A stretch of 64,000 nucleotides of DNA, taken from positions 1,920,001-1,984,000 of the forward strand of contig OY970296.1 of assembly GCA_963716175.1 (NCBI GenBank). Direction: 5' to 3'. Position numbers and translations under genes: made by a program. Within the stretch, counting starts at the first letter, position 1; the number at the start of each line of letters is the position of its first letter. This document shows, piece by piece, positions 1 through 64,000 of the stretch. The notes under the pieces were generated by a model that was given only the letters and a program-made list of their open reading frames with translations, was not told the origin of the DNA and did not search any database. Source of the stretch: an uncultured Armatimonadetes bacterium (GTDB lineage: Bacteria > Armatimonadota > Hebobacteria > Hebobacterales > Hebobacteraceae).

Positions 1-252
1 ACCTATCGGTTCTCCGTGTGGGCGAAGGCCGCGGCGCCGCGCACCGCGGGCGGGCCGTGGCCACAGCTGCTCCTGGAGCTTCAGGGCGTGACGGGAAAGC
101 AATTCACCCTCACCGAGGAGTGGCAGCCGTACGCGATCGAAGGCCCCGTGAACAGCAAGCGGCGGCGCCTGGAGGCCAGCGTAGGCCTCGTGAGTCCCGG
201 CACCGCGTGGATCGATCTGGTGGAACTGGTCGAGCAGCAAGCAGCTCAGTAG
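1..252 (+). CDS. C-terminal end of a protein with a CBM4-like carbohydrate-binding domain (runs off window start)
   Basis: Frame 1 open from window start: YRFSVWAKA...LTEEWQPY...GTAWIDLVEL, typical of the CBM4/9 jelly-roll. Confidence 0.55.
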   Translation, partial: TYRFSVWAKAAAPRTAGGPWPQLLLELQGVTGKQFTLTEEWQPYAIEGPVNSKRRRLEASVGLVSPGTAWIDLVELVEQQAAQ

Positions 253-644
253 CCTGAGCCTCACCAGGGGTGATGAGCTGGCCCCCACGGGCGGGCGCCA
301 AGGTGCTCGCCGCAGGGGCTATCTTACTCGGTGGCGGCTCGGGCACGCGCGGGCGCGGCCGTCTGGGCGCGCACCGTAGGACCGATGCGTCTACGCAGCG
401 CACGTGGCGTCCGGGCGGGCGCAGACGCAGGAAGCAGGGCGTAGGTTCGCGTGCAGACCATACTCGAGGGAGGCCGGCACGCCTCGGCTCAGGATCACTC
501 TCCGGCGCGCCGCCGCGCAGGTGCAGAGAGACCGCGTGTGGCACGGCCCCGAGGATGTTCCCCCTGTCACGACGAAGTCCTGGGGGCGACGGCCGGGAGC
601 TGATGGCGAGCAGGACCGGATATCGGCTGACAGGAGGTCGGAGG

Positions 645-1826
645 ATGGCAGTGACTCGACGTGAGGCGCTCAAGAAGCTTGCCCTAGGCGCGTTCGCTGT
701 TGCGGCGGCTCCGGTGTGGGCAGGGCAGGGGAGTCCGCCAGCAGAGCAGAAGGCGCCGCTCCCAGAGGGCACCCGACTCCCACCCCTCCCCCGACGCGGC
801 GTCCATGTGATGGGAGGCGGTGAGGCCGCGCTGCCGGCGTTGGAGCGGCTGGTCGGCGAGGTGGCGCCGGCCCTAGGTCTGAACTGGGTGATCCTTGAAA
901 TCGACGGCGGTTTCCAGTACGCTTCGCACCCGGAATGCGCGGACGCAAGCCCGATGACAAGAGCGAGCGCCCGGAAGCTGGCCGCGCTCGCCCGACAGAG
1001 GCAGATTGAGCTGGTGCCCATGTACAACTGCCTCGGCCACCAGTCCTGGCATGCCGATGCTGGTGCACTGCTGCGCGCCCACCCGGAGTTCAACGAGGCC
1101 CCCGACCTCGACGCCAACGCGGAGGACTTCTACTGCATGAGCTGGTGTCCGAACCATCCCGACCTGAACAAGGTGGTCTTCGGCCTGTTCGATGAGCTGA
1201 TCGACGCCTTCCAGGCAAAGGCCTTCCACGTCGGCACGGACGAGGTCTTCGTTCTCGGGCACTGCCCACGCTGTAAGGGCACGCCGAACGCCGACCTCTT
1301 CGCGAAGGCCGTGAACGATCTCCATGACCATCTGGTGGGCAAACGGCAGGTGGAGATGCAGATGTGGGGCGACCGCCTGCTCGACGGGAAGCAGACCGGC
1401 TACGGCTCCTGGGAGGCGAGTGAAAACGATACCTGGCCGGCGATCGACCAGGTGTCGAAGGACATCGTGATGTGCGACTGGCACTACGGGATGGACGTCC
1501 CCGGCTTCCCGTCTGTCCGCTTGTTCCAGGATAAGGGCTTCCGCGTCTGGCCCGCGGGCTGGAACGACGAAGCCGCGATTCGGCGTTTCGTCGAGGTCGC
1601 CCGGAAGGAAGCTGGGCCACGCATGCTCGGGTATCTCTGCACGACCTGGACGGATGTCACGCCGGTCGTGGAGGGCCTGGCGGCGCCGCCAGCGGCAAGC
1701 GAGAAGCCAGCCGTCTCGGCCACACCAGCAGCTGCCGAGACGCGCGAGGAACGCCGCAGACAGAGGTTCGGCCGGATCGTGGCCGGCGTCAGGTTGGGTG
1801 CCGGCCTGGCGCGGGGAGCAGGGTAG
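645..1826 (+). CDS. Tat-exported GH20-family glycoside hydrolase (beta-N-acetylhexosaminidase-like)
   Basis: GGAGG RBS; TRREALK twin-arginine signal; NCLGHQ and FHVGTDEV (GH20 H-x-G-x-D-E); MWGDRLL, DWHY. Confidence 0.85.
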   Translation: MAVTRREALKKLALGAFAVAAAPVWAGQGSPPAEQKAPLPEGTRLPPLPRRGVHVMGGGEAALPALERLVGEVAPALGLNWVILEIDGGFQYASHPECADASPMTRASARKLAALARQRQIELVPMYNCLGHQSWHADAGALLRAHPEFNEAPDLDANAEDFYCMSWCPNHPDLNKVVFGLFDELIDAFQAKAFHVGTDEVFVLGHCPRCKGTPNADLFAKAVNDLHDHLVGKRQVEMQMWGDRLLDGKQTGYGSWEASENDTWPAIDQVSKDIVMCDWHYGMDVPGFPSVRLFQDKGFRVWPAGWNDEAAIRRFVEVARKEAGPRMLGYLCTTWTDVTPVVEGLAAPPAASEKPAVSATPAAAETREERRRQRFGRIVAGVRLGAGLARGAG

Positions 1827-1881
1827 CGAGCTGGCCCCCGCCGTCTGAGGCAGTCAGCGGAACGGGAGAACCAAGAACGCA

Positions 1882-2901
1882 GTGTTGGCGTCAGGCAGAC
1901 ATAACCGAACGGCTGCGCTCGTCGGGATGCTCACCGTGGTGGCGGCCGTGCTGTCCACGGAGGTGGCACTGCAGGCCAAGGGCGAGAGGGTGGTGTCCAA
2001 GCCCCTGCCGAAGGGCACCGCGACCTGGGTCTATCACTACGCGGACGGAGCCGCGCGGCAGGTGAAGCGGTTCAATAGCGCGGCGCACCGCGACACTCGC
2101 TTCCGGTACTTCTTCCCCTATGCCGGCTCTCCGAGCATCGACGCGCGTGGACGCCGGGTCACGATGCACTACGATGCGGCCGCGACCCGCGCTTACGCGC
2201 GAGCACTTCCGCCAGACGTGCTGCTGATGCCCATCGTGGATGCCCGCAACGACGATCGGGCCTTCGACGGATGGACGGAGGAGGAATACCGAGAGGCGGC
2301 GCGGCAGGTGGCGCAGTGCGTCCTGGACGACCCCCATGCAGCCGGGGTGCAGATCGATATCGAGCCCTTCTCACCGGGGCATCTCCCGTTCTACCGGAGT
2401 CTGCGAGAGCTGCTCAACGCACAAGGCAAGTACTGCACCACGTTCGTCGGCGCCTGCGACGACGAGACGCTGACGCGGCTCTTCGCCTCGTGCGATGTGG
2501 TGGTGATCTCCGGCTATGACCTCGAGGTCGAGGGCATCAGCCTGGCGCGGTACGGTCAGGTCCTGCGAGGCGCACTCGCCCGGGTCCAGCGTGCGGCCGA
2601 AGCCGCGGGCGGACACTACCTGCTGGGAATCCCGGCCGCGGCCTCCTGGGGCGAGTACGAGTACCAGGCGGGTGGCAGCGCCGAGCGGAAGGAGACGGGG
2701 GTGAAGCAAGAGCAGTACGTGCAGGCCGCACTCGACGCAGTGAAGCCGTACCGGACGCGCTCGGAATACCTCGGCCTCTCGCTCTGGCACATGTCCGATC
2801 CGGAGACCGAGCAAGAACGGCCGCAGGTGGCCACTTCGCCCACCAAGTTCCCGAACGTCATCCGGCCGAGCGTGTGGCGGCTGCTGGAGCAGTATCCGTA
2901 A
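1882..2901 (+). CDS. Secreted TIM-barrel protein, GH18-like
   Basis: N-terminal hydrophobic signal; GVQIDIEP resembles the GH18 DxE motif; SGYD and LSLW motifs. Confidence 0.55.
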   Translation: MLASGRHNRTAALVGMLTVVAAVLSTEVALQAKGERVVSKPLPKGTATWVYHYADGAARQVKRFNSAAHRDTRFRYFFPYAGSPSIDARGRRVTMHYDAAATRAYARALPPDVLLMPIVDARNDDRAFDGWTEEEYREAARQVAQCVLDDPHAAGVQIDIEPFSPGHLPFYRSLRELLNAQGKYCTTFVGACDDETLTRLFASCDVVVISGYDLEVEGISLARYGQVLRGALARVQRAAEAAGGHYLLGIPAAASWGEYEYQAGGSAERKETGVKQEQYVQAALDAVKPYRTRSEYLGLSLWHMSDPETEQERPQVATSPTKFPNVIRPSVWRLLEQYP

Positions 2902-3017
2902 GCTGCGCGGCCAGACGAGGGTCCTTCGCGCCGCTCACTGCGAGGGCCAGGCGCCTTCCCTCCACTCTCCGCCGCTCTCGACACGGAGCCCCGGCGTCCC
3001 TGACTGAGGCCGTCTTC

Positions 3018-3956
3018 TCATCGGCTGATCGCGCGGTCCAGCACGCCCCAGAGGGGCTTCGTGTGGGGTACCATATCCTGGCGGAAGTACCACCAGAACA
3101 GGCCTTTGATGTAGCGCGGATGGTCGATGCGCATGGGGTAGAACTGGTCTATCAACGCCGCCTTCTGGGCCTCGGTGCCCCTGTCCATGCCCAGCTCCCC
3201 GAAGCCCAGCCTGGCCTGGGGGAAGATCTCGCCAATCCTGGCGAACTCCCGCTTCCAGTCCGGCTTGAAGTCCGGGCTGTGTTCTGGGTAGTAGCTGAAG
3301 AGGACGTAGTCGACCCCACGCCTCATGCGCAGGGGGACGTGGGCCCGCACCCAGGTATACATCTCATATTGGGCCGCCTCTGCGCACTCGGGGGGAGAGG
3401 CCGCACACCCGAGGCCCTCGTTGTACGACAGGGTCAGCACCGTCTTCTTGCCGGCGGCCTTGACGATATCGTAGGCGGCCGAGACCTTGGCCGAGACGTC
3501 GGCCGGTGGGCCCAGCCAGTTCCCGTTGACCTCGTTGCCGACCTCCCAGAGATCGACGATGCCCCCGAACGCGGCCAGGTACTCCCGGAAGAGCGCCTGG
3601 TACTGGTCGAGTGTGTAGTGCTTCACGTAGCCGGAGTCGGCCGGCTGGCCGAGGATATACGCGACCTGGTGGATCTGCTCGACGGCGTCGCGGTAGTCGG
3701 CCGGATGCATGCCGAGGTCGAAGACGATCCTGACCGTCGGCTTCCGGGAGAGCTTGCGAAGCGCGGCGATAGTTGCGGGCACGTCGCTGACGCTGTCGAC
3801 CGTGACGCCGTAGAGAGGAGCGGGGACGTTGCCCACCGCGGTGGGGGCGAGCGCCTTGGACTGGGCTCGGCCGGCGGCCGCGCACGAACCGCCACTGAGC
3901 GCGAGCAGCCCGAGGACCACCGGGCCCAGAAGAGCAACTGCAGAAGAACGAAGCAT
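3018..3956 (-). CDS. Secreted putative glycoside hydrolase (clan A-like)
   Basis: AAAGGAG RBS, signal peptide, WEVGNEVNG (acid/base NE), FGELG (nucleophile-like). Confidence 0.6.
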   Translation of the reverse strand: MLRSSAVALLGPVVLGLLALSGGSCAAAGRAQSKALAPTAVGNVPAPLYGVTVDSVSDVPATIAALRKLSRKPTVRIVFDLGMHPADYRDAVEQIHQVAYILGQPADSGYVKHYTLDQYQALFREYLAAFGGIVDLWEVGNEVNGNWLGPPADVSAKVSAAYDIVKAAGKKTVLTLSYNEGLGCAASPPECAEAAQYEMYTWVRAHVPLRMRRGVDYVLFSYYPEHSPDFKPDWKREFARIGEIFPQARLGFGELGMDRGTEAQKAALIDQFYPMRIDHPRYIKGLFWWYFRQDMVPHTKPLWGVLDRAISR

Positions 3957-4026
3957 AACCAACTCCTTTGCTGGCGCGCCCAGGCCGCGGTTCGGGTGGC
4001 CAAGGCCTCCTGTTCTCGCCGCGAGC

Positions 4027-5499
4027 TCACGTCCGCCAGAACACCTTCAGCCTCGTGAACAGCCGCACCAGGTAAGCGAGCAAGAGCGTGGAGAACACAG
4101 CGCCCAGCACGCCCAGCCAGGGCCACTGTGCCAGGGCGTCGAGGGGCCGGTCGAGATGGGTGAGCGCGAACAGCGGCAGCAGCAGGTTCTCGGAGCCGGC
4201 ATAGGCGATCATGGGGTTCTGGCCGGCGTCAATGAGCAGCTGCACGCGGCGGTGTTCTCGCCAGATCTCGACGGCCATGAGGAACGCAATGAGCGCAAAG
4301 ATGGCGAGTCCGCCGGCCACGAAGTAGTAGCTCAACGTGTCCGGATCCTTCTTGATGCCGCCCTCGTAGGGCTCGAGGACCAGTCCCAAGAGCAACCCGT
4401 AGGCCCCCCAGCCGAAGAGGTCCCTCACCAGCTTCTCGGTGGGCGTGGCCGGCCCCGCGACGGCCCGCCAACCGACCGCGCACAGGATGACCGCGAGCGC
4501 GGTCGTCGGCCACAGCCAGCGGGCTTGCAGTCCCACGAGCATCGCAACGATGATCACCGGCATCAGCGCCGCAATGCCGGCGACGCGGAACGCCGGCCAG
4601 GCTGGGTTGTCGGCGCCGTCGCTCTCCGGGGTCCGCTGCCAGCGCAGCAGCAGGTCACCGACCACCGTGCCAGGGAGGGTGATGAAGAGCCACTGGAGGT
4701 ACCCCAGTTGGAGCATCCAGGGCAGGGGCGAGTGGCCGTCCAGCCAGTTCACCCAGCCCGGCACCGGCGCGGAGAGCCGCAGGGCCGCAAGCACGCCCAG
4801 GCATCCCAGGCGGAGCAAGAGGTTGCCGCGGGTCACGAGCCAGAGCAGAGAGCCGAACACCGCCGCGTTGGCGAGCAGGACGATGATGATGTCACTGCGC
4901 TCGACGGAGAAACGCCTCACCCCATGGTGGCCATGGAACTGGAGGGAGGCCATGAGCAGGATGGCCCCGGCCCAGCCCACCGCCCGGATCGCCACGCGCA
5001 GGGCGAGGGGCCAGCGGTCGGGCAACCGCGTGAGGATCGGGAAGAGGAGGGCGAACCCGAGCAGGGCCAGCAGCCAGGTCGCCGTGGTGGGGTCACGGCT
5101 CAGGGTCCAGGGGCGGATGTGGGCGATGTAGAGCGCGAACGCCCCCAGCAGGAACCCCCGGGTGAGGATCTGGACGACTACCCGCCAGAACGGAACGCCT
5201 TGCGAAAGGCGGCGGGAGAGGGCGAGCGGGATCGCCGCGCCCATCGCGAAGAGGAAGAACGGAAAGACCAGGTCGGTCCAGGTGAGCCCGGCGAGGTGGG
5301 GGTTGAAACGGTGGAGCGGCGGAGGGTCCTGGGCGTGGTACATCCACGCTGGCAGCCCACGCTCCGGAATGGTCCCCGACATCACCATTCCCAGGATGGC
5401 GAGGCCCCGCAGCGCGTCAAGCGCGTGGGCGCGTCCCCCTCTCGGGGACGGGGCTGGAACGGCCTCGGCAGCAACTGCCTCTGAGCGGAGCTCGGCCAT
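4027..5499 (-). CDS. DUF5009/HGSNAT-like membrane acyltransferase
   Basis: RAHALDALRGLAI, TWTDLVFPFFLFAMGAAIP, GGIKKDP, GQNPMIAY; many TM segments. Confidence 0.85.
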   Translation of the reverse strand: MAELRSEAVAAEAVPAPSPRGGRAHALDALRGLAILGMVMSGTIPERGLPAWMYHAQDPPPLHRFNPHLAGLTWTDLVFPFFLFAMGAAIPLALSRRLSQGVPFWRVVVQILTRGFLLGAFALYIAHIRPWTLSRDPTTATWLLALLGFALLFPILTRLPDRWPLALRVAIRAVGWAGAILLMASLQFHGHHGVRRFSVERSDIIIVLLANAAVFGSLLWLVTRGNLLLRLGCLGVLAALRLSAPVPGWVNWLDGHSPLPWMLQLGYLQWLFITLPGTVVGDLLLRWQRTPESDGADNPAWPAFRVAGIAALMPVIIVAMLVGLQARWLWPTTALAVILCAVGWRAVAGPATPTEKLVRDLFGWGAYGLLLGLVLEPYEGGIKKDPDTLSYYFVAGGLAIFALIAFLMAVEIWREHRRVQLLIDAGQNPMIAYAGSENLLLPLFALTHLDRPLDALAQWPWLGVLGAVFSTLLLAYLVRLFTRLKVFWRT

Positions 5500-5635
5500 A
5501 GTCGCGCGATCCCGGAACCGACGTCCTCGACTCCGTAGTTCGTCAGCGCTCGGGCACACCCTCTGTTCGGCGGCCCCGCCCGCGCCCGCCACCGCGCCCC
5601 AACCACGGATCGGCCGCGCCCTGCCTCCCGATCGG

Positions 5636-6310
5636 TCAGGGGTAGCGGTCGCTCGGAACGATGGCGTAGATCCGCTCCTGGGTGAGCAACCCGTCGAGCA
5701 GGTCCCGCGGGTACTCCTTCCCACCGACTTCCACCGGCGCCAAGCCCAGCGCGGTCCACTCTTCCCCGGCCGACACCCAAGCTTCGTGCTGTAAGTGAGC
5801 GCCGCCGCTGGTGTCTGTGATGAACCACCCGTAGTCTCGGAGGGCGCGGGCCAGGGTGCGCGCGTAGCGCCGCATCCCCTCGGGTAACTCGGGGGGTAGG
5901 CCCTTGAGCCAGAGGTCGATGTCGCGGTCGGTCACCGAAAGGGCGAACCGCATCCCCTCCGGAATGCCGTCCGGACGATCAGGGTGCTCCAGCTTGGTCG
6001 CAGGCGGGAGGAAGAGCTTGCCGCTCGTGTTCCGGATGGGCATGGAGAGGGCGTGGCGGATCTCGCCCTGCGCGATCTCCTCGGGCCGCACCAGCATGGC
6101 GAGATACTGGATACCGACCCCGCGGGAGGACTTGAAGCCGTCCTCCTTCGTGCGGTAGTCGCCGTTCACGAAGTTGGCGTCGGAGGCCTCGATCACCCTA
6201 TCTTCGAAACTGACCTGCCAGAAGTCCCACTCGCGGCCGGTCTTCGGGTCGAGCACGATCACCTGGCCATCCGTGCCCGGTGCCGGCTGCCGCCGGGTCC
6301 AGTGTCCGCA
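5636..6310 (-). pseudogene. N-terminally truncated hypothetical protein
   Basis: Protein-like C-terminal half (GEIRHALS...PEGMRFAL...ALRDYGWFITD) with no credible start or RBS. Confidence 0.5.
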
Positions 6311-6359
6311 CTACCTTCCCCTCCCCCCTGAACACGGGTGCCCAGCCTTCCTCGTGCGC

Positions 6360-6835
6360 TCACCGGTCTGTGAGCTCCGGCAGGTACCTGGCTATGCGCT
6401 CGCGGATGACGCCGAGGTGGTGGTCGGGGAAGTCGTCGTTCACAGCGACTCCGGCCAAGGGGAGCCGGTTCTCGGCGAACAGCGCGATTCGCCAGATTTG
6501 GCGGGCGACGATGAACCACCGGATGCCTTCCCGAGTCGCCCCGGAGAGAGCGCGGATCTCCTGGTACCCCCGGCAGAAGGCTTCCCACTGCGCATCCTCT
6601 CTGCAGTACAGCCGGCAGACGGAGAGGTCGTAGGCGCGCCAGCCCGGGCCGCCGCAGTCGAAGTCGAAGACGCGTAGGGTGCCATCGGCATCCTGACGGG
6701 CATTGCCGCCGTGGAAATCGCCATGGCAGAAACCCCACTCCAATCCGCCGAGCTGCGGCTCCAGTCCGGCGCGCAGCTCGCCGGCCACCAACTCAACGAA
6801 GGCCGCATCGGCAGGACGGTGCGCCAGGTAGGGGA
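6360..6835 (-). pseudogene. C-terminal fragment of an APH/homoserine-kinase-II-type phosphotransferase
   Basis: CHGDFHGGN and FDFDC Brenner motifs; 5' part replaced by an IS110 remnant. Confidence 0.75.
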
Positions 6836-7003
6836 GGATCCCAGGTCGTGTACTTCTCCGCTCGCAGGATCGAAGCAACCCATCCGAGAAAAACGCTGGT
6901 GTACGTCCAGTCCAATCCAGATCATCGTCGGTCTCCTCCTGATGAGAGTGTTTGTACTTCGAGCACCTTTCAACACCAACAGGGGGAGACCGTCTTATGA
7001 TAG
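6836..7003 (-). mobile_element. IS110/IS1111-family remnant (left end plus about 30 codons of transposase)
   Basis: AGGAGG then MIWIGLDVHQ (RuvC-like GLDVH) from 6925; element end begins CTATCATA like the IS110 at 49321. Confidence 0.75.
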
Positions 7004-7222
7004 TCAACCGCTCGTGAAACCGGCCTGAGGGCACCCTCGACTCCGGCTACCCCCTCGGCTGGGAGTCAGTGGTCGGGGTTTGGTCGCCATGCAGGCAAGC
7101 GCACTGCCCAACGCGAAAGCGGCGCCCGAAGGCGCCGGACCCTGGCTTCAGATGATACAGGAGTAGGACCGCGCTCTCAACCCTAGCGTGCACTCAGGCC
7201 GGTTTCACGGGCGGGTGAGAGG
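7003..7222 (+). repeat. Array repeat R1 (core flanked by inverted arms)
   Basis: GTCAACCGCTCGTGAAACCGGCCTGAG + core GACTCCGGCTACCCCCTCGGCTGGGAGTCA ... CTCAGGCCGGTTTCACGGGCGG. Confidence 0.9.
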
Positions 7223-7467
7223 CACACCCTGGAGCGGTACGGTGCGGGGCAGACCGTCCTGACGCCCTACCACTGGAGGGGGTTCGGCTTCCGGGGCGAA
7301 TGGACGGGTGACCCAATCGGCGCCGCCTCTGGTCTAACAGCAGACGACAACGACGACGGCGGCGTAGAAGACGAGGTTGGGGTTTCTGTCGGCGGTCGCC
7401 GACTGTCATACGTCTTTCGGGACGGCGGCTGTGTCCCCGTCGCCAGTACGTGTGAGGGGAGGAAGAG

Positions 7468-9603
7468 ATGACCCGAGTACTGTTGGCTTGCCTCATGCTG
7501 GTGGCCCTGCCCTGCGTCGCCTCCGCGGCATTCGAGACGCCTCCCTATCAGCCGCTCCAGATCGAGGCCCAGGTGCCGTCCTACCAGGTGAAGCCGGACC
7601 TGAGCAACATCGTCAACCTCAAGCAGTTCGGCAAGTTCACGGCCGGCCAGAAGTCGCTGCTCGCCAGGCAGGCATTCTTCGCGGCCCCGGCCAATGACAA
7701 GCAGCTCTACCTCGTCTACGAGGACAACGACTACAAGGTCATCCCCAACTTCATCGCGAGCGACACGGTCCTCCAGCTCTACCACATCTTCTATGACTAC
7801 AGCCTGCGGGAAATGGAGGCGGAGCGCCTGATTCCTCTCTGCCAGAAGCTGACCCAGCACATGCTCGCGCAGTCCGCATCAACCTACCACGATCTGCCAG
7901 CGAGTCCTGTGAGGGGCGCCGCCCTCAGGAACGTCGCCTACTTCGGAGTGGGGGCGAAAGCGCTGGGACTCTCCGCCGATCTCCCGCCGGAAGCGCTGGA
8001 GATGGTTGAGCAGGAGTGGAGGAGGATCCTGAAACACGAGGGCAGAGAATCATCGGCGATCTTCCCGTTCTCGGAAGACTACTCGCAGTACGTGCCCCGC
8101 GGTCACTATACCCGTAGCGAGAAGCTGAAGCGCTATTTCATCGCGATGATGTGGTACGGGCGGATCCCGTTCCCGCTGGAGTGGCCAGAAGGCAAGCACG
8201 ACTACGAGCAGATCCGCCAGTCCCTGCTCATTGCCCGCACCCTCTACGAGACCAAGCTCAACGGTAAGCCGGTCATCGAAACCTGGGAGCGCATCTACGA
8301 GCCCACCGTCTTCTATGTGGAGAGCGCGGATGATCTCACGCCGGCGGAATGGCGAGAGACCGCGCTCAAGGTCTGGGGGCGCCTGCCCGGGCCTGCGGAG
8401 CTGGAAGACAAGGCCAAGCTTGACTCATTCTATGAGCTGGCATCGGAGATGCGCGCTCCCGGCATTGCCACCTTTCCGAAGGGCGCTGTGGGACTGCTGG
8501 ACATGCCCACCGGCCCCCAATTCCGGTTCATGGGTCAGCGGGACATACCCGACTCCTACATGCTCCAGCAACTCGTGTTCAGCTACGTGGGTACGACGGA
8601 GAATCGGAGAATCATGCCTTTGGGCATGGACGTATTCTCCGTCCTTGGGTCAGCCCGTGCCTACGGCCACTTGGTGCGCCTCGGCGAAACGAAGTACGCG
8701 CGCTATGACCAGCAGATGAGCAAGCTCAAGGCCGAGTTCGCCGCCAAGCGCGACCAGGACTGGCGCGAAAACCTCTACTGGGGATGGCTCTGGGTCCTCA
8801 GGGGCCTAACGACGCCAGTAGGCGCCAGCAATCCATCCTTCATGCAGAGCGACGCCTGGCTCGACAAGGAGCTGAACTCGGCTCTGGCAAGCTGGGCCGA
8901 GATGCGACATGATACCATCCTCTATGCAAAGCAGAGCTATACTTCCGAGTGCGGAGGAGGAGAGGAGCCGGGGAAACAGCCGCCGGTGCCTAAGGGCTAT
9001 GTCGAGCCAGTCGCAGAGGTCTATCATCGCCTGCTCTGGCTCACTCAGACGACGCGCAGGGGCCTGCGCGACCGAGACCTTCTCACCACCGCGCTCGACG
9101 AATCTTTTGGTCGAATGGAAGACCTGCTCGCCTTTCTGGAACGCGTTTCGCTCAGAGAGCTGGCGAACCAGCCCCTGAAGGCCGGGGAGTACGACCAGAT
9201 CCGTCTGCTGGGCGCGGAGCTTGAGGGCCTCACTGACATGGTTACCAAGGCCATCGGGGGCCAGGAGGGAGAGCTGATCAGCGAGGCCGACGAAGATATG
9301 GCGGTGGTGGCTGATGTGCACACCGCCTTCCCTGATTGCCTGGAGGAGGGCGTGGGCCACGGCAACCACATCTTCGTGGTCGTCCCCATACAGGGTAAGC
9401 TCTATCTCGCCCGGGGCGCCACCTTCTCCTACTTTGAGTTCGATCAGGCCGTCAGCGACCGGCTGACTGATGAGAAGTGGCAGGCGATGGTCTCGTCCAA
9501 GAAAGCCCCCGCGCCGCCCACGTGGACGTTCAGCTTCCTCAGTGACGCCAAGCCCGAGATCCCGGTGCCGAAGCTTCCCCGTACCTCTGGGGGAGGCTGC
9601 TGA
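7468..9603 (+). CDS. Secreted DUF3160-domain protein
   Basis: Signal peptide; DYSQYVPRGHYTRS, MRHDTILYAKQSY, GYVEP, RLTDEKW. Confidence 0.9.
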   Translation: MTRVLLACLMLVALPCVASAAFETPPYQPLQIEAQVPSYQVKPDLSNIVNLKQFGKFTAGQKSLLARQAFFAAPANDKQLYLVYEDNDYKVIPNFIASDTVLQLYHIFYDYSLREMEAERLIPLCQKLTQHMLAQSASTYHDLPASPVRGAALRNVAYFGVGAKALGLSADLPPEALEMVEQEWRRILKHEGRESSAIFPFSEDYSQYVPRGHYTRSEKLKRYFIAMMWYGRIPFPLEWPEGKHDYEQIRQSLLIARTLYETKLNGKPVIETWERIYEPTVFYVESADDLTPAEWRETALKVWGRLPGPAELEDKAKLDSFYELASEMRAPGIATFPKGAVGLLDMPTGPQFRFMGQRDIPDSYMLQQLVFSYVGTTENRRIMPLGMDVFSVLGSARAYGHLVRLGETKYARYDQQMSKLKAEFAAKRDQDWRENLYWGWLWVLRGLTTPVGASNPSFMQSDAWLDKELNSALASWAEMRHDTILYAKQSYTSECGGGEEPGKQPPVPKGYVEPVAEVYHRLLWLTQTTRRGLRDRDLLTTALDESFGRMEDLLAFLERVSLRELANQPLKAGEYDQIRLLGAELEGLTDMVTKAIGGQEGELISEADEDMAVVADVHTAFPDCLEEGVGHGNHIFVVVPIQGKLYLARGATFSYFEFDQAVSDRLTDEKWQAMVSSKKAPAPPTWTFSFLSDAKPEIPVPKLPRTSGGGC

Positions 9604-9902
9604 TCCTCCGGCGATTGCTGTGGATGTCAAGTAGGCTTGGGACACCAGGCTGGGAGTCTGGATCGTGTTCTGCGCCTGACGGATGACAGCAGGACGGTGG
9701 GGGTGGCCGGGTCGAGGGGACAGGACCGCGGTAGACGCGGTGACGCGCGCCGGGCTGCGAAGTGACACCGGTCGCGGTCGGCAGGGAGGTCAGGCGGCGA
9801 GCCGTTAGCCGGTGATCCGGGTATCGGCGAAGACGCAACCCTCGATAGTGGCTGGCAGTGTCCTGGCTGACTTCTCCGGCCTGCTCCGCTCTTCTTCGTG
9901 TG

Positions 9903-10062
9903 CGACGCCCCCGGGCACCCCCGACTCCGGCTACCCTCGGCTTGGAGTCATTGTTCGGGGTTTCGTCGCGGACCATCTGCTGCCGGCATTCCTAGACACG
10001 CGGCCAGACGCACCCCGGTTGGAGGCGTGATGTCAGGCCGGCTTCACGGGCGTCTGACAGGG
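9903..10062 (+). repeat. Array repeat R2 (full length)
   Basis: Core + GACACGCGG + GGCGTGATGTCAGGCCGGCTTCACGGGCG..TGACAGGG. Confidence 0.9.
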
Positions 10063-10141
10063 GCAAACAGGTGCTAACATGCGGAGGTTGAGACCGGGCC
10101 CCAACCACCGCACATCACCGACACCACAGTCGGTGGCGCGG

Positions 10142-11206
10142 CTACGGAGTCTTGTAGGCGCTCAGGTCCAACACCACGGGATAGCCGCTGTTTTCCTTCA
10201 GCGTCAGGCTCTTCAGAGCAACGCCCTTGGGGACCGAGAACGCCAGGCGGAACTTGATGGAATCTCCCTGCTTCACGCTTGGCTCGAAGCGTCGGTTTGA
10301 GCTGGCCGGCATGGGGCCGTACTGGATCTCGTAGCTCACCCCATCGGCGTCCTTCAATGCCATTCCCGAGGTAGGAGATCCGCTGCCACCCAGCCCGCTC
10401 GACCCCTCGCCGAAGTACTTGCACTCAAAGGTAGCCACAACGTAATCATTGTTCGCGTCATAGCCTTCGTCGGCGAACGGAGGTGTGGCGAAATCCACCT
10501 TCTCCACCTTGGTGTCGAAATTGCCGGTGGTGTAGAAAACGCCGAACGCGCCGGGAATCACCTTCGCCACCGTCGCTCCCGTCTGGTCGCTCGGATCGGC
10601 ATACGGCGCCGCCAGCGGCTTCACCTTGCCGTGCAAGTCGTAGCGCGCGACCGGCGTGCCCGCGTCCGCGTGGTTGGCCGCCATCAGCTTGGGCACGGCC
10701 CCCTCTCCCGCCACGCGGATGACCGCAAACACTTCGATCTTCTGCGCCGGCTTCATCGCCTGGTCGAGCGTCTTGTGCGTCTGGTCGTCCACCCCGACGC
10801 CCAGGTACTCCTGATTCTTGTTTTGGCTCTTGGCGTCCACCGCGGTCCAGGAGATGGTGCTGTAGTCCACGTGCTGTTCCCGCGGGAGCGGGTTGTGGAG
10901 CGTGTAGTGGATAACAAGGAGCTTCTCCCCTTCGTTGGGCCAGAAGAAGCGGTCCCCTACCTTTACGTGCCCCACCGTGTACTCGGCGCTCTTCAGAGTC
11001 AGGTTCATGGCGTCGGCCTTCCCGAGGGTGTAGGCCTTGCCCAGATCACACCACTCCCCGGGCAACTGGGAGGTGCCAATGGAGCCGAGTTTGGGCTTCG
11101 GCTTCGCCCTGGTCGGGGTCGGTTTCTTGGCCGCCAGTGACGCGGCGGCTGTGCCCAAGAGGACTACGAGCATGAAAAGCGACAGACTGCTACATCGGCG
11201 CTTCAC
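10142..11206 (-). CDS. Secreted hypothetical protein with two DUF4352-like Ig folds
   Basis: AAAGGAG RBS, GTG start, signal peptide; C-terminal IKFRLAFSVPK pattern. Confidence 0.65.
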   Translation of the reverse strand: MKRRCSSLSLFMLVVLLGTAAASLAAKKPTPTRAKPKPKLGSIGTSQLPGEWCDLGKAYTLGKADAMNLTLKSAEYTVGHVKVGDRFFWPNEGEKLLVIHYTLHNPLPREQHVDYSTISWTAVDAKSQNKNQEYLGVGVDDQTHKTLDQAMKPAQKIEVFAVIRVAGEGAVPKLMAANHADAGTPVARYDLHGKVKPLAAPYADPSDQTGATVAKVIPGAFGVFYTTGNFDTKVEKVDFATPPFADEGYDANNDYVVATFECKYFGEGSSGLGGSGSPTSGMALKDADGVSYEIQYGPMPASSNRRFEPSVKQGDSIKFRLAFSVPKGVALKSLTLKENSGYPVVLDLSAYKTP

Positions 11207-11258
11207 TCTGTTTCTCCTTTGCCATGTTGATGCCGAACGCACGACTTCGGGGGCCCGT

Positions 11259-11353
11259 AGTGTACCAAGACAGATCTGAGGCATCCAGAAAGCCAAGGGC
11301 CTCGGTTCCTGGGCACCGTCGGGGTTGACTTCTCGGCGCGGGCGCGGCATCCT
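11259..11353 (-). promoter_or_regulatory. Conserved ~95-bp promoter-like module (copy 1)
   Basis: Close match to 30169-30264; ends in TGGTACACT (extended -10) about 50 bp before the start codon. Confidence 0.6.
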
Positions 11354-11500
11354 GCGTGTCTCGGCCCCCATAGGGCCGTCCTGGGCGGGTTCTGGGCTTG
11401 CGCCGGCTGACTCCCTCCCCTACCATCTGGGGCCGGTAGGCGGTGCCTTCGGGTGCCGCCCAATGCCCAGGCGTCAGCACGCGTGGAGACCATTGCGGAT

Positions 11501-11660
11501 GTCCCCGTACACCCCCGACTCCGGCTACCCCCTCGGCTCGGAGTCACGGCCCGGGGCTCAGTCGCGTAGCGTCGAGCTGGGGCTCTTCCCGGACACGCGG
11601 GTCACGCCTTTCCGGCTAGCGGCGTGATGTCAGGCCGGCTCCGCGGGCGCTTCACAGGCA
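11501..11660 (+). repeat. Array repeat R3 (full length); a solo arm follows at 11738-11757
   Basis: Core and distal arm match the consensus. Confidence 0.9.
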
Positions 11661-11956
11661 CAGCTGGGCTTACCGTCGGGGTGCCGCCCGCGTGCGGCCA
11701 GTTGCTCAGCTAACCTCCGCCGTGCTAGAGACCTCCGAGGCCGGCTTCACGGGCGCTCGACACCCACACCCGGGCCTACGGCGTTGGCCGGCGCCGGCCG
11801 GCGCCGGAATGCTGGCATACCGGGACGAGTACAACAACTACCCCCACAATGACGGCGGGATCTCGGAGGAGGGGCCGTACACCCTCGCGGTGAACGCGCC
11901 GAAGAAGGCCGGGTATTGAGAGGGGACGTCGGGCTCCCAGTGACAATGGGGACAGG

Positions 11957-13198
11957 CTAGGTCCGGTAGGCCTCCCGCAGCGACTCGCTGAAGGCGTTGA
12001 CAGCGTAGTCGATCTCGTCGTTGGTGTGGGCGACGGATTCGTACATGACGGGGTAGGGGATGATGCCGCGGCGGTAGAGGCCGCGGAAGAGTTCGGTCTG
12101 GTACGCGCCCGGGTCGCGGCGGCTGGAGTCGCCAGCGCCTTCGTCCGGGGCGAATATCATCTGCGGGCAGACCGGGAGCCCGACCATGCGGAAGGGGATG
12201 CCCTGGCGGGCTGCCGCTTCGTTGACGCCGGTTTGCAGACGTTCGGCTAGCTGCCAGAGCCGGCCAATGACGTCCTGATCGCGGTAAATGCTGAGCACGA
12301 CTTCCGCGGCGGCGAGGGAAACCGCTTCTCCACCGTACGTGATGGAAATACTGGGCCACTGCTCCATAATATCGCGGCGGCCGGTGACGGCGGCGAGGGG
12401 ATAACCGTTGGCGATGCCTTTGGCGAAGGCGGCGAGGTCGGGGACGACGCCGAAGTACTCGTGAATCCCCCCGCGGCGGACGCGAAACCCGGTGACGATC
12501 TCATCGACGACGAGCAGGACGCCATAGCGCTGGGTGAGCGCGCGGACGTCGGCCAGGAACGGATCGCCCGGGCGCATGGCCGCGTAGTCGCCGGAGATGC
12601 AGACGCAGGCCGTTTCGCTCCCATGGGCCTTGAGGTACTCGGCGTAGGCGTCAGTACGGCCATAGGGAAGATTGACGAAGAGCGCGCGCAGGGCAGCGGG
12701 CTGCGTGTCGTCCATATTCAGGCCCCAGCCGTGGTAGCCGCAGGTGACGACGCGATCCCGGTGAGTGAAGTGGCGAGCCACTCTGGTCGTCGCGTGCATG
12801 GCCTCGCCACCGCCCTTGAAGAAGCGCACCATCTCCGCACAGGGCACGAGATCGATCATGAGCTTGGCGACGCGGCGTTCAAGGTCGACCGGCAGCGACG
12901 TGACGACAACGCGGTCGATCTGCTCTTTTGCGGCTCTGTTAACCTCCGGATGGCAGTAACCGAGGGTGATGGGGCCGCAGCTCAGTCGGAAGTCGATGTA
13001 CTCGTTGCCGTCGATGTCCCAGACACGGCTGCCGTGAGCCCGGTCGATCTGGGCCGGCTGGTCGTCTGACAGTGCTGCAGAGGGGCGCTTGGAGCTTGTG
13101 CCTGTGCCCCAGGGAAGCACCTGGCAGGCCTCGCGGTATTGCTGCCAGGAACGCTGTACTCCATGCTGCCGACTTCCGAGGCGTGACAGACCACTCAT
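11957..13198 (-). CDS. Class III PLP aminotransferase (glutamate-1-semialdehyde aminomutase-like)
   Basis: WDIDGNEYID, DEIVTGFR, PDLAAFAKGIANG. Confidence 0.9.
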   Translation of the reverse strand: MSGLSRLGSRQHGVQRSWQQYREACQVLPWGTGTSSKRPSAALSDDQPAQIDRAHGSRVWDIDGNEYIDFRLSCGPITLGYCHPEVNRAAKEQIDRVVVTSLPVDLERRVAKLMIDLVPCAEMVRFFKGGGEAMHATTRVARHFTHRDRVVTCGYHGWGLNMDDTQPAALRALFVNLPYGRTDAYAEYLKAHGSETACVCISGDYAAMRPGDPFLADVRALTQRYGVLLVVDEIVTGFRVRRGGIHEYFGVVPDLAAFAKGIANGYPLAAVTGRRDIMEQWPSISITYGGEAVSLAAAEVVLSIYRDQDVIGRLWQLAERLQTGVNEAAARQGIPFRMVGLPVCPQMIFAPDEGAGDSSRRDPGAYQTELFRGLYRRGIIPYPVMYESVAHTNDEIDYAVNAFSESLREAYRT

Positions 13199-13337
13199 GC
13201 TATCCTCCATCCGGTAATGCCCAGCATAGATGACACCTGATCTCAGCTTCTACTTGAACCTCAAGGCCACCCGGGAGCATGGGTGTCCGCTCCACACGTC
13301 AACAGGGCCGCCGTTCGCCCTCGCAAACTATCCTCGC

Positions 13338-13500
13338 CGACGGCCCCGGGCAGCCTCGACTCCGGCCACGCCCTCGGCTGCGAGTCACGGCCCGGGTTTC
13401 GTCGCGGGTCGTCGAGCGAGGGCTCTTCCCGGACACGCGGGTCACAGCCTTTCGGTTGGCGGCGTGATCTCAGGCCGGCTTCACGGGCGCTTCACAGGCA
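13338..13500 (+). repeat. Array repeat R4 (full length)
   Basis: Core variant GACTCCGGCCACGCCCTCGGCTGCGAGTCA plus distal arm. Confidence 0.9.
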
Positions 13501-13557
13501 CATGGGTGTTCATCTCAGCCCGGCGCCTCTCATGTCGCCAGCAGCCTGCACTGCAGC

Positions 13558-14603
13558 CTAGTCCCAGGCGAGCCCCGGCGCTTGCGGCAGGTTCACGCAG
13601 CCGTCCTCCAGCTTCATCGGAGAATCGGCCGATAGCAGTCCCAGTTCCACGTACAGCGCGTTGGGCAGACAGGCCATCACGTTCATCTGCGCCGCCTCAC
13701 CGCCGTGCGAGGCATAGGGTCGCCGGAACGCGTCCGCCATCAGCCCGATCTGCAGCAGCGCCGTGGGCCCGCCCGCGCGCCGCAGGTCGGGCTGCACGAT
13801 GTCAACCGCGTTGTGGCGCAAGAAGCGTGCGAAATCGTGCTTGGTATACAGGTTCTCACCTGTCGCCACCGGGATGTCAAGCGCTTCGGCCAGTGCCGCG
13901 TACCCATCCACGTCCTGCGCCGGGAGTGGCTCTTCCCACCAGTAGCAGCCCAGGTCCTGGAAGGCCCGGCCTCGTCTGATCGCTTCCGCCGTCGTGAGCG
14001 CCTGATTCGCGTCCACCATGAGCCGCGTCTCGCCACCCACCGCGCGGCGCACCAGCTCGACGCGCTTCACATCCTGCTGCAGCGTTTCGAAGCCCACCTT
14101 GATCTTCACCGCGCGATAGCCTTGTTCGACGGCACGAGCACAAACGCGCTGCACCTTATCATCGGAGTAGTTCAGCCAGCCGACCATGGCATAAGCGGGG
14201 ATGCGGTCGTGCACCGCCCCCCACAGCTTCCAACACGGGACTCCGTGCGCTTTGCCCAGGCAATCCCAGAGCGCGGTGTCGACCGCGGCTATCCCCCACA
14301 TGGCCAGGCCGAACGATCCGTGGTACTCGGTTTCGCGCAGCATCGCCTCGTGGGTGGCCCGCACCATCGTCGGGTCGGTTCCGAGCGCCACCGGCGCGAG
14401 CTCGCGCTCGACCAGCGCCGCCAACGTCTCCGGCCCGCCCACGATGCGGCCGAAGTACACATCTCCTCGCCCCGCGATCCCCTCGTCGGTCTCGATGCGC
14501 ACCTCCACCGTCCCCGCGCCCCCCAGCACCTGCAGTGCATCGCGAAGGGGGTCAGGGGCGGGGGACGGGGGTGAGGCACGGCGTTGATCTTCGTGACCTT
14601 CAT
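13558..14603 (-). CDS. Mandelate racemase/muconate lactonizing enzyme family (apparent frameshift near 14570)
   Basis: MKVTKINAV start lies in a different frame from the body; KIKVG, MVDANQ, WEEP, TGEN, QPD motifs; shift is in C-rich runs. Confidence 0.85.
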
Positions 14604-14792
14604 CTCCCAGTTCCTCCCAACGCAGCCCCCAGCGCTCGACCATCGTGATGTACTGAAACTGATCTGGGGGTTTCTTCGGCAGGTGCCGAGCGGGACCTGC
14701 CCTCTCGCGTGGTTGGTGGGTCAGGTTTCGGATGGCTCGCGCATCGCCGAAACGGAGTCGACGGCGCCCGGCCACCCCCAACTCCGGCTCCC

Positions 14793-16085
14793 TGTGCGGA
14801 CCGGTTACATGGGTAACGGATGTGCCGAGTACATAGGTAACACTTCTACTCCGCCTTCGGGCACTCCCCTAGTGTCAGGCGTTTGATCACCTGATGGCAG
14901 AAGAGCACCTCCACCAGGCCGTCGATATCAGTGGCGCGCACGGCCACCGGCTGACCGCGGAAGGCCTTGGAAACGGGCAGCAGACGCCCCCCGAAGTGCA
15001 CCTCGCCCCCACGCTGCACCTTGCGCACCGGCAGCCCCGGCGGGTACTGGATCGGCTCCAGCTGCGCGGGGTAGGCGCGCAGGCTGGGCTGGTAGCGACT
15101 TGCCGGCACCTCCAGCGCGAGCGCCTCGTGAGGGCGCAGGAAGTTATATTGCTCCCGCCACGGATCCAGGTGCGCCTGCAGGTGCTCCCCGTCTCGCCAC
15201 TGGTGCCGCGCCAGCAGCTCTCGCTGCAAGCTGCCATGGAAGCGTTCATCCTTGCCCACGGTCTGGGGATGGTAGGGCCGAGAGTGAGTCACGTATATCC
15301 CCAGCCGCATCAGCCACACCGCCAGCGCCCCATATGCGTCCGCGGCCAGATCTCCCCAGGGACCTCCATTGTCCGACAGCATCGCCTCCGGCACCCCATA
15401 GTGCCGGAAAGCGGCCACTAGCGCCGCCTGCACGGAGCACCCGTCCTGCTTGGGCAGCGCCTGCAGAGAGAGGGCAAAGCGAGAATGATCGTCCAGCACG
15501 CTCAGCACGTGCTGGGGACCCGTCTGCGTCGCTACCGGCGCCTTGAAGTCCATCTGCCAGAGGTCGTTGGGCAGTGGGCGCTCGAAACGCACCCAGGGGC
15601 GCTGACCCGCAGGCGAGTCCGCACCGATGAGCGCGTGCCGATGCAGGGTCGCGGTAATGGAGCTGGTGGCTGGCACGGGGTGGAGGCCCTGGTTGCGGAG
15701 CAGCCGGCGAAGCTTGCGGGCTCCCCAGCACGGGTGCGCCTGGCGGAGCGCCACGATTGCCTGCTGGGTGGCTGCCGGCAGTTGCGGGCGCCTCCGGTGG
15801 GGCCGGCGGGAGTGATCCCGCAAGCCCACTTCCCCGGCCTCAGCAAAGCGATAACACCATTTGTAGCCGATCCTGGGGCTGATGCCGAAGCGGCGGCACA
15901 GATCCCGAAACGGCACCCTCCCCTGCTGGGCGAACATCACAAACTCCCGTCGCTGCTGCTCCACGGTAACTGGCTCCCAGGGCATGGCCCCTCTCCTCTA
16001 GGAAGAGATGCATGCCTCTATAGTAACCGCTTGCCCGTTACCTATGTATCCGGTACGAGTGTTACCTATCTATCCAGTCTGTACA
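14793..16085 (-). mobile_element. IS481-family insertion sequence, copy 1 (1293 bp, 5-bp TSD CTCCC)
   Basis: TGT...ACA ends, two tandem ACATRGGTAAC-type units at each end, same length and translation as 53971-55263. Confidence 0.95.
14846..15985 (-). CDS. IS481-family DDE transposase
   Basis: MPW start, HTH, WQMDFK, LDDHSR, SDNG, HPQTVGKDERFH. Confidence 0.95.
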   Translation of the reverse strand: MPWEPVTVEQQRREFVMFAQQGRVPFRDLCRRFGISPRIGYKWCYRFAEAGEVGLRDHSRRPHRRRPQLPAATQQAIVALRQAHPCWGARKLRRLLRNQGLHPVPATSSITATLHRHALIGADSPAGQRPWVRFERPLPNDLWQMDFKAPVATQTGPQHVLSVLDDHSRFALSLQALPKQDGCSVQAALVAAFRHYGVPEAMLSDNGGPWGDLAADAYGALAVWLMRLGIYVTHSRPYHPQTVGKDERFHGSLQRELLARHQWRDGEHLQAHLDPWREQYNFLRPHEALALEVPASRYQPSLRAYPAQLEPIQYPPGLPVRKVQRGGEVHFGGRLLPVSKAFRGQPVAVRATDIDGLVEVLFCHQVIKRLTLGECPKAE

Positions 16086-16220
16086 CTCCCCCCTCGGCTG
16101 GAGTCGCTGCCTGGGGTTCGGTCATGGATAGTGGTCAGAACCGCGGGTCATTCTGCACTGGCCCGGGTCAGAGCAAGGCTGCGGCGGTCTCAGGGCGAAA
16201 TGACTACTTCAGGAGGTCTT

Positions 16221-19200
16221 GTGCAGGCCATGCGGAGTTCGACTGTCTTCCCCAGTTCCCGATGGCAATCCGCTCTGCGATGTGGTGTGTTCGCGCTGCT
16301 GGTCATCATGTTCGCCCTTGCTTCGGAGGTTGGAATGGCTGACGCTCTCCAGTCGCCTGGGAACGCCGCGCCCGCGCGCATCTGCCGCTGGTACGGCGGC
16401 AAGAAGGCAGCTGTGAGCCTGCGTTTCGATGACTCGGATCCCAGTCACATCGAGCAGGCCGTGCCGGCGCTGAACGAATACGACCTGATCGGCACCTTCC
16501 TGGTGAACCCCGGAACCGATGACTACCCTAGGCACAAGGCGGTCTGGGAGGGGCCGGTGCTCCAGCGCGGACACGAGCTGGGCAATCACACGATGAACCA
16601 TGCAGGCGCCGATGCGGACGAGGAGGCCGAACAGCAGATCGGCGGGGCGGCGGAGCTGCTCCACCGGCTGCAGCCTCGGCTGAAGCTGCTCGTCTTCGGG
16701 CCCGGGGGCGGGACCCGCTGGTTTCAGCGGAAGAGCCTGGAGTTCTTCGAGGCCAAGTATGGCCTGGTTTCCGCGGGCGAAGCCGCCAGTGGATGGGCGA
16801 TGTCGTGCACCGAGACATATTCGAGCTGGAGCGTTCCGCGGTTCGCCGCGGAACTGGAGCAGGCCGTGGCACAGGGGGTCTGGTTCCGGCCCTACTTCCA
16901 CGAGATCCGGGAACGGCCCGGCAGCCTGTCCATGAGGCCGGAGACCTTCCGGCAGGTTCTGGGTGTCGTGCAGGCCCATCGTGCCGACCTGTGGCAGGCC
17001 GGCATGAGCGCGATCCACCAGTACGAACGAGAGCGCCTCGAGGCGCACCTGTGGGTGCACGCCACCGGCGCGGACACCGTCGCCCTCTCTCTCACCTCCG
17101 CCACCGATGGAAGCCTGTACACGCAGCCACTCACGATCGAGGTGGACTTGCCGGCCGAGGCCGACACAGTGGCCGTGACCGCGGAGACGGGGGAGACGAT
17201 ACCGGCTCGCATCGAGCAGGCCGACGGACACCGGGTGGCGCGCTTCGAGGTACGCCCGGCTGACCTGACCTACATCGCCCGCGCGAGGGGTGTCGGCGTG
17301 CACTGCCGGACGGGGGAGATGAAGCCGCCGGGCACACACCCCTACCTCCTCTTCACCGCCGCCGAAGCGCCCGCGGTTCTCGGCAAGACGAGCGACCCGT
17401 TGGCGAAGACGATGTGGGAGATGATCCTGCGGGCGGCCGACTCCTTTGTGGCCGAAGCCAAGTCGGAGAACCCGAAGGACCTGGTGATGTGGGACTGGTC
17501 CCGCCGCATCGAGGTGCTCGGCCTGGCCTACTCCCTTACCCACAACGAGGCCTACGGCCGGGTCGGGGCGAGGTTCCTCCTGACCGCGGCGAGAGATGAC
17601 TCATGGCATGGCGGGAAGACGGAGATGCGCGTCACCGGCGAGGTCATGGGAACGCTTGGCCTGGGCTATGACTGGCTATACGACGCCCTCACGGCGGAGC
17701 AGCGCGCGGAGTTACGCGACGTCGTGGTACGGTACGGCCTGGAGCCGTTCGCGCACGTCGCCGCCACGGGCGACTTCTGGACGGACTGGTATCGCGGCAA
17801 CTGGGGCGCCGTCATCTACAGCAACGCGGGACTCGCGGCGCTATCCCTCCTCGGCGAGGAACCCAGAGCGGCCGACTGGGTGCGCCTGTGCGAGCGGAAG
17901 CTGTGGCGCTACACCATGGCGATGGGAGAGGACGGCGGCTGGGGGGAGAGCGTGAGCTACGGGTCCTATGCGTGGTCCAACGGGCTGAAATTCCTGCGCG
18001 CGCTGCGCCGCGTTACCGGGGACAATCTACTCGACAGCCCCAGACTGCGTCGGCTCCCCTACTGGTTCATCAACCTGCTGGACACCGATCGGCGGAACTA
18101 CGTTCCCTTCTCCAACTGCGGCCTGGGGGTGAGCGCGTCTCCGGAGGTGTTGGCTCTTCTGGCCGGTGAGTACCGCGATGGGCATGTCCAGTCCGCGGCC
18201 CAGGAGTTGCTGGCGCGCCGGGAGCGGGCGGCCGTCTTCGCCTTCCTTTGGTATGACCCGAAGGTCGAAGCCGCGGCTCTCTCCGAGTTGCCCCTCACCC
18301 AGGTGTGGCCCGACCTCGGCTGGGCGATCATGCGGAGTTCGTGGGATGACCCCAAGGGCGTGCTCTTTGGCCTCAAGGGCGGTCAGCAGGACTGGGATCA
18401 CCTCCATCACGACCTCAACAGCTTCGTGCTCTACGCCTACGGCAAGCCCCTGATCGCAGAGCTGTGGTACCCGATGCGGGTATGGGGCTGCGAGACCGAG
18501 GCGCACAACACGATCATGGTGGCCGGCAAGGAGCAGTACGGAGAAGTCGGCATCATGGGCCAGGGCAGCGCTCCGGACTCCTACCACCGCGGGATCATCG
18601 GAGATGCGCTCGACACCGGCGGCGAGGCGTTGCGCACGCCGTGGTACACGCGGCTGGTGGGCGATGCCTCGTTGGCCTATGAGCCGAGTGACGTGCAGAG
18701 CTTCGTGCGCGAGGTCATGTACCTCCGGCACGCCGTGCCGACCGATCCGGATGACTACTTCGTGATGCTCGATGACGTCAGGGCCACACACCCCGCGCGG
18801 ATGGATTGGATGCTGCACACCTATGGCGACATCATGGCGTCCGGCCGCACGTTCACGATCGTGCAGGATGATGCGGCTGTGGAGGTCACCATGGTGGCGC
18901 CCGAGGAGTTCGTGGTGGAGAACCACGAGAAAAGCCTGGAGGAGATCAAGGCGCCCAAGCCCTTCGAGTCGGCCCGCGCCCTGAAGTACATCAAGGTGCG
19001 GGCGGCACAGCCGGCGGACCGGGGATGCTTCCTGTCCGTACTGGCCCCCCGGACCACCTCGGCCCCGAGCGGCGCACGCGTCACGCCCCTTCGCCAGTCA
19101 GGCGTGGTAGGGGTCATCGTCGACTCGGGCGGGACGCAGGACGTGGCGCTGTTCGCGCTCGACCAGCCGCAAATAGTGGCGGCCGGTGTGGAGGCGGCGG

Positions 19201-19553
19201 GCCGCTCTTGCTTCGTCCGGAGGTCGGGCGGCCAGGTCACGGCGGCGGCCTTGCAGCGCGGTCAGCGGCTGACGGTCGACGGAGTGCTGCTCCTGGAGAA
19301 CGGCAGCATCGGTCACGCCGCGCTCCGCTTCACGGAGAAGGCCGTCACCGCGACCATGGAGCTGTACGACGGCGTCCCAGTGCGGGTACATGCCGCCCGA
19401 CGCCCGGCCCGAGTCCTGATTGATGGCCAGGAGCACGCGTTCGAGTACGATCCCGAGCGTCAGTGCGTCACGTTCATCGAGTACTACCCGGACGGGCCGC
19501 GCGCCAAGCCTGTCGCCGGGTATCTACGCGAGGTGCAAGTGGTGCTGCAGTGA
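16221..19553 (+). CDS. Secreted polysaccharide deacetylase fused to a heparinase II/III-like lyase
   Basis: AGGAGG RBS; LRFDD and HELGNHTMNH (NodB-like); DGGWGESVSY, HLHHDLNSF, TEAHNTI (Hepar_II_III). Confidence 0.85.
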   Translation: MQAMRSSTVFPSSRWQSALRCGVFALLVIMFALASEVGMADALQSPGNAAPARICRWYGGKKAAVSLRFDDSDPSHIEQAVPALNEYDLIGTFLVNPGTDDYPRHKAVWEGPVLQRGHELGNHTMNHAGADADEEAEQQIGGAAELLHRLQPRLKLLVFGPGGGTRWFQRKSLEFFEAKYGLVSAGEAASGWAMSCTETYSSWSVPRFAAELEQAVAQGVWFRPYFHEIRERPGSLSMRPETFRQVLGVVQAHRADLWQAGMSAIHQYERERLEAHLWVHATGADTVALSLTSATDGSLYTQPLTIEVDLPAEADTVAVTAETGETIPARIEQADGHRVARFEVRPADLTYIARARGVGVHCRTGEMKPPGTHPYLLFTAAEAPAVLGKTSDPLAKTMWEMILRAADSFVAEAKSENPKDLVMWDWSRRIEVLGLAYSLTHNEAYGRVGARFLLTAARDDSWHGGKTEMRVTGEVMGTLGLGYDWLYDALTAEQRAELRDVVVRYGLEPFAHVAATGDFWTDWYRGNWGAVIYSNAGLAALSLLGEEPRAADWVRLCERKLWRYTMAMGEDGGWGESVSYGSYAWSNGLKFLRALRRVTGDNLLDSPRLRRLPYWFINLLDTDRRNYVPFSNCGLGVSASPEVLALLAGEYRDGHVQSAAQELLARRERAAVFAFLWYDPKVEAAALSELPLTQVWPDLGWAIMRSSWDDPKGVLFGLKGGQQDWDHLHHDLNSFVLYAYGKPLIAELWYPMRVWGCETEAHNTIMVAGKEQYGEVGIMGQGSAPDSYHRGIIGDALDTGGEALRTPWYTRLVGDASLAYEPSDVQSFVREVMYLRHAVPTDPDDYFVMLDDVRATHPARMDWMLHTYGDIMASGRTFTIVQDDAAVEVTMVAPEEFVVENHEKSLEEIKAPKPFESARALKYIKVRAAQPADRGCFLSVLAPRTTSAPSGARVTPLRQSGVVGVIVDSGGTQDVALFALDQPQIVAAGVEAAGRSCFVRRSGGQVTAAALQRGQRLTVDGVLLLENGSIGHAALRFTEKAVTATMELYDGVPVRVHAARRPARVLIDGQEHAFEYDPERQCVTFIEYYPDGPRAKPVAGYLREVQVVLQ

Positions 19554-19917
19554 TGATCGCTTGGCCGGGGCCAAGAGAGCGGGTGGCACACCGGGAGTTC
19601 GTCCTCGGACGGCTGCGAGGCGCTCGCCACGTGGCGAGCCGTGCGGCAGGCGGCGAGGGTGTTGATGGAAGCAGATGGCCTGTCAGAGGGAGATCCCTAC
19701 TGCAAGTTGCGCCGGCGGACATCGGAACGTCGGGTCACGTTGAGAGTGGTGGCAGACGAGATCGTCACCGGCACCAGCAACGGCTGACCTAGCCCTGATC
19801 CCGGCGCTGCCGTCAGAACCGGTGCTGTGCACCCGGCTTCTGCGTGTGACGGGCGCTATATGCCTTGCCACAGGGCCGGTCACACGCGTTGGGCCCAACC
19901 CCACGAAGCATCCCGAG

Positions 19918-19985
19918 CGACGACCCGGGTATCCCCCGACTCCGGCTACCCCCTCGGCTTGGGGTCACTGCGCGCGGTTCCCCCG
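19918..19985 (+). repeat. Array repeat R6 (short)
   Basis: Core match; abuts the stop codon of the next gene. Confidence 0.85.
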
Positions 19986-19986
19986 C

Positions 19987-21312
19987 TTACCTGGCGCGCA
20001 CCACCGCTGCCCATTGTCCCGGGCCTGGCGCCTGCAAGCGTGCCGATCTGCCGGCCGCCGCCTGCGCTTCGCGGGTCCACTGGGCCTGGCCGATATCGTA
20101 CCAGCGGATGGTGGCACCGCCTGAGGAGCCCGTCACGTCGAGTTCTGCCGCGCCGCCATCAGTGAAGTACACGGCATACTCCAGGCCGGGCCGCGCCAGG
20201 CAGTAGGCAACATCGTCTCCGTCCGTATGCAGCAGGTCCTGTCGCGGCTCGCAGGCGAACACGTCCAGGGCTGCCGTCACCGCGCGAGCGCTTCGCATCA
20301 TCTGCTGGGCCATTTCGGTGAATGCGAGGTGCTTCTCATGGAACCGGGCAGAGGCCGCGCCCCCGATGATGTTCCGCCAGAAGCGCGCCATCCCGTCCTG
20401 GGCGGTGCCGAAGTACGTGTTGCCATAGATCTTCACATTGCTCAGCGGTCGAGGCCTGGCCGCGATGCGGTTGCGCACGTACTGGATCCCATCATAGTGG
20501 GCGCGACCGAACTGGAGGTTGTTCTGCGCCATCTCGATGTAGTCGAAGAGATCGGGCCGGTCAATCACGTGCAGGTGCTCGGGATCGCGCATATCCTTCG
20601 GGTCTCGCATTTCCGTGATGTAGACTGTCCTCCCGGCCTCTGCCGCCCGCTTCCGAACGTGCCGCGCCCAGTACTCTCCCCACTTGGGCGTCACCATGGT
20701 CTCGTTGTTCATACAGTACAGCACGTGGTCGTAGCGTAGGGTGTGAGCGAGCACTCGGTCAACAAACCTCTGCTGATAGCGCAGCACCTCCTTCAGATCG
20801 TGCTCCTCAGGGACGCTCCAGAAGAAGGTATTCTCGGCCTTCGAAGGTTCGCTGTCCACGACAGTCGGAAGCCCGGTGGTCTCAGCCGAGTAGTTTGTGT
20901 TGTTCGCCGGGTTGAACGGACTGACGCGCCAGGGATCGCGGTAGTAGTCGAAGGTGGCCCAGAGCTCGCAGTCGGTGACGATCCCTCGTGCCGCGGTTTC
21001 CCGCAGGAACAGCTCGAACCGGTCCCAGTACTCTTCGTTCCACTGATCCAGGTCGTAGCGGTCACCGACTCGGGCGAACGGATAACGGCCGGTCGTCTCC
21101 TGGCCAGACATCAAGCAGCGCGTCCAGTTGCCGCCGACCGCGACCAGGGCGTCGAGGTACTCCACCAGGTTCGGCAGGTGGAAGACACCAATATCGGCCA
21201 CCCCCTCCGCACGCGGCGACCCGCCTAGAAGCAGCATCGGCACTCCATCGAGCTGCCAGTAGTACCTGTTGCCGGGGTAGATGCTGACGCCTTGCTCGCG
21301 GCTAGTTGTCAC
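19987..21312 (-). CDS. Putative glycoside hydrolase with C-terminal collagen-binding-like domain
   Basis: YDLDQWNEEYWDRF, YCMNNE, C-terminal YAVYF...RWYD...APGPGQW. Confidence 0.65.
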   Translation of the reverse strand: MTTSREQGVSIYPGNRYYWQLDGVPMLLLGGSPRAEGVADIGVFHLPNLVEYLDALVAVGGNWTRCLMSGQETTGRYPFARVGDRYDLDQWNEEYWDRFELFLRETAARGIVTDCELWATFDYYRDPWRVSPFNPANNTNYSAETTGLPTVVDSEPSKAENTFFWSVPEEHDLKEVLRYQQRFVDRVLAHTLRYDHVLYCMNNETMVTPKWGEYWARHVRKRAAEAGRTVYITEMRDPKDMRDPEHLHVIDRPDLFDYIEMAQNNLQFGRAHYDGIQYVRNRIAARPRPLSNVKIYGNTYFGTAQDGMARFWRNIIGGAASARFHEKHLAFTEMAQQMMRSARAVTAALDVFACEPRQDLLHTDGDDVAYCLARPGLEYAVYFTDGGAAELDVTGSSGGATIRWYDIGQAQWTREAQAAAGRSARLQAPGPGQWAAVVRAR

Positions 21313-21569
21313 TTCCCCTCCCCCAGTCCATCTGGCATTGCCAGCATTGCCGATGATTCATGGCGCCGCCTGCGAGTCCCTTCTCAGCGAGTAGTGAGGA
21401 GAGCCGCTCCACCAGCCTAGAGCAGGACCGTCCAGAGGCCCCTTGGCGCCCAAGAACTCGCATGTGCGTGACCGGCAGGCGAACACGCGCTGAGTCACGG
21501 CCTGATGACGAGTCATGGTGATGCAGAGGACCAACAGGCCGTCGCCGCCTCTGCCCAAGCCAGGCCGCC

Positions 21570-21733
21570 AACGGCCCCGTGCACCCCCCGACTCCGGCTA
21601 CCCCCTCGGCGTGGAGTCACGGCCCGGGGCTCAGTCGTGGGTCGTCGTGCGACGGCGCGTCCCGGACACGCGGGCCGCAGCATTCCGGTTGGCGGCGTGA
21701 TGTCAGGCCGGCTTCGAGGGCGCCCGACACGGA
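21570..21733 (+). repeat. Array repeat R7 (full length)
   Basis: Core plus distal arm. Confidence 0.9.
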
Positions 21734-21768
21734 CACGTGGAGGCAGACGGCTCTCTGGACACTACGAA

Positions 21769-23798
21769 TCACTCGCTCTCAAGCGTCAAGAAGACGACGG
21801 AGTGTGCGGGGATCGTGCACGTTACGCGGGGACCTGCCAGCGTGACCGGCAGCTCTGTGATCGCGTCCTCCTTGCGCTGGAGCAGGGGCTTGCCGTCGAG
21901 GTCGTCGTTGCTCAGGAGGATGCCAGTGGCGCGGGCGGCGTCGAAGGTGCGCACGTTGAGGATGCAGGGCACGGCGCGATCCCAGGAGCCGTTGGCGACG
22001 ACGAGGTAGAGCGACTTCCTGTCCTGGCGGAGGGTGACCAGCGCGGGGGTCATGGGCCCGGCATAGTCGGTGGGCCTGTCGGAGAGGCCGTCGGCCGCGG
22101 ATGGGGTGTAGTATGGTGCCACGCCATCCATGTCGAGGGCCCACTCGCCGAGATGGCGGTTAAAGTAGTAGTAAAGCCAGTAGAGCATGAAGCGCTTGTC
22201 GGGCGCGTCTGGAGAGAGGATGCCGAAGCCCTGCTCTTTGCTCCTGGAGAGCATCTCCCAACCGCTCGCGCCACGCAGGATGTGCTCGCGGGCGTAGTAG
22301 ATGAGGCGCACGGCGCGGTGGAGAGTGCCGACGATGTTCGCGTTCCGATCGAACGCGTCCGCGACCTCGCCGTACGGGCCGGAGCTGATCATGCCCCACT
22401 CAGTGTCGTACTGGTAGACATCTCGACCTGGGTTGTAGGCGCGGATGAGAGCGTTGGTGCGCAGGATCAGGTCGAGCTTCTGGTAGTTCGCGGCGAGCAC
22501 GGGCACCTCGAGCGCGCGCTCTTGCAGCCGGTCGATACCGGAGTAGTAGTGGCCCACGACGAAGTCGTAGTGACCGGCGCACTGCTTCAGCACCGCGTTG
22601 CCCCAGGCCTGGCTCTCGGGGTCGACGGCGAGGCCGATCTGGGCAGAGGGCTGCACGGCGCGGATGGCGCGGCTGACCTCGATGAAGTGGTCGATGTAAG
22701 ACTGCGGGGTCGGGAAGGCCGTGCCCTCCCTCATCAGGTAGGGCTCGTTGGCGATCTCCCAGTAGCGGAAGCCGTAGCCCATGTTCACGGAGTGGCGGAC
22801 GCCTCGCGCCCACCGCTCGGGCGGGAGCTTACTGGTCGCGCCCTGGGTCTCGAACTCGAGCACGACGTGGTCCAGAGGCACGCCGACGCGGCGGCAGACT
22901 TCGGCGGCTCTGTCGATGGACTCCTCGACCGGGAACGGCTCATCGCCGACGGCGTAGAAGCGAGTCATGGGGAGGTGGAGGTCGCGGATCGCCTGCTCCA
23001 GCTCGGGCGCGAGGGTGTAGTCCCCCTTCTTGTCGTACGGCTGGCCGGTCCATCCGCAGACGCGGTGGAATGAGATGCCGCCGGCATCCTGGGTGGCGTG
23101 ACGCAGGGGCTTGCCAGCATCCACCGTGATTTCCAGGATGTCGCCGGGGCGCAATCGGTGCTGGAGCGGCGGGTACTTCAGTGCGGACTCATCTGCGAGG
23201 CGATCCTTCCGTGTGCTGGGCTCTTCGGTGACGACGATGTCGTCAACCCAGAGGGTGCGCTCGGCCCGTTGGTCGCGCGTGGCGTAGAACGCGAGCAAGA
23301 GATAGCGGCTCCGGTCGGCGAAGAAGTCCCAGCCCTCATGGAGGGTGAATCGGAAATGCTTCCATCGCTCATCTGCGGCGATGACGAAGTGGCCGGGGAC
23401 GCCGCGTCGATGAACGGGTGGATACTGGAGTAGGCCTCGAGACCGAAGTCCGACATCCCAGGCTGGTCCGCTCTGGCCCAGAAGGAAACAGTGTACATCA
23501 TGCTCCTGCGGGGGCGGATGGCGTGCTCGGGTGATGAGACGGTGTAGCCCTTGGTGCCAGCGGGATGATGGATGCGGAAGCAGGCCCTGCCGCGGTGGGG
23601 GTTGACGGTATCGAGGGTGTAGTTGCCCGGGATCTTGTACTGCCTCGCGCCCCACATGGCCCAGCCCAGCGGCGGCGCTTCCGGGGATGGGATCTCGAAA
23701 TCACCATTGTAGACGAGGTTCTGCGCGCAGTGGGCGGAGGTCCCGAGAACGAGGAGCAACAGACTAGCTGCCACAGCAGCAATGAGTCTCGAGTGCAT
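21769..23798 (-). CDS. Secreted CBM + GH51/GH39-like glycoside hydrolase (frameshift near 23400)
   Basis: Signal peptide + NLVYNGDFE CBM in one frame, continuing in another with YWEIANEP, DTEW and TIPAHSVVFL. Confidence 0.75.
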
Positions 23799-23819
23799 GG
23801 CTTCCCTCTACCGGGTCAC

Positions 23820-24010
23820 GTTTCGGTGCGGGGCCCCGTCATCCTTGGCGTGGGAGGGCCCGCCGCGCGAGCCGCGGTCATGGGCCTTGATGCCGGACTC
23901 CATCGCCGGGGCGCCGGCCTCGTGAGCACCCACGTCCAGGGCCTTCCCGGAGAAGTCATCATTGAAGCTGGGAATCCGGACACCGGCGTCGTAGCCGGGG
24001 CTGCCGCGGG
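23820..24010 (-). pseudogene. Orphan C-terminal fragment of a beta-helix-type secreted protein
   Basis: LARGSPGYDAGVRIPSFNDDFSGKALDVGAHE matches the L..GSP..DAG...D.GA.E tail. Confidence 0.5.
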
Positions 24011-24217
24011 CTAGCCAGAACCGGCCTGGGCCATTCCCGGAGTCACTGCCGGGCTTACGCTTGATGCCGCGGACTCCCTGGGCGCCGGAGGCCCTGATGT
24101 CGCCGCTGAGGAGGTCATAGTCCAAGTCATTGGCGAGGCTGGTGGTTCTATCGCCGATGCCCGGCACGCGACGTCCACCCGCGAGCCGATGCCACAGCGC
24201 CGCTTGACACAAAGGAG

Positions 24218-24245
24218 TTGACCCAAGGTCGATCTGGTGTAGAAT
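24218..24245 (+). promoter_or_regulatory. sigma70-like promoter
   Basis: TTGACC-16 bp-TAGAAT upstream of the 24367 CDS. Confidence 0.5.
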
Positions 24246-24366
24246 GAGACATGAAGGCGGTGGGGGGGCAGCCTGGCCGAGTCGGGCCCGAAAGGAGGTG
24301 GAGGCAGATAGCGGATGGCGCTATGGTCTGGGTACTGTGCCAACCTTCCTAAGGAGGTGTACGAGC

Positions 24367-25368
24367 ATGTTGTCTCGACCACGACGAGGTTTCACCCTGA
24401 TCGAGCTGCTGGTGGTGATCGCAATCATCGCGATCCTCGCCGCAATGCTGTTCCCGGTGTTTGCACGGGCGCGGGAATCGGCCCGCAAGATCCAATGCCT
24501 GTCGAACGTCAAGAACATCGCCATGGCATTTCAGATGTATTTCGTGGACTATGACAGGTACCCGCCGAGGGAACATGACCCGGCTGTGGTGCAGTTCTTC
24601 GCCGACAACGGCTGCGATATGACCCCTGGGTGCTGTACCTACGCCACTGGGTCGAACCCCTATCTGAGGTGGCCGGTCATCATTGACGAGTACGTCAAGA
24701 ACCGCGATGTCTGGAGATGTCCGAGTGCGCGGAACGTATCGTCGGTGCAGCGCGTATGGGGACAGGCGAACTGGTTCCAGGAGCTGAAGGATAACTGGCC
24801 TACTTGCGTCTGCCAGGAAGCATGGCCTCCCGGCTGGGGCGGCACTGTTACCGACAATCTGGCGTTGGTAGACGGCTGCCCAGGTGAGCATGCGACCGTC
24901 GACCAAGGGGCGGTCGAGATGGACTATTCGGACACTCACATAGTCTATGGCGAAGTAGAGAAGAAACTCTCGGCCATCGATGATCCGGCCAAGACCCTCA
25001 TCATTGCCGAGCGGGGCCTCAAGCCGTACTACGACCGCATCGAGCAGGTCGCCTATCCTGAGGCCTGCCGCATCTGCTGGGGCAGCGTGATTGAGAACCC
25101 TGACAACTGCGGCGGAGACTGGGTGAACTGTTCCGAGACTATAGTCTGCGGTGTAGACAAGCACGACATAGACAAGTTCTGGGGCGACCCCTCGTGGCGC
25201 AGCAAGTATACGCGCCACATGGGCGGCAACAACCTCGGTTTCACCGATGGCCACGCCGCCTGGTGGAACGCGAATGCGATACTCGCCGCGGCCAACGCCA
25301 ACCCCAGCCAGCTTCCTCCCATGGGCGCCCAGCATGTGCCCGACTACATACCTGGCGAGCACTGGTAG
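24367..25368 (+). CDS. Prepilin-type N-terminal cleavage/methylation protein with H-X9-DG motif (DUF1559-like)
   Basis: AAGGAGG RBS; GFTLIELLVVIAIIAILAAMLFPVFARARE; RHMGGNNLGFTDGH. Confidence 0.92.
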   Translation: MLSRPRRGFTLIELLVVIAIIAILAAMLFPVFARARESARKIQCLSNVKNIAMAFQMYFVDYDRYPPREHDPAVVQFFADNGCDMTPGCCTYATGSNPYLRWPVIIDEYVKNRDVWRCPSARNVSSVQRVWGQANWFQELKDNWPTCVCQEAWPPGWGGTVTDNLALVDGCPGEHATVDQGAVEMDYSDTHIVYGEVEKKLSAIDDPAKTLIIAERGLKPYYDRIEQVAYPEACRICWGSVIENPDNCGGDWVNCSETIVCGVDKHDIDKFWGDPSWRSKYTRHMGGNNLGFTDGHAAWWNANAILAAANANPSQLPPMGAQHVPDYIPGEHW

Positions 25369-25715
25369 GCCACTATACAGCACCCATAGTGGCTGGTCGA
25401 TCGTGCGGGCGGGGTCTTCGTTGAGACGACTCCGCCCGCACTTCGCTCCAGAGGCCTGGCTTCCCCCTATAGGCTATCGCACATTGAAGCAATGTGCGAT
25501 AGTTCGCTAGCAGGTGTCGTGTGCCTCTGAGAGTTCCGCCGGGTTAGTTCTCTCGGCGAAGCTCTGTAGATGCGACCAGAACTCACCACCTCCTGTAAAC
25601 CAGAAACCAAGTCTCGTCCACAGCTGCAGAGAGTGTCTGATCCCAGGTCAGTCTCCCCCCACCACAGTCCCGTTCCGGCAGGACCGCCGTCCACCCCGCC
25701 GAAGCATCCCGTGCG

Positions 25716-25877
25716 GTCGCCCCAGGCACCCCAAACTCCGGCTACCCCCTCGGCTGGGGGTCACTGGGCGGGTTCTGTCGCGGATCATCGGGCTGCCGAC
25801 CTTTCCCGCGCACGCGGATCACCGCTTTCCGCTTGGCAGAGTGACGTCGGACCAGCTCCACGAGTCCGCGACAGGGG
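25716..25877 (+). repeat. Array repeat R8 (full length, diverged)
   Basis: Core plus a degenerate distal arm ending GACAGGGG. Confidence 0.85.
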
Positions 25878-26000
25878 CTGGCGCGCTCAGGTCCCGAAGC
25901 GCCCCGTCACCGCTGGTGAGCCCGTCCTGCGTGTGCTATCATCCAGTTCGGCCAACGAGTTGCATGACTGAGGCCACGTGTCTGGAGAGGGTAAGGCGAA

Positions 26001-27095
26001 GTGCACCAGCCACTGCTGGACGTAAGGATCATAAGGGCAGGAGCCGTCTTCTTCACAGCACTTGTCGTGCTGGCGACGGCTGTGGCGGCTGGGGAGCAGG
26101 TTGACTGGCGGCGGGCCGTCCACGCGTTCGAGGGAAGAGACCTGGGCCAGATCCAGGAGCTCCGCCCGGGGTCTGTCGAGCACCTCTCCCCCGATCAGCG
26201 GAATGCCATCGCGCTGGCGGCCGCCAGGTCCCTGAGTATCGCCGACTACATAGATGCGATCGGGGAAAGCAGGCTCTGGGAGCACTTCACCACACCTCCG
26301 GCCGAGGATTCCCCACGCGAGGCCGAGTGTCGCAGACAGTGGGGAATCAACATGGCCGCCGCCGAGCTCTTGCGACACCTGGCCGAGAAACGGTTGATCA
26401 ATGACCCACGGGTGCTGCCCTATCTGATCGAGGCCCTGGACCATCCCGACCGGTTCTCCGTGGGCCAGAAGTGCTTCTATGCCCTCACCTACCTGACACG
26501 GCATACGTCGGGGGAGGTCTACTGGGCACGACTTGTCGAGGACGAGAGGCGGCACAAGGAGGTAGTTCTGTGGTGGCAGGGCTGGTGGAGTAAGAACAAG
26601 GGCAGACACCCGGTATTCGATGCCGAGGCGGAGCGACGAGCCCGAGCTGAGGTCATCCGCGTGACCCGGCAGATCGAGACGGAGGCGAAGCCTCATCGTG
26701 CTGAGTTGTCGCTGTTCTCGCTCCCCAAGAATGTGGTGCTGCGCTGGTCTCGCCTCTTATTCGAGATCGAGTATAACCCGCGGCTCTGGTCTTTGGCTCC
26801 TCCGCTGACCGTGGATCGCGACAGCTTGCCGTGGATTCATATCTCCTGCCGGTTCCAGAGCGAAGACCTCCCCGCGGAGGCCGCATGGGCGGCGAAGGAG
26901 ACCCCCACTCCCCCCGGGGAACTCAGAGGACATGTGAGGGCGGTGTACTTCCGGGCTCTTGAGGGGACGGATATCGTGGTCGAGGTGCTTGCGGCGTCAA
27001 AGGACGAAGAGTTGATTGCCGCATTGCGCGGGGCACTGGGCGCCAGACGAAGCGTGGCACCACATGTTTCACGGGCTGACAGACCACGTCGCTGA
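26001..27095 (+). CDS. Secreted hypothetical protein (HEAT-like segment)
   Basis: Hydrophobic N-terminus; DPRVLPYLIEALDH; start uncertain. Confidence 0.6.
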   Translation: MHQPLLDVRIIRAGAVFFTALVVLATAVAAGEQVDWRRAVHAFEGRDLGQIQELRPGSVEHLSPDQRNAIALAAARSLSIADYIDAIGESRLWEHFTTPPAEDSPREAECRRQWGINMAAAELLRHLAEKRLINDPRVLPYLIEALDHPDRFSVGQKCFYALTYLTRHTSGEVYWARLVEDERRHKEVVLWWQGWWSKNKGRHPVFDAEAERRARAEVIRVTRQIETEAKPHRAELSLFSLPKNVVLRWSRLLFEIEYNPRLWSLAPPLTVDRDSLPWIHISCRFQSEDLPAEAAWAAKETPTPPGELRGHVRAVYFRALEGTDIVVEVLAASKDEELIAALRGALGARRSVAPHVSRADRPRR

Positions 27096-27388
27096 CTTGA
27101 CGTGTCGTGCCTCGCAGCCGTAACGCGATGTGTTCTCCTGGTCCGGCGCACGCACTCCTGAGAAAGCTCCGGGTGCCGACAGAAGCCGGCGTGGTCGGCG
27201 GCAGGACGAAGATTGGCCGCATCACTGCTTAGTTGCTGGCTGAGCGATGGGTGACGTGCAGTGCCGGCCGCTCATCACCCACTGCTTCCCACGCGACCGG
27301 TCAGTGGAGGGATACGCTACCACTGAGCGCAGAGCGGAGACGGGCCCCGCAAAGTGTTGCTTTGCCCTTGACCGCGAGTGGGCACAGC

Positions 27389-27475
27389 GTCAACCTCCCG
27401 CGCCATGGCCCTCGGGCGCACCCCCGACTCCGGCTGCCCCCTCGGCCGGGAGTCACTGCGCGGCGTTCCGTCGCG
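27389..27475 (+). repeat. Array repeat R9 (degenerate inverted left arm + core)
   Basis: GTCAACC...GCACCCCCGACTCCGGCTGCCCCCTCGGCCGGGAGTCA. Confidence 0.85.
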
Positions 27476-27822
27476 CTTGGGCACAGCAGCCGCGCCACGG
27501 TGGCGATCACCGGCAGCCCAACCCAGTCCCATCTCCGCGCGGTATCCCCGCCGCCCATCCTCGGCGCCTCTCAGCGCAGGGGTATGCACGAAGGGAGAGA
27601 ATACCACGGGAGGGGATGCTGGAGCTTCCTGGAAGGCAGATGAGTTCTTGGACAGCGCGGGGTGTGACTGGCACATGGTCGCAGAGGAGTCAGGGACGTC
27701 CGGAGGGTAACTTCGCAGATCGGTGTGTCTGTGTCACTACTGCTGACGCTGAGCAACTGACCGTGAATGGTATCTCCTATCGGGGTGGGTCAACCCGGCC
27801 GCGAGATAAGGATGCGCCTTCA

Positions 27823-28857
27823 GTGAGACGGCTAAGGCGCAATGCACCTGCGCTCACGCTCTTCTTGCTGGCACCGGCCACAGCAGAGCTCCTCACGGGC
27901 TCTATGCCGCCGGTGGAGTTCTTCAACCCGTTCACCTTCGTCATCATCGCAGCGCTTTACGGGAGCGGCGCGCTCCTCATGCGCGATGCCGTCAGGGGGT
28001 GGCGAAAGGGATACCTCAGCCTTCTCTGCTTGGGTGTCGCCTACGGCATCTTCGAAGAGGGCCTATTCTGCAAGACCTTCTTCGATCCCAACCGGTCCGA
28101 TCTAGGTCCCCTCGGCGGCTACGGCCGCTGGTTGGGCACGAACTGGGTGTGGGCGATCTGGCTGATGCTGTACCACGCGGTGATAAGCATCTCGATTCCC
28201 GTCCTCCTGGTGGAGGTCGCGTTCCCATCGCGAAGGACTGACCGGTGGGTGGCCGGCGTGTGGCGCGTCGTGCTCCTGGTCATCCTGGCGTTGGAAGCTC
28301 TGCTGGGCTACTACCGGCTCTCGGCATTCCGTCCGCCGGTGCCGCACTCCCTGGTCACGGGGGCGCTCGTGGTTGCCCTCATATTGGTGGCAGGACGCCT
28401 CCCGGCACGGGTCGGCAGGATTGGCGCTGCCCTGCAGAGAGCGCGACCGTGCTTCCTATGGAGCACCGGCTTCCTGTGGATGCTGCTGTCAGCCATCACT
28501 TTCTACGGACTGCCGGAGACCCCGATCCCTCCCGCTGTCACAGCCCTCATCGGGCTGACCATCACCGGAGCCGCCGGGTGGCTGGTGCTGCGATTGTCCG
28601 GCAACATGGCGGGTTGGGACGATCGAGGCCGCTTCCTGCTCGGGGCGGGCGTGCTTTCGTTCTGGATCATCCTGGGACCGCTATGGGAGGTAGCCCGGCT
28701 CGCACCCAACGATCCGCGAGGGATGACGCTGGTGGCAGTGGCTGCGCTTCTCCTTCTCCTCTGGCAGGGCCGTCGCGTCTACCACCGGGCCGCTGAGCTG
28801 CCTGGAGAATCCCCTGTATCAGACGTAGTGCCTTCGGAAAGAGGCCGGGGTAGCTGA
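27823..28857 (+). CDS. Conserved multi-pass membrane protein
   Basis: LLAPATAELLTGS, YGIFEEGL, YHAVISISIP; about 9 TM segments. Confidence 0.75.
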   Translation: MRRLRRNAPALTLFLLAPATAELLTGSMPPVEFFNPFTFVIIAALYGSGALLMRDAVRGWRKGYLSLLCLGVAYGIFEEGLFCKTFFDPNRSDLGPLGGYGRWLGTNWVWAIWLMLYHAVISISIPVLLVEVAFPSRRTDRWVAGVWRVVLLVILALEALLGYYRLSAFRPPVPHSLVTGALVVALILVAGRLPARVGRIGAALQRARPCFLWSTGFLWMLLSAITFYGLPETPIPPAVTALIGLTITGAAGWLVLRLSGNMAGWDDRGRFLLGAGVLSFWIILGPLWEVARLAPNDPRGMTLVAVAALLLLLWQGRRVYHRAAELPGESPVSDVVPSERGRGS

Positions 28858-29150
28858 GGAAGGCAAGTCCGAGAGGGCTGTGACGCCGGGTGCGGCGGAC
28901 ATCGTGCCCATGCTAAGCAGGCCTGGGACACCGGTCTGGCAGCCCAGATGGCCTGCTCACCTGGCGGACCAGGGCGAGACGAAGGGATCGGCTCCGACGG
29001 CAGGTCCCAGAGAGGCGCTGCCAACGTGGCACCGACCGACGGTCACGGACCCCACCGCCCTCCGTCTGCTCCACTGCCTGACCTCGGCGTCGACGGCGAT
29101 CATTCGCACCTTAGAGGTGCATACCCCGACCCGAACCGGCTGTCGCTAGC

Positions 29151-29192
29151 AGGCCCCGGCAACCCCGACTCCGGCTACCCCCTCGGCTTGGA
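29151..29192 (+). repeat. Array repeat R10 (truncated core)
   Basis: GGCCCCGGCAACCCCGACTCCGGCTACCCCCTCGGCTTGGA. Confidence 0.85.
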
Positions 29193-29375
29193 CTTGTGCG
29201 GACCGGATACAGATGCAAGAGCAGCAGGGAAGCCCTGGGCTCAGCAGAAGCGAAGCCCCCGTCTGGGCACGGGTGACCGCGGCGTGTGGTCTGCCTTGGC
29301 ACGGGGTTCCGGCCCGGCATCAGGAGGGGCTTCCTCCCAGCAATCAGTGCTCAGGAGCATGAGGAGGGTGTACAG

Positions 29376-29867
29376 ATGAAAGGGCTACGTTCGGTCGCGT
29401 TGGTACTTGGGCTGGCCGCCGCTTTGGCGGCCCCGGCCCTGTCCGGTCAGCGGGGTGGTGGCGGCCGTCGGGGCGGAGGTGGTGGACAGGGCGGTAGCAT
29501 GAAGGCCCTGCTCGACCGCCTTGGGTTCACCGAGCAGGAGCTGGCCGCGGTGCAGAAGAGCATGGAGGCCAAGTCCAAGGCTCATCAGACACTCGAGGAC
29601 GAACTCGGTAAGTTGCGCGAGGTCGCTGGCAATGACAAGTCCACCGACCAGCAGCTCCGTGGGGCCATCGACAGCTACACCGAGGCCCTGGCGCGATACC
29701 GGGAGACAGTGCGGACCGAGGATCGCTCCCTCTCAGGCCGCCTCTCAGTAAGGAGCCGGGCGCGCTGCCTGGCAGCCGGGGCCCTTGACAACGGACTTGG
29801 CATGGGTGGCGGAGGGCGCGGCGGTGGAGGCGGAAGGCGTGGAGGTGGGGGCGGACGGCGGTCCTAG
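29376..29867 (+). CDS. Secreted Gly/Arg-rich helical protein (Spy/CpxP-like)
   Basis: GAGGAGG RBS, signal peptide, LGFTEQE helix, GGGRRGGG termini. Confidence 0.65.
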   Translation: MKGLRSVALVLGLAAALAAPALSGQRGGGGRRGGGGGQGGSMKALLDRLGFTEQELAAVQKSMEAKSKAHQTLEDELGKLREVAGNDKSTDQQLRGAIDSYTEALARYRETVRTEDRSLSGRLSVRSRARCLAAGALDNGLGMGGGGRGGGGGRRGGGGGRRS

Positions 29868-29986
29868 CCCGCTCCTCCAAGAGCCAGCCTGAAGGCGACT
29901 GCCGAGCCGACGGGGTGAACGACTGGAGAGCCGTGGCAGCCGGTCGCGGGCGCCAGCGGTTCTGCCCCCAGCGCCCGGTTGCCATT

Positions 29987-30070
29987 GTCAGCCGCCCGTG
30001 AAGCCGGCCCGAGAGCACCCCCGACTTCGGCTACCCCCGTGGCTGGAGTCAGTGGCCGGGACTCGCCGCG
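29987..30070 (+). repeat. Array repeat R11 (inverted left arm + core)
   Basis: GTCAGCCGCCCGTGAAGCCGGCCCGAG + core. Confidence 0.9.
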
Positions 30071-30168
30071 GATGACACGGCGATCTCCCCACTGCCCATC
30101 ACCGGCGTCGCCATTCGACTCTGTTCCCCACTTGGCATCTTCGCCATTTCCGAACCCTCGCGGCGGAA

Positions 30169-30264
30169 AGGATGTCGCACCGATGGGAGGGAAGCCAACC
30201 CCGAGGGTGCACAGGAACCGAGGTTAGGGGCTTCTTGGATGCCTCAGATCAGTTCTGGTACACT
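30169..30264 (+). promoter_or_regulatory. Conserved ~95-bp promoter-like module (copy 2)
   Basis: Matches the reverse complement of 11259-11353. Confidence 0.6.
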
Positions 30265-30384
30265 TTGGTCGAAATGGCCGCCGGACCCACAACATATGGC
30301 GCGAAACGGCCAGCGGTCCAGCCCAGATGTAGCCCCCGCGCAGCTCGTCCGCTCTGGCTTAGCAGTTACCCTGGCCGTGCGCCC

Positions 30385-30414
30385 TTGACGCCCGCCCCTC
30401 CCCCCTGCTACAAT
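30385..30414 (+). promoter_or_regulatory. sigma70-like promoter
   Basis: TTGACG-18 bp-TACAAT with TG extension. Confidence 0.55.
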
Positions 30415-30643
30415 CCGCTCGCTTCCACTCACGCGTAGGAAAAAGCCGCTCTAGATACCTTCAGAGCAGCCTCCGCGAGGCGGGCTAAGCCCCCTCGGGG
30501 TACCCCTCTTGCGCGTCCCCTCGTAATGCCCCCGAGTTCGCACCATTCTCCCGGCTTTGCCGCCTTTCGGCTCCTGCTCAGGCATTGGGCTCCCGTCTTC
30601 CCCCTGCCATCGCCTCCTCCGCAGCCGCCATTGGTGGCCTCTC

Positions 30644-31441
30644 ATGCTCATCACCAGCCGGGACAACGAAAGGATCAAGCGGATCCGGGGCTTGTTCGGC
30701 CGCAAGCACCGCGATCGCACGCGCCTCTTCCTGGTGGAGGGGATCCGGCACGTGGGCGAGGCCGTCGCCGCCGGCGCCCTCATCGAGTGCCTCTGCTACG
30801 CCCCCGACCTCCTCACCAGCGAGTTCGCCCACCGGCTGATCGCCGAGCAGGAGGCCCGCGGCGTGCCCTGCCACGCCGTCGCGCCCGGCGTCTTCGCCGC
30901 CCTGACGGTGAGGGAGAATCCGGCCGGCCTCCTCGCCGTGGTGCGGCAGTCCCCCTCCCGGCTGGACGACCTGCACCCGGAGGTCTTTCCCTGGGGGGTA
31001 GCCCTGGTCGCACCCCAGGATCCGGGCAATATCGGCGCCATCCTCCGCACCGTGGATGCGGTCGGCGCCAGCGGGCTGATCCTGCTGGACGCCAGCGCCG
31101 ACCCCTACCATCCCGGCGCGGTGCGCGCCAGCATGGGCGCGCTGTTCTCCCACCCGGTGGTGCGGGCCTCCTTCGGCGCCTTCGCCACCTGGGCGAAAGC
31201 AGGCGGCTATCGGATCTGGGGCACCTCCTCTCGCGCCGACCGGGATTACCGCGAGGTCGAGCGCTACTCGCGCCCCCTCCTCCTCCTCATGGGAAGCGAG
31301 CGGAAGGGGCTACTGCCGGAGCAGATGGCGCTCTGCGACGAAGTGGTGCGGATGCCGCTGCGGGGGCGGGTGACCTCCCTGAACCTCGCCATCGCCACCG
31401 GCGTCATGCTCTACCAGATGCTGGCGCGAGGTGAGGAATGA
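30644..31441 (+). CDS. TrmH/SpoU-family RNA 2'-O-methyltransferase
   Basis: ITSRDN, FLVEG, QDPGNIGAILRT, GSERKG, SLNLAIA. Confidence 0.93.
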   Translation: MLITSRDNERIKRIRGLFGRKHRDRTRLFLVEGIRHVGEAVAAGALIECLCYAPDLLTSEFAHRLIAEQEARGVPCHAVAPGVFAALTVRENPAGLLAVVRQSPSRLDDLHPEVFPWGVALVAPQDPGNIGAILRTVDAVGASGLILLDASADPYHPGAVRASMGALFSHPVVRASFGAFATWAKAGGYRIWGTSSRADRDYREVERYSRPLLLLMGSERKGLLPEQMALCDEVVRMPLRGRVTSLNLAIATGVMLYQMLARGEE

Positions 31442-31649
31442 TGGCGGCCCTCTTGCTCCTCCCTCCCAGGCCATCCTGGCGCCCCGGGCGGAGGCTCGTG
31501 AGGGCCTCCCGCCCGGTCCGCAGCCCGCCCCGCGGGAGCTGGTGGCCGCCACCTTTGTCGGCCCTTCGCGACCTTCCCCCTGGTGACGAAATGCTCTCGC
31601 CCCTGTAGAACGCGGTTGCTAGCCGAGCATCCTACCATGGGAGGGGAGT

Positions 31650-31760
31650 ATGGGCCACGGCGTTCCCCGCAGTTGGTCGGTGCTGTTGGTAGTGGTCGTT
31701 CTGGTGATGGCGATTCTGGCCGCGTCGCAGGCGCAGGCGGCGGTGAACCCCACTGTGGCT
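31650..31760 (+). pseudogene. Signal-peptide stub cut off by repeat R12
   Basis: GGAGGGGAG RBS, MGHG...LLVVVVLVMAILAASQAQA, then directly the repeat arm. Confidence 0.55.
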
Positions 31761-31936
31761 GTTAACCGCCCGTATAGCCGGCCTGAGAGTCCCCCCGACT
31801 CCGGCTACCCCCTCAGCTGGAGTCACTGCCCGGGGTTAACCGCGCCATTGAGCGGCAGCTCTTCTCGGACACGCGGATCACAGCCTTCCGGTTGGCGGCG
31901 TGATGCCAGGCCGGCTCCATGGGCACCTGACAGGGG
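31761..31936 (+). repeat. Array repeat R12 (full length with both inverted arms)
   Basis: GTTAACCGCCCGTATAGCCGGCCTGAG + core + CAGGCCGGCTCCATGGGCACCTGACAGGG. Confidence 0.9.
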
Positions 31937-32162
31937 CAGGGCGCTTCAGAGTCATCCCTATCCGCCCGGCCTGCGCTCTCCCTGAGCTGGACGGAGCCCT
32001 GTTCGGCCCTATTCCTCGCTGTGCGGGGATCGGCCCATCAGACTCGACAGGTAGTCTCAGAAGCGTCCTCGGACTGCGGAAAGAGCATAGTGGATACAGG
32101 ACCGGGCGAATCCGGGATGGACCGGATAGCCAGGTCCTTTTCCATTGAAAACTGTTCGAAGT

Positions 32163-32258
32163 GTCTCGATAAAGGCAAACCGGCCGAAAGGCCGGGACGC
32201 AAAGCTCTGGGCCTAAGGTCTGCTTACCGCGGACGATGGTTGCCAGGCTGCCGAAGAC
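32163..32258 (+). ncRNA. Cyclic di-GMP-I (GEMM) riboswitch
   Basis: GGCAAACC-GGCC-GAAA-GGCC-GGGACGCAAAGC...GGGCCTAA...GGTTGCCAGGCTGCCGAA; G at the Vc2 G20-equivalent position. Confidence 0.88.
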
Positions 32259-32359
32259 GCTAGCCGCCAGCCGGGTCAGACGATGACCCACGCGGCGCGG
32301 CCTTCTCGGCAGCCTGGCATTTGCGTTTGTGCTGTCAAGAGGCAGAAGGAGAAGTCGAG

Positions 32360-32746
32360 GTGACAGCCGAGGCGCAGGAGCTCTTCTCCACGGAGGATGG
32401 CCGCCTCGCTATGAGCGAAGGGGAAGGGTGGGTCCTGACTACGATTACGGACCTCGCCGGCAAGGTCGGACAGCAGGCCAGAATGGCACTCTCCGAGCTG
32501 CTACTGAGCATGCAGGAACTCGCAGCTCGCCTGGAGGCCCTTGGCGACGGCGCAAACAGGCCCGTCGAGGTACTCCTGGGGTTCACACCCGAGGGTGAGC
32601 AGGTGTACGCTACCGTAAGCGAACACGAGATGGCGTTCGTGGAGGTCGCACGCGATGGAGTAGGCCGTCGTCGTCTATGCGGACCCTACTCGGTAGAGGA
32701 AGCCCACAGGATGGTGAACGCGGTGGGGAAGGCGAGCGCGGGGTAG
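32360..32746 (+). CDS. Small hypothetical protein downstream of the riboswitch
   Basis: AAGGAG RBS, GTG start, 128 aa. Confidence 0.55.
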   Translation: MTAEAQELFSTEDGRLAMSEGEGWVLTTITDLAGKVGQQARMALSELLLSMQELAARLEALGDGANRPVEVLLGFTPEGEQVYATVSEHEMAFVEVARDGVGRRRLCGPYSVEEAHRMVNAVGKASAG

Positions 32747-32859
32747 GAAGCCGGCCAGCGAAAGTGCCCTCGCTGGAAGGCCCAGAGCCCGTCGCATAGA
32801 TGTACTGCGCTGCGTGGCTGAAACGGCATGAGCACTCGTCCGGTCACAAACTGACGGCG

Positions 32860-33078
32860 AGCCGTTCGAGAACGCCCACCTGCTGCGCCACACCTTCATG
32901 CGCCTCTGGCGCATTCGCCACCCACGCCCTGCGCGCCCGGCCCAACCTGCGGGCGGTGCAGGAACTGCTGGGCCACGCCTGGGTGACCACGACCCAGCGC
33001 TACACTCACCTGGAGGTAGAGGACCTGCAGGCACAGCTGGCCGATCTCCCGGCCAACCGCTTACCGGGCGTCGGCTGA
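32860..33078 (+). pseudogene. Tyrosine recombinase (XerC/D-like) C-terminal remnant
   Basis: HLLRHTF | ATH...[22 protein letters not shown], frameshifted by a 19-bp hairpin insertion. Confidence 0.85.
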
Positions 33079-33137
33079 ATCCATACGACGCACTATGGGC
33101 CCAATTCATCAGCCGAGCAGCGCGTCTGACTCATGGG

Positions 33138-36100
33138 TCAGAGGGGCAGCTTGAAGGCCCGGGCGATGTAGACGGCCATCTGATCCCGCGTCACGTGCTC
33201 ATCCGGCCTATAGCTGCCGTCGTCATAGCCGCGCACCACGCCGTTATCTACGCAGGCTTTGATCGCGGTGCCCGACCAGAAGCCGGCCGGCACATCAGAG
33301 AAGAGTTGGGGCGCGGCCGCCATGTCATCGCCAATCTTCGCCCAGCCTTGAGAGCGAGCCACGAACACCGCCATCTGTCCGCGGTCCACCACGACCTCCG
33401 GCCGGTAGTGCGTCGGGTCGTAGCCCTCCACCACCCCGTGTCCCACGGCATACTCCACGTACCTGTAGGCCCAGTAGTCGCTCGGAACATCCGTGAACGT
33501 GGCCGCGGCCGGCCCACTCGGCACGTACGCGTCTCCGCCGGCCATAGCGCGTGATATGTAGACCGCCATCTGGTCGCGAGTCACGGGATCGGCGGGCCTA
33601 TAGGTGCCATCGGAGTAGCCCTTGACGATGCCGGCATCCACGCATGCCTTCACGGAGCCGAACGCCCAGAAATCGGTCGGTACGTCGGCGAACGTCTGCT
33701 GCGCGAGCGCCAGCGTGAAGTAGGTGGCGGACGTGCTCCGGCCGGCAACCACTCGGTCATCCGCGGCGAGGGCGCGCGTAATGTTTCGCCAGCGGCCGTC
33801 TTCCCAGGCCAGCAGCCGCACGGTCGACTCAGCGCCCGTCGGCACTTCTACGTCACGGTACGCCAGCACCAGCGACAGGCCGTCGGTGTGTGCGCCATTC
33901 GTGAGCAGCTCCCAGCAGTCGCCCAGGAAGGCGTAGCCGTCCGGCGCCGGCCCCAGCACATCGGGCGTCACGCACATCGCGGTGCTGCCTTCGGCCGTGA
34001 CCGTGTCGAAGGTGACGGTGGCGTCACCCTTGATAATGGCGACGCTGCTGCCAGTGGGGGTGTTCGGCGCCCACCAGGCGGCGCTCGCGACATACGAGTA
34101 GTCGTAGGTCAGGCGGGTGGGCTCTCCGCTGCCGTCTGCGCTGATCATCCACAGCTCGAGTCCGGGCTCGATAGCGCCGTTGCCCCAGTCCGGGTTCACC
34201 GGCAGATGGTGGGCGGAGGAGAAGACCACCGCCCCGCCACTCGGCGACCAGCACAGAAAGCTGGCTGCCGCGCAGCAGACGTAACCCGGCGGGTTGATGA
34301 AGACAGGTGTCACCTCGCCACCATCGGGGGAGATGATCCCGACGCCGGCGAGGGAGGCGCCGCCGTCGGGCGAAGTCGCCGAAAAGTTCACCCCGAGTCG
34401 GGTCGCGTCCGCTGACCAGCCGACCGAACTCCCGAGCCAGCGTACTGTCCAGCCCGGATAGCCGGCCAGCGTGGTCGGGAGCACGGGATGATCCTGCGTG
34501 CCGTCGGGATGGATCAGCCAGAGGTTGCTGCCGCTCGGGTCGCAGCAACTCAGGTAGGCAATCCACTTGCCATCCGGGGACCAGTGCGGCTTGGAGGTGT
34601 ACTTGCCGCGGTTCGCCACCAGCAGCGTCCGCGTGGGCGCGTAGAGCTTCTGGGTGTAGACGTTCAGCGGCGGGGTCCCCTGTATCTCGGTGTCGATGTA
34701 CGTCATCCAGGTGGCGTCGGGGGAAAACTCCGCGCTGTCCCAGCCCCACATGTTCGGCAGTCGCACTGGGTCGCTGCCGTCGGCGTTGGCCACGCGGATC
34801 CCCCAGTCGGAGATGCGGTAGGCGATCTTCGTGCCGTCCCAGGAGTAGCTCGGCGTGTGGGAGGCATCGGGGCCGACCCACTTGCGCTCCGAGGGAGTCG
34901 TCCCGTACTGCAGGATGGCCTGGAGGTTGTAGGGGTCGTTCTCGTTGCCGTACATCGTCTGCTCGTAGGCGAGCTTGCCGGGGAGCACTGGCAGGGCCGG
35001 CCAGGTGGTGTCGACGGTGAAGCGGTGGCGGGACGTCTGGTCGTTCCAGACGCTCACGCGCGGATCGCTTACTCGGTCGTCGACCGGAGTCCAGTCGCTG
35101 ATCTGCCAGAAGTAGGTTCGGCCCGGATCGAGCGCGGGCCCTTTGCCGTCGAAGTTGTAGACCGCCGAGGCCGGCCCGGTCGGCGAGAGCGGCACGCGCC
35201 AGATCTGGCCGCAGTCGTCCTGGTCCGGGGCGGGGCCGGTATAGGTGGTGTCTCCTTCCGCGCGCACCTGAAGCGTGCCCTTCGCGCCCGAGAGGGGAAG
35301 CCACTGGAATGTCGGGACTGCGGTTTCAATCACACTGTCCGCTGTCGGGCCTGTAAGCGTCGGCACCGCGTCGGGAACGGCCGGGAGGGCCGGCGTGGTA
35401 AGCGAGATCTGACTGCCGGCGCTGCCGACGACCGTCAGCTTGTACGACCCGGCCGGTATCGGCCCTTCCTTACGCGCCTCATAGTAGACGTAGGTATAGG
35501 TGTAGTTCGGGCCGGGGATCACACGGCAATCGACCGAGCCCCCGGGATTCGTGCCGGCGGGGTCATACCAGTCGCTGCCATCGGTGTTGATCACATGGCG
35601 GCCGCCCTGCATGTCTTCGACCCACAGCATGGAGGGCTGCTCGTACTGCGAGCCATAGACCTGGACGGTGAAGCGCGCATGCCACATCGGCCAGTCCCAC
35701 CAGTCTGCATCGCGGCCGCGGTCGATCACTACGTCTTCGATCACCGGCGCGGTCGTGACCACCTCTCCGGAGTTCACCTGGAAGTCGTCGAAGGCGACCA
35801 CGACCTCCCGGTCAGTCTGCGCCCAGGAACTGAGGCTCACCAGCATGTCGCCCGAAGGCACTACACTGGCTGCGAGTTGGAACCACGCCCCACCGTTTGT
35901 GGACCGTTGGTAAGCGCTCAGCAGGGAGTCCGCGTCGCGGACCAGTCGCAGGGTCCCCGTCTGGTCCTCTGTCCCGACCGATGCTCCGCAGATGCAGCTC
36001 GACATCGCGAGGTAGCTAACGAGGTAGGAGTTGTGGCCATCTTCCGAGCAACCCCGTTGGACACTACACAGGTCGCCGGGTGGGTCGGCGAACAGGCCGA

Positions 36101-36422
36101 GCGACCTGGGGCCGGTCGCTGGCCAGCCGATCAGCTGGAAGTCCACCTGGATATCGAACGGCCCTCGCAGCCGCCACAGTGACGCGAGATCGTCGTGGTG
36201 CTCCACCTCCGTCGGCTCCAGCGTCATAACCAGCTTGCCATCGCGCTCAACGATGGACCCACCTGCGCCGGGCCAGCAGTAGGCTCCCCACTTCGTAGTG
36301 TCTATCACGCCGTCATCGAAGTTGTCGTTGGGGTCGATGGTCTGGGCAAAGCCCACTATGCCGGCGAGGAATAGGACGCCAAGGACGGACAGCAAGACAA
36401 GCGAGGAGCGCCACATCACCAT
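33138..36422 (-). CDS. Large secreted protein with TolB/PD40-like propeller and three SLH domains
   Basis: Signal peptide; WSPDG repeats; FxDVP..FW...GY.DG.YRP...VTRDQMAVYI. Confidence 0.88.
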   Translation of the reverse strand: MVMWRSSLVLLSVLGVLFLAGIVGFAQTIDPNDNFDDGVIDTTKWGAYCWPGAGGSIVERDGKLVMTLEPTEVEHHDDLASLWRLRGPFDIQVDFQLIGWPATGPRSLGLFADPPGDLCSVQRGCSEDGHNSYLVSYLAMSSCICGASVGTEDQTGTLRLVRDADSLLSAYQRSTNGGAWFQLAASVVPSGDMLVSLSSWAQTDREVVVAFDDFQVNSGEVVTTAPVIEDVVIDRGRDADWWDWPMWHARFTVQVYGSQYEQPSMLWVEDMQGGRHVINTDGSDWYDPAGTNPGGSVDCRVIPGPNYTYTYVYYEARKEGPIPAGSYKLTVVGSAGSQISLTTPALPAVPDAVPTLTGPTADSVIETAVPTFQWLPLSGAKGTLQVRAEGDTTYTGPAPDQDDCGQIWRVPLSPTGPASAVYNFDGKGPALDPGRTYFWQISDWTPVDDRVSDPRVSVWNDQTSRHRFTVDTTWPALPVLPGKLAYEQTMYGNENDPYNLQAILQYGTTPSERKWVGPDASHTPSYSWDGTKIAYRISDWGIRVANADGSDPVRLPNMWGWDSAEFSPDATWMTYIDTEIQGTPPLNVYTQKLYAPTRTLLVANRGKYTSKPHWSPDGKWIAYLSCCDPSGSNLWLIHPDGTQDHPVLPTTLAGYPGWTVRWLGSSVGWSADATRLGVNFSATSPDGGASLAGVGIISPDGGEVTPVFINPPGYVCCAAASFLCWSPSGGAVVFSSAHHLPVNPDWGNGAIEPGLELWMISADGSGEPTRLTYDYSYVASAAWWAPNTPTGSSVAIIKGDATVTFDTVTAEGSTAMCVTPDVLGPAPDGYAFLGDCWELLTNGAHTDGLSLVLAYRDVEVPTGAESTVRLLAWEDGRWRNITRALAADDRVVAGRSTSATYFTLALAQQTFADVPTDFWAFGSVKACVDAGIVKGYSDGTYRPADPVTRDQMAVYISRAMAGGDAYVPSGPAAATFTDVPSDYWAYRYVEYAVGHGVVEGYDPTHYRPEVVVDRGQMAVFVARSQGWAKIGDDMAAAPQLFSDVPAGFWSGTAIKACVDNGVVRGYDDGSYRPDEHVTRDQMAVYIARAFKLPL

Positions 36423-36694
36423 ACCTCCCGACTGCTCAGTTTCGGGCCGGTCCTGGATGATCGTGGGGCGTGAGCCTGCAACTCCGGCTCGGGTGTCGAC
36501 CCCTCGTACCCTTCATAGGTTCGGCTCAGGCATCGCCTTCCCTTCTGGCTCCAGCCTGGGCCGTAACCTCCAGCACTGGGGAGAACGCGGACTTCAGAGG
36601 TGAAGTGGCTGTCTCACAATCCAGTTTCCCAGACGCAGACCGGCTCGGAAGGCAGTGCAGAGGGCGTCTCACATCTGGCAGAGCCGATCATGAG

Positions 36695-36765
36695 ACGCCC
36701 TCTGGACACCCCCGGGATCCGGGCCAACCCCCTCGGCTCTGGTCCCTCGTCCGGGGGTCTGTCGC
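36695..36765 (+). repeat. Array repeat R13 (degenerate)
   Basis: CACCCCCGGGATCCGGGCCAACCCCCTCGGCTCTGGTCCC...GGGGGTCTGTCGC. Confidence 0.55.
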
Positions 36766-36845
36766 TTCTGGGGGAGATAGTCGCACCTTTGCTCCACCCC
36801 GCTCCCGAGCGCGGCCCTGAAGCCCACTGGGGTGCCGTTTTGGGC

Positions 36846-37268
36846 TTACACGGTCCCCGGTCGCGCGTTGGCCCGGTCAGTGAGTTCCCGCTGCCGCTTC
36901 TGCCGCTCATACTCCGCGAAGTACTGCTCTTCGCGCCGTCGGCAGTACTCGTCCTGCCCGGCATACCTCTCCTCCCGGATGCTCTGCAGCAGCCGGGCCG
37001 CCTCCTCGGCCTGCGCGGGAGTGGCGGCGGTGATCAGCTTCTGGATTGCAGACCGGCCCTCCCAGGGCTCGAACTCCTCCGGTGCCGTGCGCCAGCGTTC
37101 GGCGATCCGGCTCGAGTGGGCACGGAACTTCGCCGCTGCCTGCTCGACCTCGCCCACCACATCCTGGTTGGCGAACGGATTCGGCTCCTCCCCCGGCGCG
37201 GGCGCGAGTCGTGCCTCCAGGTTGGCGATGCGGGCGGTCAGCGCGGTAGAGGTGTGCCTGCGCATCAT
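36846..37268 (-). CDS. Hypothetical protein (phage/satellite-like cluster)
   Basis: GAGGAGG RBS; LTARIANLEARL N-terminal helix. Confidence 0.55.
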   Translation of the reverse strand: MMRRHTSTALTARIANLEARLAPAPGEEPNPFANQDVVGEVEQAAAKFRAHSSRIAERWRTAPEEFEPWEGRSAIQKLITAATPAQAEEAARLLQSIREERYAGQDEYCRRREEQYFAEYERQKRQRELTDRANARPGTV

Positions 37269-37293
37269 GGGCTCCAGGACCTCCTCAGCTCCA

Positions 37294-37707
37294 TCAGGTG
37301 AAGATGCGCCTGCCGTAGTGCCGGTAGACCGCCTCCAGGAACTGGGGATTGGGCTGGTTGGCGATCCCTTCATAGACCGGGAAGTACTTGCCGGTCTGCC
37401 AGAAGAGGGAGGTGAGGAACTCGGCGATGCAGCCGTTGTGCTCCGCCAGTTCCGGCACGATCGTGCTGCGCTTGTCCCAGCGGCCAGGCTCGATCTCGAA
37501 GGATTCCTCCGTGCGGCTGGGGTCGGTGATGGCGCGGTAGCCCTCCGGGGTGCGCTCGACGTAGCCGCGCGCACAAGCGGCCAGCAAGGACCGGCAGGCC
37601 TGCGCTTGCTCCTCAACGCTCCAGCCGAGGCCCTCCGCCGGCGGCCGCGCCCGGGCCTCCAGTTGCGCCACCTGGCGGGCCGTCTGCCTGAGATGACTAC
37701 GCAGCAT
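37294..37707 (-). CDS. Hypothetical protein (phage/satellite-like cluster)
   Basis: Overlaps the upstream gene; QVAQLEAR N-terminal helix. Confidence 0.55.
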   Translation of the reverse strand: MLRSHLRQTARQVAQLEARARPPAEGLGWSVEEQAQACRSLLAACARGYVERTPEGYRAITDPSRTEESFEIEPGRWDKRSTIVPELAEHNGCIAEFLTSLFWQTGKYFPVYEGIANQPNPQFLEAVYRHYGRRIFT

Positions 37708-38075
37708 TCAGCTTCTCCTCCAGCGACTGGACCCGGACGAGCAGGTCCTCCTCGACGACGCCCTTGCGGTCATGCTCCAGGATCACCTCCGCGGCGCGGA
37801 TGCGGGCGGTCTTGGGGGCGTCGGTGTCCTGCATCACCTTCACCAGCACGGTGATCGCGGCGTTGGCCGCCCGCCGCAGCAGCCGTAGGGTCTCCCGGTA
37901 GCTCTCCTGGCGAGCCCGCTGGTAAGCCTGGGCGAACGCCTCCAGCTTCAGCCAGCGCCGCAGGGTCGGCTCGCTCACCCTGGCTTTGGTGGCCGCCGCC
38001 GCGATGGTCGCCTCCGAGAGCAGGCATGCTATCGCCCGTCCTTGCCGCGGCGACAGGCCGGAATTCTCAGTCGCC
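37697..38075 (-). CDS. HTH protein resembling a phage/satellite small terminase subunit (5' end probably lost)
   Basis: RQGRAIACLL..TIAAAATKARVSEPTLRRWLK...RIRAAEVIL...RVQSLEE. Confidence 0.6.
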
Positions 38076-38184
38076 CCGCAGAGTAACGCACCTCCGGGAA
38101 GTGCTGCTCCATCACTGGCTTCACGCCTTCGTGGTAGAGCCGCTCTGCCAGCACTATGCCTTTGACGAACCGGTATCCATTCAT
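38076..38184 (-). pseudogene. N-terminal stub of a DUF4037-like protein
   Basis: MNGYRFVKGIVLAERLYHEGVKPVMEQHFPEVRYSA, then an abrupt junction. Confidence 0.5.
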
Positions 38185-38825
38185 AGTCGTTCTCGCGCCG
38201 GAACAGGGTCGGTCTGCACGTCGTGCGTGCAGACGCTCTGCCCTCTGCCGTAGGCCTCAGGGGCGTGAGCGCCATCCTTGCTCTCACCGAACGCCTGGCG
38301 GAAAGTCAAGCGGTCCGAGGTGTCGCCGTTGGAGCTCTGCCATGGTTCGCGCTTGGTGCACTCGAATCCTGAAGACTCATAAAGGCTAACTGCAGCCGCG
38401 TTGGTGGCGCTCGTGTGTATGCCGAACATCCTGACGCAGCCGGAATTGCTCGCTTCGGCTGTCAGCAGTTCCAGGATGCGTCTGCCATGACCGTGCCCTC
38501 TCCGCCTCGGCGCGACACAGAAGAACGTCAGCCATAGGCATCCCGGTTCGTTGAAGGGATACTCCAGGCGCAGGTAGGCGACCAGCTCGTGGCAGCGCGC
38601 GCTCTCGACCACGAGGTGGCGAAGGCCGGTCGTAGCCGGCTCTTCATACCAGAGCCGTCGCAGGGTCTGCTCAGCGTACTCCGCTGTCTCCCCAATCGCC
38701 ACGAGAGTGGTTGGATCGAGCAGCATGCTGAGAATCCCCGGCAGATCCGTCTCTGTCGCCAAACGCAGTCGCAGGTCACCCGACTCAGCGCCGTCCAGAT
38801 GCAGTGCGTCCCAACTGCTCTCCAT
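38181..38825 (-). CDS. GNAT-family acetyltransferase
   Basis: GAGGAG RBS; VAPRRRGHGHGRRIL (motif A), NAAAVSLYESSGF. Confidence 0.85.
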   Translation of the reverse strand: MESSWDALHLDGAESGDLRLRLATETDLPGILSMLLDPTTLVAIGETAEYAEQTLRRLWYEEPATTGLRHLVVESARCHELVAYLRLEYPFNEPGCLWLTFFCVAPRRRGHGHGRRILELLTAEASNSGCVRMFGIHTSATNAAAVSLYESSGFECTKREPWQSSNGDTSDRLTFRQAFGESKDGAHAPEAYGRGQSVCTHDVQTDPVPARERL

Positions 38826-39472
38826 AGGGTTCTCCTCGGGCTTGTGCCCTCTAGGGTGTCTTGGGTCAGGAACCTCGAGGAGGCCGGCCACGGAAAGCGC
38901 CACAGACCTGCTGGCCCGTGGCGCGCGTGGTCGGGGAGCGGCGGTTAGCTCAGGTGAGTGTGGCTCCAGGCCGTGCAGGCAGGTGATGACCGGTCTCTCT
39001 CGGGTTACGAGTTGTCGTCTTCATGGTCACCACCTCCCTTCTGCTAAATAGAGTAGCGATAGTCTACTCATCCGATTGGTTGCTGTCAACTGCGAGATGA
39101 CCTCTCGCGATGGTCCTTCCGAAACCTCCGCTGCAGCTCCCCCGGCGTCCGGTTCAGCACGGTAGGTTCAGGCACTCGCGCCTTCTGCTCCTCCATCGCC
39201 AGCCGCTCGACAAACGGCGTAAGCACGTGCACACGGCTCGGGTGAAACGGCGGCCGCCCTGATGGCCGAGAGCGGATCGCGGCACCGTCTGCAGAGCGAG
39301 AAGCGAGTAACCTCTGACGGGCGCGCCTCGTGAGCGCGAACACCGGAAGTGCCCGCCTCATCGTCGGGTGCCAGTGGGCAGCATGCAGTTACAGGTCTAT
39401 GCTATCGCACCCGGGTCAGATGTGAATACCCTGTCTTCGCGCGGAATGGGCGAGGAACCCGCCGTTACGGAG

Positions 39473-40351
39473 CTAGTGCACCGGGGTGCCCCACCTCGCC
39501 TTGTAGACATGCTCTCCCGCCCAGTTGACTACCCGATCGGGTTGCATGAGAAGCACTCGTTCAGCCCACCACTTCTCACCCCCCCCTTGGACATAGGCTA
39601 TCTGGCCAGTCACCGGGTTGGTCGAGATGCTGTTCACATGGCCGGTTTCTCTGAGCTGCGGATGCAGTTTGAAACTCCGCTTATCCCGGTCAAAGAGCCA
39701 GCAGTGACTGCCGGTCGTCACGGTCATCAGCGGGCTGTCTGGCACCGGATACAGGTCATGCCCTCCGCCTTCAGGGAGATCCACTATGAAGAACATCGCG
39801 AGCGAGGGATTACCTGAGTCCCAGTCTACCAGCCGGTAGGCCCTGATGTCGCGGTGCGCAAGTGCCCATAGGACTCCCCGGGCTTCATCCCATACAACCC
39901 CGTGTCCCTCGGGTAGTGCCGTGCTGAACAGCTCTTTCTCGGAGGTATTGGCATCGTAGATGATGAGCTGGTCGCAGTTCCGCGGTGGCCCGCTGCCCTC
40001 GTGACCCGAAGTGGCCACGGCCACCCGGCCTCCAGGCAGCAGGTCTGCCGAGTGGGCGTTCTCGGCCACAGCCCAGAAGGATGCTCTGCCCGTTCCTCGC
40101 TCCACCAGCGCCACGCCGGAACCTGAGGATGTGATGAGTATCCACTTCCCCCCGCCCAACGGCTTGCATTCGTCGGTGCTAGCGAACTGCCATTGCTTGA
40201 GTTCCGCGGGCAGTTCAGGGCAGTCCTTGGCCCGCCATCTCCACATCTTCTTTGGCTTCCCGTTCTCTTCCCGGGGAAGGTCGAGAATGTACACCTCATC
40301 CCCGCCGCACACTATCAGCTCCTGGGATGCTGCCGCTGTCTGGCCTCCCAC
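39473..40351 (-). CDS. DUF6528-like beta-propeller protein, 5' end truncated by IS3
   Basis: STDECKP, NAHSADLLP, GHGVVWD, GGHDL, YKARW; ORF starts exactly at the IS end. Confidence 0.7.
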   Translation of the reverse strand: MGGQTAAASQELIVCGGDEVYILDLPREENGKPKKMWRWRAKDCPELPAELKQWQFASTDECKPLGGGKWILITSSGSGVALVERGTGRASFWAVAENAHSADLLPGGRVAVATSGHEGSGPPRNCDQLIIYDANTSEKELFSTALPEGHGVVWDEARGVLWALAHRDIRAYRLVDWDSGNPSLAMFFIVDLPEGGGHDLYPVPDSPLMTVTTGSHCWLFDRDKRSFKLHPQLRETGHVNSISTNPVTGQIAYVQGGGEKWWAERVLLMQPDRVVNWAGEHVYKARWGTPVH

Positions 40352-42081
40352 TGTACGTCGTCAGCGATTCTGGGACAAAGGCCAAGCTACAGGGTGAGCT
40401 GATCTGAGTCGGTGTTCCTGCTCCTGGGCGGCGAAATGTACAAGCGAGAAAGGAGCAGGGAGATGGAGGAATCGCTGAGGGCCGATGGCAGTGAGGGGCT
40501 AGAGCAACCGGTGGTGAGCCCGGGGCCGGCTCGCAAGCGAGGGGAGACCCCGCGGCAGCAGATGCTACTCTGCGAAGTAGCTTCGCTACGTAGCACGAGT
40601 CCGGAAGGCCAAGGGTGTCACCCGTCGGCACTTCACCGCCGAGGACAAGATCCGGATCGTGATGGAGGGCATCCAAGGGGAGATCCCGGTCTCGGAGCTG
40701 TGCCGGCGGGAGCGGCTGCACACCACGGTCTATTACCGCTGGCTCAAGGACTTCCTGGAGGGGGGCAAGAAGCGGCTGCGAGGGGATGTGCTGCGGGAGG
40801 CGGGTCGGGAGGAAGTGGCGGCGCTGAAAGAGGAGAATGCCCGGCTCAAGTGGCTAGGCGCAAGCGCCGCCATCCCGGTCCACAGGACCTAGGGACAGTT
40901 GGTGGCGGACTATGCCCTTGACCTGATGGCGCTCAAAAAAAGTCTGATGGCGGAGCGATGACCAAACAGCGCCGTCGGGAGATTGTGGAGCTGGTGGCCA
41001 AGTCACCCCATACGGTGGCGGCGACAGTGGCTGAGATCGGGGTCTCCAAGAGCAGCTTCTACCGCTGGCGCGCCCGGATTGAGTCCGGCTGGAGGCCCCG
41101 GCTGAAGAAGGCGGTCTGGAATGAGTTGCGCCCAGAGGAGCGCCAAATCGTGCTCCAGCAGGCTCTGGCGCAGCCCCACCTGAGCGCCCGGGAGCTGGCC
41201 TGGTGGCTCTGCGACCACGCCAATTTCAGCGTTTCTGAGTCCACCGTGGCGCGCCTCCTGAAGGCCCACGGGCTGCTGCCTAGGCGGGGCCCCGAGCAAG
41301 AGCCGGCCGGGAAGGAGTGGCGCCACAAGACCCGCCGCATCAACCAGATCTGGCAGAGCGACGCCACCCGCTTTTTCATCCCGGGCTGGGGCCACTACTG
41401 GCTGGTGTCGGTGCTCGACGATGGCTAGGCCTGCGGCCGCCATGGCGGTCACCCTCGGTGACCTAGCCACTACTCCCGGCGCCTGCTGGCCTGGGAACTG
41501 GTATCCGACATCCAGGCGGAGAGCCTGGTGGCGGTGATCCAGCGGGCAGTGGAAGTCACCGGGGTGACCGCAGCGCCCCTGGTGGAGCGGCCGGCGGTGC
41601 TCACCGACAATGGCTCAGGCTACATCGGCAAGGTGATGCAGAAGTACCTGAAGGCCCTGGACCTGCGCCATCTGCGAGCCCGCTCCCATCATCCCCAGAC
41701 CACCGGCAAGCTTGCCCGCCTCTGGCGGGATCGAGCGGGTGCACCGCACGCTGAAGGATGACGTGGAGCTGGTGGTGCGGATGAGCCCGGGCGAACTGCG
41801 GGCAGCGATCGCCCAGTTCGTGGCTTACTACAACTCCCAGCGCTACCACGAGGTTTACCCGCCTCTGGCGAGGCGCTGCACAACGTCACCCCGGACGACG
41901 TCTGGTTCGGCCGCAGGGAGGAGATTCTGGCCCGGCGAAGAGCGCTCCAGATCCGCACCGTGATCGCGCGCCGGGAACGCTACCGCCGGCTGAGGGGCCA
42001 GTGCAAGAATACAAGAGCGGGAACACCGGAGGTGTAGCTAACGCAAGACCCCTCTTGTCCCAGTCACGCTGACGCCGGACA
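40352..42081 (+). mobile_element. Inactivated IS3-family element
   Basis: IRs TGTACGTCGTCAGCGATTCTGGGACAA / TTGTCCCAGTCACGCTGACGCCGGACA; orfA FTAEDKIRIV; AAAAAAAG slip site; WQSD, TDNG, IER; five micro-insertions. Confidence 0.88.
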
Positions 42082-42446
42082 ACTCGTGGCTCCAGTTTCC
42101 CCCGGGAGACCGCCCGCCGCACCACCTGCGTATGCCGCCGTGTCATCACGGCCCATTGCTCTCGCTGGCCTGCCGCCCGAAGGCCCGCCCGTCACCTGAC
42201 TCCTGGGCCGGTTTGGTGGGCCGATTCGGCGGCTCCATTCGGAAAGCGGCCAACGGCCGGCCTCAGCAGAAGCGCTCCTGGGGCATCCTGAACCCCGTTG
42301 GGCCCATTGGGCCGGATGGGCCGGTTTCTGCGGCATGAAAGACTGCTAAGCGGCGAGGAGATCGGTCCCCTTATGCGAGCGCCCGTTGGCCATGAGGGTT
42401 TCGATATCTGCATTTCGTAGGGAATTGTTGCCCACCGCGAGCTTCG

Positions 42447-42559
42447 GAAGCCGTTCGATGCAGAGAAGGTTCGATGACAGCAACATTCCCTCCACCACTT
42501 GGGAATTGAACCCCGGTCTGGCGACCCCTCGTTCCCAGGTCAGCTCCTCGATGGCCATA
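42447..42559 (+). repeat. 113-bp direct repeat, copy 1
   Basis: Near-identical to 49104-49216. Confidence 0.85.
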
Positions 42560-42639
42560 ACCGTCGTCCTCGGCCCAGTCGCAGGGCGCGGTGACCGGCT
42601 CGGCGAACCCCATTCCAGTATCTACGGGAAGGGAGAGCG

Positions 42640-43077
42640 ATGGCATTAGCACAGGGGCAAGAGAGGGACCGCCCCGGTGTAGCTTGGGCGCTGCTGGTAG
42701 CACGAGTCACCGTGGGGGTCATCTTCATGGCCCACGGCTCCCAGAAGCTGTTCGGGGCGTTCGGCGGACTGGGGCTGGCGGGAGTCGTGAAGATGATGGG
42801 GCCCATTGGCTATCTCGTGACCGTGGATGAGTTCTTCGGCGGGCTCGGGCTGCTGGTCGGGGTCTTGTCCAGGTTCTCGGCCTTCTGGCTGATCGTGGAT
42901 ATGATCGGCGCGATCGCACTGGTTCACGGCAAGAACGGGTTCTTCCTGGGAGCGAAGCCCGGCTTCGAATACAACCTGGCGCTGATTGGCCTGCTCGCGG
43001 CCATCCTGCTCGCGGGGCCGGGAAGGTTCAGCCTGGGGCGGTGGTTGCCCCTGCCCCGCCATGTCGTCCTGGAGTAA
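42640..43077 (+). CDS. DoxX-family membrane protein
   Basis: RVTVGVIFMAHGSQKLFG, GFEYNL, GPGRFSL. Confidence 0.9.
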   Translation: MALAQGQERDRPGVAWALLVARVTVGVIFMAHGSQKLFGAFGGLGLAGVVKMMGPIGYLVTVDEFFGGLGLLVGVLSRFSAFWLIVDMIGAIALVHGKNGFFLGAKPGFEYNLALIGLLAAILLAGPGRFSLGRWLPLPRHVVLE

Positions 43078-43133
43078 CCGCGAGACCGGATTCGCGGAGC
43101 TGCAGATTCTGGCCCCTATTGGTCTGCTCTACC

Positions 43134-44114
43134 ATGCGATCATCTGTACGCCGGGTCCGGACAGCCTTACTGCTACTCTCTATGCTGCTGTGCGCCGTGC
43201 TGTTCGTGTGCTACTTGTGGCGTCCGGACCGGGCGACTGCCGTCACGGTTATCCCGCCGCTGATCTGGGTTGCAGCGGGCCTCAGCCTGGCCATGTTGGG
43301 CCTGGGCCGCGCACGGCTACTGGCGGTCCTGCTGTGGGTCGTATTCCTGCTTGCGTTCGCGGAGCCCTTCAGCTTCGTGCGCGGGCTGCGCGGGCCGGAG
43401 GCCGGGTTCAACGTCGCGCGGACACAGGGGAAGGCGGTGCGGGTGATCACGATCAATGCGGCGGGGGCGGCAGAGGCGCTGGAGCAGGTGGTGCAGTATG
43501 CCCCTGACATCGTTGTAGTGCAGGAGCCGCCGGCCCCTGAGCACGTGGAGGAGGTGGCGAGGAAGCTGTTCGGCCTGCAGGTGGGGGTGGTATGCGGCAC
43601 CGATTGTGACATCCTGTATCGGGGCCGGCCGCCGGCCGACAAGAGGCGGCGGACGACGGCGCGAGCGCGGGTGGAGCTGGGCTCCGGGGAGGAGATCGCG
43701 GTGCTCGGCACGCACCTGGCATCGACGCGGCCCTCTTTCCACCTGTGGCGGCGCGACCGGTGGCACCGGCTGGCACAGGACCGCCGGATGCGGCGCGAGG
43801 AGATGCGAGAGGTGGTGGGAGCCGTGGACGCGGTGCCGGCCGGCAGGCCGATCATCTTGGCCGGCGACTTCAATGCACCGGCCGGAGACGCGGTGTTCCG
43901 AATGCTTCGCCCGCGGCTGCGGGACGCGTTCGCGGAGGCCGGGCGGGGCTGGGGGAACACCTGGTCGAGCAACCTGCCACTGGTGCGGATCGACCAGGTG
44001 TGGATCAGCAGGGAGTGGCGCGCGGTGAATGTGGTAACGCATCGGGCGGGGCCGTCGGATCATCGGATGGTGCTATGCGATCTAGAGCGGAGAGAGGAGA
44101 AAGGGTGGAGGTGA
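43134..44114 (+). CDS. Membrane-anchored endonuclease/exonuclease/phosphatase
   Basis: PDIVVVQE, ILAGDFN, RIDQVW, SDHR. Confidence 0.9.
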   Translation: MRSSVRRVRTALLLLSMLLCAVLFVCYLWRPDRATAVTVIPPLIWVAAGLSLAMLGLGRARLLAVLLWVVFLLAFAEPFSFVRGLRGPEAGFNVARTQGKAVRVITINAAGAAEALEQVVQYAPDIVVVQEPPAPEHVEEVARKLFGLQVGVVCGTDCDILYRGRPPADKRRRTTARARVELGSGEEIAVLGTHLASTRPSFHLWRRDRWHRLAQDRRMRREEMREVVGAVDAVPAGRPIILAGDFNAPAGDAVFRMLRPRLRDAFAEAGRGWGNTWSSNLPLVRIDQVWISREWRAVNVVTHRAGPSDHRMVLCDLERREEKGWR

Positions 44115-44147
44115 TGCTGCCCAGGAGAGGTACCGTGGTGAGGTGGC

Positions 44148-44310
44148 CGACGGCCCCGGCCACCCCCGACTCCGGCTGCCCCCTCGGCTGGGAGGCATTG
44201 CCAGGGTCTCCGTCACCACCCATCGTAGACGACTCTTCCCCGACACGCGAGTCACAGCCTTCCGGTTGGCGGCGTGATGTCAGGCCGGCTTCACCGGTGC
44301 GTGACAGGGA
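44148..44310 (+). repeat. Array repeat R14 (full length)
   Basis: Core plus distal arm. Confidence 0.9.
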
Positions 44311-44367
44311 CACGTAGACTCATGACGCGCCGGTAAGACTGAGAGAATCCCGACGTCTGCCCGCCGA

Positions 44368-47300
44368 TCACACGGTGGCTGGGGCCGCGTCCACGGCGAG
44401 CAGCGCTTCCGCGTGCACAGCGAAGCGTTCGAATTCCTCTCTCACTCGTTCGAATTGTTCGCGCATCTCGGCAAGAGACCCACTGCGACTCACGCCCTCC
44501 AACACAGCCGCGGCCGCGCTCAGCGCGTCCGCTGACACCATCGCCGCTCCCCCCTTCAGCCTATGGCCGAACGCTGAGACGGCCGTCGCGTCCCCTCGCG
44601 CCAGCGCGTCCCCGAGTTCAATCAGCTCATGCGGAGTGCGTGCGACAAACACCCCAACGACCTTCCGCAGCAAAGCGAGATCCCCCGCGCAACGCGCCAG
44701 GGCGCCTTCGTAGTCAAAGGAAGCCGCCACTGTCGAGGAGCCCGAGGGTCGGCCGATCGCCTGCATCGGGAGAGTTCGCGCCTGCGTGGACAGCGACAGA
44801 GTTCCTTTGCTGGAGGGGGCCCATTTGGCGATCATCTCAAGCAGACTCTCCGGCGAGACCGGCTTAGTGAGGTAGTCGTCCATGCCCGCGGCCAAGCACT
44901 CCTCGCGGTCAGCGGTCGTCGCAGAGGCCGTCAGGGCGATGATGGGGAGGTGCGTGCTAGGAGTGAGGGCGGCGCGGGCGCGGATTCGCCGCGCGGCGGT
45001 ATAACCATCCATCTCCGGCATTTGGCAGTCCATCAGCACAAGGTCGTAACTGCGGCTGGTGGCAAGGGCAACCGCCTCCACACCATTGGCAGCGATATCA
45101 CACTGCAGACCTTCGCTCTTCAGTATCCCCTGAGCCACCAACTGGTTGGTCTCGTTGTCCTCAGCCAGCAGAATGCGCAGGTCGCGCGGCAAGGAAGGGG
45201 CATGGGAGGTGGACGCCGCACGAAGCGGCGATGGGTGGCCAGGCCGCCCGCCTGAGAGATGCAGCGCGTCCATCAGCGCGTCGAGCAGGGCTGACTGCCG
45301 TACCGGTTTGGTCAGGAACCTCGATACGCCGAGGGCCTGGTACTGCCGCCGGTCCAGACCAGAACCGATCGAAGTGAGTATGATCAGGACAGTCCCACTG
45401 ACCTTCGGATTGCCACGGACTGCCTGCGTCAGTTCCAGACCATCCATCCCAGACATCTGGTCATTGACCAGCGCGATGCGGAAGGGATTCCCTTGGTTCG
45501 CGGCCTCCAGCAGGAGATCGAGTGCCTCAGATCCATGAGCCGCGGCTACGCTCGTGATGCCCCAAGTTCCCAGTTGAGCCTGAAGAACCTGACGCTTGAT
45601 CGCATTGTCATGGACTATAATCACCCTTGCCTTGCGGAGGTCCGGGCTCCCGTCAGCACCCTGGGATGGCTGTGCCGCGGCCCCGCGCCGGAGAGGAAGC
45701 GTGAACCAGAACGTTGTCCCATGAGAGAGAACGCTCCCCACTCCGATCGTCCCCCCCATCAGCTCGACAAGGCGTTTGGAGATCGCCAGTCCCAGCCCAG
45801 TTCCACCGTACTTCCGCGTGGTTGAGGCATCCGCTTGAGAGAAGGACTGGAAGAGCCTGTCGAGTCGGTCTGCCTCGATGCCCGGTCCCGAGTCTTGCAC
45901 TGAAAGGTGAGCCACCCCATGCTCTTCGTCGATTGCCTCCCATCGGCATCCGAGCACCACCTGCCCCTGCTCGGTGAACTTGAGCGCGTTCCCGATGAGG
46001 TTGCTCAACACCTGCCGCAGACGGTGGCTGTCGCCGACCATCGGGCGCGGCAACTCGGGGGGCAGATCAGGTATCAGCTCGAGCTTCTTCTTCTGCGCCT
46101 GCTCGGCGAAAGCCTCCAGGACGCTCTCCAACGTGTCACGCAGATCGAACGTCGCCTGCTCTACCTGCATCATCCCGGCCTCGATCTTGGAGAAGTCGAG
46201 GATATCGTTGATCAGGCTGAGCAGCAGATCGGCGGAGTAGACGATGGTGCTGGCATACTGCTTCTGCTGTTCATCGAGTTCGGTCTTCAGCAGGAGCCCG
46301 GCCATGCCGACGACCCCGTTCAGGGGCGTGCGGATCTCGTGGCTCAAGTTGGCCAGGAATCGGCTCTTCGCTTCCGTTGCTGCTTTCGCTTGCTCGGCCA
46401 TCTCCTCCGCGTGCTGCCGGGCTTCGGTCAGCTCGGCGTTCGACTCAGCTAGTCGACTGTTCAGCAGGCCAACATCTTGGTACAGCCTGATGTTGTCGGA
46501 GTAAGCCAGTACCTGCCGGATCATGACTAACGCCATGAATGCGAAGCCGATCAGGACTACCCCTAACGAGACGAAGCCGTCTTCCTGTACGTCCTGAGTA
46601 AGCACGAACGCGAATGCGGAGAATGCCAGGAGGTAAGGCAGGATGGAGCGGAGAGAGTCGCCCCGGTGAACGTGAATGGGAACCGTAAGAAGCGCCGTCG
46701 GAGCACCTGTCGAATTGGCTGCGGCGCGCGCCGCAACGAGAGGAGCGCACGCAATGAGAGTGCACCCGACGTTCCAGCCCAAGTCGCCCCACTGCCCGCT
46801 CTGGTACCTGGCTGTCGCGACGGAGAACCAGTAGATAGCATCCGCAACTGACATCGCAAGCATGCCCACGGCAAGGGTCCCCATCGCCAATCGCACCCCC
46901 CGTGCCAACCGCGCCGTTGACATGAGCGCGGCCACGCACACCAACACCGCGAGATCGCCGAGGCAGTACGCGATGTTGACGCTCTTGCCGAATACCGAGA
47001 TCTCGGACTGGCGCCAGAGCGGCCCCACCAGGTAGTACCAACTGAGGACCCCCGCGGCGCTTGTGAGCAGAGCACTGTCCAGGAGGAGACGCGCTTTGCC
47101 GGCGAAGGACAGCGGTTTCAGAAAACACAGGGTGCCTGCCAACAGCGGGACGTAGAACGCGACGTAGAAGAGATCGGCCCAGCTTGGAGTCAGGACACTG
47201 ACGTGTCGTATGACCTCGTAGTACGTCCAGACAAGATCGCCCAGCATGTAGATGAAAACGGCGATCCCGATCAGCAGCCAGCCCGAGCTTTGCCACGGTG

Positions 47301-47529
47301 AGTGACGCCTGATCTGCCGGGCGCACCACAGGCACGTGACTGCAGCCCCAAGCTGAATCGGGATCGCGATAGGATCCCAGTACGCGAGGAACACCTTCTC
47401 TGACCCAGGCTTGAACAGCGCCAACACCACGGTGCCCAGTAGGTACAGACCGAACAGGACGAACGGAACGACCCAACTGCGGCCGCTCCTCCTGAGGCCG
47501 GTCCATGCACCATGGAGTGCTGCGATCAT
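44368..47529 (-). CDS. Membrane hybrid sensor histidine kinase (HisKA-HATPase-REC-REC-Hpt)
   Basis: [40 protein letters not shown]. Confidence 0.95.
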
Positions 47530-47660
47530 CTCAGTGCTCTCGCGTTCATCCGGTCACTCGCGAGCGGCTCCCCATTCTGATCGTGGTCTCCGGCGGCGCG
47601 CACGCGCGCCTGGCTCTCTGGCGCGCGTTGGGGCGTTCTCGTTGCCTTCCACACCAGTTG

Positions 47661-48293
47661 TCACCGCAGGGGGTGGGTCCAAGCGACGTTCAGTATGACC
47701 AGATTCGATTCGCTGCGTGTATTCGGCAAAGCGTAAGCTAGATTCACAGCCACACCCGGGCGAATCTCATGGTAGATACCAAGACCCCTGTAGCCGACAG
47801 ACCAGCTGGCGCAATCCGCGAGCAGGTAGTCCTTCTCTCCGATCTGCTTGTCGACCCCGAATAGCGTCGCCCTGCTTCCCCCGGACGCTGCGCCGCCGAA
47901 GTGCAATCTCAGGCCCCGCCCTATGTCCTTCGTCGCAACCAGGTAGCTCGTTGGCGGGAAGCCAGACCCGAGTTCCATACAGCCAACCGCCACCGCCGGC
48001 CGCCCGTGCTTCTCCGAGCAGGCAAGCCACTTTCCGTTGAATACGATGTCATTCGATGAGCCGACTGAGTACAGGTCAGCTCCCAGCTCGAGTCGCGGAT
48101 TCTGTGCGTATTCGAGCAACATGCAGCTCTCAGCTGCTGGACCGAACAGGTGTGGGGCCCCGTCATTTTCGAGTTCGATTCTCAGGTTGCCGACCTCCAG
48201 CATGTCGGCCGTGGGGATGATGTTCGACGAGGTCGGAAAGCCCCAGACGACCGTTGTCGTCGTCAAGAGCGCGAGAGCGACGAGCAATCTCAT
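47661..48293 (-). CDS. Exported beta-strand-rich hypothetical protein (YjbH-like)
   Basis: Signal peptide; NIIPTADML; PAVAVG. Confidence 0.55.
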   Translation of the reverse strand: MRLLVALALLTTTTVVWGFPTSSNIIPTADMLEVGNLRIELENDGAPHLFGPAAESCMLLEYAQNPRLELGADLYSVGSSNDIVFNGKWLACSEKHGRPAVAVGCMELGSGFPPTSYLVATKDIGRGLRLHFGGAASGGSRATLFGVDKQIGEKDYLLADCASWSVGYRGLGIYHEIRPGVAVNLAYALPNTRSESNLVILNVAWTHPLR

Positions 48294-48400
48294 TCCCGCT
48301 CCTGTTCCTGGCAACAGCAGTTCCGGCGGCGGCTGTTCGATCCCCCAGGTCCGAGGCGCCGGATATGGGGGAAGACGCACGAACGCTGTTAAGGCGCTTG

Positions 48401-48766
48401 CTACTCGTTGAGAAGAACGGCCAGGACCTCCGATACCATTTTGGAGTCGAAAGGCTTCAGCAGGCAAAGGCCAGCGCCAGCGGACAAGGCCTCACCCACA
48501 CGCTCGTCATGCGCCGAAGCCGTGATCATGACGAAGGTCGCCTTCGGGAGGACCGGGCGGATCGCTCGAAGGACCTCGAGTCCGTCCAGTTCGGGCATCT
48601 TGATATCGAGTAAGACGACATCGAACGCTTGGCTACGGGCCGCGAGGATGCCGAGTCGAGGCGATGTGTGAGTGGTCACCTGATGGCCCTGCTTGGTCAG
48701 AATGTCGCTGAGCAGTGTGCAGACGATCTCGTCATCATCGACCACCAGCGCCTTCAGCGAACGCAT
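48401..48766 (-). CDS. Single-domain response regulator
   Basis: LVVDDD, LLDIKMPELDG, KPF. Confidence 0.92.
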   Translation of the reverse strand: MRSLKALVVDDDEIVCTLLSDILTKQGHQVTTHTSPRLGILAARSQAFDVVLLDIKMPELDGLEVLRAIRPVLPKATFVMITASAHDERVGEALSAGAGLCLLKPFDSKMVSEVLAVLLNE

Positions 48767-49103
48767 GTTCCCCTCTTTCCCGAGTAGACTGGGCCACTAC
48801 CGTATTCATCTTCATCCACTTAACCATTCTCTGATTCCATACCTGAGCCCCAGGATGACGTCAACTGGCGACGAAACCCCGTGGGTGTGTCACGTCGTTG
48901 AGACACTGATTCCTAGGCAGATGCGGGCTTTGCTGACCTCAGAGGCGCGGGCACGGGAACGACACAGCCGTGGGGATGGGACGGCGATCATAGAGCTGGC
49001 AACGCCTACCAGGGCGCGGCCGGGGGCCCGGAGTCGCGAGGCGCGGCAGAGCGCGTTTCGAAGCGCACGAGTCCCTACCAAACGTCCCTGGCATCGAACT
49101 CCC

Positions 49104-49216
49104 GAAGCCGTCCGATGCGGAGAAGTTTCGATGACAGCAACATTCCCTCCACCACTTGGGAATTGAACTCCGGTCTGGCGGCCCCCCGTTCCCAGGTCAG
49201 CTCCTCGATGGCGATA
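49104..49216 (+). repeat. 113-bp direct repeat, copy 2
   Basis: Near-identical to 42447-42559. Confidence 0.85.
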
Positions 49217-49320
49217 GCCGCTGTTGTCGGCCTAGCGCCAGAACTGGCGTTATCGGCCCAGAACGAGCGTTCCCCGTCGAGACGGATGCAGCGCAAGGGG
49301 GTGGGTCAGTTTCCGATGAA

Positions 49321-50717
49321 CTATCATAGAAGCGGCTTGCCCTCGCGGTGCCGAATCAGAGGCCTGACCGATAGCCTCAGAGGAGGACAAGCCAGAGATG
49401 CTCTATGTGGGATTGGATGTGCACAGCCAGTGGACCACGCTCCGGGGCTTCGATCCCGAGACCGGCGAGATCGTGGAGCGTGCGCGCATCAGCAATGAGC
49501 CGGAGGTGATGGCCGTCGTGCTCGGGGAGCTGCCCGGCCCTTTGCACGGGGTGATGGAGACGGGAACCAATGCCTGGTCCATGTATCGCGTGCTGAAGCC
49601 CTACTTCGCCCGCCTGGTGATCGCGGACCCGGCGCAGTTGTGGGATCGCAAGCGGGATCGTAGTGCGAAGACGGATCGGCGAGATGAGATGCCCTGCGCA
49701 TGGCGCAGAAGCTGTATCGGGAAGAGATCAAGGGGATCTATGTACCGGACGAGCATACCCAGGATCTGCGGGTATTGGTGCGGGGCAAGGTGCGAGCGAC
49801 CCGGTGGGTGACGAAGCTGGTGAACGAGATCGGATCGTTGTTGCGGTGCTGGGGGGAGGTCGAGTCCAAGAGCCTGCTCTCGAAGCGGGGGAAGGACCAC
49901 TTGGACGCCGCGCAGTTGCCGGGACATTCGGCGCGGGTGCTGGAGCTGTGGCGAGAGATGCTGGAGAAGGCGCAGGAGATCGAGGCGGAGCTGGAGGTGG
50001 CGATCAAGGAAGAGGCCGAGCGTGACGCGGTTTGCGCGCAGTTGCGCACGATGCCCTCGGTAGGGCCCTTCACCGCGTTGGCGGTGCGAGCCGAGATCGG
50101 CGACATTCGACGCTTCCCCAGTTCGGCGGCATTGATCTCCTATGCCGGCCTGGCACCACGCGTCTTCCAGAGCGGAGAGCACTGCCGCTATGGGCCCTTG
50201 GGACACCGGGGCAATCCCTGGCTGCGGTACGCACTGGGCCTGCTGGCGAACCGGATGGCCTGCCAGGGCAAGGGCAGTCGCCTGCATCAGCGCTACTGGC
50301 GGATCCAGCTGCGGGGGCATCGCAATGGCGCCAAGATGGCCGTGGCGCGAAAGGCCACGCATCTGATCTACCATCTCTTGCGCACCGGGCAGCCGTGGCG
50401 GGAACTGGCACCGGAGGAGCACGTGCAGGTCACGGTTTGATCGCGAGCGGCTGGAGCTCGCACCCTTGGCGGGAGCACTCCCCCTCAATCGGCTAGCCGC
50501 GCAGACGGCTCTCGATGAACTGGGAGGCTCCCCATCCGCGACGATAGCATGCGCCCCGGAGCGCCGATAGCGAACTCGCGAGAAACCAGCCGCGCACAGA
50601 TCCTGGGCGAGCCACGGCGGGCTCCACCACAGCGGGGGTTCCGCCCTTGCGGCTCGCGGAGAACGCATGTGACGTGAGGAAAGAAGGCACTGATGAGGAC
50701 TTGACGCCGCTTCTATA
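49321..50717 (+). mobile_element. IS110-family (IS1111-type) element
   Basis: Subterminal IRs ATAGAAGCGGC (49326) / GCCGCTTCTAT (50706); ~280-bp non-coding 3' end. Confidence 0.85.
49398..50440 (+). pseudogene. IS110 recombinase frameshifted by a GAGAT duplication at 49681-49690
   Basis: YVGLDVH, METG, KTDRRD, SYAGLAPRVFQSG, AVARK. Confidence 0.88.
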
Positions 50718-51111
50718 GCGCGCCGATTGACAGTCCGTTGCGCCCGGCGTCTCCCACTTCGTCCCAGACCCACTCGATTGGACCAGGCTGGCGCGGATGT
50801 ACAGCCTCCTCGAAGGGTACGGCAAGGGCAACCGAGTGGAGACGGTCGCGGTCGGAAGGGGTGCTTTCCTGGTTCCCCGGTCGGTGCCGGTGCCCTCGCT
50901 TCCCTAGCGGGGATAGGCGACCGCATTCGCGGGCACTGCCCCACAGCTCTGTGCAGATCACTCAGCGTGCTGATGAGCGATGCCAACGACCAACCGGCCC
51001 GCGGTGCCGGATCCCACACCCAGCCTCCCCGGCTCGTCCGGCCCGCTTCCCATACCCCTGCGGCCGCCGGGGTGGAATGCGCCGGTGAGGGGGCGGCCGA
51101 GTTGGCGGCCG

Positions 51112-53460
51112 TTACATCGGCAACTCGAACGCGCGCTGCACATATGCCGCCATCTGGTCCCGGGTCACTTGCGCGCTGGGCCGGTAGGTGCCGTCGTCGT
51201 AGCCCTGCACCACGTCGTTCTCCACGCAGGCCTCGACCGCGGTGCCGGCCCAGAACCCGGCCGGCACATCCGGGAACAACTCCGGCGCCGTGTCCATCGG
51301 CTCCCCCAGCTTCACCCACCCCAGGGCGCGGGCGATGAACACAGCCATCTGCCCCCGGTCCACCACCACCTCCGGCCGGTAGTGGGTGGAGTCGTAGCCG
51401 GCCACCACCTCGCGGCTCACCGCGTACTCGATGTACTCGTAGGCCCAGTGGGTGCTTGGCACATCGTCCGGGAACGAGACCTGAGCGGGGCTGGTAGGGA
51501 CATGCTCCTCCCCGCCGGCCAAGGCCCGCGAGATGTAGACTGCCATCTGGTCGCGGGTGACCGGGAGGTCGGGCTGATAGCTAGCATCCGGATAACCCCC
51601 GACGATGTGGGCAAGGGCGCAGGCTCCGATCTGATCGTAGGCCCAATGGTCAAACGGCAAGTCCGCGAACCAAGGGACCCGAAAGCGGACCATCTGACCG
51701 TTCTCGGTGTCCGTTACCCACACAGAGTCATCGTTCGGATTCACGCACACGGATCTCGGGCCAACAAGGTCCCCTCCTCGCCACAGTTCAGCGCCGCTTG
51801 CCGCCAGATGAACGAGTTGGCTGTTCTCCTTGTCGGCCACCCAGCAGGAACCATTTGTCCAGTTGGCCGAGAGTGCCACGAACCCGGTTGCCGCGTAGCC
51901 GCTTCCTCTCCACAGCTCGCTGCCGTCCGAGGCAAGATGCGCGATCCCGTTGGCGTCCACGATCCAGCAGGAGCCGTCGCTGGCGTTGACCGCAACGAAC
52001 CGGGCACCGGATCCCTGCCACAGGATCACGCCGTCGCGTGATAGGTGGACGAGTTCGCCGCCTGCCACCCAGCAGGAGCCGTCCACTGGGTTGACGGAGA
52101 CGGAGACGGGACTGCTGAAGCCGGCTCCTCGCCAGAGTTCCGTTCCGTCGGGAGCCAGGCGCACCACCTCGCTGGTTGACGCAATCGTCCAGCATGAGCC
52201 ATCGGTCGGATCCACGGCGAGGCGCGTTCCGGAGTATGGGACCGGAGGAGGGCCGCCTCGCCACAGCTCGTCACCATTCTGCGCCAGATGGACAATCTGG
52301 TGGTGCAGGTCATCAGCAACCCAGCAAGAGCCATCCGCCGGGTTCGCTGACACATCGTCTGGCTCGTAGAAGTCTCCTCCCCGCCAGAGTTCAGCCCCAT
52401 CCGCCGCGAGATGCACAACCTGGTCGTTGGAGGTATCGGCTACCCAGCACGAGCCATCCGTGGGGTTGACGGACACGGCCTCAGGCCAGTTGCAGCCGCT
52501 GCCCCGCCACAGTTCGGCCCCGTTCGCCGCAAGATGCACGATCTGGTTCTGGCCCACGTTGGCCATCCAGCAGGATCCGTCTTGCGGGTCTGAGGATACG
52601 GACACGGGGCCGAAACCCATTGCCTGCCACAGTTCCTCGCCGCTCTCGCTCAGGAGCAGAATCTGCCGGTGGTATTCGTCGCCGACCCAGCAGGACCCGT
52701 CGACCGGGTTCACTGCTACGCAGTAGGTCGGGGAGAGGCCGCCGCTCCACAGCTCGGCACCGTTTGCCGCTAGGTGCTTGATGTGGGCACCTCCGACCCA
52801 GCAAGATCCGTCCGTGGCGTTGACGCTGACGGAGGAGGCACGGCCATCTACTCGCCACAGCTGTGTCCCGTTGGCGTCCAGGTGTGTGATGCCAGTAGAA
52901 TCCCCAACCCAGCAAGAGCCATCGGCTGAGTTCACGCAGACCGACTTTGGTGCAGGGAATCCAGGGCCTCGCCACAACTGCGACCCGTTCGCAGCCAGGT
53001 GCACCACCTCGTCGCTGCCCCAGCTAGCCACCCAGCAGGAGCCGTCCGAGGGGTTTGCGGACACCGCCATGGGATAGGTGAAGCCCTCCCCTCGCCACAG
53101 CTCAGAACCATCTGCCGCCAGATGCACCACCTGATTGTGGTAGGTGTCAGCCACCCAACATGACCCATCCGTCGAGTTGGCCGAGACCGAGGTAGTAAAG
53201 GCCTCGCCATCCGGGCCGAGCCAGATGGCATTGCGGAACCCATTGGTCTGACTCAGGATCACACCGCTGTCGGCTAGATGCATCACGCTGTTCCCAGTGG
53301 CCGCCCAGCACGAGCCATCCGTGCGGTCCAGCGACACTGCGAGAGGGGTTCCGAACGGGCTGCGCCAGGCCTCGATGACTTCTTCGGCTGGTGCAGGACA
53401 GGCCGCAAGGCAGAGGATGAAGCAGAGTGTAAGGCCGAGCAGCAGGCGACGCGTTCTCAT
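51112..53460 (-). CDS. Secreted NHL-like repeat beta-propeller with three SLH domains
   Basis: About 14 repeats of VSVNPxDGSCWVAD...HLAAxGxELW; SLH tail. Confidence 0.88.
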   Translation of the reverse strand: MRTRRLLLGLTLCFILCLAACPAPAEEVIEAWRSPFGTPLAVSLDRTDGSCWAATGNSVMHLADSGVILSQTNGFRNAIWLGPDGEAFTTSVSANSTDGSCWVADTYHNQVVHLAADGSELWRGEGFTYPMAVSANPSDGSCWVASWGSDEVVHLAANGSQLWRGPGFPAPKSVCVNSADGSCWVGDSTGITHLDANGTQLWRVDGRASSVSVNATDGSCWVGGAHIKHLAANGAELWSGGLSPTYCVAVNPVDGSCWVGDEYHRQILLLSESGEELWQAMGFGPVSVSSDPQDGSCWMANVGQNQIVHLAANGAELWRGSGCNWPEAVSVNPTDGSCWVADTSNDQVVHLAADGAELWRGGDFYEPDDVSANPADGSCWVADDLHHQIVHLAQNGDELWRGGPPPVPYSGTRLAVDPTDGSCWTIASTSEVVRLAPDGTELWRGAGFSSPVSVSVNPVDGSCWVAGGELVHLSRDGVILWQGSGARFVAVNASDGSCWIVDANGIAHLASDGSELWRGSGYAATGFVALSANWTNGSCWVADKENSQLVHLAASGAELWRGGDLVGPRSVCVNPNDDSVWVTDTENGQMVRFRVPWFADLPFDHWAYDQIGACALAHIVGGYPDASYQPDLPVTRDQMAVYISRALAGGEEHVPTSPAQVSFPDDVPSTHWAYEYIEYAVSREVVAGYDSTHYRPEVVVDRGQMAVFIARALGWVKLGEPMDTAPELFPDVPAGFWAGTAVEACVENDVVQGYDDGTYRPSAQVTRDQMAAYVQRAFELPM

Positions 53461-53970
53461 CCGACCCGCCTCTGACGTCAGAGTCCGCGCAGGGCGCGGT
53501 ACTGCTGGAGAGGAACCGAACTGCTGATGCCCCATACCACGCGGCACTCAGTTCGCCTGCTGCTAGTGCCTGAGATGGCACCCAGGAACGACCTCACAAC
53601 CCAGAGGGGACAGTGTCTGGCTGTCACACGGGCTTGAGGCATCCGCTTCGCGGCACATGTCAGCCCTCTGCACCTGAGAGCAGGAGTGAAGGACCGCGCC
53701 GACGCTGAGAACAGATCAGGAACTCGGGCCTGTCGGGATCGTGGTTAGCAGAGCGATGGATGAAGACGCGGGGTGGACCCGGGCCCCACGCCGTGAGATG
53801 ACCACGGGCGCCCTTGCAGGAGAGTCAGGCTACTAGCCGGTAGGCGGTGATACCGGTGTCGGCAGCGACGCGTCGCTCGAGATGGCGTGCGAGAGTGTTG
53901 GCTGGCTTCTCAGGTTCAGTCCGCTCTTCGACGTGACGAAGGCCCCGGGCACCCCCCGACTCCGGCTCCC

Positions 53971-55263
53971 TGTGCGGACCGGTTACATGGGTAACGGATG
54001 TGCCGAGTACATAGGTAACACTTCTACTCCGCCTTCGGGCACTCCCCTAGTGTCAGGCGTTTGATCACCTGATGGCAGAAGAGCACCTCCACCAGGCCGT
54101 CGATATCAGTGGCGCGCACGGCCACCGGCTGACCGCGGAAGGCCTTGGAAACGGGCAGCAGACGCCCCCCGAAGTGCACCTCGCCCCCACGCTGCACCTT
54201 GCGCACCGGCAGCCCCGGCGGGTACTGGATCGGCTCCAGCTGCGCGGGGTAGGCGCGCAGGCTGGGCTGGTAGCGACTTGCCGGCACCTCCAGCGCGAGC
54301 GCCTCGTGAGGGCGCAGGAAGTTATATTGCTCCCGCCACGGATCCAGGTGCGCCTGCAGGTGCTCCCCGTCTCGCCACTGGTGCCGCGCCAGCAGCTCTC
54401 GCTGCAAGCTGCCATGGAAGCGTTCATCCTTGCCCACGGTCTGGGGATGGTAGGGCCGAGAGTGAGTCACGTATATCCCCAGCCGCATCAGCCACACCGC
54501 CAGCGCCCCATATGCGTCCGCGGCCAGATCTCCCCAGGGACCTCCATTGTCCGACAGCATCGCCTCCGGCACCCCATAGTGCCGGAAAGCGGCCACTAGC
54601 GCCGCCTGCACGGAGCACCCGTCCTGCTTGGGCAGCGCCTGCAGAGAGAGGGCAAAGCGAGAATGATCGTCCAGCACGCTCAGCACGTGCTGGGGACCCG
54701 TCTGCGTCGCTACCGGCGCCTTGAAGTCCATCTGCCAGAGGTCGTTGGGCAGTGGGCGCTCGAAACGCACCCAGGGGCGCTGACCCGCAGGCGAGTCCGC
54801 ACCGATGAGCGCGTGCCGATGCAGGGTCGCGGTAATGGAGCTGGTGGCTGGCACGGGGTGGAGGCCCTGGTTGCGGAGCAGCCGGCGAAGCTTGCGGGCT
54901 CCCCAGCACGGGTGCGCCTGGCGGAGCGCCACGATTGCCTGCTGGGTGGCTGCCGGCAGTTGCGGGCGCCTCCGGTGGGGCCGGCGGGAGTGATCCCGCA
55001 AGCCCACTTCCCCGGCCTCAGCAAAGCGATAACACCATTTGTAGCCGATCCTGGGGCTGATGCCGAAGCGGCGGCACAGATCCCGAAACGGCACCCTCCC
55101 CTGCTGGGCGAACATCACAAACTCCCGTCGCTGCTGCTCCACGGTAACTGGCTCCCAGGGCATGGCCCCTCTCCTCTAGGAAGAGATGCATGCCTCTATA
55201 GTAACCGCTTGCCCGTTACCTATGTATCCGGTACGAGTGTTACCTATCTATCCAGTCTGTACA
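53971..55263 (-). mobile_element. IS481-family insertion sequence, copy 2 (1293 bp, TSD CTCCC)
   Basis: Same ends, length and translation as copy 1. Confidence 0.95.
54024..55163 (-). CDS. IS481-family DDE transposase
   Basis: Same 379-aa protein as 14846..15985. Confidence 0.95.
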   Translation of the reverse strand: MPWEPVTVEQQRREFVMFAQQGRVPFRDLCRRFGISPRIGYKWCYRFAEAGEVGLRDHSRRPHRRRPQLPAATQQAIVALRQAHPCWGARKLRRLLRNQGLHPVPATSSITATLHRHALIGADSPAGQRPWVRFERPLPNDLWQMDFKAPVATQTGPQHVLSVLDDHSRFALSLQALPKQDGCSVQAALVAAFRHYGVPEAMLSDNGGPWGDLAADAYGALAVWLMRLGIYVTHSRPYHPQTVGKDERFHGSLQRELLARHQWRDGEHLQAHLDPWREQYNFLRPHEALALEVPASRYQPSLRAYPAQLEPIQYPPGLPVRKVQRGGEVHFGGRLLPVSKAFRGQPVAVRATDIDGLVEVLFCHQVIKRLTLGECPKAE

Positions 55264-55621
55264 CTCCCCCCTCGGCCGGGAGTCACTGGGCGGGGTCCCG
55301 TCGCGTGTGGGTGGGCGGGCTGCGCGCATCTGGTGGTTCCAGCCTCCAGCCAGATCGAGTGCCCACGATAGACGGGGGGATGCCGTCAGGGCGAGGCTGG
55401 GGCGGCTCTAAGGCGAGGTGACCCCTACAGCTGGGCGCAGGCGGAGAGCATGCTGATCTCATCCTGGGTCTCTACGCCCAGGGGCGCGGCAGCGGCGCCG
55501 AGTCACAGGTGGGATCGTCTCGCCGTTCGGCCGTTCGGCTGTAGTTGACGCCCTCCCCGCGGCCTGTTAGCATCCACGTCGCAGTTGCTCTCTCCACTGC
55601 CAAGGGGGAAGGAGGGGTGCC

Positions 55622-56335
55622 ATGCGTACAACGCTGCTTATCGTTTTCCTCGCGATGGTCGTCTGCGTCTGTGGCTGTGTTTTCGTCGTCAACTCTGTGC
55701 AGCCGTTCTACACCGAGAGGGACGTCGTCTTCGAGCCAGCGCTGATCGGGTCGTGGGAGCAACAGCCGGAGAAGGGCGAGCAGGCGGCCGAGAAGTCCCC
55801 CGTTATCTGGACGTTCAAGAAGAGCGAGGAGGCGGCGGAGAACGATGCCGCCAGCTATGAACTGAAGATGAGCCAGGGGGATCGCTGGGCGACATTCAGC
55901 GTGCACCTCGCCAAGCTGGGAGAGGATCGCTTCCTCGACCTCTACCCCGAGGACATCTGCCCGCAGGCGCTCGGCGAGAAGCCCGGAGACACTACCACCG
56001 ACGGTGATGGCTCGGAGGGCGGTTTCGTGCTCCTCTCCTTCTTCCTCCACTTTGCGCCCACTCACACCGTCTCGCGGATCCACCTTTCGGGCGACGAGCT
56101 GAAGATCGCGCAGTTGAATGCGGACTGGCTGGCTGAGAAGGCCGGGGAGAAGCCGCTGAATCTTCCGCACGTGGACAGAGAGGGCGCGCTGATACTGACC
56201 GCCTCGCCGGAGCAGCTCCGCGCGTTTCTGCTGGAGCACGCGAGCGAGGATAGAGCGTTCAAGGCGCCAGTGGTGCTGAAGCGGCAGAAGCCGGGGGCTT
56301 CCGGGCAGACGAAGGGACGCGAGAGCACGAAGTAG
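55622..56335 (+). CDS. Hypothetical lipoprotein
   Basis: GGAGG RBS; lipobox-like VCGC; SVQPFYT...ALIGSW; LILTASPEQLRAFL. Confidence 0.7.
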   Translation: MRTTLLIVFLAMVVCVCGCVFVVNSVQPFYTERDVVFEPALIGSWEQQPEKGEQAAEKSPVIWTFKKSEEAAENDAASYELKMSQGDRWATFSVHLAKLGEDRFLDLYPEDICPQALGEKPGDTTTDGDGSEGGFVLLSFFLHFAPTHTVSRIHLSGDELKIAQLNADWLAEKAGEKPLNLPHVDREGALILTASPEQLRAFLLEHASEDRAFKAPVVLKRQKPGASGQTKGRESTK

Positions 56336-56380
56336 CGCGCACGCGTGAGTCAGCCACCGGCCGGCGCCACGCTCGTGCGT

Positions 56381-56541
56381 ACGGCCCCGGTCACCCCCGA
56401 CTCCGGCTATCCCCTCGGCGTGGAGTCACGGCCCGGGGCTCAGTCGCGGGTCGTCGTGCGACGGCGCTTCCCTGACACGCGGGTCACAGCCTTCCGGTTG
56501 GCGGCATGATATCAGGCCGGCTCCATGGGTGGCTGACAGGG
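56381..56541 (+). repeat. Array repeat R16 (full length)
   Basis: Core plus distal arm; close to R7. Confidence 0.9.
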
Positions 56542-56676
56542 ACAGGGTGCCCGGCACCGCCGGTGGAACGGTGGTGGGTGTGAAGGTGGGACGGAACGGA
56601 GCTGTGGCGTGGCGGCGAGTTCGTGGAGCCGAACGCAGGTAGGCGCTGGCCTACCCGTCAGCAGCGAAGCCCGGGG

Positions 56677-58356
56677 TCACCTGTCGGTAGCAGCTTTCCC
56701 ATCTCCCCACGCCTTTTCCGCCCATACATCCATAGCGCCGTACTTGTTGTGCCAGGTGGTGTACATGGCGCCGATTATGCCCGGCACGTTCTTCGTGGCT
56801 TCTCTCCACTTGGCGATGGTCGAACCGTCCTCATCGCCGTCATAGTAGCCCGAGAGGATCTGCCGCAACCCCAGCTTCGCGAAGAACGGCGAGTTCTTCC
56901 CCATCAACTCGCCGTACCAGTTGACCAGGACGACGTCCTTATCCAGCCCTTTCCAGGAGCCCTCGAGGCTGCCGTTCACGAGATAGTAGCCGCTCTTCTT
57001 GGCATTGTGCATGGGGTCGAACATGTCGCTCCAGACGTAGATCTCGGCATCCGCACGAGCTTTGCGGATGATCGCCGCCGCCTTATGCACGTTGTCCGCC
57101 AGGAGCTCGCCCGGCGTCATGTGCCGGCTCTGGCAGAGGGCGCATTGGTCTGCCACGCGCAGTTCGTCATGCTGCATGAAGAAGCCCTTCGGATGGAGCA
57201 ACCCCTCGGCCTCGCGCACCTGCTGCTCCCATTCGTCGAAGATGGCGGGTTCGCTCAGGCAACTCGTCAGCCGGTCGTCGTAGATGATCGCCGGGTGGTA
57301 GTAGCTCACCCGCAGCCGCTCGCCCCGCCGGATGCGAGTACCGGGGGTGAGCTTGATGGTGGGCATCTCGTGCGAAGGCTCGGAGATCATCAGCTTGGGG
57401 TCCACGAGCTTCTCGAAGTCCTTGCCCTCGGTGTAGGTGGTGCCGTTCTCGCCTCGCACCGTGACAGGGCAGCCCGGCCGGCGCACGACGTTGACAAGGC
57501 CCATCTCCTCGACACGCAGGTCATCGAGCCAGAGGCGTCCGCCTCCTTGTCCCCACTGGACGCCCACGGAGATGAGGGCCTCGCCGCTTCCGAGGCTGTT
57601 GAAGGCAATGGTATGCTGTGTCCAGTCCTCGGTCTCTTTGATGCCGGTGTTCTCGTAGCAGAGGCGGGTGTCGGAGTCGGGATCGATGACGGCGATACCA
57701 GTGCCCTGCCGGTTGGCGCGGATGCCCTCACTCTTCGCCCAGATCGAGGCGCGGTACTGGCGGTGCGCCTGTAGGCGCACGGGCTGGAGGAGGACGCAGT
57801 GGCCCCCGTTGGGCTCGATGCGCACTGATGTCTTGCCGCCGTGCACCACCTCGTGATCGGCGAAGAGCGGAGTGCCCGAGCTGCTCTCCAGCTCCCAGCC
57901 GCGGAACTGGTTTCCGGTGACGTCCTCGAAGCCGGCGTTCGTGACGAGCGTCGGGTTATCGGGCTGGAAGGAAGCGACGCCGTCCCCGGCGACGAAGAGC
58001 GAGTCCCTAACGGGCAGGCCCTCGGTCATGTTGGGGTCGCGGGACCCGTCCATGACGCAGGGATAGAGGTCGAGGTGATACTGCTCGGCGGCCTGGCGGA
58101 GCGCCATCGCCTGCTCTGCCGACATGCCCCCGACGGGAAAGACGATGCCGTTGTAGCCGTCCCGCTGGGCCTGAGGGAAGCGAGCGATCTCGGCGGGGCC
58201 CATGGAGGTCCAGAAGAAGAGCCAGCGCTTCTCCATGCGCGGGCTCTGCAGCTCTGTCCCAGGCTCCGGCCGCGCCGCGGCCAGGGCGAGACCCGCGCAG
58301 AGCAGCAAGAGGACCGTGACGGCAGCACCGAAACGCGGCGCTTGCGGTAGCATCAT
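56677..58356 (-). CDS. Secreted CBM4-containing GH20-like hydrolase
   Basis: Signal peptide; TNAGFE CBM; FMQHDE, WSDMFDP, MYTTW. Confidence 0.7.
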   Translation of the reverse strand: MMLPQAPRFGAAVTVLLLLCAGLALAAARPEPGTELQSPRMEKRWLFFWTSMGPAEIARFPQAQRDGYNGIVFPVGGMSAEQAMALRQAAEQYHLDLYPCVMDGSRDPNMTEGLPVRDSLFVAGDGVASFQPDNPTLVTNAGFEDVTGNQFRGWELESSSGTPLFADHEVVHGGKTSVRIEPNGGHCVLLQPVRLQAHRQYRASIWAKSEGIRANRQGTGIAVIDPDSDTRLCYENTGIKETEDWTQHTIAFNSLGSGEALISVGVQWGQGGGRLWLDDLRVEEMGLVNVVRRPGCPVTVRGENGTTYTEGKDFEKLVDPKLMISEPSHEMPTIKLTPGTRIRRGERLRVSYYHPAIIYDDRLTSCLSEPAIFDEWEQQVREAEGLLHPKGFFMQHDELRVADQCALCQSRHMTPGELLADNVHKAAAIIRKARADAEIYVWSDMFDPMHNAKKSGYYLVNGSLEGSWKGLDKDVVLVNWYGELMGKNSPFFAKLGLRQILSGYYDGDEDGSTIAKWREATKNVPGIIGAMYTTWHNKYGAMDVWAEKAWGDGKAATDR

Positions 58357-58424
58357 AGCACCCTTCCCGGACGGGCTAGTAGCGTCTTGCCTTCGGCAAG
58401 GTGGGCAGGCGACCCTTTGTGCTT

Positions 58425-58510
58425 GCCAACCGCCCGTGAAGCCGGCCTGAGGCCACCCCCGACTCCGGCTACCGCCCCGGCTTGGAGTCACTGGCCGGGG
58501 TTTCGTCGCG
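58425..58510 (+). repeat. Array repeat R17 (inverted left arm + core)
   Basis: GCCAACCGCCCGTGAAGCCGGCCTGAG + core. Confidence 0.9.
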
Positions 58511-58620
58511 CATATGGGAGCTGGGTCGGCTTGCCGTACCGGCCTACGGCCCTTGGAGGTCCCTCAACGGCGGCAGGGATAGAGTCCACCCCGGCGAACA
58601 GCCCCGCAAGTCGGCACGGT

Positions 58621-58741
58621 GACCGTTCGCTGCGAACGCTACCGATGGCTGAGGGGAGAGTGGGAAGATACAAGAGCGGGAATGCCGGAGGTGTAGCTAA
58701 GCCAAGAGCCCTTTATGCCCCAAGACCGCTGACGATTCACA
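58621..58741 (+). mobile_element. Right-end remnant of an IS3 relative
   Basis: Similar to 41960-42081 (ATACAAGAGCGGGAA..CCGGAGGTGTAGCTAA...CGCTGACG..ACA). Confidence 0.75.
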
Positions 58742-58859
58742 GCATCACCTACGTGAGCAAGGAAGCTTACGGCCCCCAAGAGGATCAACACCTGGAGTTC
58801 GGGCATTCGCTGGAGCAGTTCGCTGATGCCTGACGTCGCGGTGCAGGAGGTGCAGCGGG

Positions 58860-59936
58860 ATGCGTGACTTCCACATCGGTCGTCTTGCTGCCGTGATCTG
58901 GCTGGCATATCTGTGCGCTGCTGGCGCTCGATGCTCGTCGGCAGACATGAGCTCTCTCCTGGGCATCGGCGGCACATATCAGCCGATGAGCGGTGAATCC
59001 CCAGTCCGCCTTCTTCGCGAGTTCATCCGGATCGAGTTCTCCCCTCGCCTGGCGCGCACGGTCGTCCAGTTCGAGTTCCGCAACGAAGGTCGGCCCCAGA
59101 CGGTCGTCATGGGCTTCCCGGAGCAGGTCATGTATGAACGCGGGAGGTACCAGCGCTTCCGGGCCGAGGCTGACGGATGGCCACTGGCCGCCAGGCCAAC
59201 GCCATGGGTGGCGGAATCATCCGAGCAGCGTTGGGCGCGATGGTGGGTGAGCAAGGTGCACTTCGCCCGCGGGGAGCGCCGCATCATACGAGTACGTTAC
59301 CAGGAACCCCCTGGCATAGACGAGACGGACTGCTACGTGTACCGCTACCTGTTCGGGACCGGGCGCTCCTGGAAGGGAAGCATCGGCAGCGTGCAGGTGC
59401 TGATGATCCTGAAGGTTTTCCCCCTGGATGCCACGGTCACGGCCTACTTGCGGGGCGCGACACGTCATGGTGATCGGATTGCGTGGCAGTTCCAAGACTG
59501 GGAGCCAGACGAGGACGTCGCTCTTGACGTGGCGGTGTCGCCCTACATCACGGACATCGTTTTCGACGGCCACTACCCGAGCCTGTCGATGGAGAAGGAG
59601 CTAAACTTACGGCACGGCCATCTCGCTGGGCATCTCCGCAGCATCGCGGACTGGGCGGAGGGGAGTCTGGCGTGGTCTCGCGGTGAGCGGACCGGCTTCA
59701 TTCATCGGAGGGCTAAGACCCTTGCTCTGACGGTCGACTCAACCCAGGCGTTGCTACTCCCTGAGAAGAGGGAGATCCGGCTTCCGTTCGCTGCCTATAT
59801 TGAGCATGGTTTGCTCCGCGTGCCCGTTCGCGCGGTCTGGGAAGCGCTCGGCTTTTGCGTGGATATGAAGAAGGACGCGATCGGCAACTGGTCCGTGCGT
59901 GTTTGCGATCCACAGAAGCACGGGGCGGCTTTGTGA
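58860..59936 (+). CDS. DUF4424-like protein with copper-amine-oxidase-N-like C-terminal domain
   Basis: FRNEG...MGFPE, YLFGTGRSWKGSI; VPVRAVWEALG. Confidence 0.7.
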   Translation: MRDFHIGRLAAVIWLAYLCAAGARCSSADMSSLLGIGGTYQPMSGESPVRLLREFIRIEFSPRLARTVVQFEFRNEGRPQTVVMGFPEQVMYERGRYQRFRAEADGWPLAARPTPWVAESSEQRWARWWVSKVHFARGERRIIRVRYQEPPGIDETDCYVYRYLFGTGRSWKGSIGSVQVLMILKVFPLDATVTAYLRGATRHGDRIAWQFQDWEPDEDVALDVAVSPYITDIVFDGHYPSLSMEKELNLRHGHLAGHLRSIADWAEGSLAWSRGERTGFIHRRAKTLALTVDSTQALLLPEKREIRLPFAAYIEHGLLRVPVRAVWEALGFCVDMKKDAIGNWSVRVCDPQKHGAAL

Positions 59937-59982
59937 GCCGGGGTATGCACTCCCGCCCAATCGTCGGCTGACCAGCCTCGCT

Positions 59983-60035
59983 CCCCGCCACCCCCGACTC
60001 CGGCTACCCCTCGGCTGGGAGTGAGTGACCGGGCC
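59983..60035 (+). repeat. Array repeat R18 (short)
   Basis: CACCCCCGACTCCGGCTACCCCTCGGCTGGGAGTGA. Confidence 0.85.
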
Positions 60036-60164
60036 GAAACGCGCTATGCGACGATACGTCCCAGGAAGACGAGACTGAGACCTGGGACCATCCCCCTATC
60101 GGTCCTGACGGCCATTGCGGTATGCTGATCAGGCATGCAGACAGTGCGCAAGGAGGTAGAACCG

Positions 60165-61034
60165 ATGAACGTGTGGCGTCAGCTTGCATTCGCGGTGAGC
60201 ATGTTGTTGGTCTGCGCATTGGGGGCCGCCACTGCTGCTCGCGCTCAAGACGCTTCCTCCATGATTCTGGCCGGCATCATGGAGGTGATAGACCAGGAGC
60301 TCTCCATGCCTTCACTCGGGGGCCCGACTGGGGTTGTGAGCCTACCGAACGCAATCACCATGCCTGCAGATGGGTGGCAGGCGGCCCTCAGCTACCAGGG
60401 GATGCGAGCATCATCCTGGGGCATGTACCAGGCTCCCGATGATCTCGGAGTGTGGTCTCTCCAGGCGGCGCATAGAGTGAACGACACGTCCGAGCTGTGG
60501 GCAAGTTACTCCTCTGCAACCGATCACGTGGGTTCCCGCACGTGGGGACTCGGCGGCAAGAAGATGTTCACGCATTTCCAGGGGGAAGGACCCTTCGTGG
60601 CCGTAGGCGCCAGCCACCACAAGTGGGGTGATGCCTTCGGCGAAGGATGGTCAGCAGATGATCCGGCCCGGCCTGACGCGAATGTGACCAAGGCCTACGC
60701 GGTGGTGACAGGATCTCTGGCACACGAGGGCTGGGCCTCTGGGTTGTTAGGGACCGGGGGCCTCATGGGCCTCGGCTTCGATCCCAATCGCGGCCGTAGC
60801 CGGAGCCTGATGCGACCATTCGTCGCTCTGCAGTTCGTCGGCTGGGGTACCGTGCTGGGCCTCGACTACCGCTGGCCGGACGCTCCCCTGGATGCAGAGC
60901 CGGTTCTCTCCGCAGCCATTCGTCAAGTGTTGTCGCATGAGCTTACGGTCGAACTGGGCACTACCAACGCCAGCCCCGTCGGTACCGGACTTTCAGCTCA
61001 ACGGCTGTTCCTGCGGCTAAGCCATACACTCTAG
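60165..61034 (+). CDS. Exported beta-barrel-like hypothetical protein
   Basis: AAGGAGG RBS; signal peptide; GGPTGVVSLPNA. Confidence 0.6.
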   Translation: MNVWRQLAFAVSMLLVCALGAATAARAQDASSMILAGIMEVIDQELSMPSLGGPTGVVSLPNAITMPADGWQAALSYQGMRASSWGMYQAPDDLGVWSLQAAHRVNDTSELWASYSSATDHVGSRTWGLGGKKMFTHFQGEGPFVAVGASHHKWGDAFGEGWSADDPARPDANVTKAYAVVTGSLAHEGWASGLLGTGGLMGLGFDPNRGRSRSLMRPFVALQFVGWGTVLGLDYRWPDAPLDAEPVLSAAIRQVLSHELTVELGTTNASPVGTGLSAQRLFLRLSHTL

Positions 61035-61089
61035 AGACGGCATCGCCGGGGCGTCGTCTGTTGCTCCCCGGCGTAGGTAACGGGGTGCC

Positions 61090-62730
61090 ATGAGATGCGC
61101 TCGACTGGGTCTGAGCCTCCTCTTCGTGCTCGCCATCGTGCCGCTAGGTGCATTCGGCGAGGGCACGAGTCCGCCGCCTGGTCTGCCACTGCCCAGCACC
61201 GGGCTGGTGCTCGATCAGAAGCTCACCGTCGGCGACATCACTGTCAGTTATCCCCAGGGCCTGGAGTCGCAGGCGAAGGAGCTTGCTGACATCTGCCAGC
61301 AGGTCATCCCACCTCGCAAAGCGAGGTACCTTGTCGCGGCGCGGGCGTTCTCCGATGAGAAGGCGATAGCACAGCGGGTGGTCGATCTACTCGGTTGCGC
61401 GGACTGCACCGACTCCACCTATCGCGCGCTCTCTCGACTCGCGCAGGACAGCGGGGCCCTGGTTGACACCCTGTTCCTGCCGATGCTCAGCGACGTGCGG
61501 ATCTACCGCGAGGCCGACCTCAGGATCCCCGGCGGCCTACACACCGGTGTGGTGGACTTGGTCTACGACCCGAGTGCGGACCGATTCATGTTCAGCATGG
61601 GCGCTCGGATCACCGGTGAGGGGGCCAGGGCGCCCGCCGGCAAGGGGTTTATGCCAGTCATCGTGAGGGACGACGGCACGTTCAGAAGCGCAGCAGGACT
61701 TGGCCCCGCGGAGGACCTCGCGGGAAAACTGGATGAGACCGCGGTGAGTGGGGCGATTGTGACCCGCGCCGCGCTTATCCACGAAGAGGCAGAGATCGTG
61801 CTGGGGGTTTCGGGCTTCGACCATCCCTTCGCGCGATGGTTCAACGAAGGGGTCGCCAACTGGGTGGCGCTCCAGGTCGTCGCTCAGGTTGCGCCGGAGT
61901 ATCTGCAGCTCTGCCGGGAGCACTTCCTTCCAGGGCGAGAGGCGGACCCATTGCGAGAGAGGATCAACCTGCTCGCCTGGACACAGCTCAGCTATGGGAG
62001 AGGGTTCGTCGTCGCCGGGGATAGCGGTCTGGACGAGGCGCACTACCCCTATGCTACCGAGTTGGTCGAGCGTCTTCTCGATCGGCAGCCACCAGGCACC
62101 CTTGCCAGGGTGGTGGCAAGGGTGAAGGGATCACAATCGCCCGATAGTGATGCCATCTGCCAGGCGTTTCGAGAGGTCACGGGCAAGGATGCCAGGAGTA
62201 TGCTGCTCGAATACGTGCCGACACATGTCCGGGACGGCCTCGCGCAGGGCCTACCCAGCACGAAGCTGCAAGAAGGCTACGCGGCGCTCTCGGCAGACCA
62301 GCTCCCTCAGGCTGCCGCGCGACTCAAGGAGGCGCTTGAGATGAGCCCGTCTGACCCCGACGCACACCTCAACCTGGCGATCATCATGCGCAGGGCCTTA
62401 CGCGGGCCTCAGGTGCCAGACCCAGGGACTGAGCAGCGGCGATGGCAGGAATCGCAGCGCCATATCGCTATCGCTGCCGTGCTCACCAAGCGCGATGCGA
62501 GCCGCCAGTTCCAGATCCATGGGCCAGTTGACGATGAGGCGCGGTACGCGCTTGGCCGGGCGGAGCAGTTCCGGGGACGCACAGAAGAGGCGAAGCGGAT
62601 GCTCTCGAACCTGCCCAAGGACCACCAGGACGCGCAGGCAGCGCTGAGGGAGATCGCAGAGGAGGAGAGGGCGCCCGCGCCGAGCCCGGCGGGCCCTGCG
62701 ACTGAGCCGGCGGCGGGGGACCAGCGATGA
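61090..62730 (+). CDS. Secreted gluzincin-like (HEEAE...WFNEG) protein with TPR tail
   Basis: Signal peptide; IHEEAE, RWFNEGVA; ALEMSPSDPDAHLNLA. Confidence 0.6.
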   Translation: MRCARLGLSLLFVLAIVPLGAFGEGTSPPPGLPLPSTGLVLDQKLTVGDITVSYPQGLESQAKELADICQQVIPPRKARYLVAARAFSDEKAIAQRVVDLLGCADCTDSTYRALSRLAQDSGALVDTLFLPMLSDVRIYREADLRIPGGLHTGVVDLVYDPSADRFMFSMGARITGEGARAPAGKGFMPVIVRDDGTFRSAAGLGPAEDLAGKLDETAVSGAIVTRAALIHEEAEIVLGVSGFDHPFARWFNEGVANWVALQVVAQVAPEYLQLCREHFLPGREADPLRERINLLAWTQLSYGRGFVVAGDSGLDEAHYPYATELVERLLDRQPPGTLARVVARVKGSQSPDSDAICQAFREVTGKDARSMLLEYVPTHVRDGLAQGLPSTKLQEGYAALSADQLPQAAARLKEALEMSPSDPDAHLNLAIIMRRALRGPQVPDPGTEQRRWQESQRHIAIAAVLTKRDASRQFQIHGPVDDEARYALGRAEQFRGRTEEAKRMLSNLPKDHQDAQAALREIAEEERAPAPSPAGPATEPAAGDQR

Positions 62731-64000
62731 GGTGGGCAACGGGGATTCCGGGCTTCGCGGTTCTTGCGGGGCTGGCCGGTCTCCAGCCCGCCGTCGCGGC
62801 GGCCGATGTTGGCACCAGACTCCTGGCGAGCGAAACCTGCCTGTCGAAGCTGCCACCCGGCCTCTCCCAACTGGCTATCAGCCCAGATGCCCGTCGTGTC
62901 GCATATGTCCTCCATCAGGGAAGCGGATCGGTAGTAACAGTGGATGGCCGGGCCGGAAGGCGCTATCAGGACGTCCGCGGCCTGGCCTTCAGCCCCGATA
63001 GCAGGCGGCTCGCCTTCGCCGCGAGGAAACGGGTGAAGTGGCTAGTCGTGGCCGACGGGGTCGAAAGCAGGAGCTACGACGATGTCTCCGATCCCCGTTT
63101 CAGCCCAGACAGCAGGCGGCTGATGTTCGAGGTCGGTCGCGGCGGAACCATTGGGCAATCCACTCCCTGGTGGGAGGTGGACAGGAAGAAAGGCCGGGCG
63201 GGGAGGTACCGGCTGGTGGTGAACGGCGTCGAGAGCCGGACCTACGACTGGATCGGCTACTGGGGTGACGTCTTCACCGATAGAGGAGTGGCCTACTGGG
63301 CCAGGAGCGGCCGCAGGCACGTGGTCGTCGTGAACGGTCGGGCGGGCAGGCAGTACGATTGGATCTGGGGGCCATACCTGAGCCCGGACGGCAGACGCAT
63401 AGCATATGTCGGCTCGCAGCGTGAGGGTGCAGATCTCCGCTTCTTCGTGGTGGTGGACGGCGTCCGAAGCGGCGCGTACAGCTTCGTTGGCAAGCAGTTC
63501 TTCGCGTTCAGTCCTGACAGTGAGCACTACGCCTACCTGGCTTACCGCGGCGGCGAACTGGTGATTGTGGCAGACGGCCGGGAACAGATGCTGGGGCCGC
63601 ACTCCCGCGAGAACTTCGCCTATGTGGGTTTCAGCCGAGACGGCAAGCACGTGGCCTACAGCGCGAGAGCATCCGGCGGGGGCCCGTGCGCTGTCGTGCT
63701 CGACGGCAGCGAAGGGAAGGAGTACGACGGGGTCGCGTTCGACAGTCCCCGGTTCAGCCCTGACAGCCGCCGCTTCGCCTACCTTGCCCTGGCCGACCGC
63801 GAATCCTGGGTGGTGGTCGTGGACGGGCAGGAGGGAAAGCACTATGCCGGTGTTGCCGCCGCTTCGCTCGTGTTCTCCCCCAACGGCAGGCACCTTGCCT
63901 ACATCGCGGGCCGCGCCGGGGAGCAGTTCGTAGTCGTTGACGGAGCCGAAGGAAGTGCTTACGACTCCATCGTGAAAGGTTCCCTCCTCTACGCTCCGGA
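62727..64000 (+). CDS. Secreted TolB/WD40-like beta-propeller (runs off window end; absent from the ORF track)
   Basis: ATG overlaps the previous TGA; MRWATGIPGFAVLAG signal; repeated FSPDSRR..AY...VVVDG. Confidence 0.8.
   Translation, partial: MRWATGIPGFAVLAGLAGLQPAVAAADVGTRLLASETCLSKLPPGLSQLAISPDARRVAYVLHQGSGSVVTVDGRAGRRYQDVRGLAFSPDSRRLAFAARKRVKWLVVADGVESRSYDDVSDPRFSPDSRRLMFEVGRGGTIGQSTPWWEVDRKKGRAGRYRLVVNGVESRTYDWIGYWGDVFTDRGVAYWARSGRRHVVVVNGRAGRQYDWIWGPYLSPDGRRIAYVGSQREGADLRFFVVVDGVRSGAYSFVGKQFFAFSPDSEHYAYLAYRGGELVIVADGREQMLGPHSRENFAYVGFSRDGKHVAYSARASGGGPCAVVLDGSEGKEYDGVAFDSPRFSPDSRRFAYLALADRESWVVVVDGQEGKHYAGVAAASLVFSPNGRHLAYIAGRAGEQFVVVDGAEGSAYDSIVKGSLLYAP

Follow-up and report, generated by a model that had tools for sequence, protein, structure and literature searches.

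The window, by which the whole analysed stretch of 64,000 nt is meant, belongs to a 4.56-Mb Anaerolineales chromosome (designated G000) and contains a series of short repeats lying between genes. An earlier note had suggested that these repeats may be recombination sites of an integron-like gene capture system. The question raised by this locus is whether genes are indeed exchanged at the repeats and, if so, by what kind of element.

Repeat copies and their conserved centre

The repeat is about 75 nt long, GC-rich and intergenic. Its conserved centre consists of a 6-bp inverted repeat, GACTCC...GGAGTC, which flanks an almost invariant 17-nt spacer. With the 28-nt core given in the earlier note, 12 matches with three or fewer mismatches were obtained in the window, all on the + strand, against none in 100 dinucleotide shuffles. 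An nhmmer profile built from genomic copies was used for the coordinates in Table 1. Profile matches, two copies split by insertion sequences (IS) and one degenerate trace amount to 18 sites, all on the + strand. The 18 co-oriented sites described earlier were thus all recovered, and the first 7 kb was correctly said to have no copy, as neither positions 1–7000 nor those beyond 60033 contain a significant profile match. Four of the starts given there (7003, 29987, 31761, and 58425) belong to genuine sites but mark a separate 23-nt motif, motif A, located 35 nt upstream of the core. In a mosaic build that has R2, R3, and R4 among its modules, this motif stands at the head of four different bodies.

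The repeats had also been called structured. This description suits the 6-bp stem, which pairs in 96% of cells, yet scarcely varies; for the outer stems the figure is 61%, and by no measure is covariation higher than in shuffles. The folding energy is not better than that of shuffles (z −0.8 to +1.0). On the top strand, wobble pairs (G-U and U-G) are commoner in the stems than A-C and C-A combinations. The absence of covariation would favour a protein-binding site in duplex DNA over a folded strand. Across genera, conservation is highest in the 17-nt spacer while the arms drift, and the centre is kept at the sequence level in two genera and many metagenome contigs. Such conservation suggests that some protein recognises the sequence specifically. 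The consensus has neither RYYYAAC/GTTRRRY boxes nor a T-run, an 11-6-11 layout is not visible in it, and the comparison with Rfam proposed in the earlier note gave no family match.

Table 1. Repeat copies and associated features, in window coordinates.
Feature	Position	Strand	Remarks
Repeat copy 1	7022..7090	+	Motif A 7003–7025 on left
Inverted motif A	7197–7219		Ends the 217-bp unit begun at motif A of copy 1 (7003–7219)
Repeat copy 2	9904..9973	+	Loop with 2-nt deletion; then R2-like module, inverted motif A 10036–10058
Repeat copy 3	11497..11570	+	Then R2 module, inverted motif A 11633–11655 and 11739–11761
Repeat copy 4	13338..13404	+	With R2, inverted motif A 13473–13495
Repeat copy 5	14763..16131	+	Left half 14763–14791, right half 16086–16131; loop split by IS481
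IS481-family element in copy 5	14792–16075		Transposase 14846–15985 on − strand
Repeat copy 6	19919..19989	+	Core match and profile
Repeat copy 7	21571..21642	+	With R2 module
Repeat copy 8	25718..25786	+	Core match and profile
Repeat copy 9	27415..27480	+	Then ~260-nt R1 module (about 27481–27740); its small − strand ORF, from 27558, extends into the repeat
Repeat copy 10	29152..29198	+	Truncated after GGAC/GGAGT by left end of module S
Module S	29199..30006	+	IS481-like terminus at start; cargo Spy/CpxP-like secreted protein (29377–29867)
Repeat copy 11	30007..30065	+	Motif A 29987–30009
TrmH/SpoU methyltransferase gene	30557..31441	+	Second copy, foreign-like cargo
Repeat copy 12	31781..31838	+	Motif A 31761–31783; R2 module
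Degenerate repeat trace	36727..36769	+	E 0.43, alone not significant
Repeat copy 14	44148..44216	+	With R2, inverted motif A 44283–44305; right part of 1.8-kb duplication (42486–44309, matching G000 2087839–2089661)
Repeat copy 15	53938..55309	+	Left half 53938–53969, right half 55264–55309; loop split by IS481
IS481-family element in copy 15	53970–55253		Identical to that in copy 5
Repeat copy 16	56380..56452	+	With R2, inverted motif A 56515–56537
Repeat copy 17	58444..58514	+	Motif A 58425–58447
Repeat copy 18	59980..60033	+	1-nt loop deletion, right arm diverged; final copy in the window

Arrays and gene content

G000 contains 104 copies, and 102 of them lie in seven arrays, which are spread across 2 Mb and make up 9.3% of the genome; about 90% of the genome is without any copy. 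Only 5 of 95 neighbouring pairs change strand. The median gap between copies is 2.3 kb, against 20 kb as the lowest median of 1000 random placements. The repeat is known only from one small Anaerolineales group, a single lineage, where two related genomes have the same co-oriented design. All seven multi-copy contigs of the genome G005 are co-oriented, and the same is true of 35 out of 37 metagenome loci with multiple copies (median spacing 1.46 kb). These counts support co-orientation in arrays as a general property of the repeat family. Repeat similarity is 0.706 between arrays and 0.717 within them, which fits mixing between arrays. A strand bias set by replication, suggested earlier as an alternative, holds for G000, where 93 of the 104 copies have the top strand on the lagging-strand template when the origin is placed by dnaA, but not for the sister genome G011, with 18 copies in agreement with the rule and 15 against it; per array, the numbers are too small.

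A gene map assigns exactly one full-length gene to 13 of the 17 intervals in the window, and it agrees with the earlier account of unrelated cargo pointing both ways. The exceptions are 21642–25718 with two genes, and 31838–36727, 36769–44148, and 44216–53938, where several genes are accompanied by IS fragments and short ORFs. Among the 93 intervals shorter than 20 kb genome-wide, 49 include one gene and 12 none. The cargo genes, found in both orientations, have their own spacers of 150–450 nt. The repeat has no fixed relation to transcription, since 23 copies lie in convergent contexts, 21 in divergent ones, and 37 and 13 in the two tandem arrangements. Array cargo can be foreign in origin, to judge from the TrmH/SpoU gene, a putative xenologue showing 46% identity to the family-type copy of the genome at G000 1791104, and 59–63% to copies of other Anaerolineales lineages.

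Junctions at the repeat centre

Comparison of flanks and neighbours supports the interpretation of the repeats as recombination junctions, or crossover points, for single-gene units. Pairs of copies with a common left flank (1917481/1945734, 1060659/2026254, and 1950023/2259804) share the left arm too, a rare variant included, and diverge afterwards. The unusual left arm of copy 8 recurs in the copy at G000 1917481, and 103 nt of flanking sequence on the left are common to both. In the right-flank pair 1065282/2057688, the common sequence extends from about CCGGGGTT onward. Each arm segregates with the gene on its side, the left arm with the upstream one and the right arm with the downstream one. 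The junctions fall in the central core, not in an attC-type outer box, and are not pinned to one nucleotide.

Identical repeat-bounded genes with differing neighbours are found inside G000 and among its relatives. Module T is flanked by repeats in two contexts of G000 and in one of G011, always on both sides, while module S occurs three times in G000 with three distinct right-hand neighbours. On contig L160, module S adjoins orthologues of the G000 region at 4.546 Mb, which is repeat-free in G000. The match between contig L122 and G000, at 97% identity, ends ~65 nt from a repeat.

The comparison of related genomes for reordering at repeats, recommended in the earlier note, was performed with adjacent G000 gene pairs having unique orthologues in the retrieved regions of G011, which represents a sister genus. 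Adjacency was kept in 11 of 11 repeat-free pairs and in none of the four repeat-separated pairs, a small and not unbiased test because the 11 conserved pairs derive from about six blocks and the G011 regions were picked for repeats or recombinase. Seen in reverse, 20 of 31 G011 junctions without a detectable repeat are likewise non-adjacent in G000, and the left end of the 1.8-kb duplication that includes copy 14 is at no repeat. The region is, on this comparison, plastic also away from repeats. No direct crossover was found in the reads, which contained only repeat-to-repeat joints with sides of <40 nt, too short to trust. The earlier idea of integron-like recombination sites is retained for the crossover points and the reshuffling of neighbours, while the lack of a recombinase or HUH nuclease that is consistently present at array edges, the central position of the junctions, and the plasticity beyond the repeats do not agree with it.

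Origin and mode of action

The repeat is tentatively interpreted as a new, lineage-restricted, REP/BIME-like mosaic intergenic element, the centre of which may function as a portable crossover site where single-gene modules are exchanged; this is the preferred reading, although it falls somewhat short of being probable. The shared arms and flanks show that copies recombine within the centre, with the left arm kept by the left gene and the right arm by the right gene. On the preferred reading, a circle or fragment that has a single gene with one or two repeats could enter any copy, or could take the place of a unit flanked by two copies. If such a circle underwent one crossover with a chromosomal copy, the new gene would end up between two repeats of the same orientation; repeated rounds would produce co-oriented arrays in which nearly each gene is a separate exchangeable module, and the reverse reaction would lead to module loss. 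The arrays encode no enzyme, and the default engine would be host homologous recombination on 30–75 nt of shared sequence, over evolutionary time. Homologous recombination is inefficient at so short a homology, and it leaves the top conservation of the 17-nt spacer unexplained; both count against the preferred reading. So does the module mosaic, that is, motif A with R2, R3, or R4, for which it offers no explanation.

An alternative is a dedicated site-specific gene-cassette system, analogous but unrelated to the integron, in which a trans-acting recombinase, encoded elsewhere in the genome, recognises GACTCC-N17-GGAGTC and excises and inserts circles of one gene and one repeat. The retention of the centre while the arms drift, the lack of covariation, the co-oriented arrays with one gene per interval, the central junctions, and the presence of the same module at unrelated loci of relatives are all consistent with such a system, and attC clusters without a linked integrase (CALIN), as documented in PMC4889954, are a precedent for its arrays. 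It is nevertheless considered unlikely. No candidate enzyme was recognized. IntI is absent from the genome, where the highest IntI-model score, 90 bits, does not reach the cut-off of 265, and no recombinase linked to the arrays was found: genes of the tyrosine, serine, HUH, and IS110 types have no consistent association with them. A multi-copy XerC/D-like recombinase is present also in repeat-free genomes, and three of its eight copies in G011 have no repeat within 15 kb. No recombinase is recurrent among the 766 ORFs of 80 repeat-bearing contigs. The array-edge recombinase or HUH nuclease sought by the earlier note thus has no consistent occurrence. The usual core of tyrosine recombinases is shorter than the 17-bp spacer, and the junction is not fixed to a single nucleotide.

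Another reading, which also has a low probability, is that of a selfish non-autonomous element (MITE- or REPIN-like) copying into intergenic DNA, mainly in recently acquired regions, with its orientation resulting from ssDNA insertion at the replication fork and with recombination and IS insertion as secondary events. The mosaic of modules, with motif A on four bodies and inverted at both ends of the 217-bp unit, the lagging-strand preference in G000, the five Y1/HUH transposase genes of the genome, and repeats adjoining genes whose G000 orthologues have none nearby are in line with it. However, the five HUH genes are all more than 70 kb away from any copy, the copies are without the inverted pairing typical of REPINs and BIMEs, and G011 does not follow the replication rule. 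Transposition by itself does not account for the same gene being flanked by repeats in three unrelated contexts, and the co-segregation of arms and flanks and the complete lack of copies in 90% of the genome are left unexplained as well.

A host element that acts at the RNA or chromatin level and is unrelated to gene movement, for instance in termination, mRNA stabilisation, or the binding of a nucleoid protein, is very improbable. The excess of wobble pairs and the strong sequence conservation would suit it, but the mixed transcriptional contexts, the ordinary folding energy, the lack of a T-run and of an Rfam family, and the copy-free 90% of the genome do not. A classical integron remnant (CALIN) scarcely merits consideration: co-oriented sites at gene-sized spacing with mostly one ORF each, modules that run from the distal part of one site through a gene into the proximal part of the following site, the recurrence of a module in different arrays, and the listing of Chloroflexi among integron-carrying phyla (PMC4889954) resemble it, but integron identity was rejected as there are no IntI and no R''/R' (attC) boxes, sequence rather than structure is conserved, the loop is the most conserved part instead of a variable one, covariation is absent, the junctions are central and not at the outer GTT, the cargo points both ways with its own spacers, and seven arrays are dispersed across 2 Mb.

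The preferred reading, a REP/BIME-like element with a crossover site, has partial counterparts elsewhere. Neisseria intergenic mosaic elements (NIMEs) have a short common motif flanking several repeat bodies, as motif A does here, and in NIMEs and minimal mobile elements of Neisseria, recombination exchanges gene-sized units between conserved sequences. They differ from the present repeat in taxon and sequence, and NIMEs are not known to divide long stretches into one-gene units of a single orientation. The pdif (Xer) modules of Acinetobacter plasmids are likewise small units delimited by short recombination sites; they comprise one to few genes, occur in many combinations, and have their recombinase encoded elsewhere. 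Their sites are 28-bp XerC/XerD sites of alternating orientation on plasmids, whereas the sites described here are co-oriented and chromosomal. The REP, BIME, and REPIN elements of Proteobacteria share with the repeat the GC-rich, intergenic nature, the high copy number, the short palindromic core, the mosaic of accessory modules, and the tie to genome plasticity. REPs and BIMEs are described as genome-wide and in alternating or inverted pairs (PMC2817692), in contrast to the clustered and rarely strand-switching copies in G000; here the unit is also longer, with its conserved spacer, and no RAYT adjoins any copy. REPs are documented as specific hot spots of IS insertion (PMC1525189). The same is observed here: the IS481-family element is inserted at one loop position of the repeat in four of four copies, and the repeat centre is a specific target of this insertion sequence.

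Arrays of a Co-Oriented Intergenic Repeat

The 18 sites of an intergenic repeat of about 75 bases, listed in the earlier note as a candidate gene-cassette array, were all recovered with a profile of genomic copies. Fifteen of them are complete or truncated copies, two more are each interrupted by an insertion sequence, and one is a degenerate trace at 36727 (E 0.43). The note had placed every site on the + strand, and all 12 window matches to the 28-nt core with up to three mismatches are indeed on that strand, against none in 100 shuffles. The first 7 kb, described as free of the repeat, yielded no profile match, nor did the sequence after 60,033. Exactly one full-length gene is present in 13 of the 17 window intervals, according to heuristic gene calls drawn from Pfam and codon-position G+C. 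The cargo was said to be unrelated and to point both ways, and it includes genes on both strands for DUF3160, a class-III aminotransferase, an enolase-superfamily enzyme, a SpoU/TrmH methyltransferase and others. Also encoded are a heparinase-like protein, a DUF1559 prepilin-type protein, a Spy/CpxP-like protein, SLH-domain proteins, a hybrid histidine kinase and several proteins without a family. Sites, strands, intervals and cargo thus confirm the first observation.

The host is treated here as a member of Anaerolineales (Chloroflexota), while the GTDB lineage given with the sequence is Armatimonadota. Its genome (G000) is a single contig of 4.56 Mb with 66% G+C, in which the window corresponds to bases 1,920,001–1,984,000. 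It contains 75 cores with up to three mismatches and 104 profile matches, 102 of which fall in seven arrays occupying 9.3% of the chromosome (see the table). The repeat is not evenly spread. The median gap between copies is 2.3 kb, whereas 1000 random placements gave no median under 20 kb. Of 95 pairs of neighbouring copies, 90 are direct and five switch strand. Intervals under 20 kb number 93: 49 with one gene, 12 with none, nine with two, and 23 with three or more. In 37 cases both genes flanking a copy are on its strand, and in 13 both are on the opposite one; a further 23 pairs are convergent and 21 divergent. Cargo is thus not co-oriented as in integrons, as had been remarked. All 104 copies are intergenic, save crude ORF overlaps. 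Repeat likeness is 0.706 between arrays and 0.717 within them, and this near equality fits mixing among arrays.

The TrmH gene of the window is a second copy, 46% identical to the family-type orthologue of the same genome, and other TrmH genes of the family show 39–45% identity to it. Its best relatives are from other Anaerolineales lineages (59–63% identity), so at least some of the cargo was acquired. When its locus was compared with those of 56 relatives, no common neighbours were found, which is uninformative at the 49–63% identity of these relatives.

Two window stretches contain short ORFs, fragments of IS630-like and IS110-family transposases, and weak coding signal; they are probably decayed genes within the array. 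A c-di-GMP-I-GGC riboswitch (74 bits against a gathering score of 59) is located upstream of a 141-aa ORF without a family.

Coordinates of the repeat arrays and associated features in the window and in the genome that holds it (G000)
Feature	Sequence	Position	Strand
Repeat array	G000	722–802 kb	−
Repeat array	G000	1034–1084 kb	−
Repeat array	G000	1610–1625 kb	+
Repeat array	G000	1713–1727 kb	−
Repeat array	G000	1904–2104 kb	+ (three copies −)
Repeat array	G000	2259–2298 kb	+
Repeat array	G000	2791–2817 kb	mixed
Motif A, examples	window	7003, 29987, 31761, 58425	+
Motif A, inverted examples	window	7197, 10036, 11633, 11739, 13473, 44283, 56515	−
Motif A, examples outside arrays	G000	12806, 79212, 157155, 4518683	
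R1 module	window	about 27481–27740	−
Module S (Spy/CpxP-like gene)	window	29199–30006	
SpoU/TrmH gene	window	30557–31441	+
Family-type TrmH orthologue	G000	1,791,104	
c-di-GMP-I-GGC riboswitch	window	32165–32256	+
141-aa ORF	window	32321–32746	
Stretches of weak coding signal	window	36769–44148, 47530–51100	
XerC/D-like unit, intact	G000	808917–809822, 2242368–2243309	
XerC/D-like unit, fragment	window	32911–33015	
XerC/D-like unit, fragments	G000	2027195–2027470, 2102651–2103166	
PF01797 (Y1/HUH) matches	G000	962134, 1199920, 3132162, 3625861, 4050831	
IS481-family element	window	14792–16075, 53970–55253	
IS481-family element	G000	1904478–1905761, 1725530–1726813	

Anatomy of the Repeat and Its Modules

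The highest conservation is found in GACTCC-GGCTACCCCCTCGGCTG-GGAGTC, a 6-bp inverted repeat flanking a 17-nt spacer, with the columns of the loop and the inner stem ahead of all others. This centre is followed by the right arm, TGCCCGGGGTTCCGTCGCG, and preceded by one of two alternative left arms. The type b arm, CCGAAGCATCC...CGACGGCCCCGGGCA, can pair on paper with the right arm, and the type a arm is a 23-nt sequence, GTCAACCGCCCGTGAAGCCGGCC, designated as motif A. Motif A (23–30 nt, YTGTCCVTGTCAACCGCCCGTGAAGCCGGCC) is matched 48 times across the genome at four mismatches or fewer, and heads four short bodies: the repeat core, R2, R3 and R4. About half of its copies lie 33–37 nt upstream of a core, and seven are inverted and lie 113–158 nt downstream of one. 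The remaining copies head R2 (read as the reverse complement), R3 or R4, some of them far from any core. One unit, 7003–7219, has inverted motif A at both ends, while most copies have it on one side only or not at all. Motif A is also present outside the arrays. On the right, about 20 copies of the repeat are followed by a module of about 260 nt (R1) and about 11 by a module of about 80 nt (R2). With its varied left arms and right modules, the element is thus a mosaic of modules.

The inner stem, taken over 13 window copies, pairs in 96% of cells and hardly varies, while the outer stems pair in 61%. All measures of covariation in these copies are at or below shuffled controls, and 78 genomic copies agree. 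RNAalifold gave no consensus structure for the repeat, and its folding energies are no better than those of shuffles. An extended hairpin with the outer stems CGACGG/CCGTCG and CCCCGGGCA/TGCCCGGGG was rejected, as it can form only in copies with the type b left arm and covariation support is absent. The conserved feature of the repeat is its sequence, most strongly that of the spacer.

The earlier note had proposed Rfam as the means to exclude a known RNA family, and that exclusion is borne out. At gathering thresholds the window yields only the c-di-GMP riboswitch, permissive scans of the repeat with R1 and of the repeat with R2 gave chance-level rows only (E ≥ 1), and Rfam has no counterpart to the repeat, R1 or R2. 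A reading of R1 as a known RNA finds no support in this result. On the − strand, R1, of which about 20 more copies occur in the genome, contains an extended −10-like box TGGTATTCT, GAGG and ATG, followed by a small ORF (M..DW.GLPVIATVARLL..) that extends into the repeat. GLPVIA is kept under third-position changes, while a subgroup has a different frame; as a protein gene, R1 is fitted by frame and third-position changes in about half of the copies, and not in a subgroup. R1 could be a gene for a small membrane peptide such as a type I toxin, or it could be non-coding.

Gene Combinations, Breakpoints and Distribution

Several genes of G000 are multi-copy, and every time they are bounded by repeats. 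Pairs of copies with a common left flank also have a common left arm, and diverge within or just past the centre. The pair 1917481/1945734 shares the left flank and a rare arm variant, and the pair 1950023/2259804 shares the left flank and motif A. A common right flank is found in 1065282/2057688, which match almost completely from about CCGGGGTT in the right arm onward, with 98% identity over 836 nt. The left arm goes with the upstream gene and the right arm with the downstream gene. As read from these alignments, the junctions show that copies have recombined with one another in the conserved centre.

Larger units give the same kind of record. Repeats enclose module T, a gene of about 1.1 kb on the opposite strand, in three contexts: two are in G000 and the third is in G011, a relative with the repeat. 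Its outer flanks are unrelated in all of them. The right-hand neighbour of module S is T in one array, the TrmH gene in the window and, at a third site, a recombinase fragment. In the metagenome contig L160, S and its repeats stand beside orthologues of G000 4.546–4.550 Mb, a region that is repeat-free in G000. Contig L122 follows G000 at 97% identity around 49.4 kb, and the match breaks off at a distance of about 65 nt from a repeat absent from G000. Comparisons of this kind show repeat-bounded single genes in differing combinations, both within and between genomes. A duplication of 1.8 kb (window 42486–44309 and G000 2087839–2089661, 97.6% identity) has its right end inside an inverted motif A past the repeat and R2, and its left end at no repeat. 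Four sequencing runs, all consisting of contigs, were used for the covered parts of the window. The joints listed there run from repeat to repeat with sides of only 20–39 nt at 90% likeness, and for this reason they were not counted as excisions. Loose ends in one run (X2) at 21585, 21758 and 25774, each represented by one or two short contigs, hint at other neighbours at the edges of repeats and modules.

About 620 kb of G011 was compared with G000, in regions chosen around repeats and recombinase genes, not blind. Orthologues of the neighbouring window genes at 16008–19553 and 19987–21312 are megabases apart in G011 (79% and 77% amino-acid identity). Adjacent G000 pairs with unique orthologues in the G011 regions are also adjacent there in 11 of 11 cases without a repeat and in none of four with one, a small test in which the 11 repeat-free pairs derive from about six blocks. 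From the G011 side, the expectation of the earlier note that breakpoints lie at repeats stands only in part: all six junctions with a repeat are non-adjacent in G000, and so are 20 of the 31 without a detectable repeat. Besides, 18 of the 67 unique orthologues fall in G000 arrays. These junctions and placements indicate that the regions are plastic in general; the repeats mark breakpoints, though not the only ones. G011 is a single contig of 4.66 Mb rated 65% complete, and several of its matches contain in-frame stops, suggestive of numerous frameshift errors or pseudogenes, so that genes may be missed when it is compared.

In a sample of 41 genomes from the phylum, taken around G000, the core with up to two mismatches is abundant only in G000 (60), G005 (40) and G011 (13); five others have a single match and 33 have none. 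G005 and G011 represent a second genus of the same family, and in the GTDB order the repeat occurs in three of 16 genomes. All seven G005 contigs with at least two matches are co-oriented. A metagenome scan revealed at least 119 stretches with the core. Among the matches listed, 80 metagenome loci carry 142 profile copies, and in 35 of the 37 loci with two or more copies these all point the same way; the median spacing is 1.46 kb. No stretch of viral contigs contained the core, and the repeat with R2 gave no match in a plasmid collection.

A strand bias set by replication, the alternative suggested in the earlier note, agrees with G000 and fails in G011. In G000 (dnaA at 1.342 Mb; cumulative GC skew minimum at 1.14 Mb and maximum at 3.58 Mb), 93 of the 104 copies have the top strand on the lagging-strand template. 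In the compared regions of G011, with an origin inferred from dnaA alone (2.648 Mb), the rule fits 18 of 33 copies and not the other 15. The arrays are the independent units, and as there are only seven and five of them, the link to replication is not regarded as shown. Replication polarity was dropped as a finding because of the misfit in G011 and the small number of arrays.

Known Systems, Candidate Enzymes and Possible Mechanisms

The storage and shuffling of single genes at a recurring site is, to our knowledge, well understood only for integrons, whose origin, like the genesis of their cassettes, is an open question of the field. The repeat arrays resemble integron arrays and CALINs in what the system does: sites are co-oriented, mostly one ORF lies between them, and modules are re-used across arrays and organisms. 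Neisseria mosaic elements and Acinetobacter pdif modules show a looser functional resemblance. The differences from integrons are numerous. An IntI, a tyrosine recombinase with a domain specific to it, is present in integrons, while the search of the whole genome with TIGR02249 gave 28 matches, all below the cut-off of 265, the best with 90.1 bits over positions 241–301 only. The absence of the RYYYAAC/GTTRRRY boxes of attC was upheld by reading the consensus and 75 listed copies: on either strand, nothing beyond the AAC and GTT triplets finds a place (within GTCAAC of motif A and GGGGTTCC of the right arm), and the bases beside them fit neither RYYY/RRRY nor each other. attC has paired outer R″/R′ boxes, and the repeat has none. 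attC keeps a folded structure with a variable loop, whereas the repeat keeps its sequence and its loop. Crossover in attC takes place at the outer R′ box (G|TT) and leaves the whole site with the upstream ORF, whereas here the arms split at the centre. Integron cassettes carry co-oriented, promoterless ORFs, whereas the present cargo points both ways. From IntI score, boxes, loop, cargo direction and central junctions, the arrays are not an integron.

REP sequences are similar as GC-rich palindromic intergenic repeats with a high copy number that serve as targets of insertion sequences. REPs and REPINs with RAYT have a single-copy Y1 (HUH) transposase gene flanked by its own repeats, whereas no such gene is near the copies; the nearest repeat to any PF01797 gene is about 70 kb away. 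REPINs and BIMEs form inverted pairs, unlike the predominantly direct pairs of the arrays. REPs with RAYT are excluded as the family on these two grounds. The closest family is nevertheless REP/BIME, from which the repeat differs in that its copies are locally co-oriented in a strict manner, are restricted to 9% of the genome, and divide that DNA into single genes. Searches of the literature on Anaerolineae and Chloroflexi integrons, attC, CALIN, REP and RAYT brought up no description of the repeat; supplementary tables of PMC4889954 may list Chloroflexi integrons.

The earlier note had advised a search for an intact recombinase or HUH nuclease at the array edge. Among the profile matches in G000, 27 tyrosine recombinases, seven serine recombinases, 11 IS110-type and five HUH genes take no constant position relative to the arrays. 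Accordingly, RAYT/HUH, IS110-family and serine recombinase genes were rejected as array enzymes. An XerC/D-like unit of about 1.1 kb encodes only a tyrosine recombinase and is multi-copy, with about eight copies in G011; intact ones are 84–88% identical. The recombinase is divergent and lies 7–16 kb upstream of an array in five cases. It was rejected as a dedicated array enzyme since it also occurs in three genomes in which no repeat was found (G008, G012 and G018), and since the 15 kb around three of its eight G011 copies are free of the repeat. It may be an occasional actor, and the unit looks like a mobile element itself. In 80 metagenome loci among the matches listed (766 ORFs), no recombinase is found among the ten largest ORF families, and the largest, DUF6785/DUF6784, occurs in 11 loci.

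The reading we tentatively prefer, well short of confidence, is host homologous recombination acting on a REP/BIME-like mosaic repeat. A circle with one gene and one copy would undergo a single crossover with a chromosomal copy, leaving the gene between two direct copies. Repeated insertion would produce co-oriented arrays with one gene per interval, recombination between neighbouring direct copies would release a module as a circle, and a fragment with two copies could replace any unit by double crossover. If host recombination suffices, a short conserved repeat can make part of a chromosome a modular, exchangeable gene pool, which would bear on the organisation of the accessory genome in Chloroflexota.

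A dedicated site-specific recombinase acting in trans appears rather unlikely; its main argument is that the 17-nt spacer is strictly conserved and shows no covariation. In its fullest form, which we consider doubtful, the arrays would be the chromosomal store of a non-integron gene-cassette system. A trans-encoded recombinase would recognise the duplex GACTCC-N17-GGAGTC, excise one-gene circles, and put them back at any copy with the gene pointing either way, whether in the same Anaerolineales genome or in another. It is correspondingly not probable that a categorically new cassette system is at hand. If a dedicated enzyme exists, it would represent a new class of gene-capture machinery and a new tool for site-specific recombination. 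G000 exhibits a second, unrelated set of sites with an integron-like large-scale design and no integrase, and the arrays occur in an uncultured environmental lineage.

A self-propagating MITE-like element, to which recombination would be secondary, is likewise rather unlikely. A role as a host RNA or in chromatin is very improbable: copies occupy every intergenic context, which argues against a terminator or another transcript-linked role. A true integron remnant can practically be discounted.

The loop of the repeat is also the target of an IS481-family element with Pfam matches to rve, HTH_32 and LZ_Tnp_IS481. All four genomic copies, 99.9–100% identical, are inserted at one loop position in the same relative orientation, with a 4-bp duplication (CTAC or CTCC), and other IS481-like termini adjoin the right stem. 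The transposase is highly target-specific. REP-specific insertion sequences are documented (PMC1525189). The IS481-family element is a further case of high target specificity.

Follow-up and report, generated by a model that had tools for sequence, protein, structure and literature searches.

An IS481-family insertion sequence found at one nucleotide of a REP-like palindromic repeat in an Armatimonadota genome

The window analysed here is the whole 64,000-nt stretch of contig OY970296.1 between positions 1,920,001 and 1,984,000, from an uncultured Armatimonadetes bacterium; coordinates below are window positions unless prefixed C1:. It carries two copies of a 1293-bp insertion sequence (IS), copy A at 14793..16085 and copy B at 53971..55263, both with the transposase gene on the minus strand. 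No base differs between the two copies over their 1293 bp, and the sequences beside them diverge. Another two lie outside the window, at C1:1904479 (+) and C1:1725520 (-, one SNP), and since the four full copies of the genome differ from one another by 0 to 1 base, the IS has been active recently. A single open reading frame fills the element and encodes a transposase of 379 aa (14846..15985, minus strand, in copy A; 54024-55163, minus strand, in copy B). The element is bounded by terminal inverted repeats of 49 nt (73% complementary, TGT...ACA), which in copy A lie at 14793..14841 (+, beginning with TGT) and 16037..16085 (-, with the final ACA). Inside each end are two 12-nt units, TACATRGGTAAC, 24 bases apart, found at 14806-14817, 14830-14841, 16037-16048 and 16061-16072 in copy A and at 53984, 54008, 55215 and 55239 in copy B. 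Eight matches to this unit were present in the window against 0.04 expected, and by their sequence the units resemble transposase sites. An earlier sequence-only reading of this DNA had described two 1293-bp copies with different outer flanks, TGT..ACA ends with two tandem binding-site-like units each, and one transposase without TniQ or TnsC, all of which is borne out; 1293 bp fits one real gene only.

The transposase matched the NCBIfam model for IS481 (NF033577) across profile positions 1-284 of 284 with 261.2 bits, above the curated cut-off of 224, and scored 105 bits with the IS3 model, under the cut-off of 160 for that model. The single frame also departs from the two-ORF frameshift layout of IS3. 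Pfam domains rve, rve_3, HTH_32, HTH_28 and LZ_Tnp_IS481 were detected, and residues D146, D205 and E247, which are invariant in ten aligned sequences of 44-85% identity, would form the DDE catalytic triad in the rve (RNase H-like) core. Target duplications in the IS481 family range from 4 to 15 bp; here a short direct duplication of 5 bp was found at all four copies and at the empty-site joint described below. Imperfect terminal inverted repeats starting with TGT are given as a family trait in the available excerpts of two sources (10.1101/2022.12.17.520857; PMC11406308). ISRm20 of Sinorhizobium meliloti and ISEc19/yagA of E. coli K-12, whose proteins are 48% and 44% identical to the 379-aa transposase, have the same two-unit end architecture, in other hosts and with other target repeats; the E. 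coli ISEc19 copy lacks one terminal unit and is therefore truncated. The element belongs to the IS481 family and, within it, to an ISRm20/ISEc19-like subgroup.

All four full copies share one insertion nucleotide and one orientation within a GC-rich palindromic intergenic repeat of about 70 bp. Each IS splits one such repeat, with half of it on either side (about 35-45 repeat bases each). At copy A the left half spans 14758..14792 (+, start approximate, from flank comparison) and the right half 16086..16132 (+, an nhmmer match to model positions 43-90 that agrees with the flanks); at copy B the right half extends to about 55310. Each insertion corresponds to a 5-bp staggered cut at CTNCC. A 17-base spacer lies between the left arm GACTCC and the right arm GGAGTC, and the duplicated 5-mer starts in it, 2 bases 3' of the left arm. 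The left half at copy A ends in AACTCC in place of GACTCC, then GG, then the duplicated 5-mer. The duplications read CTCCC at copy A (14788..14792 and 16086..16090) and, from flank comparison, at copy B (53966..53970 and 55264..55268), and CTACC at the two copies outside the window. As the duplication matches on both sides of each copy and differs between copies, it is a copy of the local target. By simple arithmetic (about 79 of the 9.1 million combinations of position and orientation are equivalent sites), the chance of hitting such a site is about 1e-5 per insertion; for orientation alone, with only four full copies, four alike would arise by chance with p = 0.125.

The base that differs between the duplications was scored in 75 near-full uninterrupted repeats as A in 58, G in 13, T in 2, C in 1 and a gap in 1. 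The C variant occurs at two of four occupied sites versus one of 75 empty ones (Fisher p = 0.006), which is only suggestive of a preference for it, two copies having used the common A variant. Several points of the sequence-only reading can be judged at this stage. The common orientation, the common nucleotide in the repeat core and the CTCCC duplication of both window copies stand, as does the claim that both targets carry C whereas uninterrupted repeats mostly carry A or G. Its worry that most other copies might lie off the repeat did not materialise in this genome. It had also placed the site at the stem/loop junction of a hairpin: the duplicated 5-mer does begin 2 bases past the left arm, but the hairpin is a palindrome in sequence only, with no covariation.

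An unoccupied form of the site was found in contigs of two runs (X4 and X6) from two public metagenome studies, which join position 14787 to 16086 across copy A. The joint skips exactly 1298 bases (1293+5) and its 5-base ambiguity agrees with the duplication, so an empty-site allele exists in natural populations. Loose contig ends in the same runs carry IS copies with 30 visible left-flank bases that are unlike a recognisable repeat, and related populations may therefore hold off-repeat insertions.

The target repeat gave 102 nhmmer matches in the genome, 75 of them near-full and, by crude gene calls, mostly between genes. An uninterrupted A variant lies at 11489..11572 (+; nhmmer match and alignment), and other uninterrupted repeats, all on the plus strand, start near 7006, 9900, 13326, 19906, 21566, 25705, 27405, 29146, 29993, 31764, 44141, 56373, 58428 and 59980. 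The matches are limited to a few regions (1.9-2.1 Mb holds 51 of the 102). Over hundreds of kb they are co-oriented, and their orientation flips across the cumulative GC-skew minimum. Three complementary arm pairs can be drawn in the repeat; none showed covariation (observed pairing equalled shuffled pairing, and RNAalifold gave only a 3-bp stem), so we do not claim a folded structure for it. Two genomes of a different, related genus hold 43 and 14 copies of the repeat core, against 66 in this one; the sole trace of the IS in those two genomes was a weak 51-nt match (82% identity) in one genome (G011), too short to count as a copy. A search for IS DNA in 60 related genomes returned short weak matches in five genomes only and added no insertion sites. 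We rejected a MITE-like origin of the repeat from the IS, given intact repeats without IS sequence and their presence in a genus where no IS was found. Like REPs, the repeat is a short imperfect extragenic palindrome present in many copies. It is REP-like only, because it is regional and co-oriented and no Y1_Tnp gene lies beside it: a RAYT partner was rejected, the five Y1_Tnp matches in the genome being weak and away from the repeats. The co-oriented arrays were also considered as integron attC sites and that reading was dropped as well, the best match to TIGR02249 reaching 90 bits where the cut-off is 265, with none at an array edge.

Older traces of the element also lead to this repeat and place insertions at a second position within it. 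Both ends of an older copy (89-94%) lie in it at the right arm. Directly beside the right arm of another repeat, intact apart from this, is a 17-nt stretch (29195..29211, +) with 16 of its 17 bases identical to the IS terminus, probably the remnant of a solo end at this second insertion position. Both metagenomic relatives of 83-85% identity that had readable flanks (2/2) sit in the same repeat family, again at the second position. As a sister lineage uses another position of the repeat, specificity is for the repeat and the exact site is particular to the lineage. We also considered that the target mimics the IS end, since the 8-mer CCGGCTAC is common to the target and the end of the older copy and is matched at 7/8 in the active copy; by a rough count such sharing is about what chance allows, and it is kept only as an idea.

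The analysis was extended to 98 insertion sites (63 genome and 35 metagenome loci) of relatives from many phyla with 44-55% protein identity, including ISRm20. A stem of at least 8 matched bases bracketed the insertion at 30 of 63 genome loci versus 62 of 2400 control positions, and at 24 of 35 metagenome loci versus 6 of 310 controls; 33 genome and 11 metagenome sites fell below this threshold. The left flank was C-rich and the right flank G-rich at 51 of the 98 sites, with the reverse type seen once. Because a palindrome class of this kind reads alike on both strands, the apparent strand bias was compared with background palindromes in the same loci, 42 of which are C-first and 20 G-first. 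Where a 5-bp duplication was present (34 sites), C was enriched at -3 to -15 and G at +3 to +11, a pattern that the main site in our genome fits less well than the second site. A direct duplication was absent or short at 35/98 sites. At nine of the 98 the flanks lack a direct repeat and are perfect reverse complements that reach the termini; the complementarity is mostly local (9-42 nt), but covers 130 nt in one locus (L143) and a whole 48-nt flank in another (L144), and it may be an artefact of palindromic contigs. Two transposase-site-like units were present at both ends in 12 of 14 relatives and at one end in the other two. In the ISRm20 copy examined, which lies inside a dispersed repeat, the five duplicated bases form the loop of a 9-bp hairpin, and the duplication is the loop itself in three further loci (L019, L052 and L055). 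Targets of different lineages are alike in palindromic form more than in sequence. The choice of GC-rich palindromes is inherited across these IS481 relatives.

We consider it very likely that the element is a recently active IS481-family IS whose single DDE transposase chooses its own target. The sequence-only reading had proposed such a stand-alone transposase aimed at the repeat, and the proposal gains support from the four of four insertions at one nucleotide, the remnants, the relatives and the empty site. As a mechanism, four transposase protomers may bind the 2+2 end units and pair the ends, and the resulting two-fold symmetric complex would capture a duplex with a C-tract 5' and a G-tract 3' of a short centre. 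The complex would read the sequence or shape of this symmetric site, and a finer sequence readout in this lineage would set the exact base and the orientation.

Whether sequence or structure is read at the target is something we infer. Targeting could be real and yet directed at DNA structure, an extruded hairpin or cruciform or a hairpin in single-stranded DNA of the replication fork, and not at the duplex sequence of the arms. The resemblance of targets in form more than sequence, the coincidence of duplication and loop in L019, L052, L055 and ISRm20, and the co-orientation of repeats with its switch at the GC-skew minimum all favour such recognition, as do the nine sites with reverse-complement flanks, which non-canonical integration into a hairpin could give. 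Set against it are the ratio of C-first to G-first targets (51 to 1 at insertions, 42 to 20 in the background), the enrichment of C and G at fixed distances from the cut, the fixed base and orientation in this genome, the lack of covariation in the arms and the off-centre location of the main site in the spacer. On balance, we regard recognition of structure as possible but doubtful. A bolder form of it, in which the whole ISRm20/ISEc19-like subgroup consists of structure-guided transposons whose four-site transpososome recognises extruded C-first hairpins or cruciforms at their apex, is in our view unlikely; if it were true, the inverted-flank sites (9/98) would have been left by integration into a folded target, and the subgroup would offer a natural comparative system for the reading of DNA structure by a simple DDE transposase.

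Three explanations without target choice fit poorly. Random insertion, with survivors only in harmless intergenic repeats, is very unlikely: purifying selection does act against genic insertions and the repeats are mostly intergenic, but survival cannot yield one nucleotide and one orientation in four of four copies, the repeats make up about 0.15% of the genome whereas non-coding DNA takes up about a quarter of the modelled region, and identical copies leave little time for selection. Spread of a single insertion by homologous recombination or gene conversion through the repeat halves, without targeting by the transposase, was an alternative that the sequence-only reading had itself raised, and we find it scarcely credible. 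The 35-45 bases of dispersed repeat on each side of the IS would supply homology, and co-conversion would explain the rare CTCCC at two occupied sites against one of 75 empty ones; yet the first differences between the two CTCCC copies come as close to the IS as 12-13 bases on its left and 14 on its right, so that conversion tracts would have to end within at most 14 bases of homology. Conversion would also leave the CTACC of the other two copies unexplained, and it cannot produce the second position of the remnants and sister lineage or the unrelated palindromes targeted by relatives in other phyla. Misassembly of the two window copies, also raised by that reading, can be practically dismissed even though identical multicopy elements are a classic cause of misjoins and genome completeness is given as 90.85%, since the outer flanks of each copy are unique and its 5-bp duplications match, independent metagenome contigs reach both junction regions and the empty-site contig fits the outer flanks.

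Target choice by the transposase itself has parallels among REP-associated elements. IS1397 and ISKpn1 insert into the loops of palindromic units. They share with our element an rve-type DDE transposase, TGT ends, a fixed position in an intergenic palindromic repeat, a short duplication and targeting attributed to the transposase itself. Unlike them, this element has a single-ORF IS481-type transposase, a 5-bp duplication and two binding-site-like units per end; it targets another, longer repeat whose copies are co-oriented and clustered in certain regions, and the habit is common to relatives in many phyla. As far as the accessible text of a survey shows (PMC1525189), IS1397 and ISKpn1, of the IS3 family, lie in palindromic units (REP/BIME) of E. 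coli and Klebsiella, REP-targeting is known in five families (IS3, IS110, IS4, IS256 and IS5), and 'type 1' REP-associated IS comprise ISPsy8 (IS3), ISPa11, ISPpu9, ISPpu10 and ISRm19 (IS110) and ISRm22 (IS4). The same text puts imperfect duplications down to recombination between copies and contains no occurrence of IS481 (PMC1525189). Like type 1 elements as described there, the present IS has 100% of its full copies (4/4) in the repeat at one position, which allows a target consensus. The sequence-only reading had drawn parallels with attC- and REP-targeting elements, of which that with the type 1 elements holds. IS110 members are now known, from accounts available in part, to use bridge RNAs; our element is unlike them in being of DDE/rve type and too small for a bridge RNA. 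Our literature search found no paper on IS481-family insertion into REPs or palindromes and none on the target choice of ISRm20, matching only ISRm2011-2.

Tn7 and Tn5053/Tn402-type transposons make a 5-bp duplication, as seen here. They likewise have several transposase-site-like repeats per end and, in the available excerpts, TGT/ACA termini (PMC11406308). Our element differs from them in having one gene, only two units per end, and neither a TnsC/TniB ATPase nor a TniQ/TnsD selector. The likeness goes no further than several binding-site-like units at each end and the 5-bp duplication, and does not amount to membership.

To our knowledge, no study has worked out, even for IS1397, by what route a one-protein DDE transposase reaches a REP-like palindrome. 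This lineage offers contrasts for study: one repeat with two insertion positions, one per sister element; an empty-site allele; a base variant that may be preferred; and dozens of relatives with different palindromic targets and the same two-unit ends. For annotation, IS481-family copies found between the halves of a palindrome are to be read as targeted insertions and not as chance, and palindromic repeats in little-studied phyla as landing pads, which concentrate mobile DNA and rearrangement substrates in certain chromosome regions. Landing in intergenic repeats spares genes, so that the element persists, a safe-haven strategy. Directly oriented copies 30-39 kb apart in turn become substrates for rearrangement.

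Copy A (window 14793-16085) and copy B (window 53971-55263) of the 1293-bp IS481-family element, hereafter the IS, are identical across all 1293 bases and differ in their outer flanks (alignment of window 14693-16185 with 53871-55363). In both, the termini are TGT and ACA, with CTCCC on either side. Across the complete genome (one contig, 4.56 Mb), seven IS matches were found, four full-length and three partial. The two extra full copies, at C1:1904479 (genome contig coordinates; plus strand) and C1:1725520 (minus strand, one base different), have CTACC on either side and lie at exactly the same nucleotide and orientation relative to the interrupted repeat as copies A and B. One common site was therefore used by all four full copies genome-wide, as the sequence-only reading had claimed for A and B with their 5-bp CTCCC duplication. 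Since two copies are flanked by CTCCC and two by CTACC, the 5-bp duplication copies the local target. Roughly 79 of 9.1 million position-and-orientation states are equivalent to this site, so the chance of hitting one is arithmetically about 1e-5 per insertion. Three identical copies (C1:1904479, 1934793 and 1973971) are in direct orientation with spacings of 30 and 39 kb, and are thus ready substrates for deleting or duplicating the genes between them.

The whole IS is occupied by one ORF of 379 aa (window 14846-15985, minus strand). The protein scored 261 bits on the NCBIfam IS481 model (cut-off 224), fell under the cut-offs of the IS3, IS21 and IS630 models, and contains the Pfam domains rve, rve_3, HTH_32, HTH_28 and the IS481 leucine zipper. 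Residues D146, D205 and E247 were invariant in an alignment with nine relatives (44-85% identity), the pattern that would be expected of a DDE triad. The 1293 bp leave no room for accessory genes, in agreement with the proposed stand-alone, single-transposase element. The IS terminates in 49-nt inverted repeats (73% complementary), each carrying two TACATRGGTAAC units 24 bases apart; eight matches to this unit were observed in the window against 0.04 expected, and the two tandem binding-site-like units per end suspected earlier are thereby upheld. IS3 elements, cousins of IS481 elements, move by copy-out-paste-in. A degraded IS481-like reading frame at window 40970-41852 (one TGA and one TAG; 101 bits on the IS481 model) belongs to a distinct element.

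The IS is flanked by the halves of a ~70-bp repeat in which three pairs of arms are complementary. The innermost, GACTCC/GGAGTC, encloses a 17-base spacer, of which bases 3-7 form the duplicated 5-mer. A profile search found 102 matches to the repeat (71 on the plus and 31 on the minus strand; 75 near full length), limited to few regions, with 51 in 1.9-2.1 Mb. Within one region the repeats are co-oriented regardless of neighbouring gene strand, usually with one to few genes between them, and no RAYT-like gene adjoins them. The conserved arms lack covariation, observed pairing being equal to shuffled pairing, so folding of the repeat can be regarded only as possible. We counted 66 repeat cores in this genome and 43 and 14 in two genomes from a different genus within the same family; each of 28 other genomes searched had no more than two. 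Those related genomes held only short, weak matches to IS DNA, including one of 51 nt in G011, a repeat-carrying genome of the other genus. The repeat is independent of the IS: its presence in relatives with no IS DNA beyond such matches makes it the resident and the IS the later arrival.

A second position in the same repeat was also used. The three partial matches are both ends of one older IS copy, 89-94% identical and today 17 kb apart. It too is flanked by this repeat, but in opposite orientation; the IS meets the repeat within the right arm, and there is a duplication near ACTCC. At window 29195-29211, a 17-nt stretch that differs from the IS terminus at a single position adjoins the same right arm of an otherwise intact repeat. 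A metagenome scan yielded three relatives at 83-85% protein identity, and the two with readable flanks (L098 and L122) lie in the same repeat family and the same arm as the older copy, in opposite orientations and with degenerate duplications. Together with the full copies, these make at least eight independent insertions of the lineage into the repeat, at two positions. In A-variant repeats, the target 8-mer CCGGCTAC (window 14784-14791) runs from just ahead of the duplicated 5-mer into it. The first binding-site-like unit of the older copy (end fragment at C1:1041763) contains this 8-mer too, and the active copy has seven of its eight bases. Either target mimicry of the IS end or chance could explain this sharing.

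Four public metagenome runs, each from a different study (X1, X4, X5 and X6), supplied contigs for comparison with window 14400-16500. One contig each of X4 and X6 joins 14787 to 16086, skipping 1298 bases (1293 + 5); five bases fit either side of the joint, and the shorter sides are 57 and 77 bases. The joint represents the unoccupied allele at the copy A site, confirming simple, staggered insertion with a 5-bp duplication. IS depth in X4 and X6 was ~40-75 against a flank depth of 5-12, so the IS is multicopy there. In X5 one loose end corresponds to a flank of the second insertion position, and in X1 one matches the repeat's right half. Two contigs, from X4 and X6, reach the IS terminus, the window 14793 junction, after 30 left-flank bases not recognisable as the repeat; off-repeat insertions are thus possible in related populations.

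Across 185,579 species genomes, the closest relatives are at most 54% identical and come from many phyla; named ones are ISRm20 (48%) and ISEc19/yagA (44%). Conserved termini, TGT-N3-G-N-CYGG, located both ends in 63 of 80 genome loci. We scored palindromes bracketing the insertion (stem of at least 8 matched bases, one mismatch allowed, loop of at most 18), with positions in the same loci as controls. Such stems were present at 30 of 63 sites and 62 of 2400 control positions; for stems of at least 10, the counts were 22 of 63 and 11 of 2400. Of 80 metagenome loci, 34 did not yield both ends and 11 had insufficient flanking sequence; among the 35 usable, the same stem test was positive in 24, compared with 6 of 310 controls. 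Flanks were C-rich on the left and G-rich on the right at 51 of 98 sites, the reverse at one and neither at 46, against 42 C-first, 20 G-first and 119 mixed background palindromes in the same loci. The relatives' insertions are therefore enriched for C-first palindromes. C dominates at -3 to -15 and G at +3 to +11 in the 34 distinct sites with a 5-bp duplication. The other sites had duplications of 6 bp (13), 4 bp (3) or longer (4), none or a short one (35), or flanks perfectly inverted relative to each other as far as the termini (9). In ISRm20 (one copy), the 5-bp duplication forms the loop of a 9-bp hairpin within a dispersed repeat. A pair of direct units of ~16 nt, 23 bases apart, occurs at both ends in 12 of the 14 relatives whose ends were inspected and at one end in the other two, and two-unit ends are also present in ISRm20 and ISEc19. 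At the nine inverted-flank sites (L082, L121, L133, L140, L143, L144, L149, L161, L166; and L173), perfect reverse complementarity runs right up to TGT/ACA without direct duplication. Most of these stretches span 9-42 nt; L143 reaches 130 nt, and in L144 all 48 nt of the flank are complementary. Such sites could stem from an assembly chimera, from recombination of copies residing in palindromes of opposite orientation, or from unusual integration.

We propose that four transposase protomers would occupy the 2+2 end units and bring the ends together, and that this two-fold symmetric complex would take a duplex with a C-tract and a G-tract about a short centre. In the IS lineage, base and orientation would be set by finer sequence readout. 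Recognition of the target as an extruded hairpin, rather than by sequence or shape, appears rather unlikely given the strong C-first bias at relatives' sites, C and G enrichment at fixed distances, the off-centre insertion site in the repeat spacer and the arms without covariation; on these grounds we favour readout of sequence or shape.

Spread of the IS by gene conversion via its flanking repeat halves would explain why the rare CTCCC is present at two occupied sites but at only one of the 75 uninterrupted repeats (Fisher p = 0.006). The two CTCCC sites, however, diverge as little as 12-14 bases away from the IS on both sides, two sites have CTACC, and neither the second position nor the relatives' insertions can be explained by conversion. 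Copies A and B sit in the C variant and the other two in the common A variant, and a C preference is suggestive only; CTCC, common to the C variant and the second site, may hint at a preferred core. Survivorship of insertions cannot explain a single nucleotide used four times among identical, recent copies. Misassembly, the other objection anticipated earlier, is contradicted by unique flanks, matched duplications and independent contigs. We conclude that the IS is a genuine IS481-family element, recently active and target-specific.

REP-targeting insertion sequences are an established kind; a 2006 survey (PMC1525189), in which 'type 1' association means every copy at one repeat position, names IS3, IS110, IS4, IS256 and IS5 members, with IS481 unmentioned there. 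The closest analogues of the IS are IS1397 and ISKpn1 (IS3 family). For IS481-family elements, we found no description of palindrome or REP targeting in the literature searched, a scope outside which subscription journals and ISfinder notes fall. The present case adds two positions in one repeat, in a lineage of another phylum than ISRm20, together with an empty-site allele, a cross-phylum test with controls, the C-first rule and conserved two-unit ends.

The repeats themselves lie in long, co-oriented arrays (window 7006-60033; C1 0.7-2.3 Mb). A ~855-bp repeat-bounded segment, which codes for a small Gly-rich secreted protein, is present three times (C1:1949188, 2026275 and 2258972), and repeat rows at C1:1964141 and 2089493 are identical, flanks included. 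These duplicated segments look cassette-like, though a profile search found no integron integrase at its cut-off. Tyrosine recombinase genes appear inside the arrays as short C-terminal fragments (window 32890-33015; C1:2027222-2027422, 2102539-2103061 and 2113812-2113943). Between 0.7 and 1.1 Mb the repeats occupy the minus strand, and between 1.6 and 2.3 Mb most are on the plus strand, those at 1.7 Mb and 2.05 Mb being exceptions. The cumulative GC skew of the whole genome, although noisy, has its minimum near 1.14 Mb, and the switch around it suggests that repeat orientation may follow replication direction.

Follow-up and report, generated by a model that had tools for sequence, protein, structure and literature searches.

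The insertion sequence (IS) at positions 40352-42081 of the window, by which we mean the whole 64-kb stretch of DNA that was analysed, is broken only by five hairpin inserts of three families, and these recur at the same sites in diverged copies of the element; of this descriptive part we are highly confident. The inserts are best read as REP/REPIN-like single-strand hairpin elements that have exact hot spots within this family of ISs. The whole statement, namely an IS with both genes interrupted solely by five tiny palindromic mobile elements that insert site-exactly and are moved by HUH/RAYT-type enzymes, has in our judgement an even chance of being correct.

The host is an uncultured wetland Armatimonadota bacterium. 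The IS and its parts are as follows:

40352..42081, + strand: IS3/IS481-type insertion sequence, 1730 nt in its present form, 1561 nt minus the five inserts (end-to-end alignment, Pfam)
40352..40381, + strand: left terminal inverted repeat, TGTACGTCGTCAGCG...CTGGGACAA (direct reading; conserved in the MAFFT alignment)
42052..42081, + strand: right terminal inverted repeat, ...TTGTCCCAG..CGCTGACGCCGGACA (direct reading; alignment)
40463..40961, + strand: orfA (HTH_Tnp_1), broken by i1 and i2, 139 codons minus the inserts
40935..40942, + strand: A AAA AAA G near the end of orfA, candidate -1 frameshift site (sequence reading)
40958..42037, + strand: orfB, a transposase gene with HTH_23/HTH_32 + rve + rve_3, interrupted by i3, i4 and i5, 331 codons minus the inserts

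In a MAFFT alignment, the window copy matched six related copies from metagenome contigs (L031, L032, L033, L041, L042 and L045) from end to end with a backbone identity of 81-86%, and the dN/dS values between the window copy and these relatives were 0.18-0.36. The pieces of the open reading frames matched HTH_Tnp_1, HTH_32, rve and rve_3 in Pfam. The ends of the element read TGTACG...GGACA, i.e. they are the TG...CA terminal inverted repeats demanded of the IS3 family, and the two-ORF layout of that family was found as well, with the ATG of orfB at 40958 overlapping the TGA of orfA and orfB lying in the -1 frame. The A AAA AAA G sequence is conserved in 7/7 aligned copies and, by analogy with IS3-family elements in general, is a candidate site of -1 frameshifting. 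With regard to the NCBIfam models, the intact homologue P0001 stayed below both cut-offs, scoring 139.7 bits for IS3 (cut-off 160) and 174.1 for IS481 (cut-off 224). A 3-4-bp target-site duplication was not found at the window copy, the flanks of which are CAC and ACT; a later rearrangement is a possible explanation for its absence, since an identical left end of 140 nt is present at genome position 1071443. Searching Rfam 15 over 40200-42200 gave no credible match, the sole hit (E=0.85) being far under its gathering score.

The five inserts and the one related hairpin elsewhere in the window are:

40563..40599, + strand: i1, family A hairpin, 37 nt, causing a frameshift in orfA
40851..40895, + strand: i2, family B', 45 nt, a TGGC..GCCA hairpin unit plus a TCCC..GGGA unit, in frame but containing a TAG stop
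41422..41469, + strand: i3, family B, 48 nt, REPIN-like doublet of two inverted 24-nt hairpin units, in frame but containing TAG stops
41711..41729, + strand: i4, family C hairpin, 19 nt, CTTG + CCCGCC TCT GGCGGG, causing a frameshift just before the catalytic Glu
41853..41872, + strand: i5, family C variant, 20 nt, causing a frameshift after YHE
32898..32916, + strand: C-like hairpin in a tyrosine-recombinase remnant, 19 nt, the same site being filled in paralogues at genome positions 2102638 and 2113932

The six intact metagenomic copies are free of these inserts, save for L041, which bears one at the i2 site. A tblastn search with the intact 330-aa protein P0001 (88% identical) broke at VLDD|YSRR, at TGK|IER and at a further junction (10 protein letters not shown). 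Alignment with the intact copies gave the same junctions, so the five inserts and the breaks that a previous, sequence-only reading of this DNA had claimed are real. The limits given in that reading proved exact for i2, i3 and i4, but i1, which it had placed at 40565-40594, spans 40563-40599, and its i5 was 1 nt off; in the alignment, the limits of i3 and i4 carry a 1-nt ambiguity each and those of i5 a 4-nt ambiguity (CGAG). Its assertion that every insert adds a stop or a frameshift held, with i1, i4 and i5 shifting the frame and i2 and i3 being in frame with TAG, as did its division into three families: A (i1), B/B' (i3 and i2) and C (i4 and i5). It was also right that the 19-nt hairpin in the tyrosine-recombinase remnant is the only other family member within the 64-kb window. 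Since removal of the five inserts leaves both frames fully open, with 0 stops and 0 frameshifts over the 139 codons of orfA and the 331 codons of orfB, they are the only ORF-breaking lesions of the element. Each of them folds as a DNA hairpin (z -2.5 to -3.5). A target-site duplication is absent at i1-i4 (4/5 sites) and i5 shows just the CGAG ambiguity; the combination of terminal inverted repeats and target-site duplication that characterises MITEs was not found for i1-i5.

Logan contigs, which apply to the parts of the stretch that they cover, contain i3 and i5 unchanged in other runs and studies. An identical i3 is present in one contig of run X3, while another contig of this run has the empty site, with 41421 directly followed by CTACTCC...; in run X5, two contigs omit exactly 40851-40895, and many contigs from four runs end at 40563 and 40599, the limits of i1. 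These empty sites belong to diverged IS copies, and a seamless loss of an insert was seen in none of the same-strain contigs. Against an artefact, unchanged inserts occur in the contigs of independent runs and other studies, beside empty-site alleles. As the inserts also occur in the independent metagenome contigs L041, L066 and L048, the probability that they were produced by assembly or sequencing is practically nil.

The recurrence of the inserts is most evident in L066, a decaying copy that has lost its start codon and bears the five inserts, three more and a nested MITE. Its backbone is identical to that of the window copy at 1327/1557 positions (85.2%), whereas i1, i3, i4 and i5, located at identical sites in both copies, agree in 123/124 nt (P=5e-8). 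The i2 site is filled by a diverged copy in both L041 and L066, and the i2 sequences of the window copy and L066 are identical at 32/39 positions, in step with the backbone. In the backbone tree, L066 clusters with L041 (SH-aLRT 98); in 6/6 inter-insert segments it is nearer to L041 than it is to the window copy, and at distances of 5-28 nt from the inserts its flanks are already L041-like. L066 matches the window copy and not L041 at three positions (14-16 nt upstream of i5), which could be a trace of co-conversion. The i5 site is also filled at genome position 4551410, in a fragment from G016 and, by a variant, in L048, the backbone of which is 70% identical and in which the hairpin is kept via a compensatory C-G to T-A change. 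The fragment at genome position 4551320 is 99.3% identical to L041, yet contains the i5 that L041 lacks. Fragmentary IS copies were scored by BLAST-anchored calls, which replaced noisy cheap-gap local alignment. On a 44-row tree, the four i5-bearing copies imply 3 changes. With groups that were defined after the alignments had been seen, AU tests rejected one clade for the window copy and L066 (p=0.001), for the four i5-bearing copies (p=0.013) and for the i2-bearing copies (p=0.014, fitting a loss from L033/L034), and gave only p=0.066 for a single clade of three i5-bearing copies. The backbone phylogeny rejects single inheritance of the inserts shared by the window copy and L066. In a literature search at the level of titles and abstracts, we found no description of diverged IS copies in which hairpin repeats recur at identical sites.

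The 4.56-Mb genome contains about 101 complete copies of families A, B/B' and C (18-33 per family); 47 matches to the 12-nt core only were treated as chance hits in coding DNA and excluded throughout. Outside the window IS, 81 of 96 copies are intergenic, 4 lie at gene edges and 11 within predicted genes, these classes being approximate because of our home-made gene map (3832 genes, 85% coding). Overall, copies reside not only in the window IS but also in spacers, within the loops of other hairpin repeats and, in frame, in proteins. Among the proteins, mtnA holds an in-frame insert of 16 aa relative to 1t9k that is missing from the relatives G005, G003 and G010, and lhr holds one of 15 aa relative to 5v9x. 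Indels between paralogues were located by parsing gaps inside BLAST HSPs of repeated regions. Empty sites delimit the families, with A starting with TGCTAC, B with TGGCTAGG and C with CTTG/GTTTA. The 112 hairpin units comprise 80 distinct inner segments; 78% are maximally paired compared to 10% of shuffles, and family B consists of two inverted 24-nt TGGC-TA-stem-loop-GCCA units with covarying stems, a doublet that was not seen in C. Free copies identical to i1 and i4 exist elsewhere in the genome; the closest other copy of i3 is 89.6% identical, and the i5 pattern has 3 matches at <=2 mismatches, the two inspected ones both lying in IS copies. A purine at -1 was the only flank pattern (20/22 for C and 22/22 for B), no conserved 4-5-nt target being visible in the flanks of A and C. 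The families are confined to one Armatimonadota class (4/201 and 8/201 genomes of the phylum). Two apparent relationships were rejected: the cyanobacterial HIP1 context, as GCGATCGC occurs 388 times, by a rough estimate about 2x the expectation at 66% GC, and the likeness of G008/G012 repeats to the IS flank past i3, which is due to an adjoining hairpin unit of mosaic arrays and not to IS sequence.

With 5 copies in 1.56 kb, the window IS has 25x the intergenic density of 0.126 per kb, and chance is excluded as the origin of this cluster because the Poisson probability is 2e-6 (9e-4 after correction for 432 bins). In contrast to this single element, the neighbourhoods of all 24 rve and 28 integrase matches (92 kb) contain 9/101 copies, a density close to that of intergenic DNA. 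Many of the rve matches lie in long open frames, four of them with identical scores, including two in the window, and families A, B and C were not found beside these open frames. The sequence-only reading had left two options, a neutral pile-up wherever selection is absent and a preference for mobile-element genes, and had proposed a density count in mobile-element genes versus other pseudogenes and intergenic DNA to separate them; compared with intergenic DNA, the rve and integrase neighbourhoods showed no general enrichment. The first option agrees with the largely intergenic location of the copies and with those tolerated in frame in mtnA and lhr, but not with five inserts as sole lesions, the local density and the recurrence at the same sites; the second agrees with this recurrence within the IS family, but not with the ordinary density of rve and integrase neighbourhoods. 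Neither of them suffices alone: the inserts recur site-exactly within this IS family, yet show no blanket preference for mobile-element genes.

The main rival to our reading is that the inserts spread among IS copies by homologous recombination, each having arisen once and then being passed on by short-patch gene conversion, or, alternatively, resident intact copies having overwritten the backbones with tracts that stopped at the heterologies; taken jointly, we consider these two forms to be on the unlikely side. They would account for the lack of any genomic copy more than 89.6% like i3, for the location of the inspected i5 matches (two of 3) in IS copies, for the three window-like positions upstream of i5 in L066 and for an i2 difference that tracks the backbone, as expected if conversion runs through shared inserts; moreover, both i5-bearing copies of the genome could have exchanged sequence in one cell. 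L066, however, would need four separate patches with flanks that return to the L041 type within 5-28 nt, although it is closer to L041 in all six inter-insert segments, and it is not parsimonious to assume that six segments were fully replaced while four inserts were spared. Against conversion, i1 and i4 can also be ordinary insertions because identical free copies exist in the genome. Altogether, we give site-preferential insertion, as opposed to conversion, about an even chance. Pure neutral accumulation in a long-dead IS, with the shared inserts acquired by descent of dead copies that were possibly mobilised in trans, is distinctly improbable. The 81/96 copies in intergenic DNA, where selection is weak, the load of decaying L066 with its three additional inserts and nested MITE, and the intergenic density of mobile-element neighbourhoods overall are all in line with it, but a long-dead element is at odds with the lack of any point nonsense or indel lesion beside the five inserts and with the 25x density. 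Shared descent, in turn, conflicts with 123/124 identical insert positions on 85% identical backbones, with the AU test of the window copy and L066 (p=0.001) and with the fragment at 4551320, which is 99.3% like L041 although the latter has no i5.

A further possibility, which we judge quite improbable, is that the inserts are not lethal but reversible off-switches of selected copies, being removed seamlessly at the DNA level or skipped in expression. It draws on the otherwise intact ORFs of the window copy and the i2-bearing L041, on the dN/dS of 0.19-0.26 between these two copies (both i2-bearing), on the distribution of i2 over more than one clade (AU p=0.014) that fits its loss from L033/L034, on the hairpin of the L048 variant kept by compensatory change and on the GAG that both flanks and ends i5. 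Translational bypass, as in T4 gene 60 and the yeast mitochondrial byps, depends on matching take-off and landing codons around the gap; i5 has GAG...GAG, but the codons do not match at i4 (AAG...GGG) or at the i5 variant of L048 (GAG...ATG). Splicing of 19-48-nt hairpins is not known from bacteria, no same-strain contig has a seamless loss, the empty sites lying in diverged copies, and i2 may be harmless merely because orfB is equipped with an ATG and DNA-binding domains of its own. The proposal of a dedicated host or element system that directs hairpins at mobile-element genes and thereby silences them is very improbable. Exact sites do recur in conserved transposase motifs, a C-like hairpin occupies one site in three tyrosine-recombinase paralogues and a C-like 19-nt insert is present in another rve gene at genome position 2812023; nevertheless, only 9/101 copies are near rve or integrase matches, many open rve frames have no A-C copies alongside, housekeeping genes are struck as well, and no guide or effector gene was identified.

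If the inserts are indeed REP/REPIN-like elements, they would move as single-stranded hairpins that are cut and pasted by enzymes of the HUH/RAYT type. Such single-strand cut-and-paste would produce seamless joints and use a short sequence-specific target, because of which a few conserved motifs of the transposase gene could act as hot spots, and because of these hot spots elements in one IS copy could reach the same spot in another. In this scheme, i2 would be old, as it diverged in step with the backbone and occupies orfA of copies with otherwise open ORFs, whereas i1, i3, i4 and i5 would be recent and i3-i5 would inactivate the transposase. The genome has five Y1_Tnp (RAYT, HUH) genes, flanked by GTAG-headed REPs. 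The larger REPs flanking RAYT genes have an apical hairpin that family C matches, one GTAG-headed REP located 186 nt from a RAYT match has the family C hairpin in its loop, and at the orthologous RAYT locus of G010 the loops of the REPs contain B' and C-like hairpins. None of the RAYT genes has a plain A, B or C copy beside it, and the GTAG/CGTC tag of classical REPs is absent from these three families, while GTAG is present on other repeat families of the genome. Co-occurrence of RAYT genes and families is uninformative, since Y1_Tnp genes are present in 17/21 relatives, including relatives without families A-C. That a RAYT mechanism moves the hairpin elements is a tentative and somewhat doubtful proposal.

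Going beyond this, it is conceivable but unlikely that the hairpins of 19-48 nt are hyperparasites of IS3-type elements that recognise transposase motifs, hop to the same spot, can leave again and switch the IS off and on class-wide. Part of that reading, and equally unlikely, is that same-spot hopping between IS copies would amount to homing by elements that themselves lack an enzyme gene. Hairpin repeats of very small size tend to be regarded as inert spacer furniture. Here, they act like insertion mutagens at exact recurrent sites in a transposase gene and also in housekeeping proteins. If the site preference is real, it would constitute a natural system for sequence-directed insertion of 19-48 nt of DNA with accessible enzyme and recognition rules, it would add a new layer of conflict in which parasites of parasites silence insertion sequences, and it would be a warning for annotation, as transposase "pseudogenes" and odd additional loops of conserved proteins may, in these lineages, be micro-element insertions. 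Should short-patch conversion be true instead, the locus would still show cleanly how tiny heterologies spread among dispersed repeats.

With regard to known systems, the small dispersed repeats (SDR) of heterocystous cyanobacteria are reportedly mobile repeats of ~20-30 nt that reside in genes, mobile elements and each other (Elhai et al. 2008, Genome Res 18:1484, cited in PMC2884548); the elements found here are alike in their small size and in their sites in genes, mobile elements and other repeats, but differ in phylum and sequence. IS200/IS605-type elements measure hundreds of bases and integrate 3' of a specific tetra- or pentanucleotide, and a short specific target of that kind would explain exact hot spots. 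Hairpin ends and seamless insertion without duplication are shared with these single-strand 'peel and paste' elements and their palindrome-associated derivatives (PMC6006769), whereas the inserts reported here have no conserved target flank and are, with 19-48 nt, far shorter. According to the MITE review PMC10969869, Rickettsia palindromic elements (RPE) are ~150 bp in length, encode a conserved peptide and are tolerated in frame in unrelated housekeeping genes. In-frame palindromic repeats in conserved protein genes, here mtnA and lhr, are common to both, but the present elements differ in size and peptide, come from a free-living lineage of Armatimonadota and in addition disrupt genes through frameshifts or stops. 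Compared to REP/REPIN-RAYT systems, families A, B and C carry CTAG, CTAC/GTAG inside or CTTG in place of the GTAG/CGTC tag, have just 18-33 copies each without a RAYT beside plain copies, and occur inside genes and IS copies at recurrent exact sites, which we did not find described in the literature search at the level of titles and abstracts. Nevertheless, with REPs and REPINs (Bertels and Rainey 2011, PMC3116915; Di Nocera et al. 2013, PMC3733652) they share the short GC-rich, mostly extragenic hairpin repeats, the inverted doublets (family B), the lack of a target-site duplication, and RAYT genes flanked by hairpin repeats, of which family C is the apical hairpin.

The insertion sequence (IS) at window 40352-42081 lies in a genome that consists of a single contig of 4.56 Mb with 66% G+C and whose closest named relatives are uncultured Armatimonadota MAGs. 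The limits of its five hairpin inserts (i1 to i5) were derived from an alignment with six metagenomic IS copies as well as from tblastn with the intact 330-aa transposase homologue P0001, and both methods concur. The five inserts claimed in the sequence-only reading were thereby confirmed; the limits proposed there agree exactly for i2, i3 and i4, fall slightly short of the full i1 and miss those of i5 by one base.

Features of the insertion sequence and its inserts (window positions)
40352-42081: IS with terminal inverted repeats TGTACGTCGTCAGCG...CTGGGACAA
start 40463: orfA (HTH_Tnp_1)
40935-40942: conserved A AAA AAA G motif
start 40958: orfB, -1 frame (HTH_23/HTH_32, rve, rve_3)
40563-40599: i1, 37 nt, family A
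40851-40895: i2, 45 nt, family B'
41422-41469: i3, 48 nt, family B
41711-41729: i4, 19 nt, family C
41853-41872: i5, 20 nt, family C

P0001 is 88% identical to the IS transposase across the first 156 residues. Since its NCBIfam scores, 174 bits for IS481 (cut-off 224) and 140 bits for IS3 (cut-off 160), are under both curated cut-offs, we refer to the element as IS3/IS481-type with an IS3-like two-ORF layout. The dN/dS of the IS versus six relatives is 0.18-0.36. In silico deletion of the inserts, 169 nt in total, yielded an orfA of 139 codons and an orfB of 331 codons with 0 stops and 0 frameshifts, which bears out the earlier claim that their removal restores the transposase reading, and the micro-inserts are therefore the sole lesions of the IS. 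Inserts i3, i4 and i5 knock out the transposase, because the i4-i5 stretch, which includes the catalytic Glu, is read in the wrong frame. Alignment of the joints revealed no target-site duplication at i1-i4, and the i5 joint is ambiguous over the 4-nt CGAG. As DNA, all five inserts fold into hairpins (z -2.5 to -3.5), and Rfam gave no match at the insert region. At the left end of the IS, exactly, lies the GTG start of a 292-aa ORF on the minus strand (window 39473-40351), the true start of which may have been removed by the IS insertion. A 140-nt solo end outside the window (position 1071443-1071582 of the full genome, minus strand) is 100% identical to the IS left end (window 40352-40491) and was perhaps left by recent deletion or recombination that involved a sister copy.

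The inserts are no artefact, as seen when the region was compared with Logan contigs from four runs in as many studies. One contig of run X3 spans 41310-41474, i3 included, with zero differences, and a second X3 contig passes from 41421 directly to CTACTCC..., which is the empty i3 site. Two contigs of run X5 omit exactly 40851-40895, the empty i2 site in a diverged copy, and i5 is spanned by contigs of runs X1 and X3. Many contigs end at 40563 and 40599 in all four runs; these breaks show where elements of the dispersed family A end.

The main new result is the presence of inserts at the same sites in diverged IS copies. Among 32 metagenomic loci in which over 1000 nt of the IS are covered, three (L041, L048 and L066) carry micro-inserts of the A, B or C families, and eight further loci show length differences of 15-109 nt, mostly in one variable protein region. 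L041 has a B' element at the i2 site that is identical to window i2 at 38 of 45 positions, with both arms of one stem altered (from CGC..GCG to CCT..AGG), and L041 otherwise has open ORFs. Because the divergence of i2 tracks the backbone and the L041 frames stay open, i2 appears to be old and to do the element no harm; orfB having an ATG and DNA-binding domains of its own was also counted toward harmlessness. In L048, with a backbone of 70% identity, the i5 site is occupied by a 20-nt i5 variant with a compensatory change of a C-G to a T-A pair. L066 carries i1, i3, i4 and i5 at positions matching the window copy and, additionally, an L041-like i2 with a nested element, a second family A copy and two hairpins of 20 nt and 25 nt. 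The nested element of its i2 (opposite window 40889), of about 100 nt, sits in the CTAG of B' with TA on both sides.

The backbone of L066 is 85.2% identical to the window copy (1327/1557) and 90.8% to L041, and six of six inter-insert segments are nearer to L041 than to the window copy. Its inserts i1, i3, i4 and i5, on the other hand, are identical to those of the window at 123 of 124 positions (binomial P=5e-8), and its i2 (32/39 identical) tracks the backbone divergence. A backbone tree of 23 copies and 1557 columns, with the inserts removed, grouped L066 with L041 (SH-aLRT 98), then with L033/L034 (98) and then with the window copy (93). In AU tests, for which the groups were chosen after the alignments had been seen and the trees came from quick searches, a single clade of the window copy and L066 was rejected (p=0.001), as was one of the three i2-bearing copies (p=0.014). 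A fragment at genome 4551320, 99.3% identical to L041 over 292 nt, has i5, which L041 lacks, and i5 is also present, with two differences, in an 80% identical fragment of G016, a genome from another family of the class. On a short alignment of 326 columns and 44 copies, the four i5-bearing rows require three changes, with AU values against one clade, subject to the same choice of groups and trees, of p=0.013 when all four are grouped and p=0.066 for a group of three. The recurrent sites fall in the best-conserved DNA of the transposase gene, and site-exact recurrence in this IS family is real. Right of the i3 site, native IS sequence (window 41470-41497, ..TCCCGGCGCCTGCTGGCCTGGGA..) resembles the second hairpin unit of B', and together with i3 it forms an arrangement like the mosaic arrays of the related genomes G008 and G012; it could be a pseudo-site attracting the element, or chance in GC-rich DNA.

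Copying of the inserts between IS copies by gene conversion would fit several of these data: the best other match to i3 in the genome is only 89.6% identical, two of three i5-pattern matches are in IS copies (the third is unchecked), and L066 resembles the window copy at three positions 14-16 nt upstream of i5. Apart from these positions, however, the flanking sequence of L066 is of the L041 type as close as 5-28 nt to each insert, and conversion would therefore need four very short patches. We consider site-preferential insertion more likely than conversion, which is its main rival.

Such insertion might be explained by elements moving as single strands, driven by HUH enzymes. HUH chemistry would entail no duplication and a short sequence-specific target; this short target would make a few conserved motifs hot spots, and an element in one IS copy could land at the same spot of another. 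What we observed is that the elements form hairpins with seamless joints, sit nested in loops of other hairpins, persist where they are tolerated and recur at exact sites. We infer HUH movement because RAYT-like genes are flanked by REPs holding C, C-like and B' hairpins. There are five Y1_Tnp genes in the genome; they are RAYT-like, contain HUH and Tyr motifs and are all flanked by GTAG-headed REPs. One of these REPs, which lies 186 nt from a RAYT match, holds a family C hairpin in its loop. REPs at another RAYT gene and its orthologue in the related genome G010 have C-like CTTG...TCN hairpin tips, and one REP at the G010 RAYT locus has a B' element in its loop. Counting against HUH movement, the insert flanks showed no conservation beyond a purine at -1, the GTAG tag is absent from A, B and C, and RAYT genes also occur in relatives without the families.

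Family A has the consensus TGCTACTCTGCGAAGTAGC, 0-30 nt, TTCGCTACG(A/T)AGCACGAG. Family B consists of two 24-nt units in inverted orientation, each TGGC-TA-GG(stem-loop)CC-GCCA, B' of one B unit and one TCCC...GGGA variant, and family C of CTTG(C/T)CCGCC-TCN-GGCGGG, with i5 and a 19-nt insert in a tyrosine-recombinase remnant (window 32898-32916) as variants. The 112 B-type units of the genome have 80 distinct inner segments, and 78% of the units, versus 10% of shuffles, pair maximally for their length; the B-type hairpin is preserved as its sequence changes. Genome-wide, we counted 101 complete copies (A 18, B 22, B' 33, C 22, i5-type 3, recombinase-type 3), leaving out 47 matches of 12-nt cores alone and two left-arm-only family A matches as probable chance. 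On a gene map of our own making (3832 genes, 85% coding), the 96 copies found elsewhere than in the IS split into 81 intergenic ones, four at gene edges and 11 within predicted genes. Many copies are held in loops of larger GTAG-headed REPs, and B' copies are mostly components of larger mosaic arrays. Across 201 sampled genomes of the phylum, with reversed patterns giving at most one match per genome, the family A arm was found in four (24 matches in the genome under study) and the B-type unit in eight (67 matches here, 36 in G016, 24 in G008 and 23 in G012); within this sample, the families are limited to one class. At genome 1774779-1775427, a 162-nt unit that contains a family B element in identical flanks is present in five tandem copies. 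A fourth small hairpin family (..CCTGAGCGAAG.CGAAGG..), outside the census, occurs at genome 4004519, 3806978 and 655917 and as the 25-nt insert of L066, and was thus seen as an insertion both between paralogues and in an IS.

With five copies in 1.561 kb (3.2 per kb), the IS exceeds the intergenic density (0.126 per kb) by a ratio of 25 (Poisson P=2e-6; 9e-4 corrected for 432 bins). The 92 kb around 24 rve and 28 integrase matches, many of the former within long open frames, hold 9 of the 101 copies, which is about the intergenic density and therefore indicates no general mobile-gene preference. Between the options of neutral accumulation and preferential hits on mobile-element genes left by the sequence-only reading, retention where tolerated and site-exact recurrence in this IS family thus stand, and blanket targeting of mobile genes does not. 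Broken fragments of the same IS family carry i5 (genome 4551410), i4 (2116473) and a family A element (2120271), another rve gene at genome 2812023 carries a C-like 19-mer, and the recombinase 19-mer occupies one site common to three paralogues, splitting the Pfam match at profile position 135-136. Four rve matches with the same scores in 383-aa open frames (window 15266-15571 and 54444-54749, minus strand; genome 1726034 and 1904952) had no A, B or C element beside them in the census and are probably young active IS of another family. One tyrosine-recombinase paralogue has a degenerate 45-nt B'-like element (genome 2242654-2242698), absent from the others, within its Phage_integrase match, which shows no stop; the element may be an in-frame insertion that this mobile gene tolerates.

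Copies in ordinary genes, identified by Pfam, and in operon spacers mean that the elements are not confined to mobile genes. Family A elements lie within lhr, a gene for a multihaem cytochrome and a 480-aa ORF without Pfam match, and B' elements within mtnA, mutL and a gene with a ferredoxin domain. In mtnA, the insert lengthens the protein by 16 residues at a point without counterpart in the solved homologue 1t9k, and the MtnA orthologues of three related genomes (G005, G003, G010) fall short of its length by 16-18 residues; in lhr, 15 residues are gained between helicase motifs compared to 5v9x. A C element lies in the operon spacer between tgt and an HD-domain gene, and a B' element (genome 3445124-3445174) fills the hisA-hisF junction, where the hisA frame runs about 20 extra residues through it to the element's TAG, directly followed by the hisF ATG. 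The mutL ORF with B' (genome 4499639-4499687, locus L116) has the Pfam middle and C-terminal MutL domains and no N-terminal ATPase domain, and mutL may be damaged; the flanks of this B' are near-identical at genome 2406366 and 3286063, which suggests a larger composite repeat.

Taken together, the elements are best classed as REP/REPIN-like micro-elements. Small dispersed repeats of cyanobacteria were reportedly described by Elhai et al. in 2008. As far as the consulted parts of the publications go, the nearest known kinds include REP/REPIN-RAYT systems (PMC3116915, PMC3733652), Rickettsia palindromic elements for the in-frame copies (PMC10969869) and these cyanobacterial repeats (PMC2884548). 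The present elements differ from all three in their tags and in being small and of low copy number, and, unlike the three systems as described in those parts, they recur at exact positions within an insertion sequence.

Follow-up and report, generated by a model that had tools for sequence, protein, structure and literature searches.

Two double-hairpin inserts in an IS3-family insertion sequence are almost certainly copies of a very small mobile element with a wide bacterial distribution

The way in which the smallest palindromic repeats are dispersed is a long-standing question, raised alike by REPs, mitochondrial GC clusters and mitochondrial double-hairpin elements (DHEs). Mitochondrial DHEs are known in Allomyces, other chytrids and Schizosaccharomyces (Paquin et al. 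2000, via PMC10085805 and PMC2800124). The passages of these two papers cited here describe them as short, GC-rich, dispersed sequences of two adjacent hairpins, located between genes and inside rRNA and coding genes without flanking duplications, deemed mobile with no known enzyme, and present as near-identical copies across species, and in each of these respects they resemble the elements reported below. Yeast GC clusters share further features with these elements, as described in the relevant part of PMC4478555: GC42 clusters are about 42 nt long, form hairpins and concentrate their changes in the loops, and the palindromic modules of GC clusters merge and shuffle and are mobile without a known enzyme. 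Among bacterial systems, the REP/REPIN-RAYT repeats are likewise small, palindromic and of high copy number, with new copies inserting into or beside old ones, and the form in which they are recognised is a bulged single-stranded hairpin, a bulge being also present in the elements here (PMC3116915, PMC8266576, in the sections cited). The same sections state that HUH Y1 enzymes require bulged single-stranded hairpins (PMC8266576) and that IS200/IS605 elements insert without duplication (PMC3116915).

Two other kinds of bacterial repeat are unlike the elements here in size, lineage and structure. Cyanobacterial small dispersed repeats of about 21-27 nt were reportedly proposed to be mobile by Elhai et al. 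in 2008, and Rickettsia palindromic elements of about 100-150 bp, for which mobility has likewise been proposed, lie in-frame in protein genes; we know of no transposase for either. The literature we found on double-hairpin or palindromic in-frame elements held no bacterial counterpart, which is not proof that none is in print.

A first-pass annotation of the window, the 64,000-nt stretch of DNA analysed here, had called two double-hairpin inserts, and their coordinates and sequences proved exactly as described. Both interrupt the reading frames of an IS3-family insertion sequence (positions are those of the window):

40602..40961, + strand: IS3-family orfA with HTH_Tnp_1 (PF01527, E 5e-11), interrupted host
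40851..40895, no strand assigned: double-hairpin insert 1, type TGGC/TCCC, 45 bp, in the IS3-family orfA
40958..41990, + strand: IS3-family orfB with HTH domains (PF13565/PF13384) and an rve integrase core (PF00665, E 1.7e-9), interrupted host
41422..41469, no strand assigned: double-hairpin insert 2, type TGGC/TGGC, 48 bp, in the rve domain of orfB

The two frames are linked by a slippery run, A7G, at 40935-40942 and by an ATGA overlap at 40958-40961. The second CTAG of insert 1 supplies a TAG stop at 40890-40892 in the orfA frame, where the ORF 40659..40892 ends, and the first CTAG of insert 2 supplies a TAG stop at 41426-41428 in the orfB frame, where the ORF 40958..41428 ends, so that orfA and orfB are both broken. 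Two more tiny insertions additionally disrupt orfB.

Intact homologues did not already contain these segments. In alignments with IS homologues from two other genera (DNA identity 64-68%), a 45-bp gap matched insert 1 exactly in both homologues, and a 48-bp gap matched insert 2 exactly in the one homologue spanning it, the second homologous locus stopping short of the site. A diverged homologue on a public metagenome contig was also without the 48 bp, with a joint from 41415 to 41469 and five synonymous letters between; this was the single contig in the public runs that bridged the insert 2 site. No filled/empty polymorphism within the same strain was seen in these runs, whose fragmentary contigs covered the region with none bridging insert 1. 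The ends of insert 1 were unambiguous (first letter T after a flanking G, last letter A before a flanking C), while those of insert 2 were ambiguous by 1 nt (A), and neither insert had a target duplication, as the annotation had noted. Rfam covariance models gave one sub-threshold chance match in 40400-41700, outside both inserts.

When the inserts were folded as single-stranded DNA, the double hairpin was the minimum-energy and the centroid structure on both strands of each, in agreement with the two back-to-back hairpins originally described; both hairpins have a basal stem of 4 bp and a TA bulge of 2 nt. The fold energies of the two inserts were -12.2 and -15.3 kcal/mol (z = -2.5 to -3.4), and 3, 3, 0 and 2 of 200 shuffles folded at least as well for the four insert strands. 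Elements of the family, which are non-coding and 42-65 bp in size, follow the plan Y-SSC / TA / GG-stem-loop-stem-CC / GSS-R and then its mirror image. Conservation covers both 4-bp basal stems and both TA bulges, as well as the GG/CC feet of the distal stems and the centre, CCGCCR directly followed by YSSCGG; the distal stems and loops vary freely with pairing preserved. The proposal that the element is defined by structure thus holds in the main, with a short conserved core to be added to it. Basal stems were of the types TGGC/GCCA, TCCC/GGGA, CCCC/GGGG and CGGC/GCCG, with a fifth, TCGC/GCGA, on one viral contig. The two hairpins of an element are each self-contained, with unrelated stems and no pairing between the halves, and on one strand they carry their bulges on opposite sides. 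Copies of the TGGC/TGGC type have perfect 8-bp terminal inverted repeats and are the only type with inverted-repeat termini.

A search of the genome by structure descriptor, which the annotation had recommended, found many further copies. We detected the family with a script descriptor (four bases, TA, a hairpin and the complementary four bases, all followed by the mirror image) and with IUPAC patterns, each with controls. The two-hairpin descriptor matched 78 loci of 42-60 bp in the 4.56-Mb genome, representing 41 independent groups by their flanks. Strict single-unit matches numbered 82 for TGGC, 21 for CCCC, 18 for TCCC and 10 for CGGC, compared with no 4-mer above 3 in a Markov-1 random genome, and the core pattern gave 124 matches against 0 for the reversed-pattern control. 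The genome also contained 62 unpaired units. Units in L-L-R arrangement occur as well, and deletion between short repeats can explain these. We observed no clear orientation bias relative to replication among 49 heterotypic copies (the cumulative GC skew was noisy), and no head-to-tail abutted ends of the kind expected of a circle junction were found in the genome. These tiny palindromic mobile repeats are more extensive than first noted.

The compensatory changes between basal stems, first noticed in the two inserts, were seen again in the wider set. Units were located for this purpose by the centre motif, a perfect hairpin and TA only, with basal pairing not demanded, and the basal-stem complement was exact in 31 of 34 units for TCCC>GGGA, 45 of 51 for TGGC>GCCA, 20 of 22 for CCCC>GGGG and 5 of 10 for CGGC>GCCG. 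There were 107 distinct hairpins among 156 units; closely similar hairpin pairs differed mostly in their loops, and hairpin modules were reshuffled into different combinations among the copies.

For 20 of the 78 loci the genome also contained the exact empty site (12+12 nt) at other positions, as many as 33 of them. These copies sat in GTAG-type REPs, with the element at the boundary between stem and loop. About seven types of nested copy were also observed, in which the inner element was always co-oriented with its host and sat at GC^CA or G^CCA of the host centre. No target duplication was present in any exact filled/empty comparison. The insertion step was purine^pyrimidine in 33 of the 41 flank groups of this genome (G^C in 19). 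Other genomes and viral contigs together gave 31 of 38 groups, and 25% is expected in either set. The main exceptions were the nested GC^CA sites. Beyond R^Y there were only weak preferences, at -2 and -4. The conserved 4-5-nt site that an IS200/IS605-like target would entail was accordingly not found. The element, like each of its two units, begins with a pyrimidine and ends with a purine, so that with R before and Y after the element all three junctions are R^Y steps. Sites within 2 nt of a loop closed by a perfect stem of at least 6 bp accounted for 11 of the 41 groups, compared with 167 of 5000 random positions, so that insertion is enriched at hairpin tips, those of GTAG-type REPs in particular. 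A second measure, the hairpin loops in minimum-energy folds of rebuilt empty sites, gave 12 of 41 versus 615 of 2000 random positions and was too crude, so the perfect-stem test was used instead.

On this evidence the two inserts are almost certainly copies of a mobile element family, and the best reading of that family is ultra-small, non-coding, non-autonomous mobile DNA. The minimal REPIN-like element originally suggested stands as a real and very small non-coding insertion; the pairing of REPIN halves and the GTAG foot are both absent from it.

Three 48-bp copies were observed in-frame in otherwise intact genes, essential ones among them, encoding ProRS, an MtnA-type isomerase and a PFL-like glycyl-radical enzyme. 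Orthologues in relatives were without exactly those 16 residues in 9 of 9 cases for ProRS, 9 of 9 for MtnA and 6 of 6 spanning alignments for the PFL-like enzyme. All three copies lie in the sole stop-free phase of their strand, avoiding both TAGs, unlike the two IS3-family copies, which lie in stop phases. A 48-bp piece of selfish DNA can thus add 16 residues to ProRS, MtnA or a glycyl-radical enzyme. Since an insertion sequence is inactivated by the same element, the family has effects on protein evolution as well as on the turnover of other mobile DNA. For genome annotation, such inserts give false stops and split genes.

The core pattern was present in 12 of 14 genomes of the window's family and in 2 of 2 from a second family in its Armatimonadota class, one of which had 175 matches. 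A third family had a single match in 1 of 12 genomes, and the remaining phylum sample was essentially free of the pattern. A scan at one genome per species found 77 carrier stretches, from which we estimate a total of about 200. By their record titles (MAG labels and binning are fallible) the carriers include Armatimonadota, Ca. Hebobacteria, 'Bacillota' MAGs, Saccharibacteria, Sungiibacteriota, Omnitrophota, Solibacteraceae and Planctomycetota, and five viral contigs each had an element copy. Some carriers are AT-rich genomes of 0.7-1.2 Mb labelled CPR or Omnitrophota, in which the copies retain a GC-rich core within AT-rich flanks; among the relatives of one such small carrier, 6 of 51 had the pattern. 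One small genome has two identical copies 2 kb apart, but these do not surround a transposase: two paralogous genes for secreted proteins have duplicated 5' regions, and the copies lie there. The patchy spread of a constant core points to horizontal transfer.

Compensatory changes in DNA palindromes can come from template switching without selection. A route other than transposition would have hairpin-forming sequences give rise to copies through replication template switching or gene conversion, the apparent covariation being a product of palindrome correction. This could account for hairpin modules shuffled among copies, for L-L-R forms through deletion between short repeats, and for the many copies within the same REP families, whose spread may be owed to the REP itself or to conversion. 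We consider this unlikely: insertions were found in unique coding sequence with flank similarity of at most 1 nt, the identical conserved core recurs in distant phyla and in AT-rich genomes, and the gain is the exact element length every time.

For the enzyme, the first-pass annotation had looked to HUH enzymes (IS200/IS605 TnpA, RAYT). Five Y1 (PF01797) genes of this genome score above the cut-off and a sixth falls short of it; the best score is 36.8 bits. Four of these are paralogues with HxH and Y motifs, located between halves of GTAG REPs in the classical REPtron layout. The proposed linkage did not emerge: none of the 6 Y1 genes in this genome had an element within 5 kb, only 1 of 14 Y1 loci in relatives had a unit within 200 bp (the unit lying inside the flanking GTAG REP), and 0 of 6 Y1 loci in the small carrier genomes had a unit nearby. 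Nor did the presence of Y1 genes track with that of elements. Of 61 relatives, 47 had PF01797, among them all 12 from the nearly element-free third family, and in the small-genome group it was found in 5 of 6 carriers versus 34 of 45 non-carriers; Y1 genes occur in most relatives, carriers and non-carriers alike, and are therefore too common to discriminate. The Y1 proteins of distant carriers were only 24-25% identical to those of this genome. No TnpB (PF07282) was found in this genome, and the Y2 transposase PF04986 gave no match, the control for this model being likewise silent in every genome, so that this negative carries no weight. The 62 unpaired units included no full-length element in which such hairpin ends enclose a TnpA Y1 gene. 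An HUH Y1 (RAYT-like) enzyme is nonetheless the leading named candidate for the mover, although a doubtful one, with the opposite-side bulges on one strand, the lack of a guide-like fixed target and the lack of a linked enzyme counting against it. The folded geometry and the requirement for extrahelical bases are similar to those of HUH Y1 enzymes (PMC8266576, in the sections cited), and HUH recognition of bulged single-stranded hairpins may be how the element works.

Among 114 neighbour-gene clusters, no transposase or recombinase recurred beside the elements, and the largest neighbour paralogue groups, with five members each, were GFO/IDH/MocA, URO-D, SLH and ANTAR regulators. This result counts against a double-stranded cut-and-paste MITE of a DDE transposon, with inverted repeats TGGCTAGG/CCTAGCCA and the transposase elsewhere. 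The perfect 8-bp terminal repeats of the TGGC/TGGC copies speak for such a MITE, as does the abundance of MITEs and insertion sequences in this genome. In TGGC/TCCC and TGGC/CCCC copies, however, the termini are not inverted repeats of one another, each pairing instead with an internal partner; the exact filled/empty comparisons are all without a target duplication; the 62 unpaired units yielded no longer element with such ends; and a synapsed two-end complex would have very little room on 42 bp. Movement by a DDE transposase is on these grounds very unlikely.

A site-specific recombinase that works without duplication (tyrosine, serine or IS110-type DEDD) could act on the elements as a structured site, as recombinases do in integron attC sites and in Xer-dependent single-strand integration. 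The missing target duplication would fit, as would the conservation of structure and not sequence with extrahelical bases as in attC, and the genome has eight IS110-family genes, four of them near-identical copies. However, the target sites of the IS110 copies are of an unrelated catctc type and their ends have no sequence in common with the elements, for which reason IS110 was rejected as the mover. The attC core (RYYYAAC/GTTRRRY) is also absent from the elements, the target is R^Y only with no common core repeated at both junctions, and the neighbour clusters contained no recurrent recombinase gene, which together leave a recombinase unlikely.

Spread through RNA, in which the element is transcribed, reverse-transcribed and inserted, was considered because the absence of flanking duplications is the argument made for it in the Allomyces elements (PMC2800124, in the part cited). 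A reverse transcriptase (RVT_1) match was present in 3 of 5 small carrier genomes, 2 of them over the cut-off. No such match was found in the present genome, a single contig estimated as 91% complete with 124 pattern matches; moreover, the elements are two-fold symmetric and occur in both orientations, and many copies lie in REP tips that appear untranscribed. We therefore regard an RNA route as highly improbable.

The reading we put forward is that the elements are non-autonomous DNA moved as a folded single strand by a trans-acting enzyme, with R^Y rejoining and no duplication, a reading whose chances of being right or wrong we hold to be about equal. Its first part, recognition of the element as a folded single strand, is on balance probable. 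Because the abutted ends (Y'X) are by construction identical to the complement of the centre (X'Y), the two basal stems can stack; in the folded strand they would form one 8-bp helix. This would bring the ends of the element together at a point resembling a nick, with a TA bulge 4 nt away on either side, where the flanks enter and leave. A trans-acting, structure-specific single-strand nuclease or recombinase might cut at this meeting point, and the element could be released or copied as a folded single strand, possibly as a small circle, with one cut-and-rejoin giving both precise excision and a closed single-stranded circle. Run backwards at an exposed single-stranded R^Y, often at a hairpin tip, the reaction would insert the element without target duplication or deletion. 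A duplex of 42-60 bp is too stiff and short for a double-stranded circle and awkward for a synapsed two-end DDE complex.

The family offers an unusually clean handle on the dispersal of such small repeats, with exact ends, dozens of filled/empty pairs within one genome and a simple R^Y target rule, often at hairpin tips, together with a short core common to very dissimilar hosts, some of them 0.7-Mb genomes that offer few candidate enzymes. These properties make the hunt for the enzyme tractable by comparative genomics and oligonucleotide biochemistry. It is possible, and we suggest it tentatively, that the elements represent an undescribed class of bacterial mobile DNA, defined by a folded single-strand shape (two stacked hairpins whose TA bulges lie 4 nt to each side of the cut) and crossing phyla, whose enzyme is near-universal or travels separately, and which would be the free-living bacterial counterpart or ancestor of the mitochondrial DHEs and GC clusters. 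If true, such a class would cross phyla into ultra-small CPR-type genomes and phages and would live inside essential proteins as a 16-residue insert.

The hallmarks of a DDE MITE, terminal inverted repeats with a target-site duplication, do not describe the elements. In integrons, the R'' and R' core sites of attC (RYYYAAC, GTTRRRY) bound a single bulged hairpin; both inserts lack these core motifs and have two hairpins, not one. IS200/IS605 elements and their miniatures resemble the elements here in the missing target duplication and in hairpin ends with extrahelical bases, and their single-strand circle intermediate would suit the element geometry. They differ in having a fixed 4-5-nt left target where the elements have only R^Y, and IS608-type ends are alike on one strand, whereas the element hairpins are mirror images; the comparison also finds no autonomous partner and no TnpB here.

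The REP system is present in this genome in its own right, with RAYT-like genes, but these are flanked by classical GTAG REPs. The 5' foot of a REP, GTAG (or CGTC), is absent from the elements, whose units have the form YSSC-TA-GG..., the TA being a bulge within the stem, and the two inverted REPs of a REPIN pair into one long hairpin, which the element hairpins do not. The elements use REP tips as targets and also enter coding genes. The GTAG REP/RAYT system is here a separate layer and a landing site for the elements. Among the mitochondrial repeats, GC42 has its AG target on both sides, in the account given in the cited part of PMC4478555, whereas the elements duplicate nothing. The mitochondrial DHEs are organellar and the elements here bacterial, and the TA bulges, the R^Y target and the nesting at the centre are features of the elements that go unreported for DHEs in the passages cited. 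By description, architecture and behaviour, the mitochondrial DHEs nevertheless appear to be the closest analogues of the bacterial elements, a likeness of kind.

Double hairpins (two adjacent hairpins, each with a TA bulge) were observed within genes, a tandem array and a cluster elsewhere in the genome (contig G000:C1).

G000:C1:3387426-3387473, 1798200-1798247 and 644373-644420: 48-bp double hairpins in the genes for prolyl-tRNA synthetase, an isomerase of the MtnA type and a PFL-like glycyl-radical enzyme
G000:C1:1774780-1775481: tandem array of five copies, period 162 bp
G000:C1:1762990-1763270 and 1765845-1766125: MITE within a double-hairpin cluster

Each of the three enzymes was extended in-frame by 16 residues through its double hairpin, and these inserts were absent from every orthologue examined. 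One 54-bp double hairpin was present per unit of the tandem array. The MITE, which is approximately 130 bp long, contains TTTCATAACCT and has more than 60 copies, was inserted at a CTAG inside the double-hairpin cluster. CTAG was depleted in the window (56 observed vs. approximately 153 expected), and double hairpins provide these otherwise depleted sites.

Smaller insertions were observed in and beside the IS3-family genes of the window, those in orfB being relative to the homologue in another genus (G014).

Window 40563-40601: second tiny hairpin element, 37-39 bp, directly upstream of orfA
Window 41710-41728: 19-bp hairpin insertion in orfB
Window 41849-41868: 20-bp insertion in orfB

The upstream element has a conserved TGCTACTCTGCGAAGTAGC head and the tail GCACGAG, with 19 BLAST hits in the genome; some copies were inserted at REP tips, and one (G000:C1:2120271-2120307) within another IS copy. 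Across four metagenome runs its summed contig depth was very high, with many different flanks. The 19-bp insertion, a CTTG lead followed by the hairpin CCCGCC-TCT-GGCGGG, shifts the orfB reading frame. The 20-bp insertion, flanked by a CGAGG repeat, carries the same CCCGCCTCTGG core as the upstream element; the genome holds 13 occurrences of this core, which again lie at REP tips and within other IS fragments.

A short stretch at window 44154-44194 also reached a very high summed contig depth in metagenome runs, where it had many loose ends, and is therefore probably another widespread small repeat.

Two further groups of mobile-element genes were observed.

G000:C1:815741-817456 and three further places: IS110-family element, four copies
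G000:C1:961975-962520, 4050696-4051292, 3625714-3626256, 3132006-3132578 and 1199809-1200342: five RAYT-like Y1 genes (PF01797)

The IS110-family copies (approximately 1.7 kb, 99.7-100% identical) have catctc-like sequences adjoining their insertion sites, and the element looks recently active. Four of the five Y1 genes are paralogues (53-66% identical), and all five have GTAG-type REP halves (GTAGGGCGGGCATG... or GGCAGGAGC...) on both sides, constituting several REPtrons within one genome.
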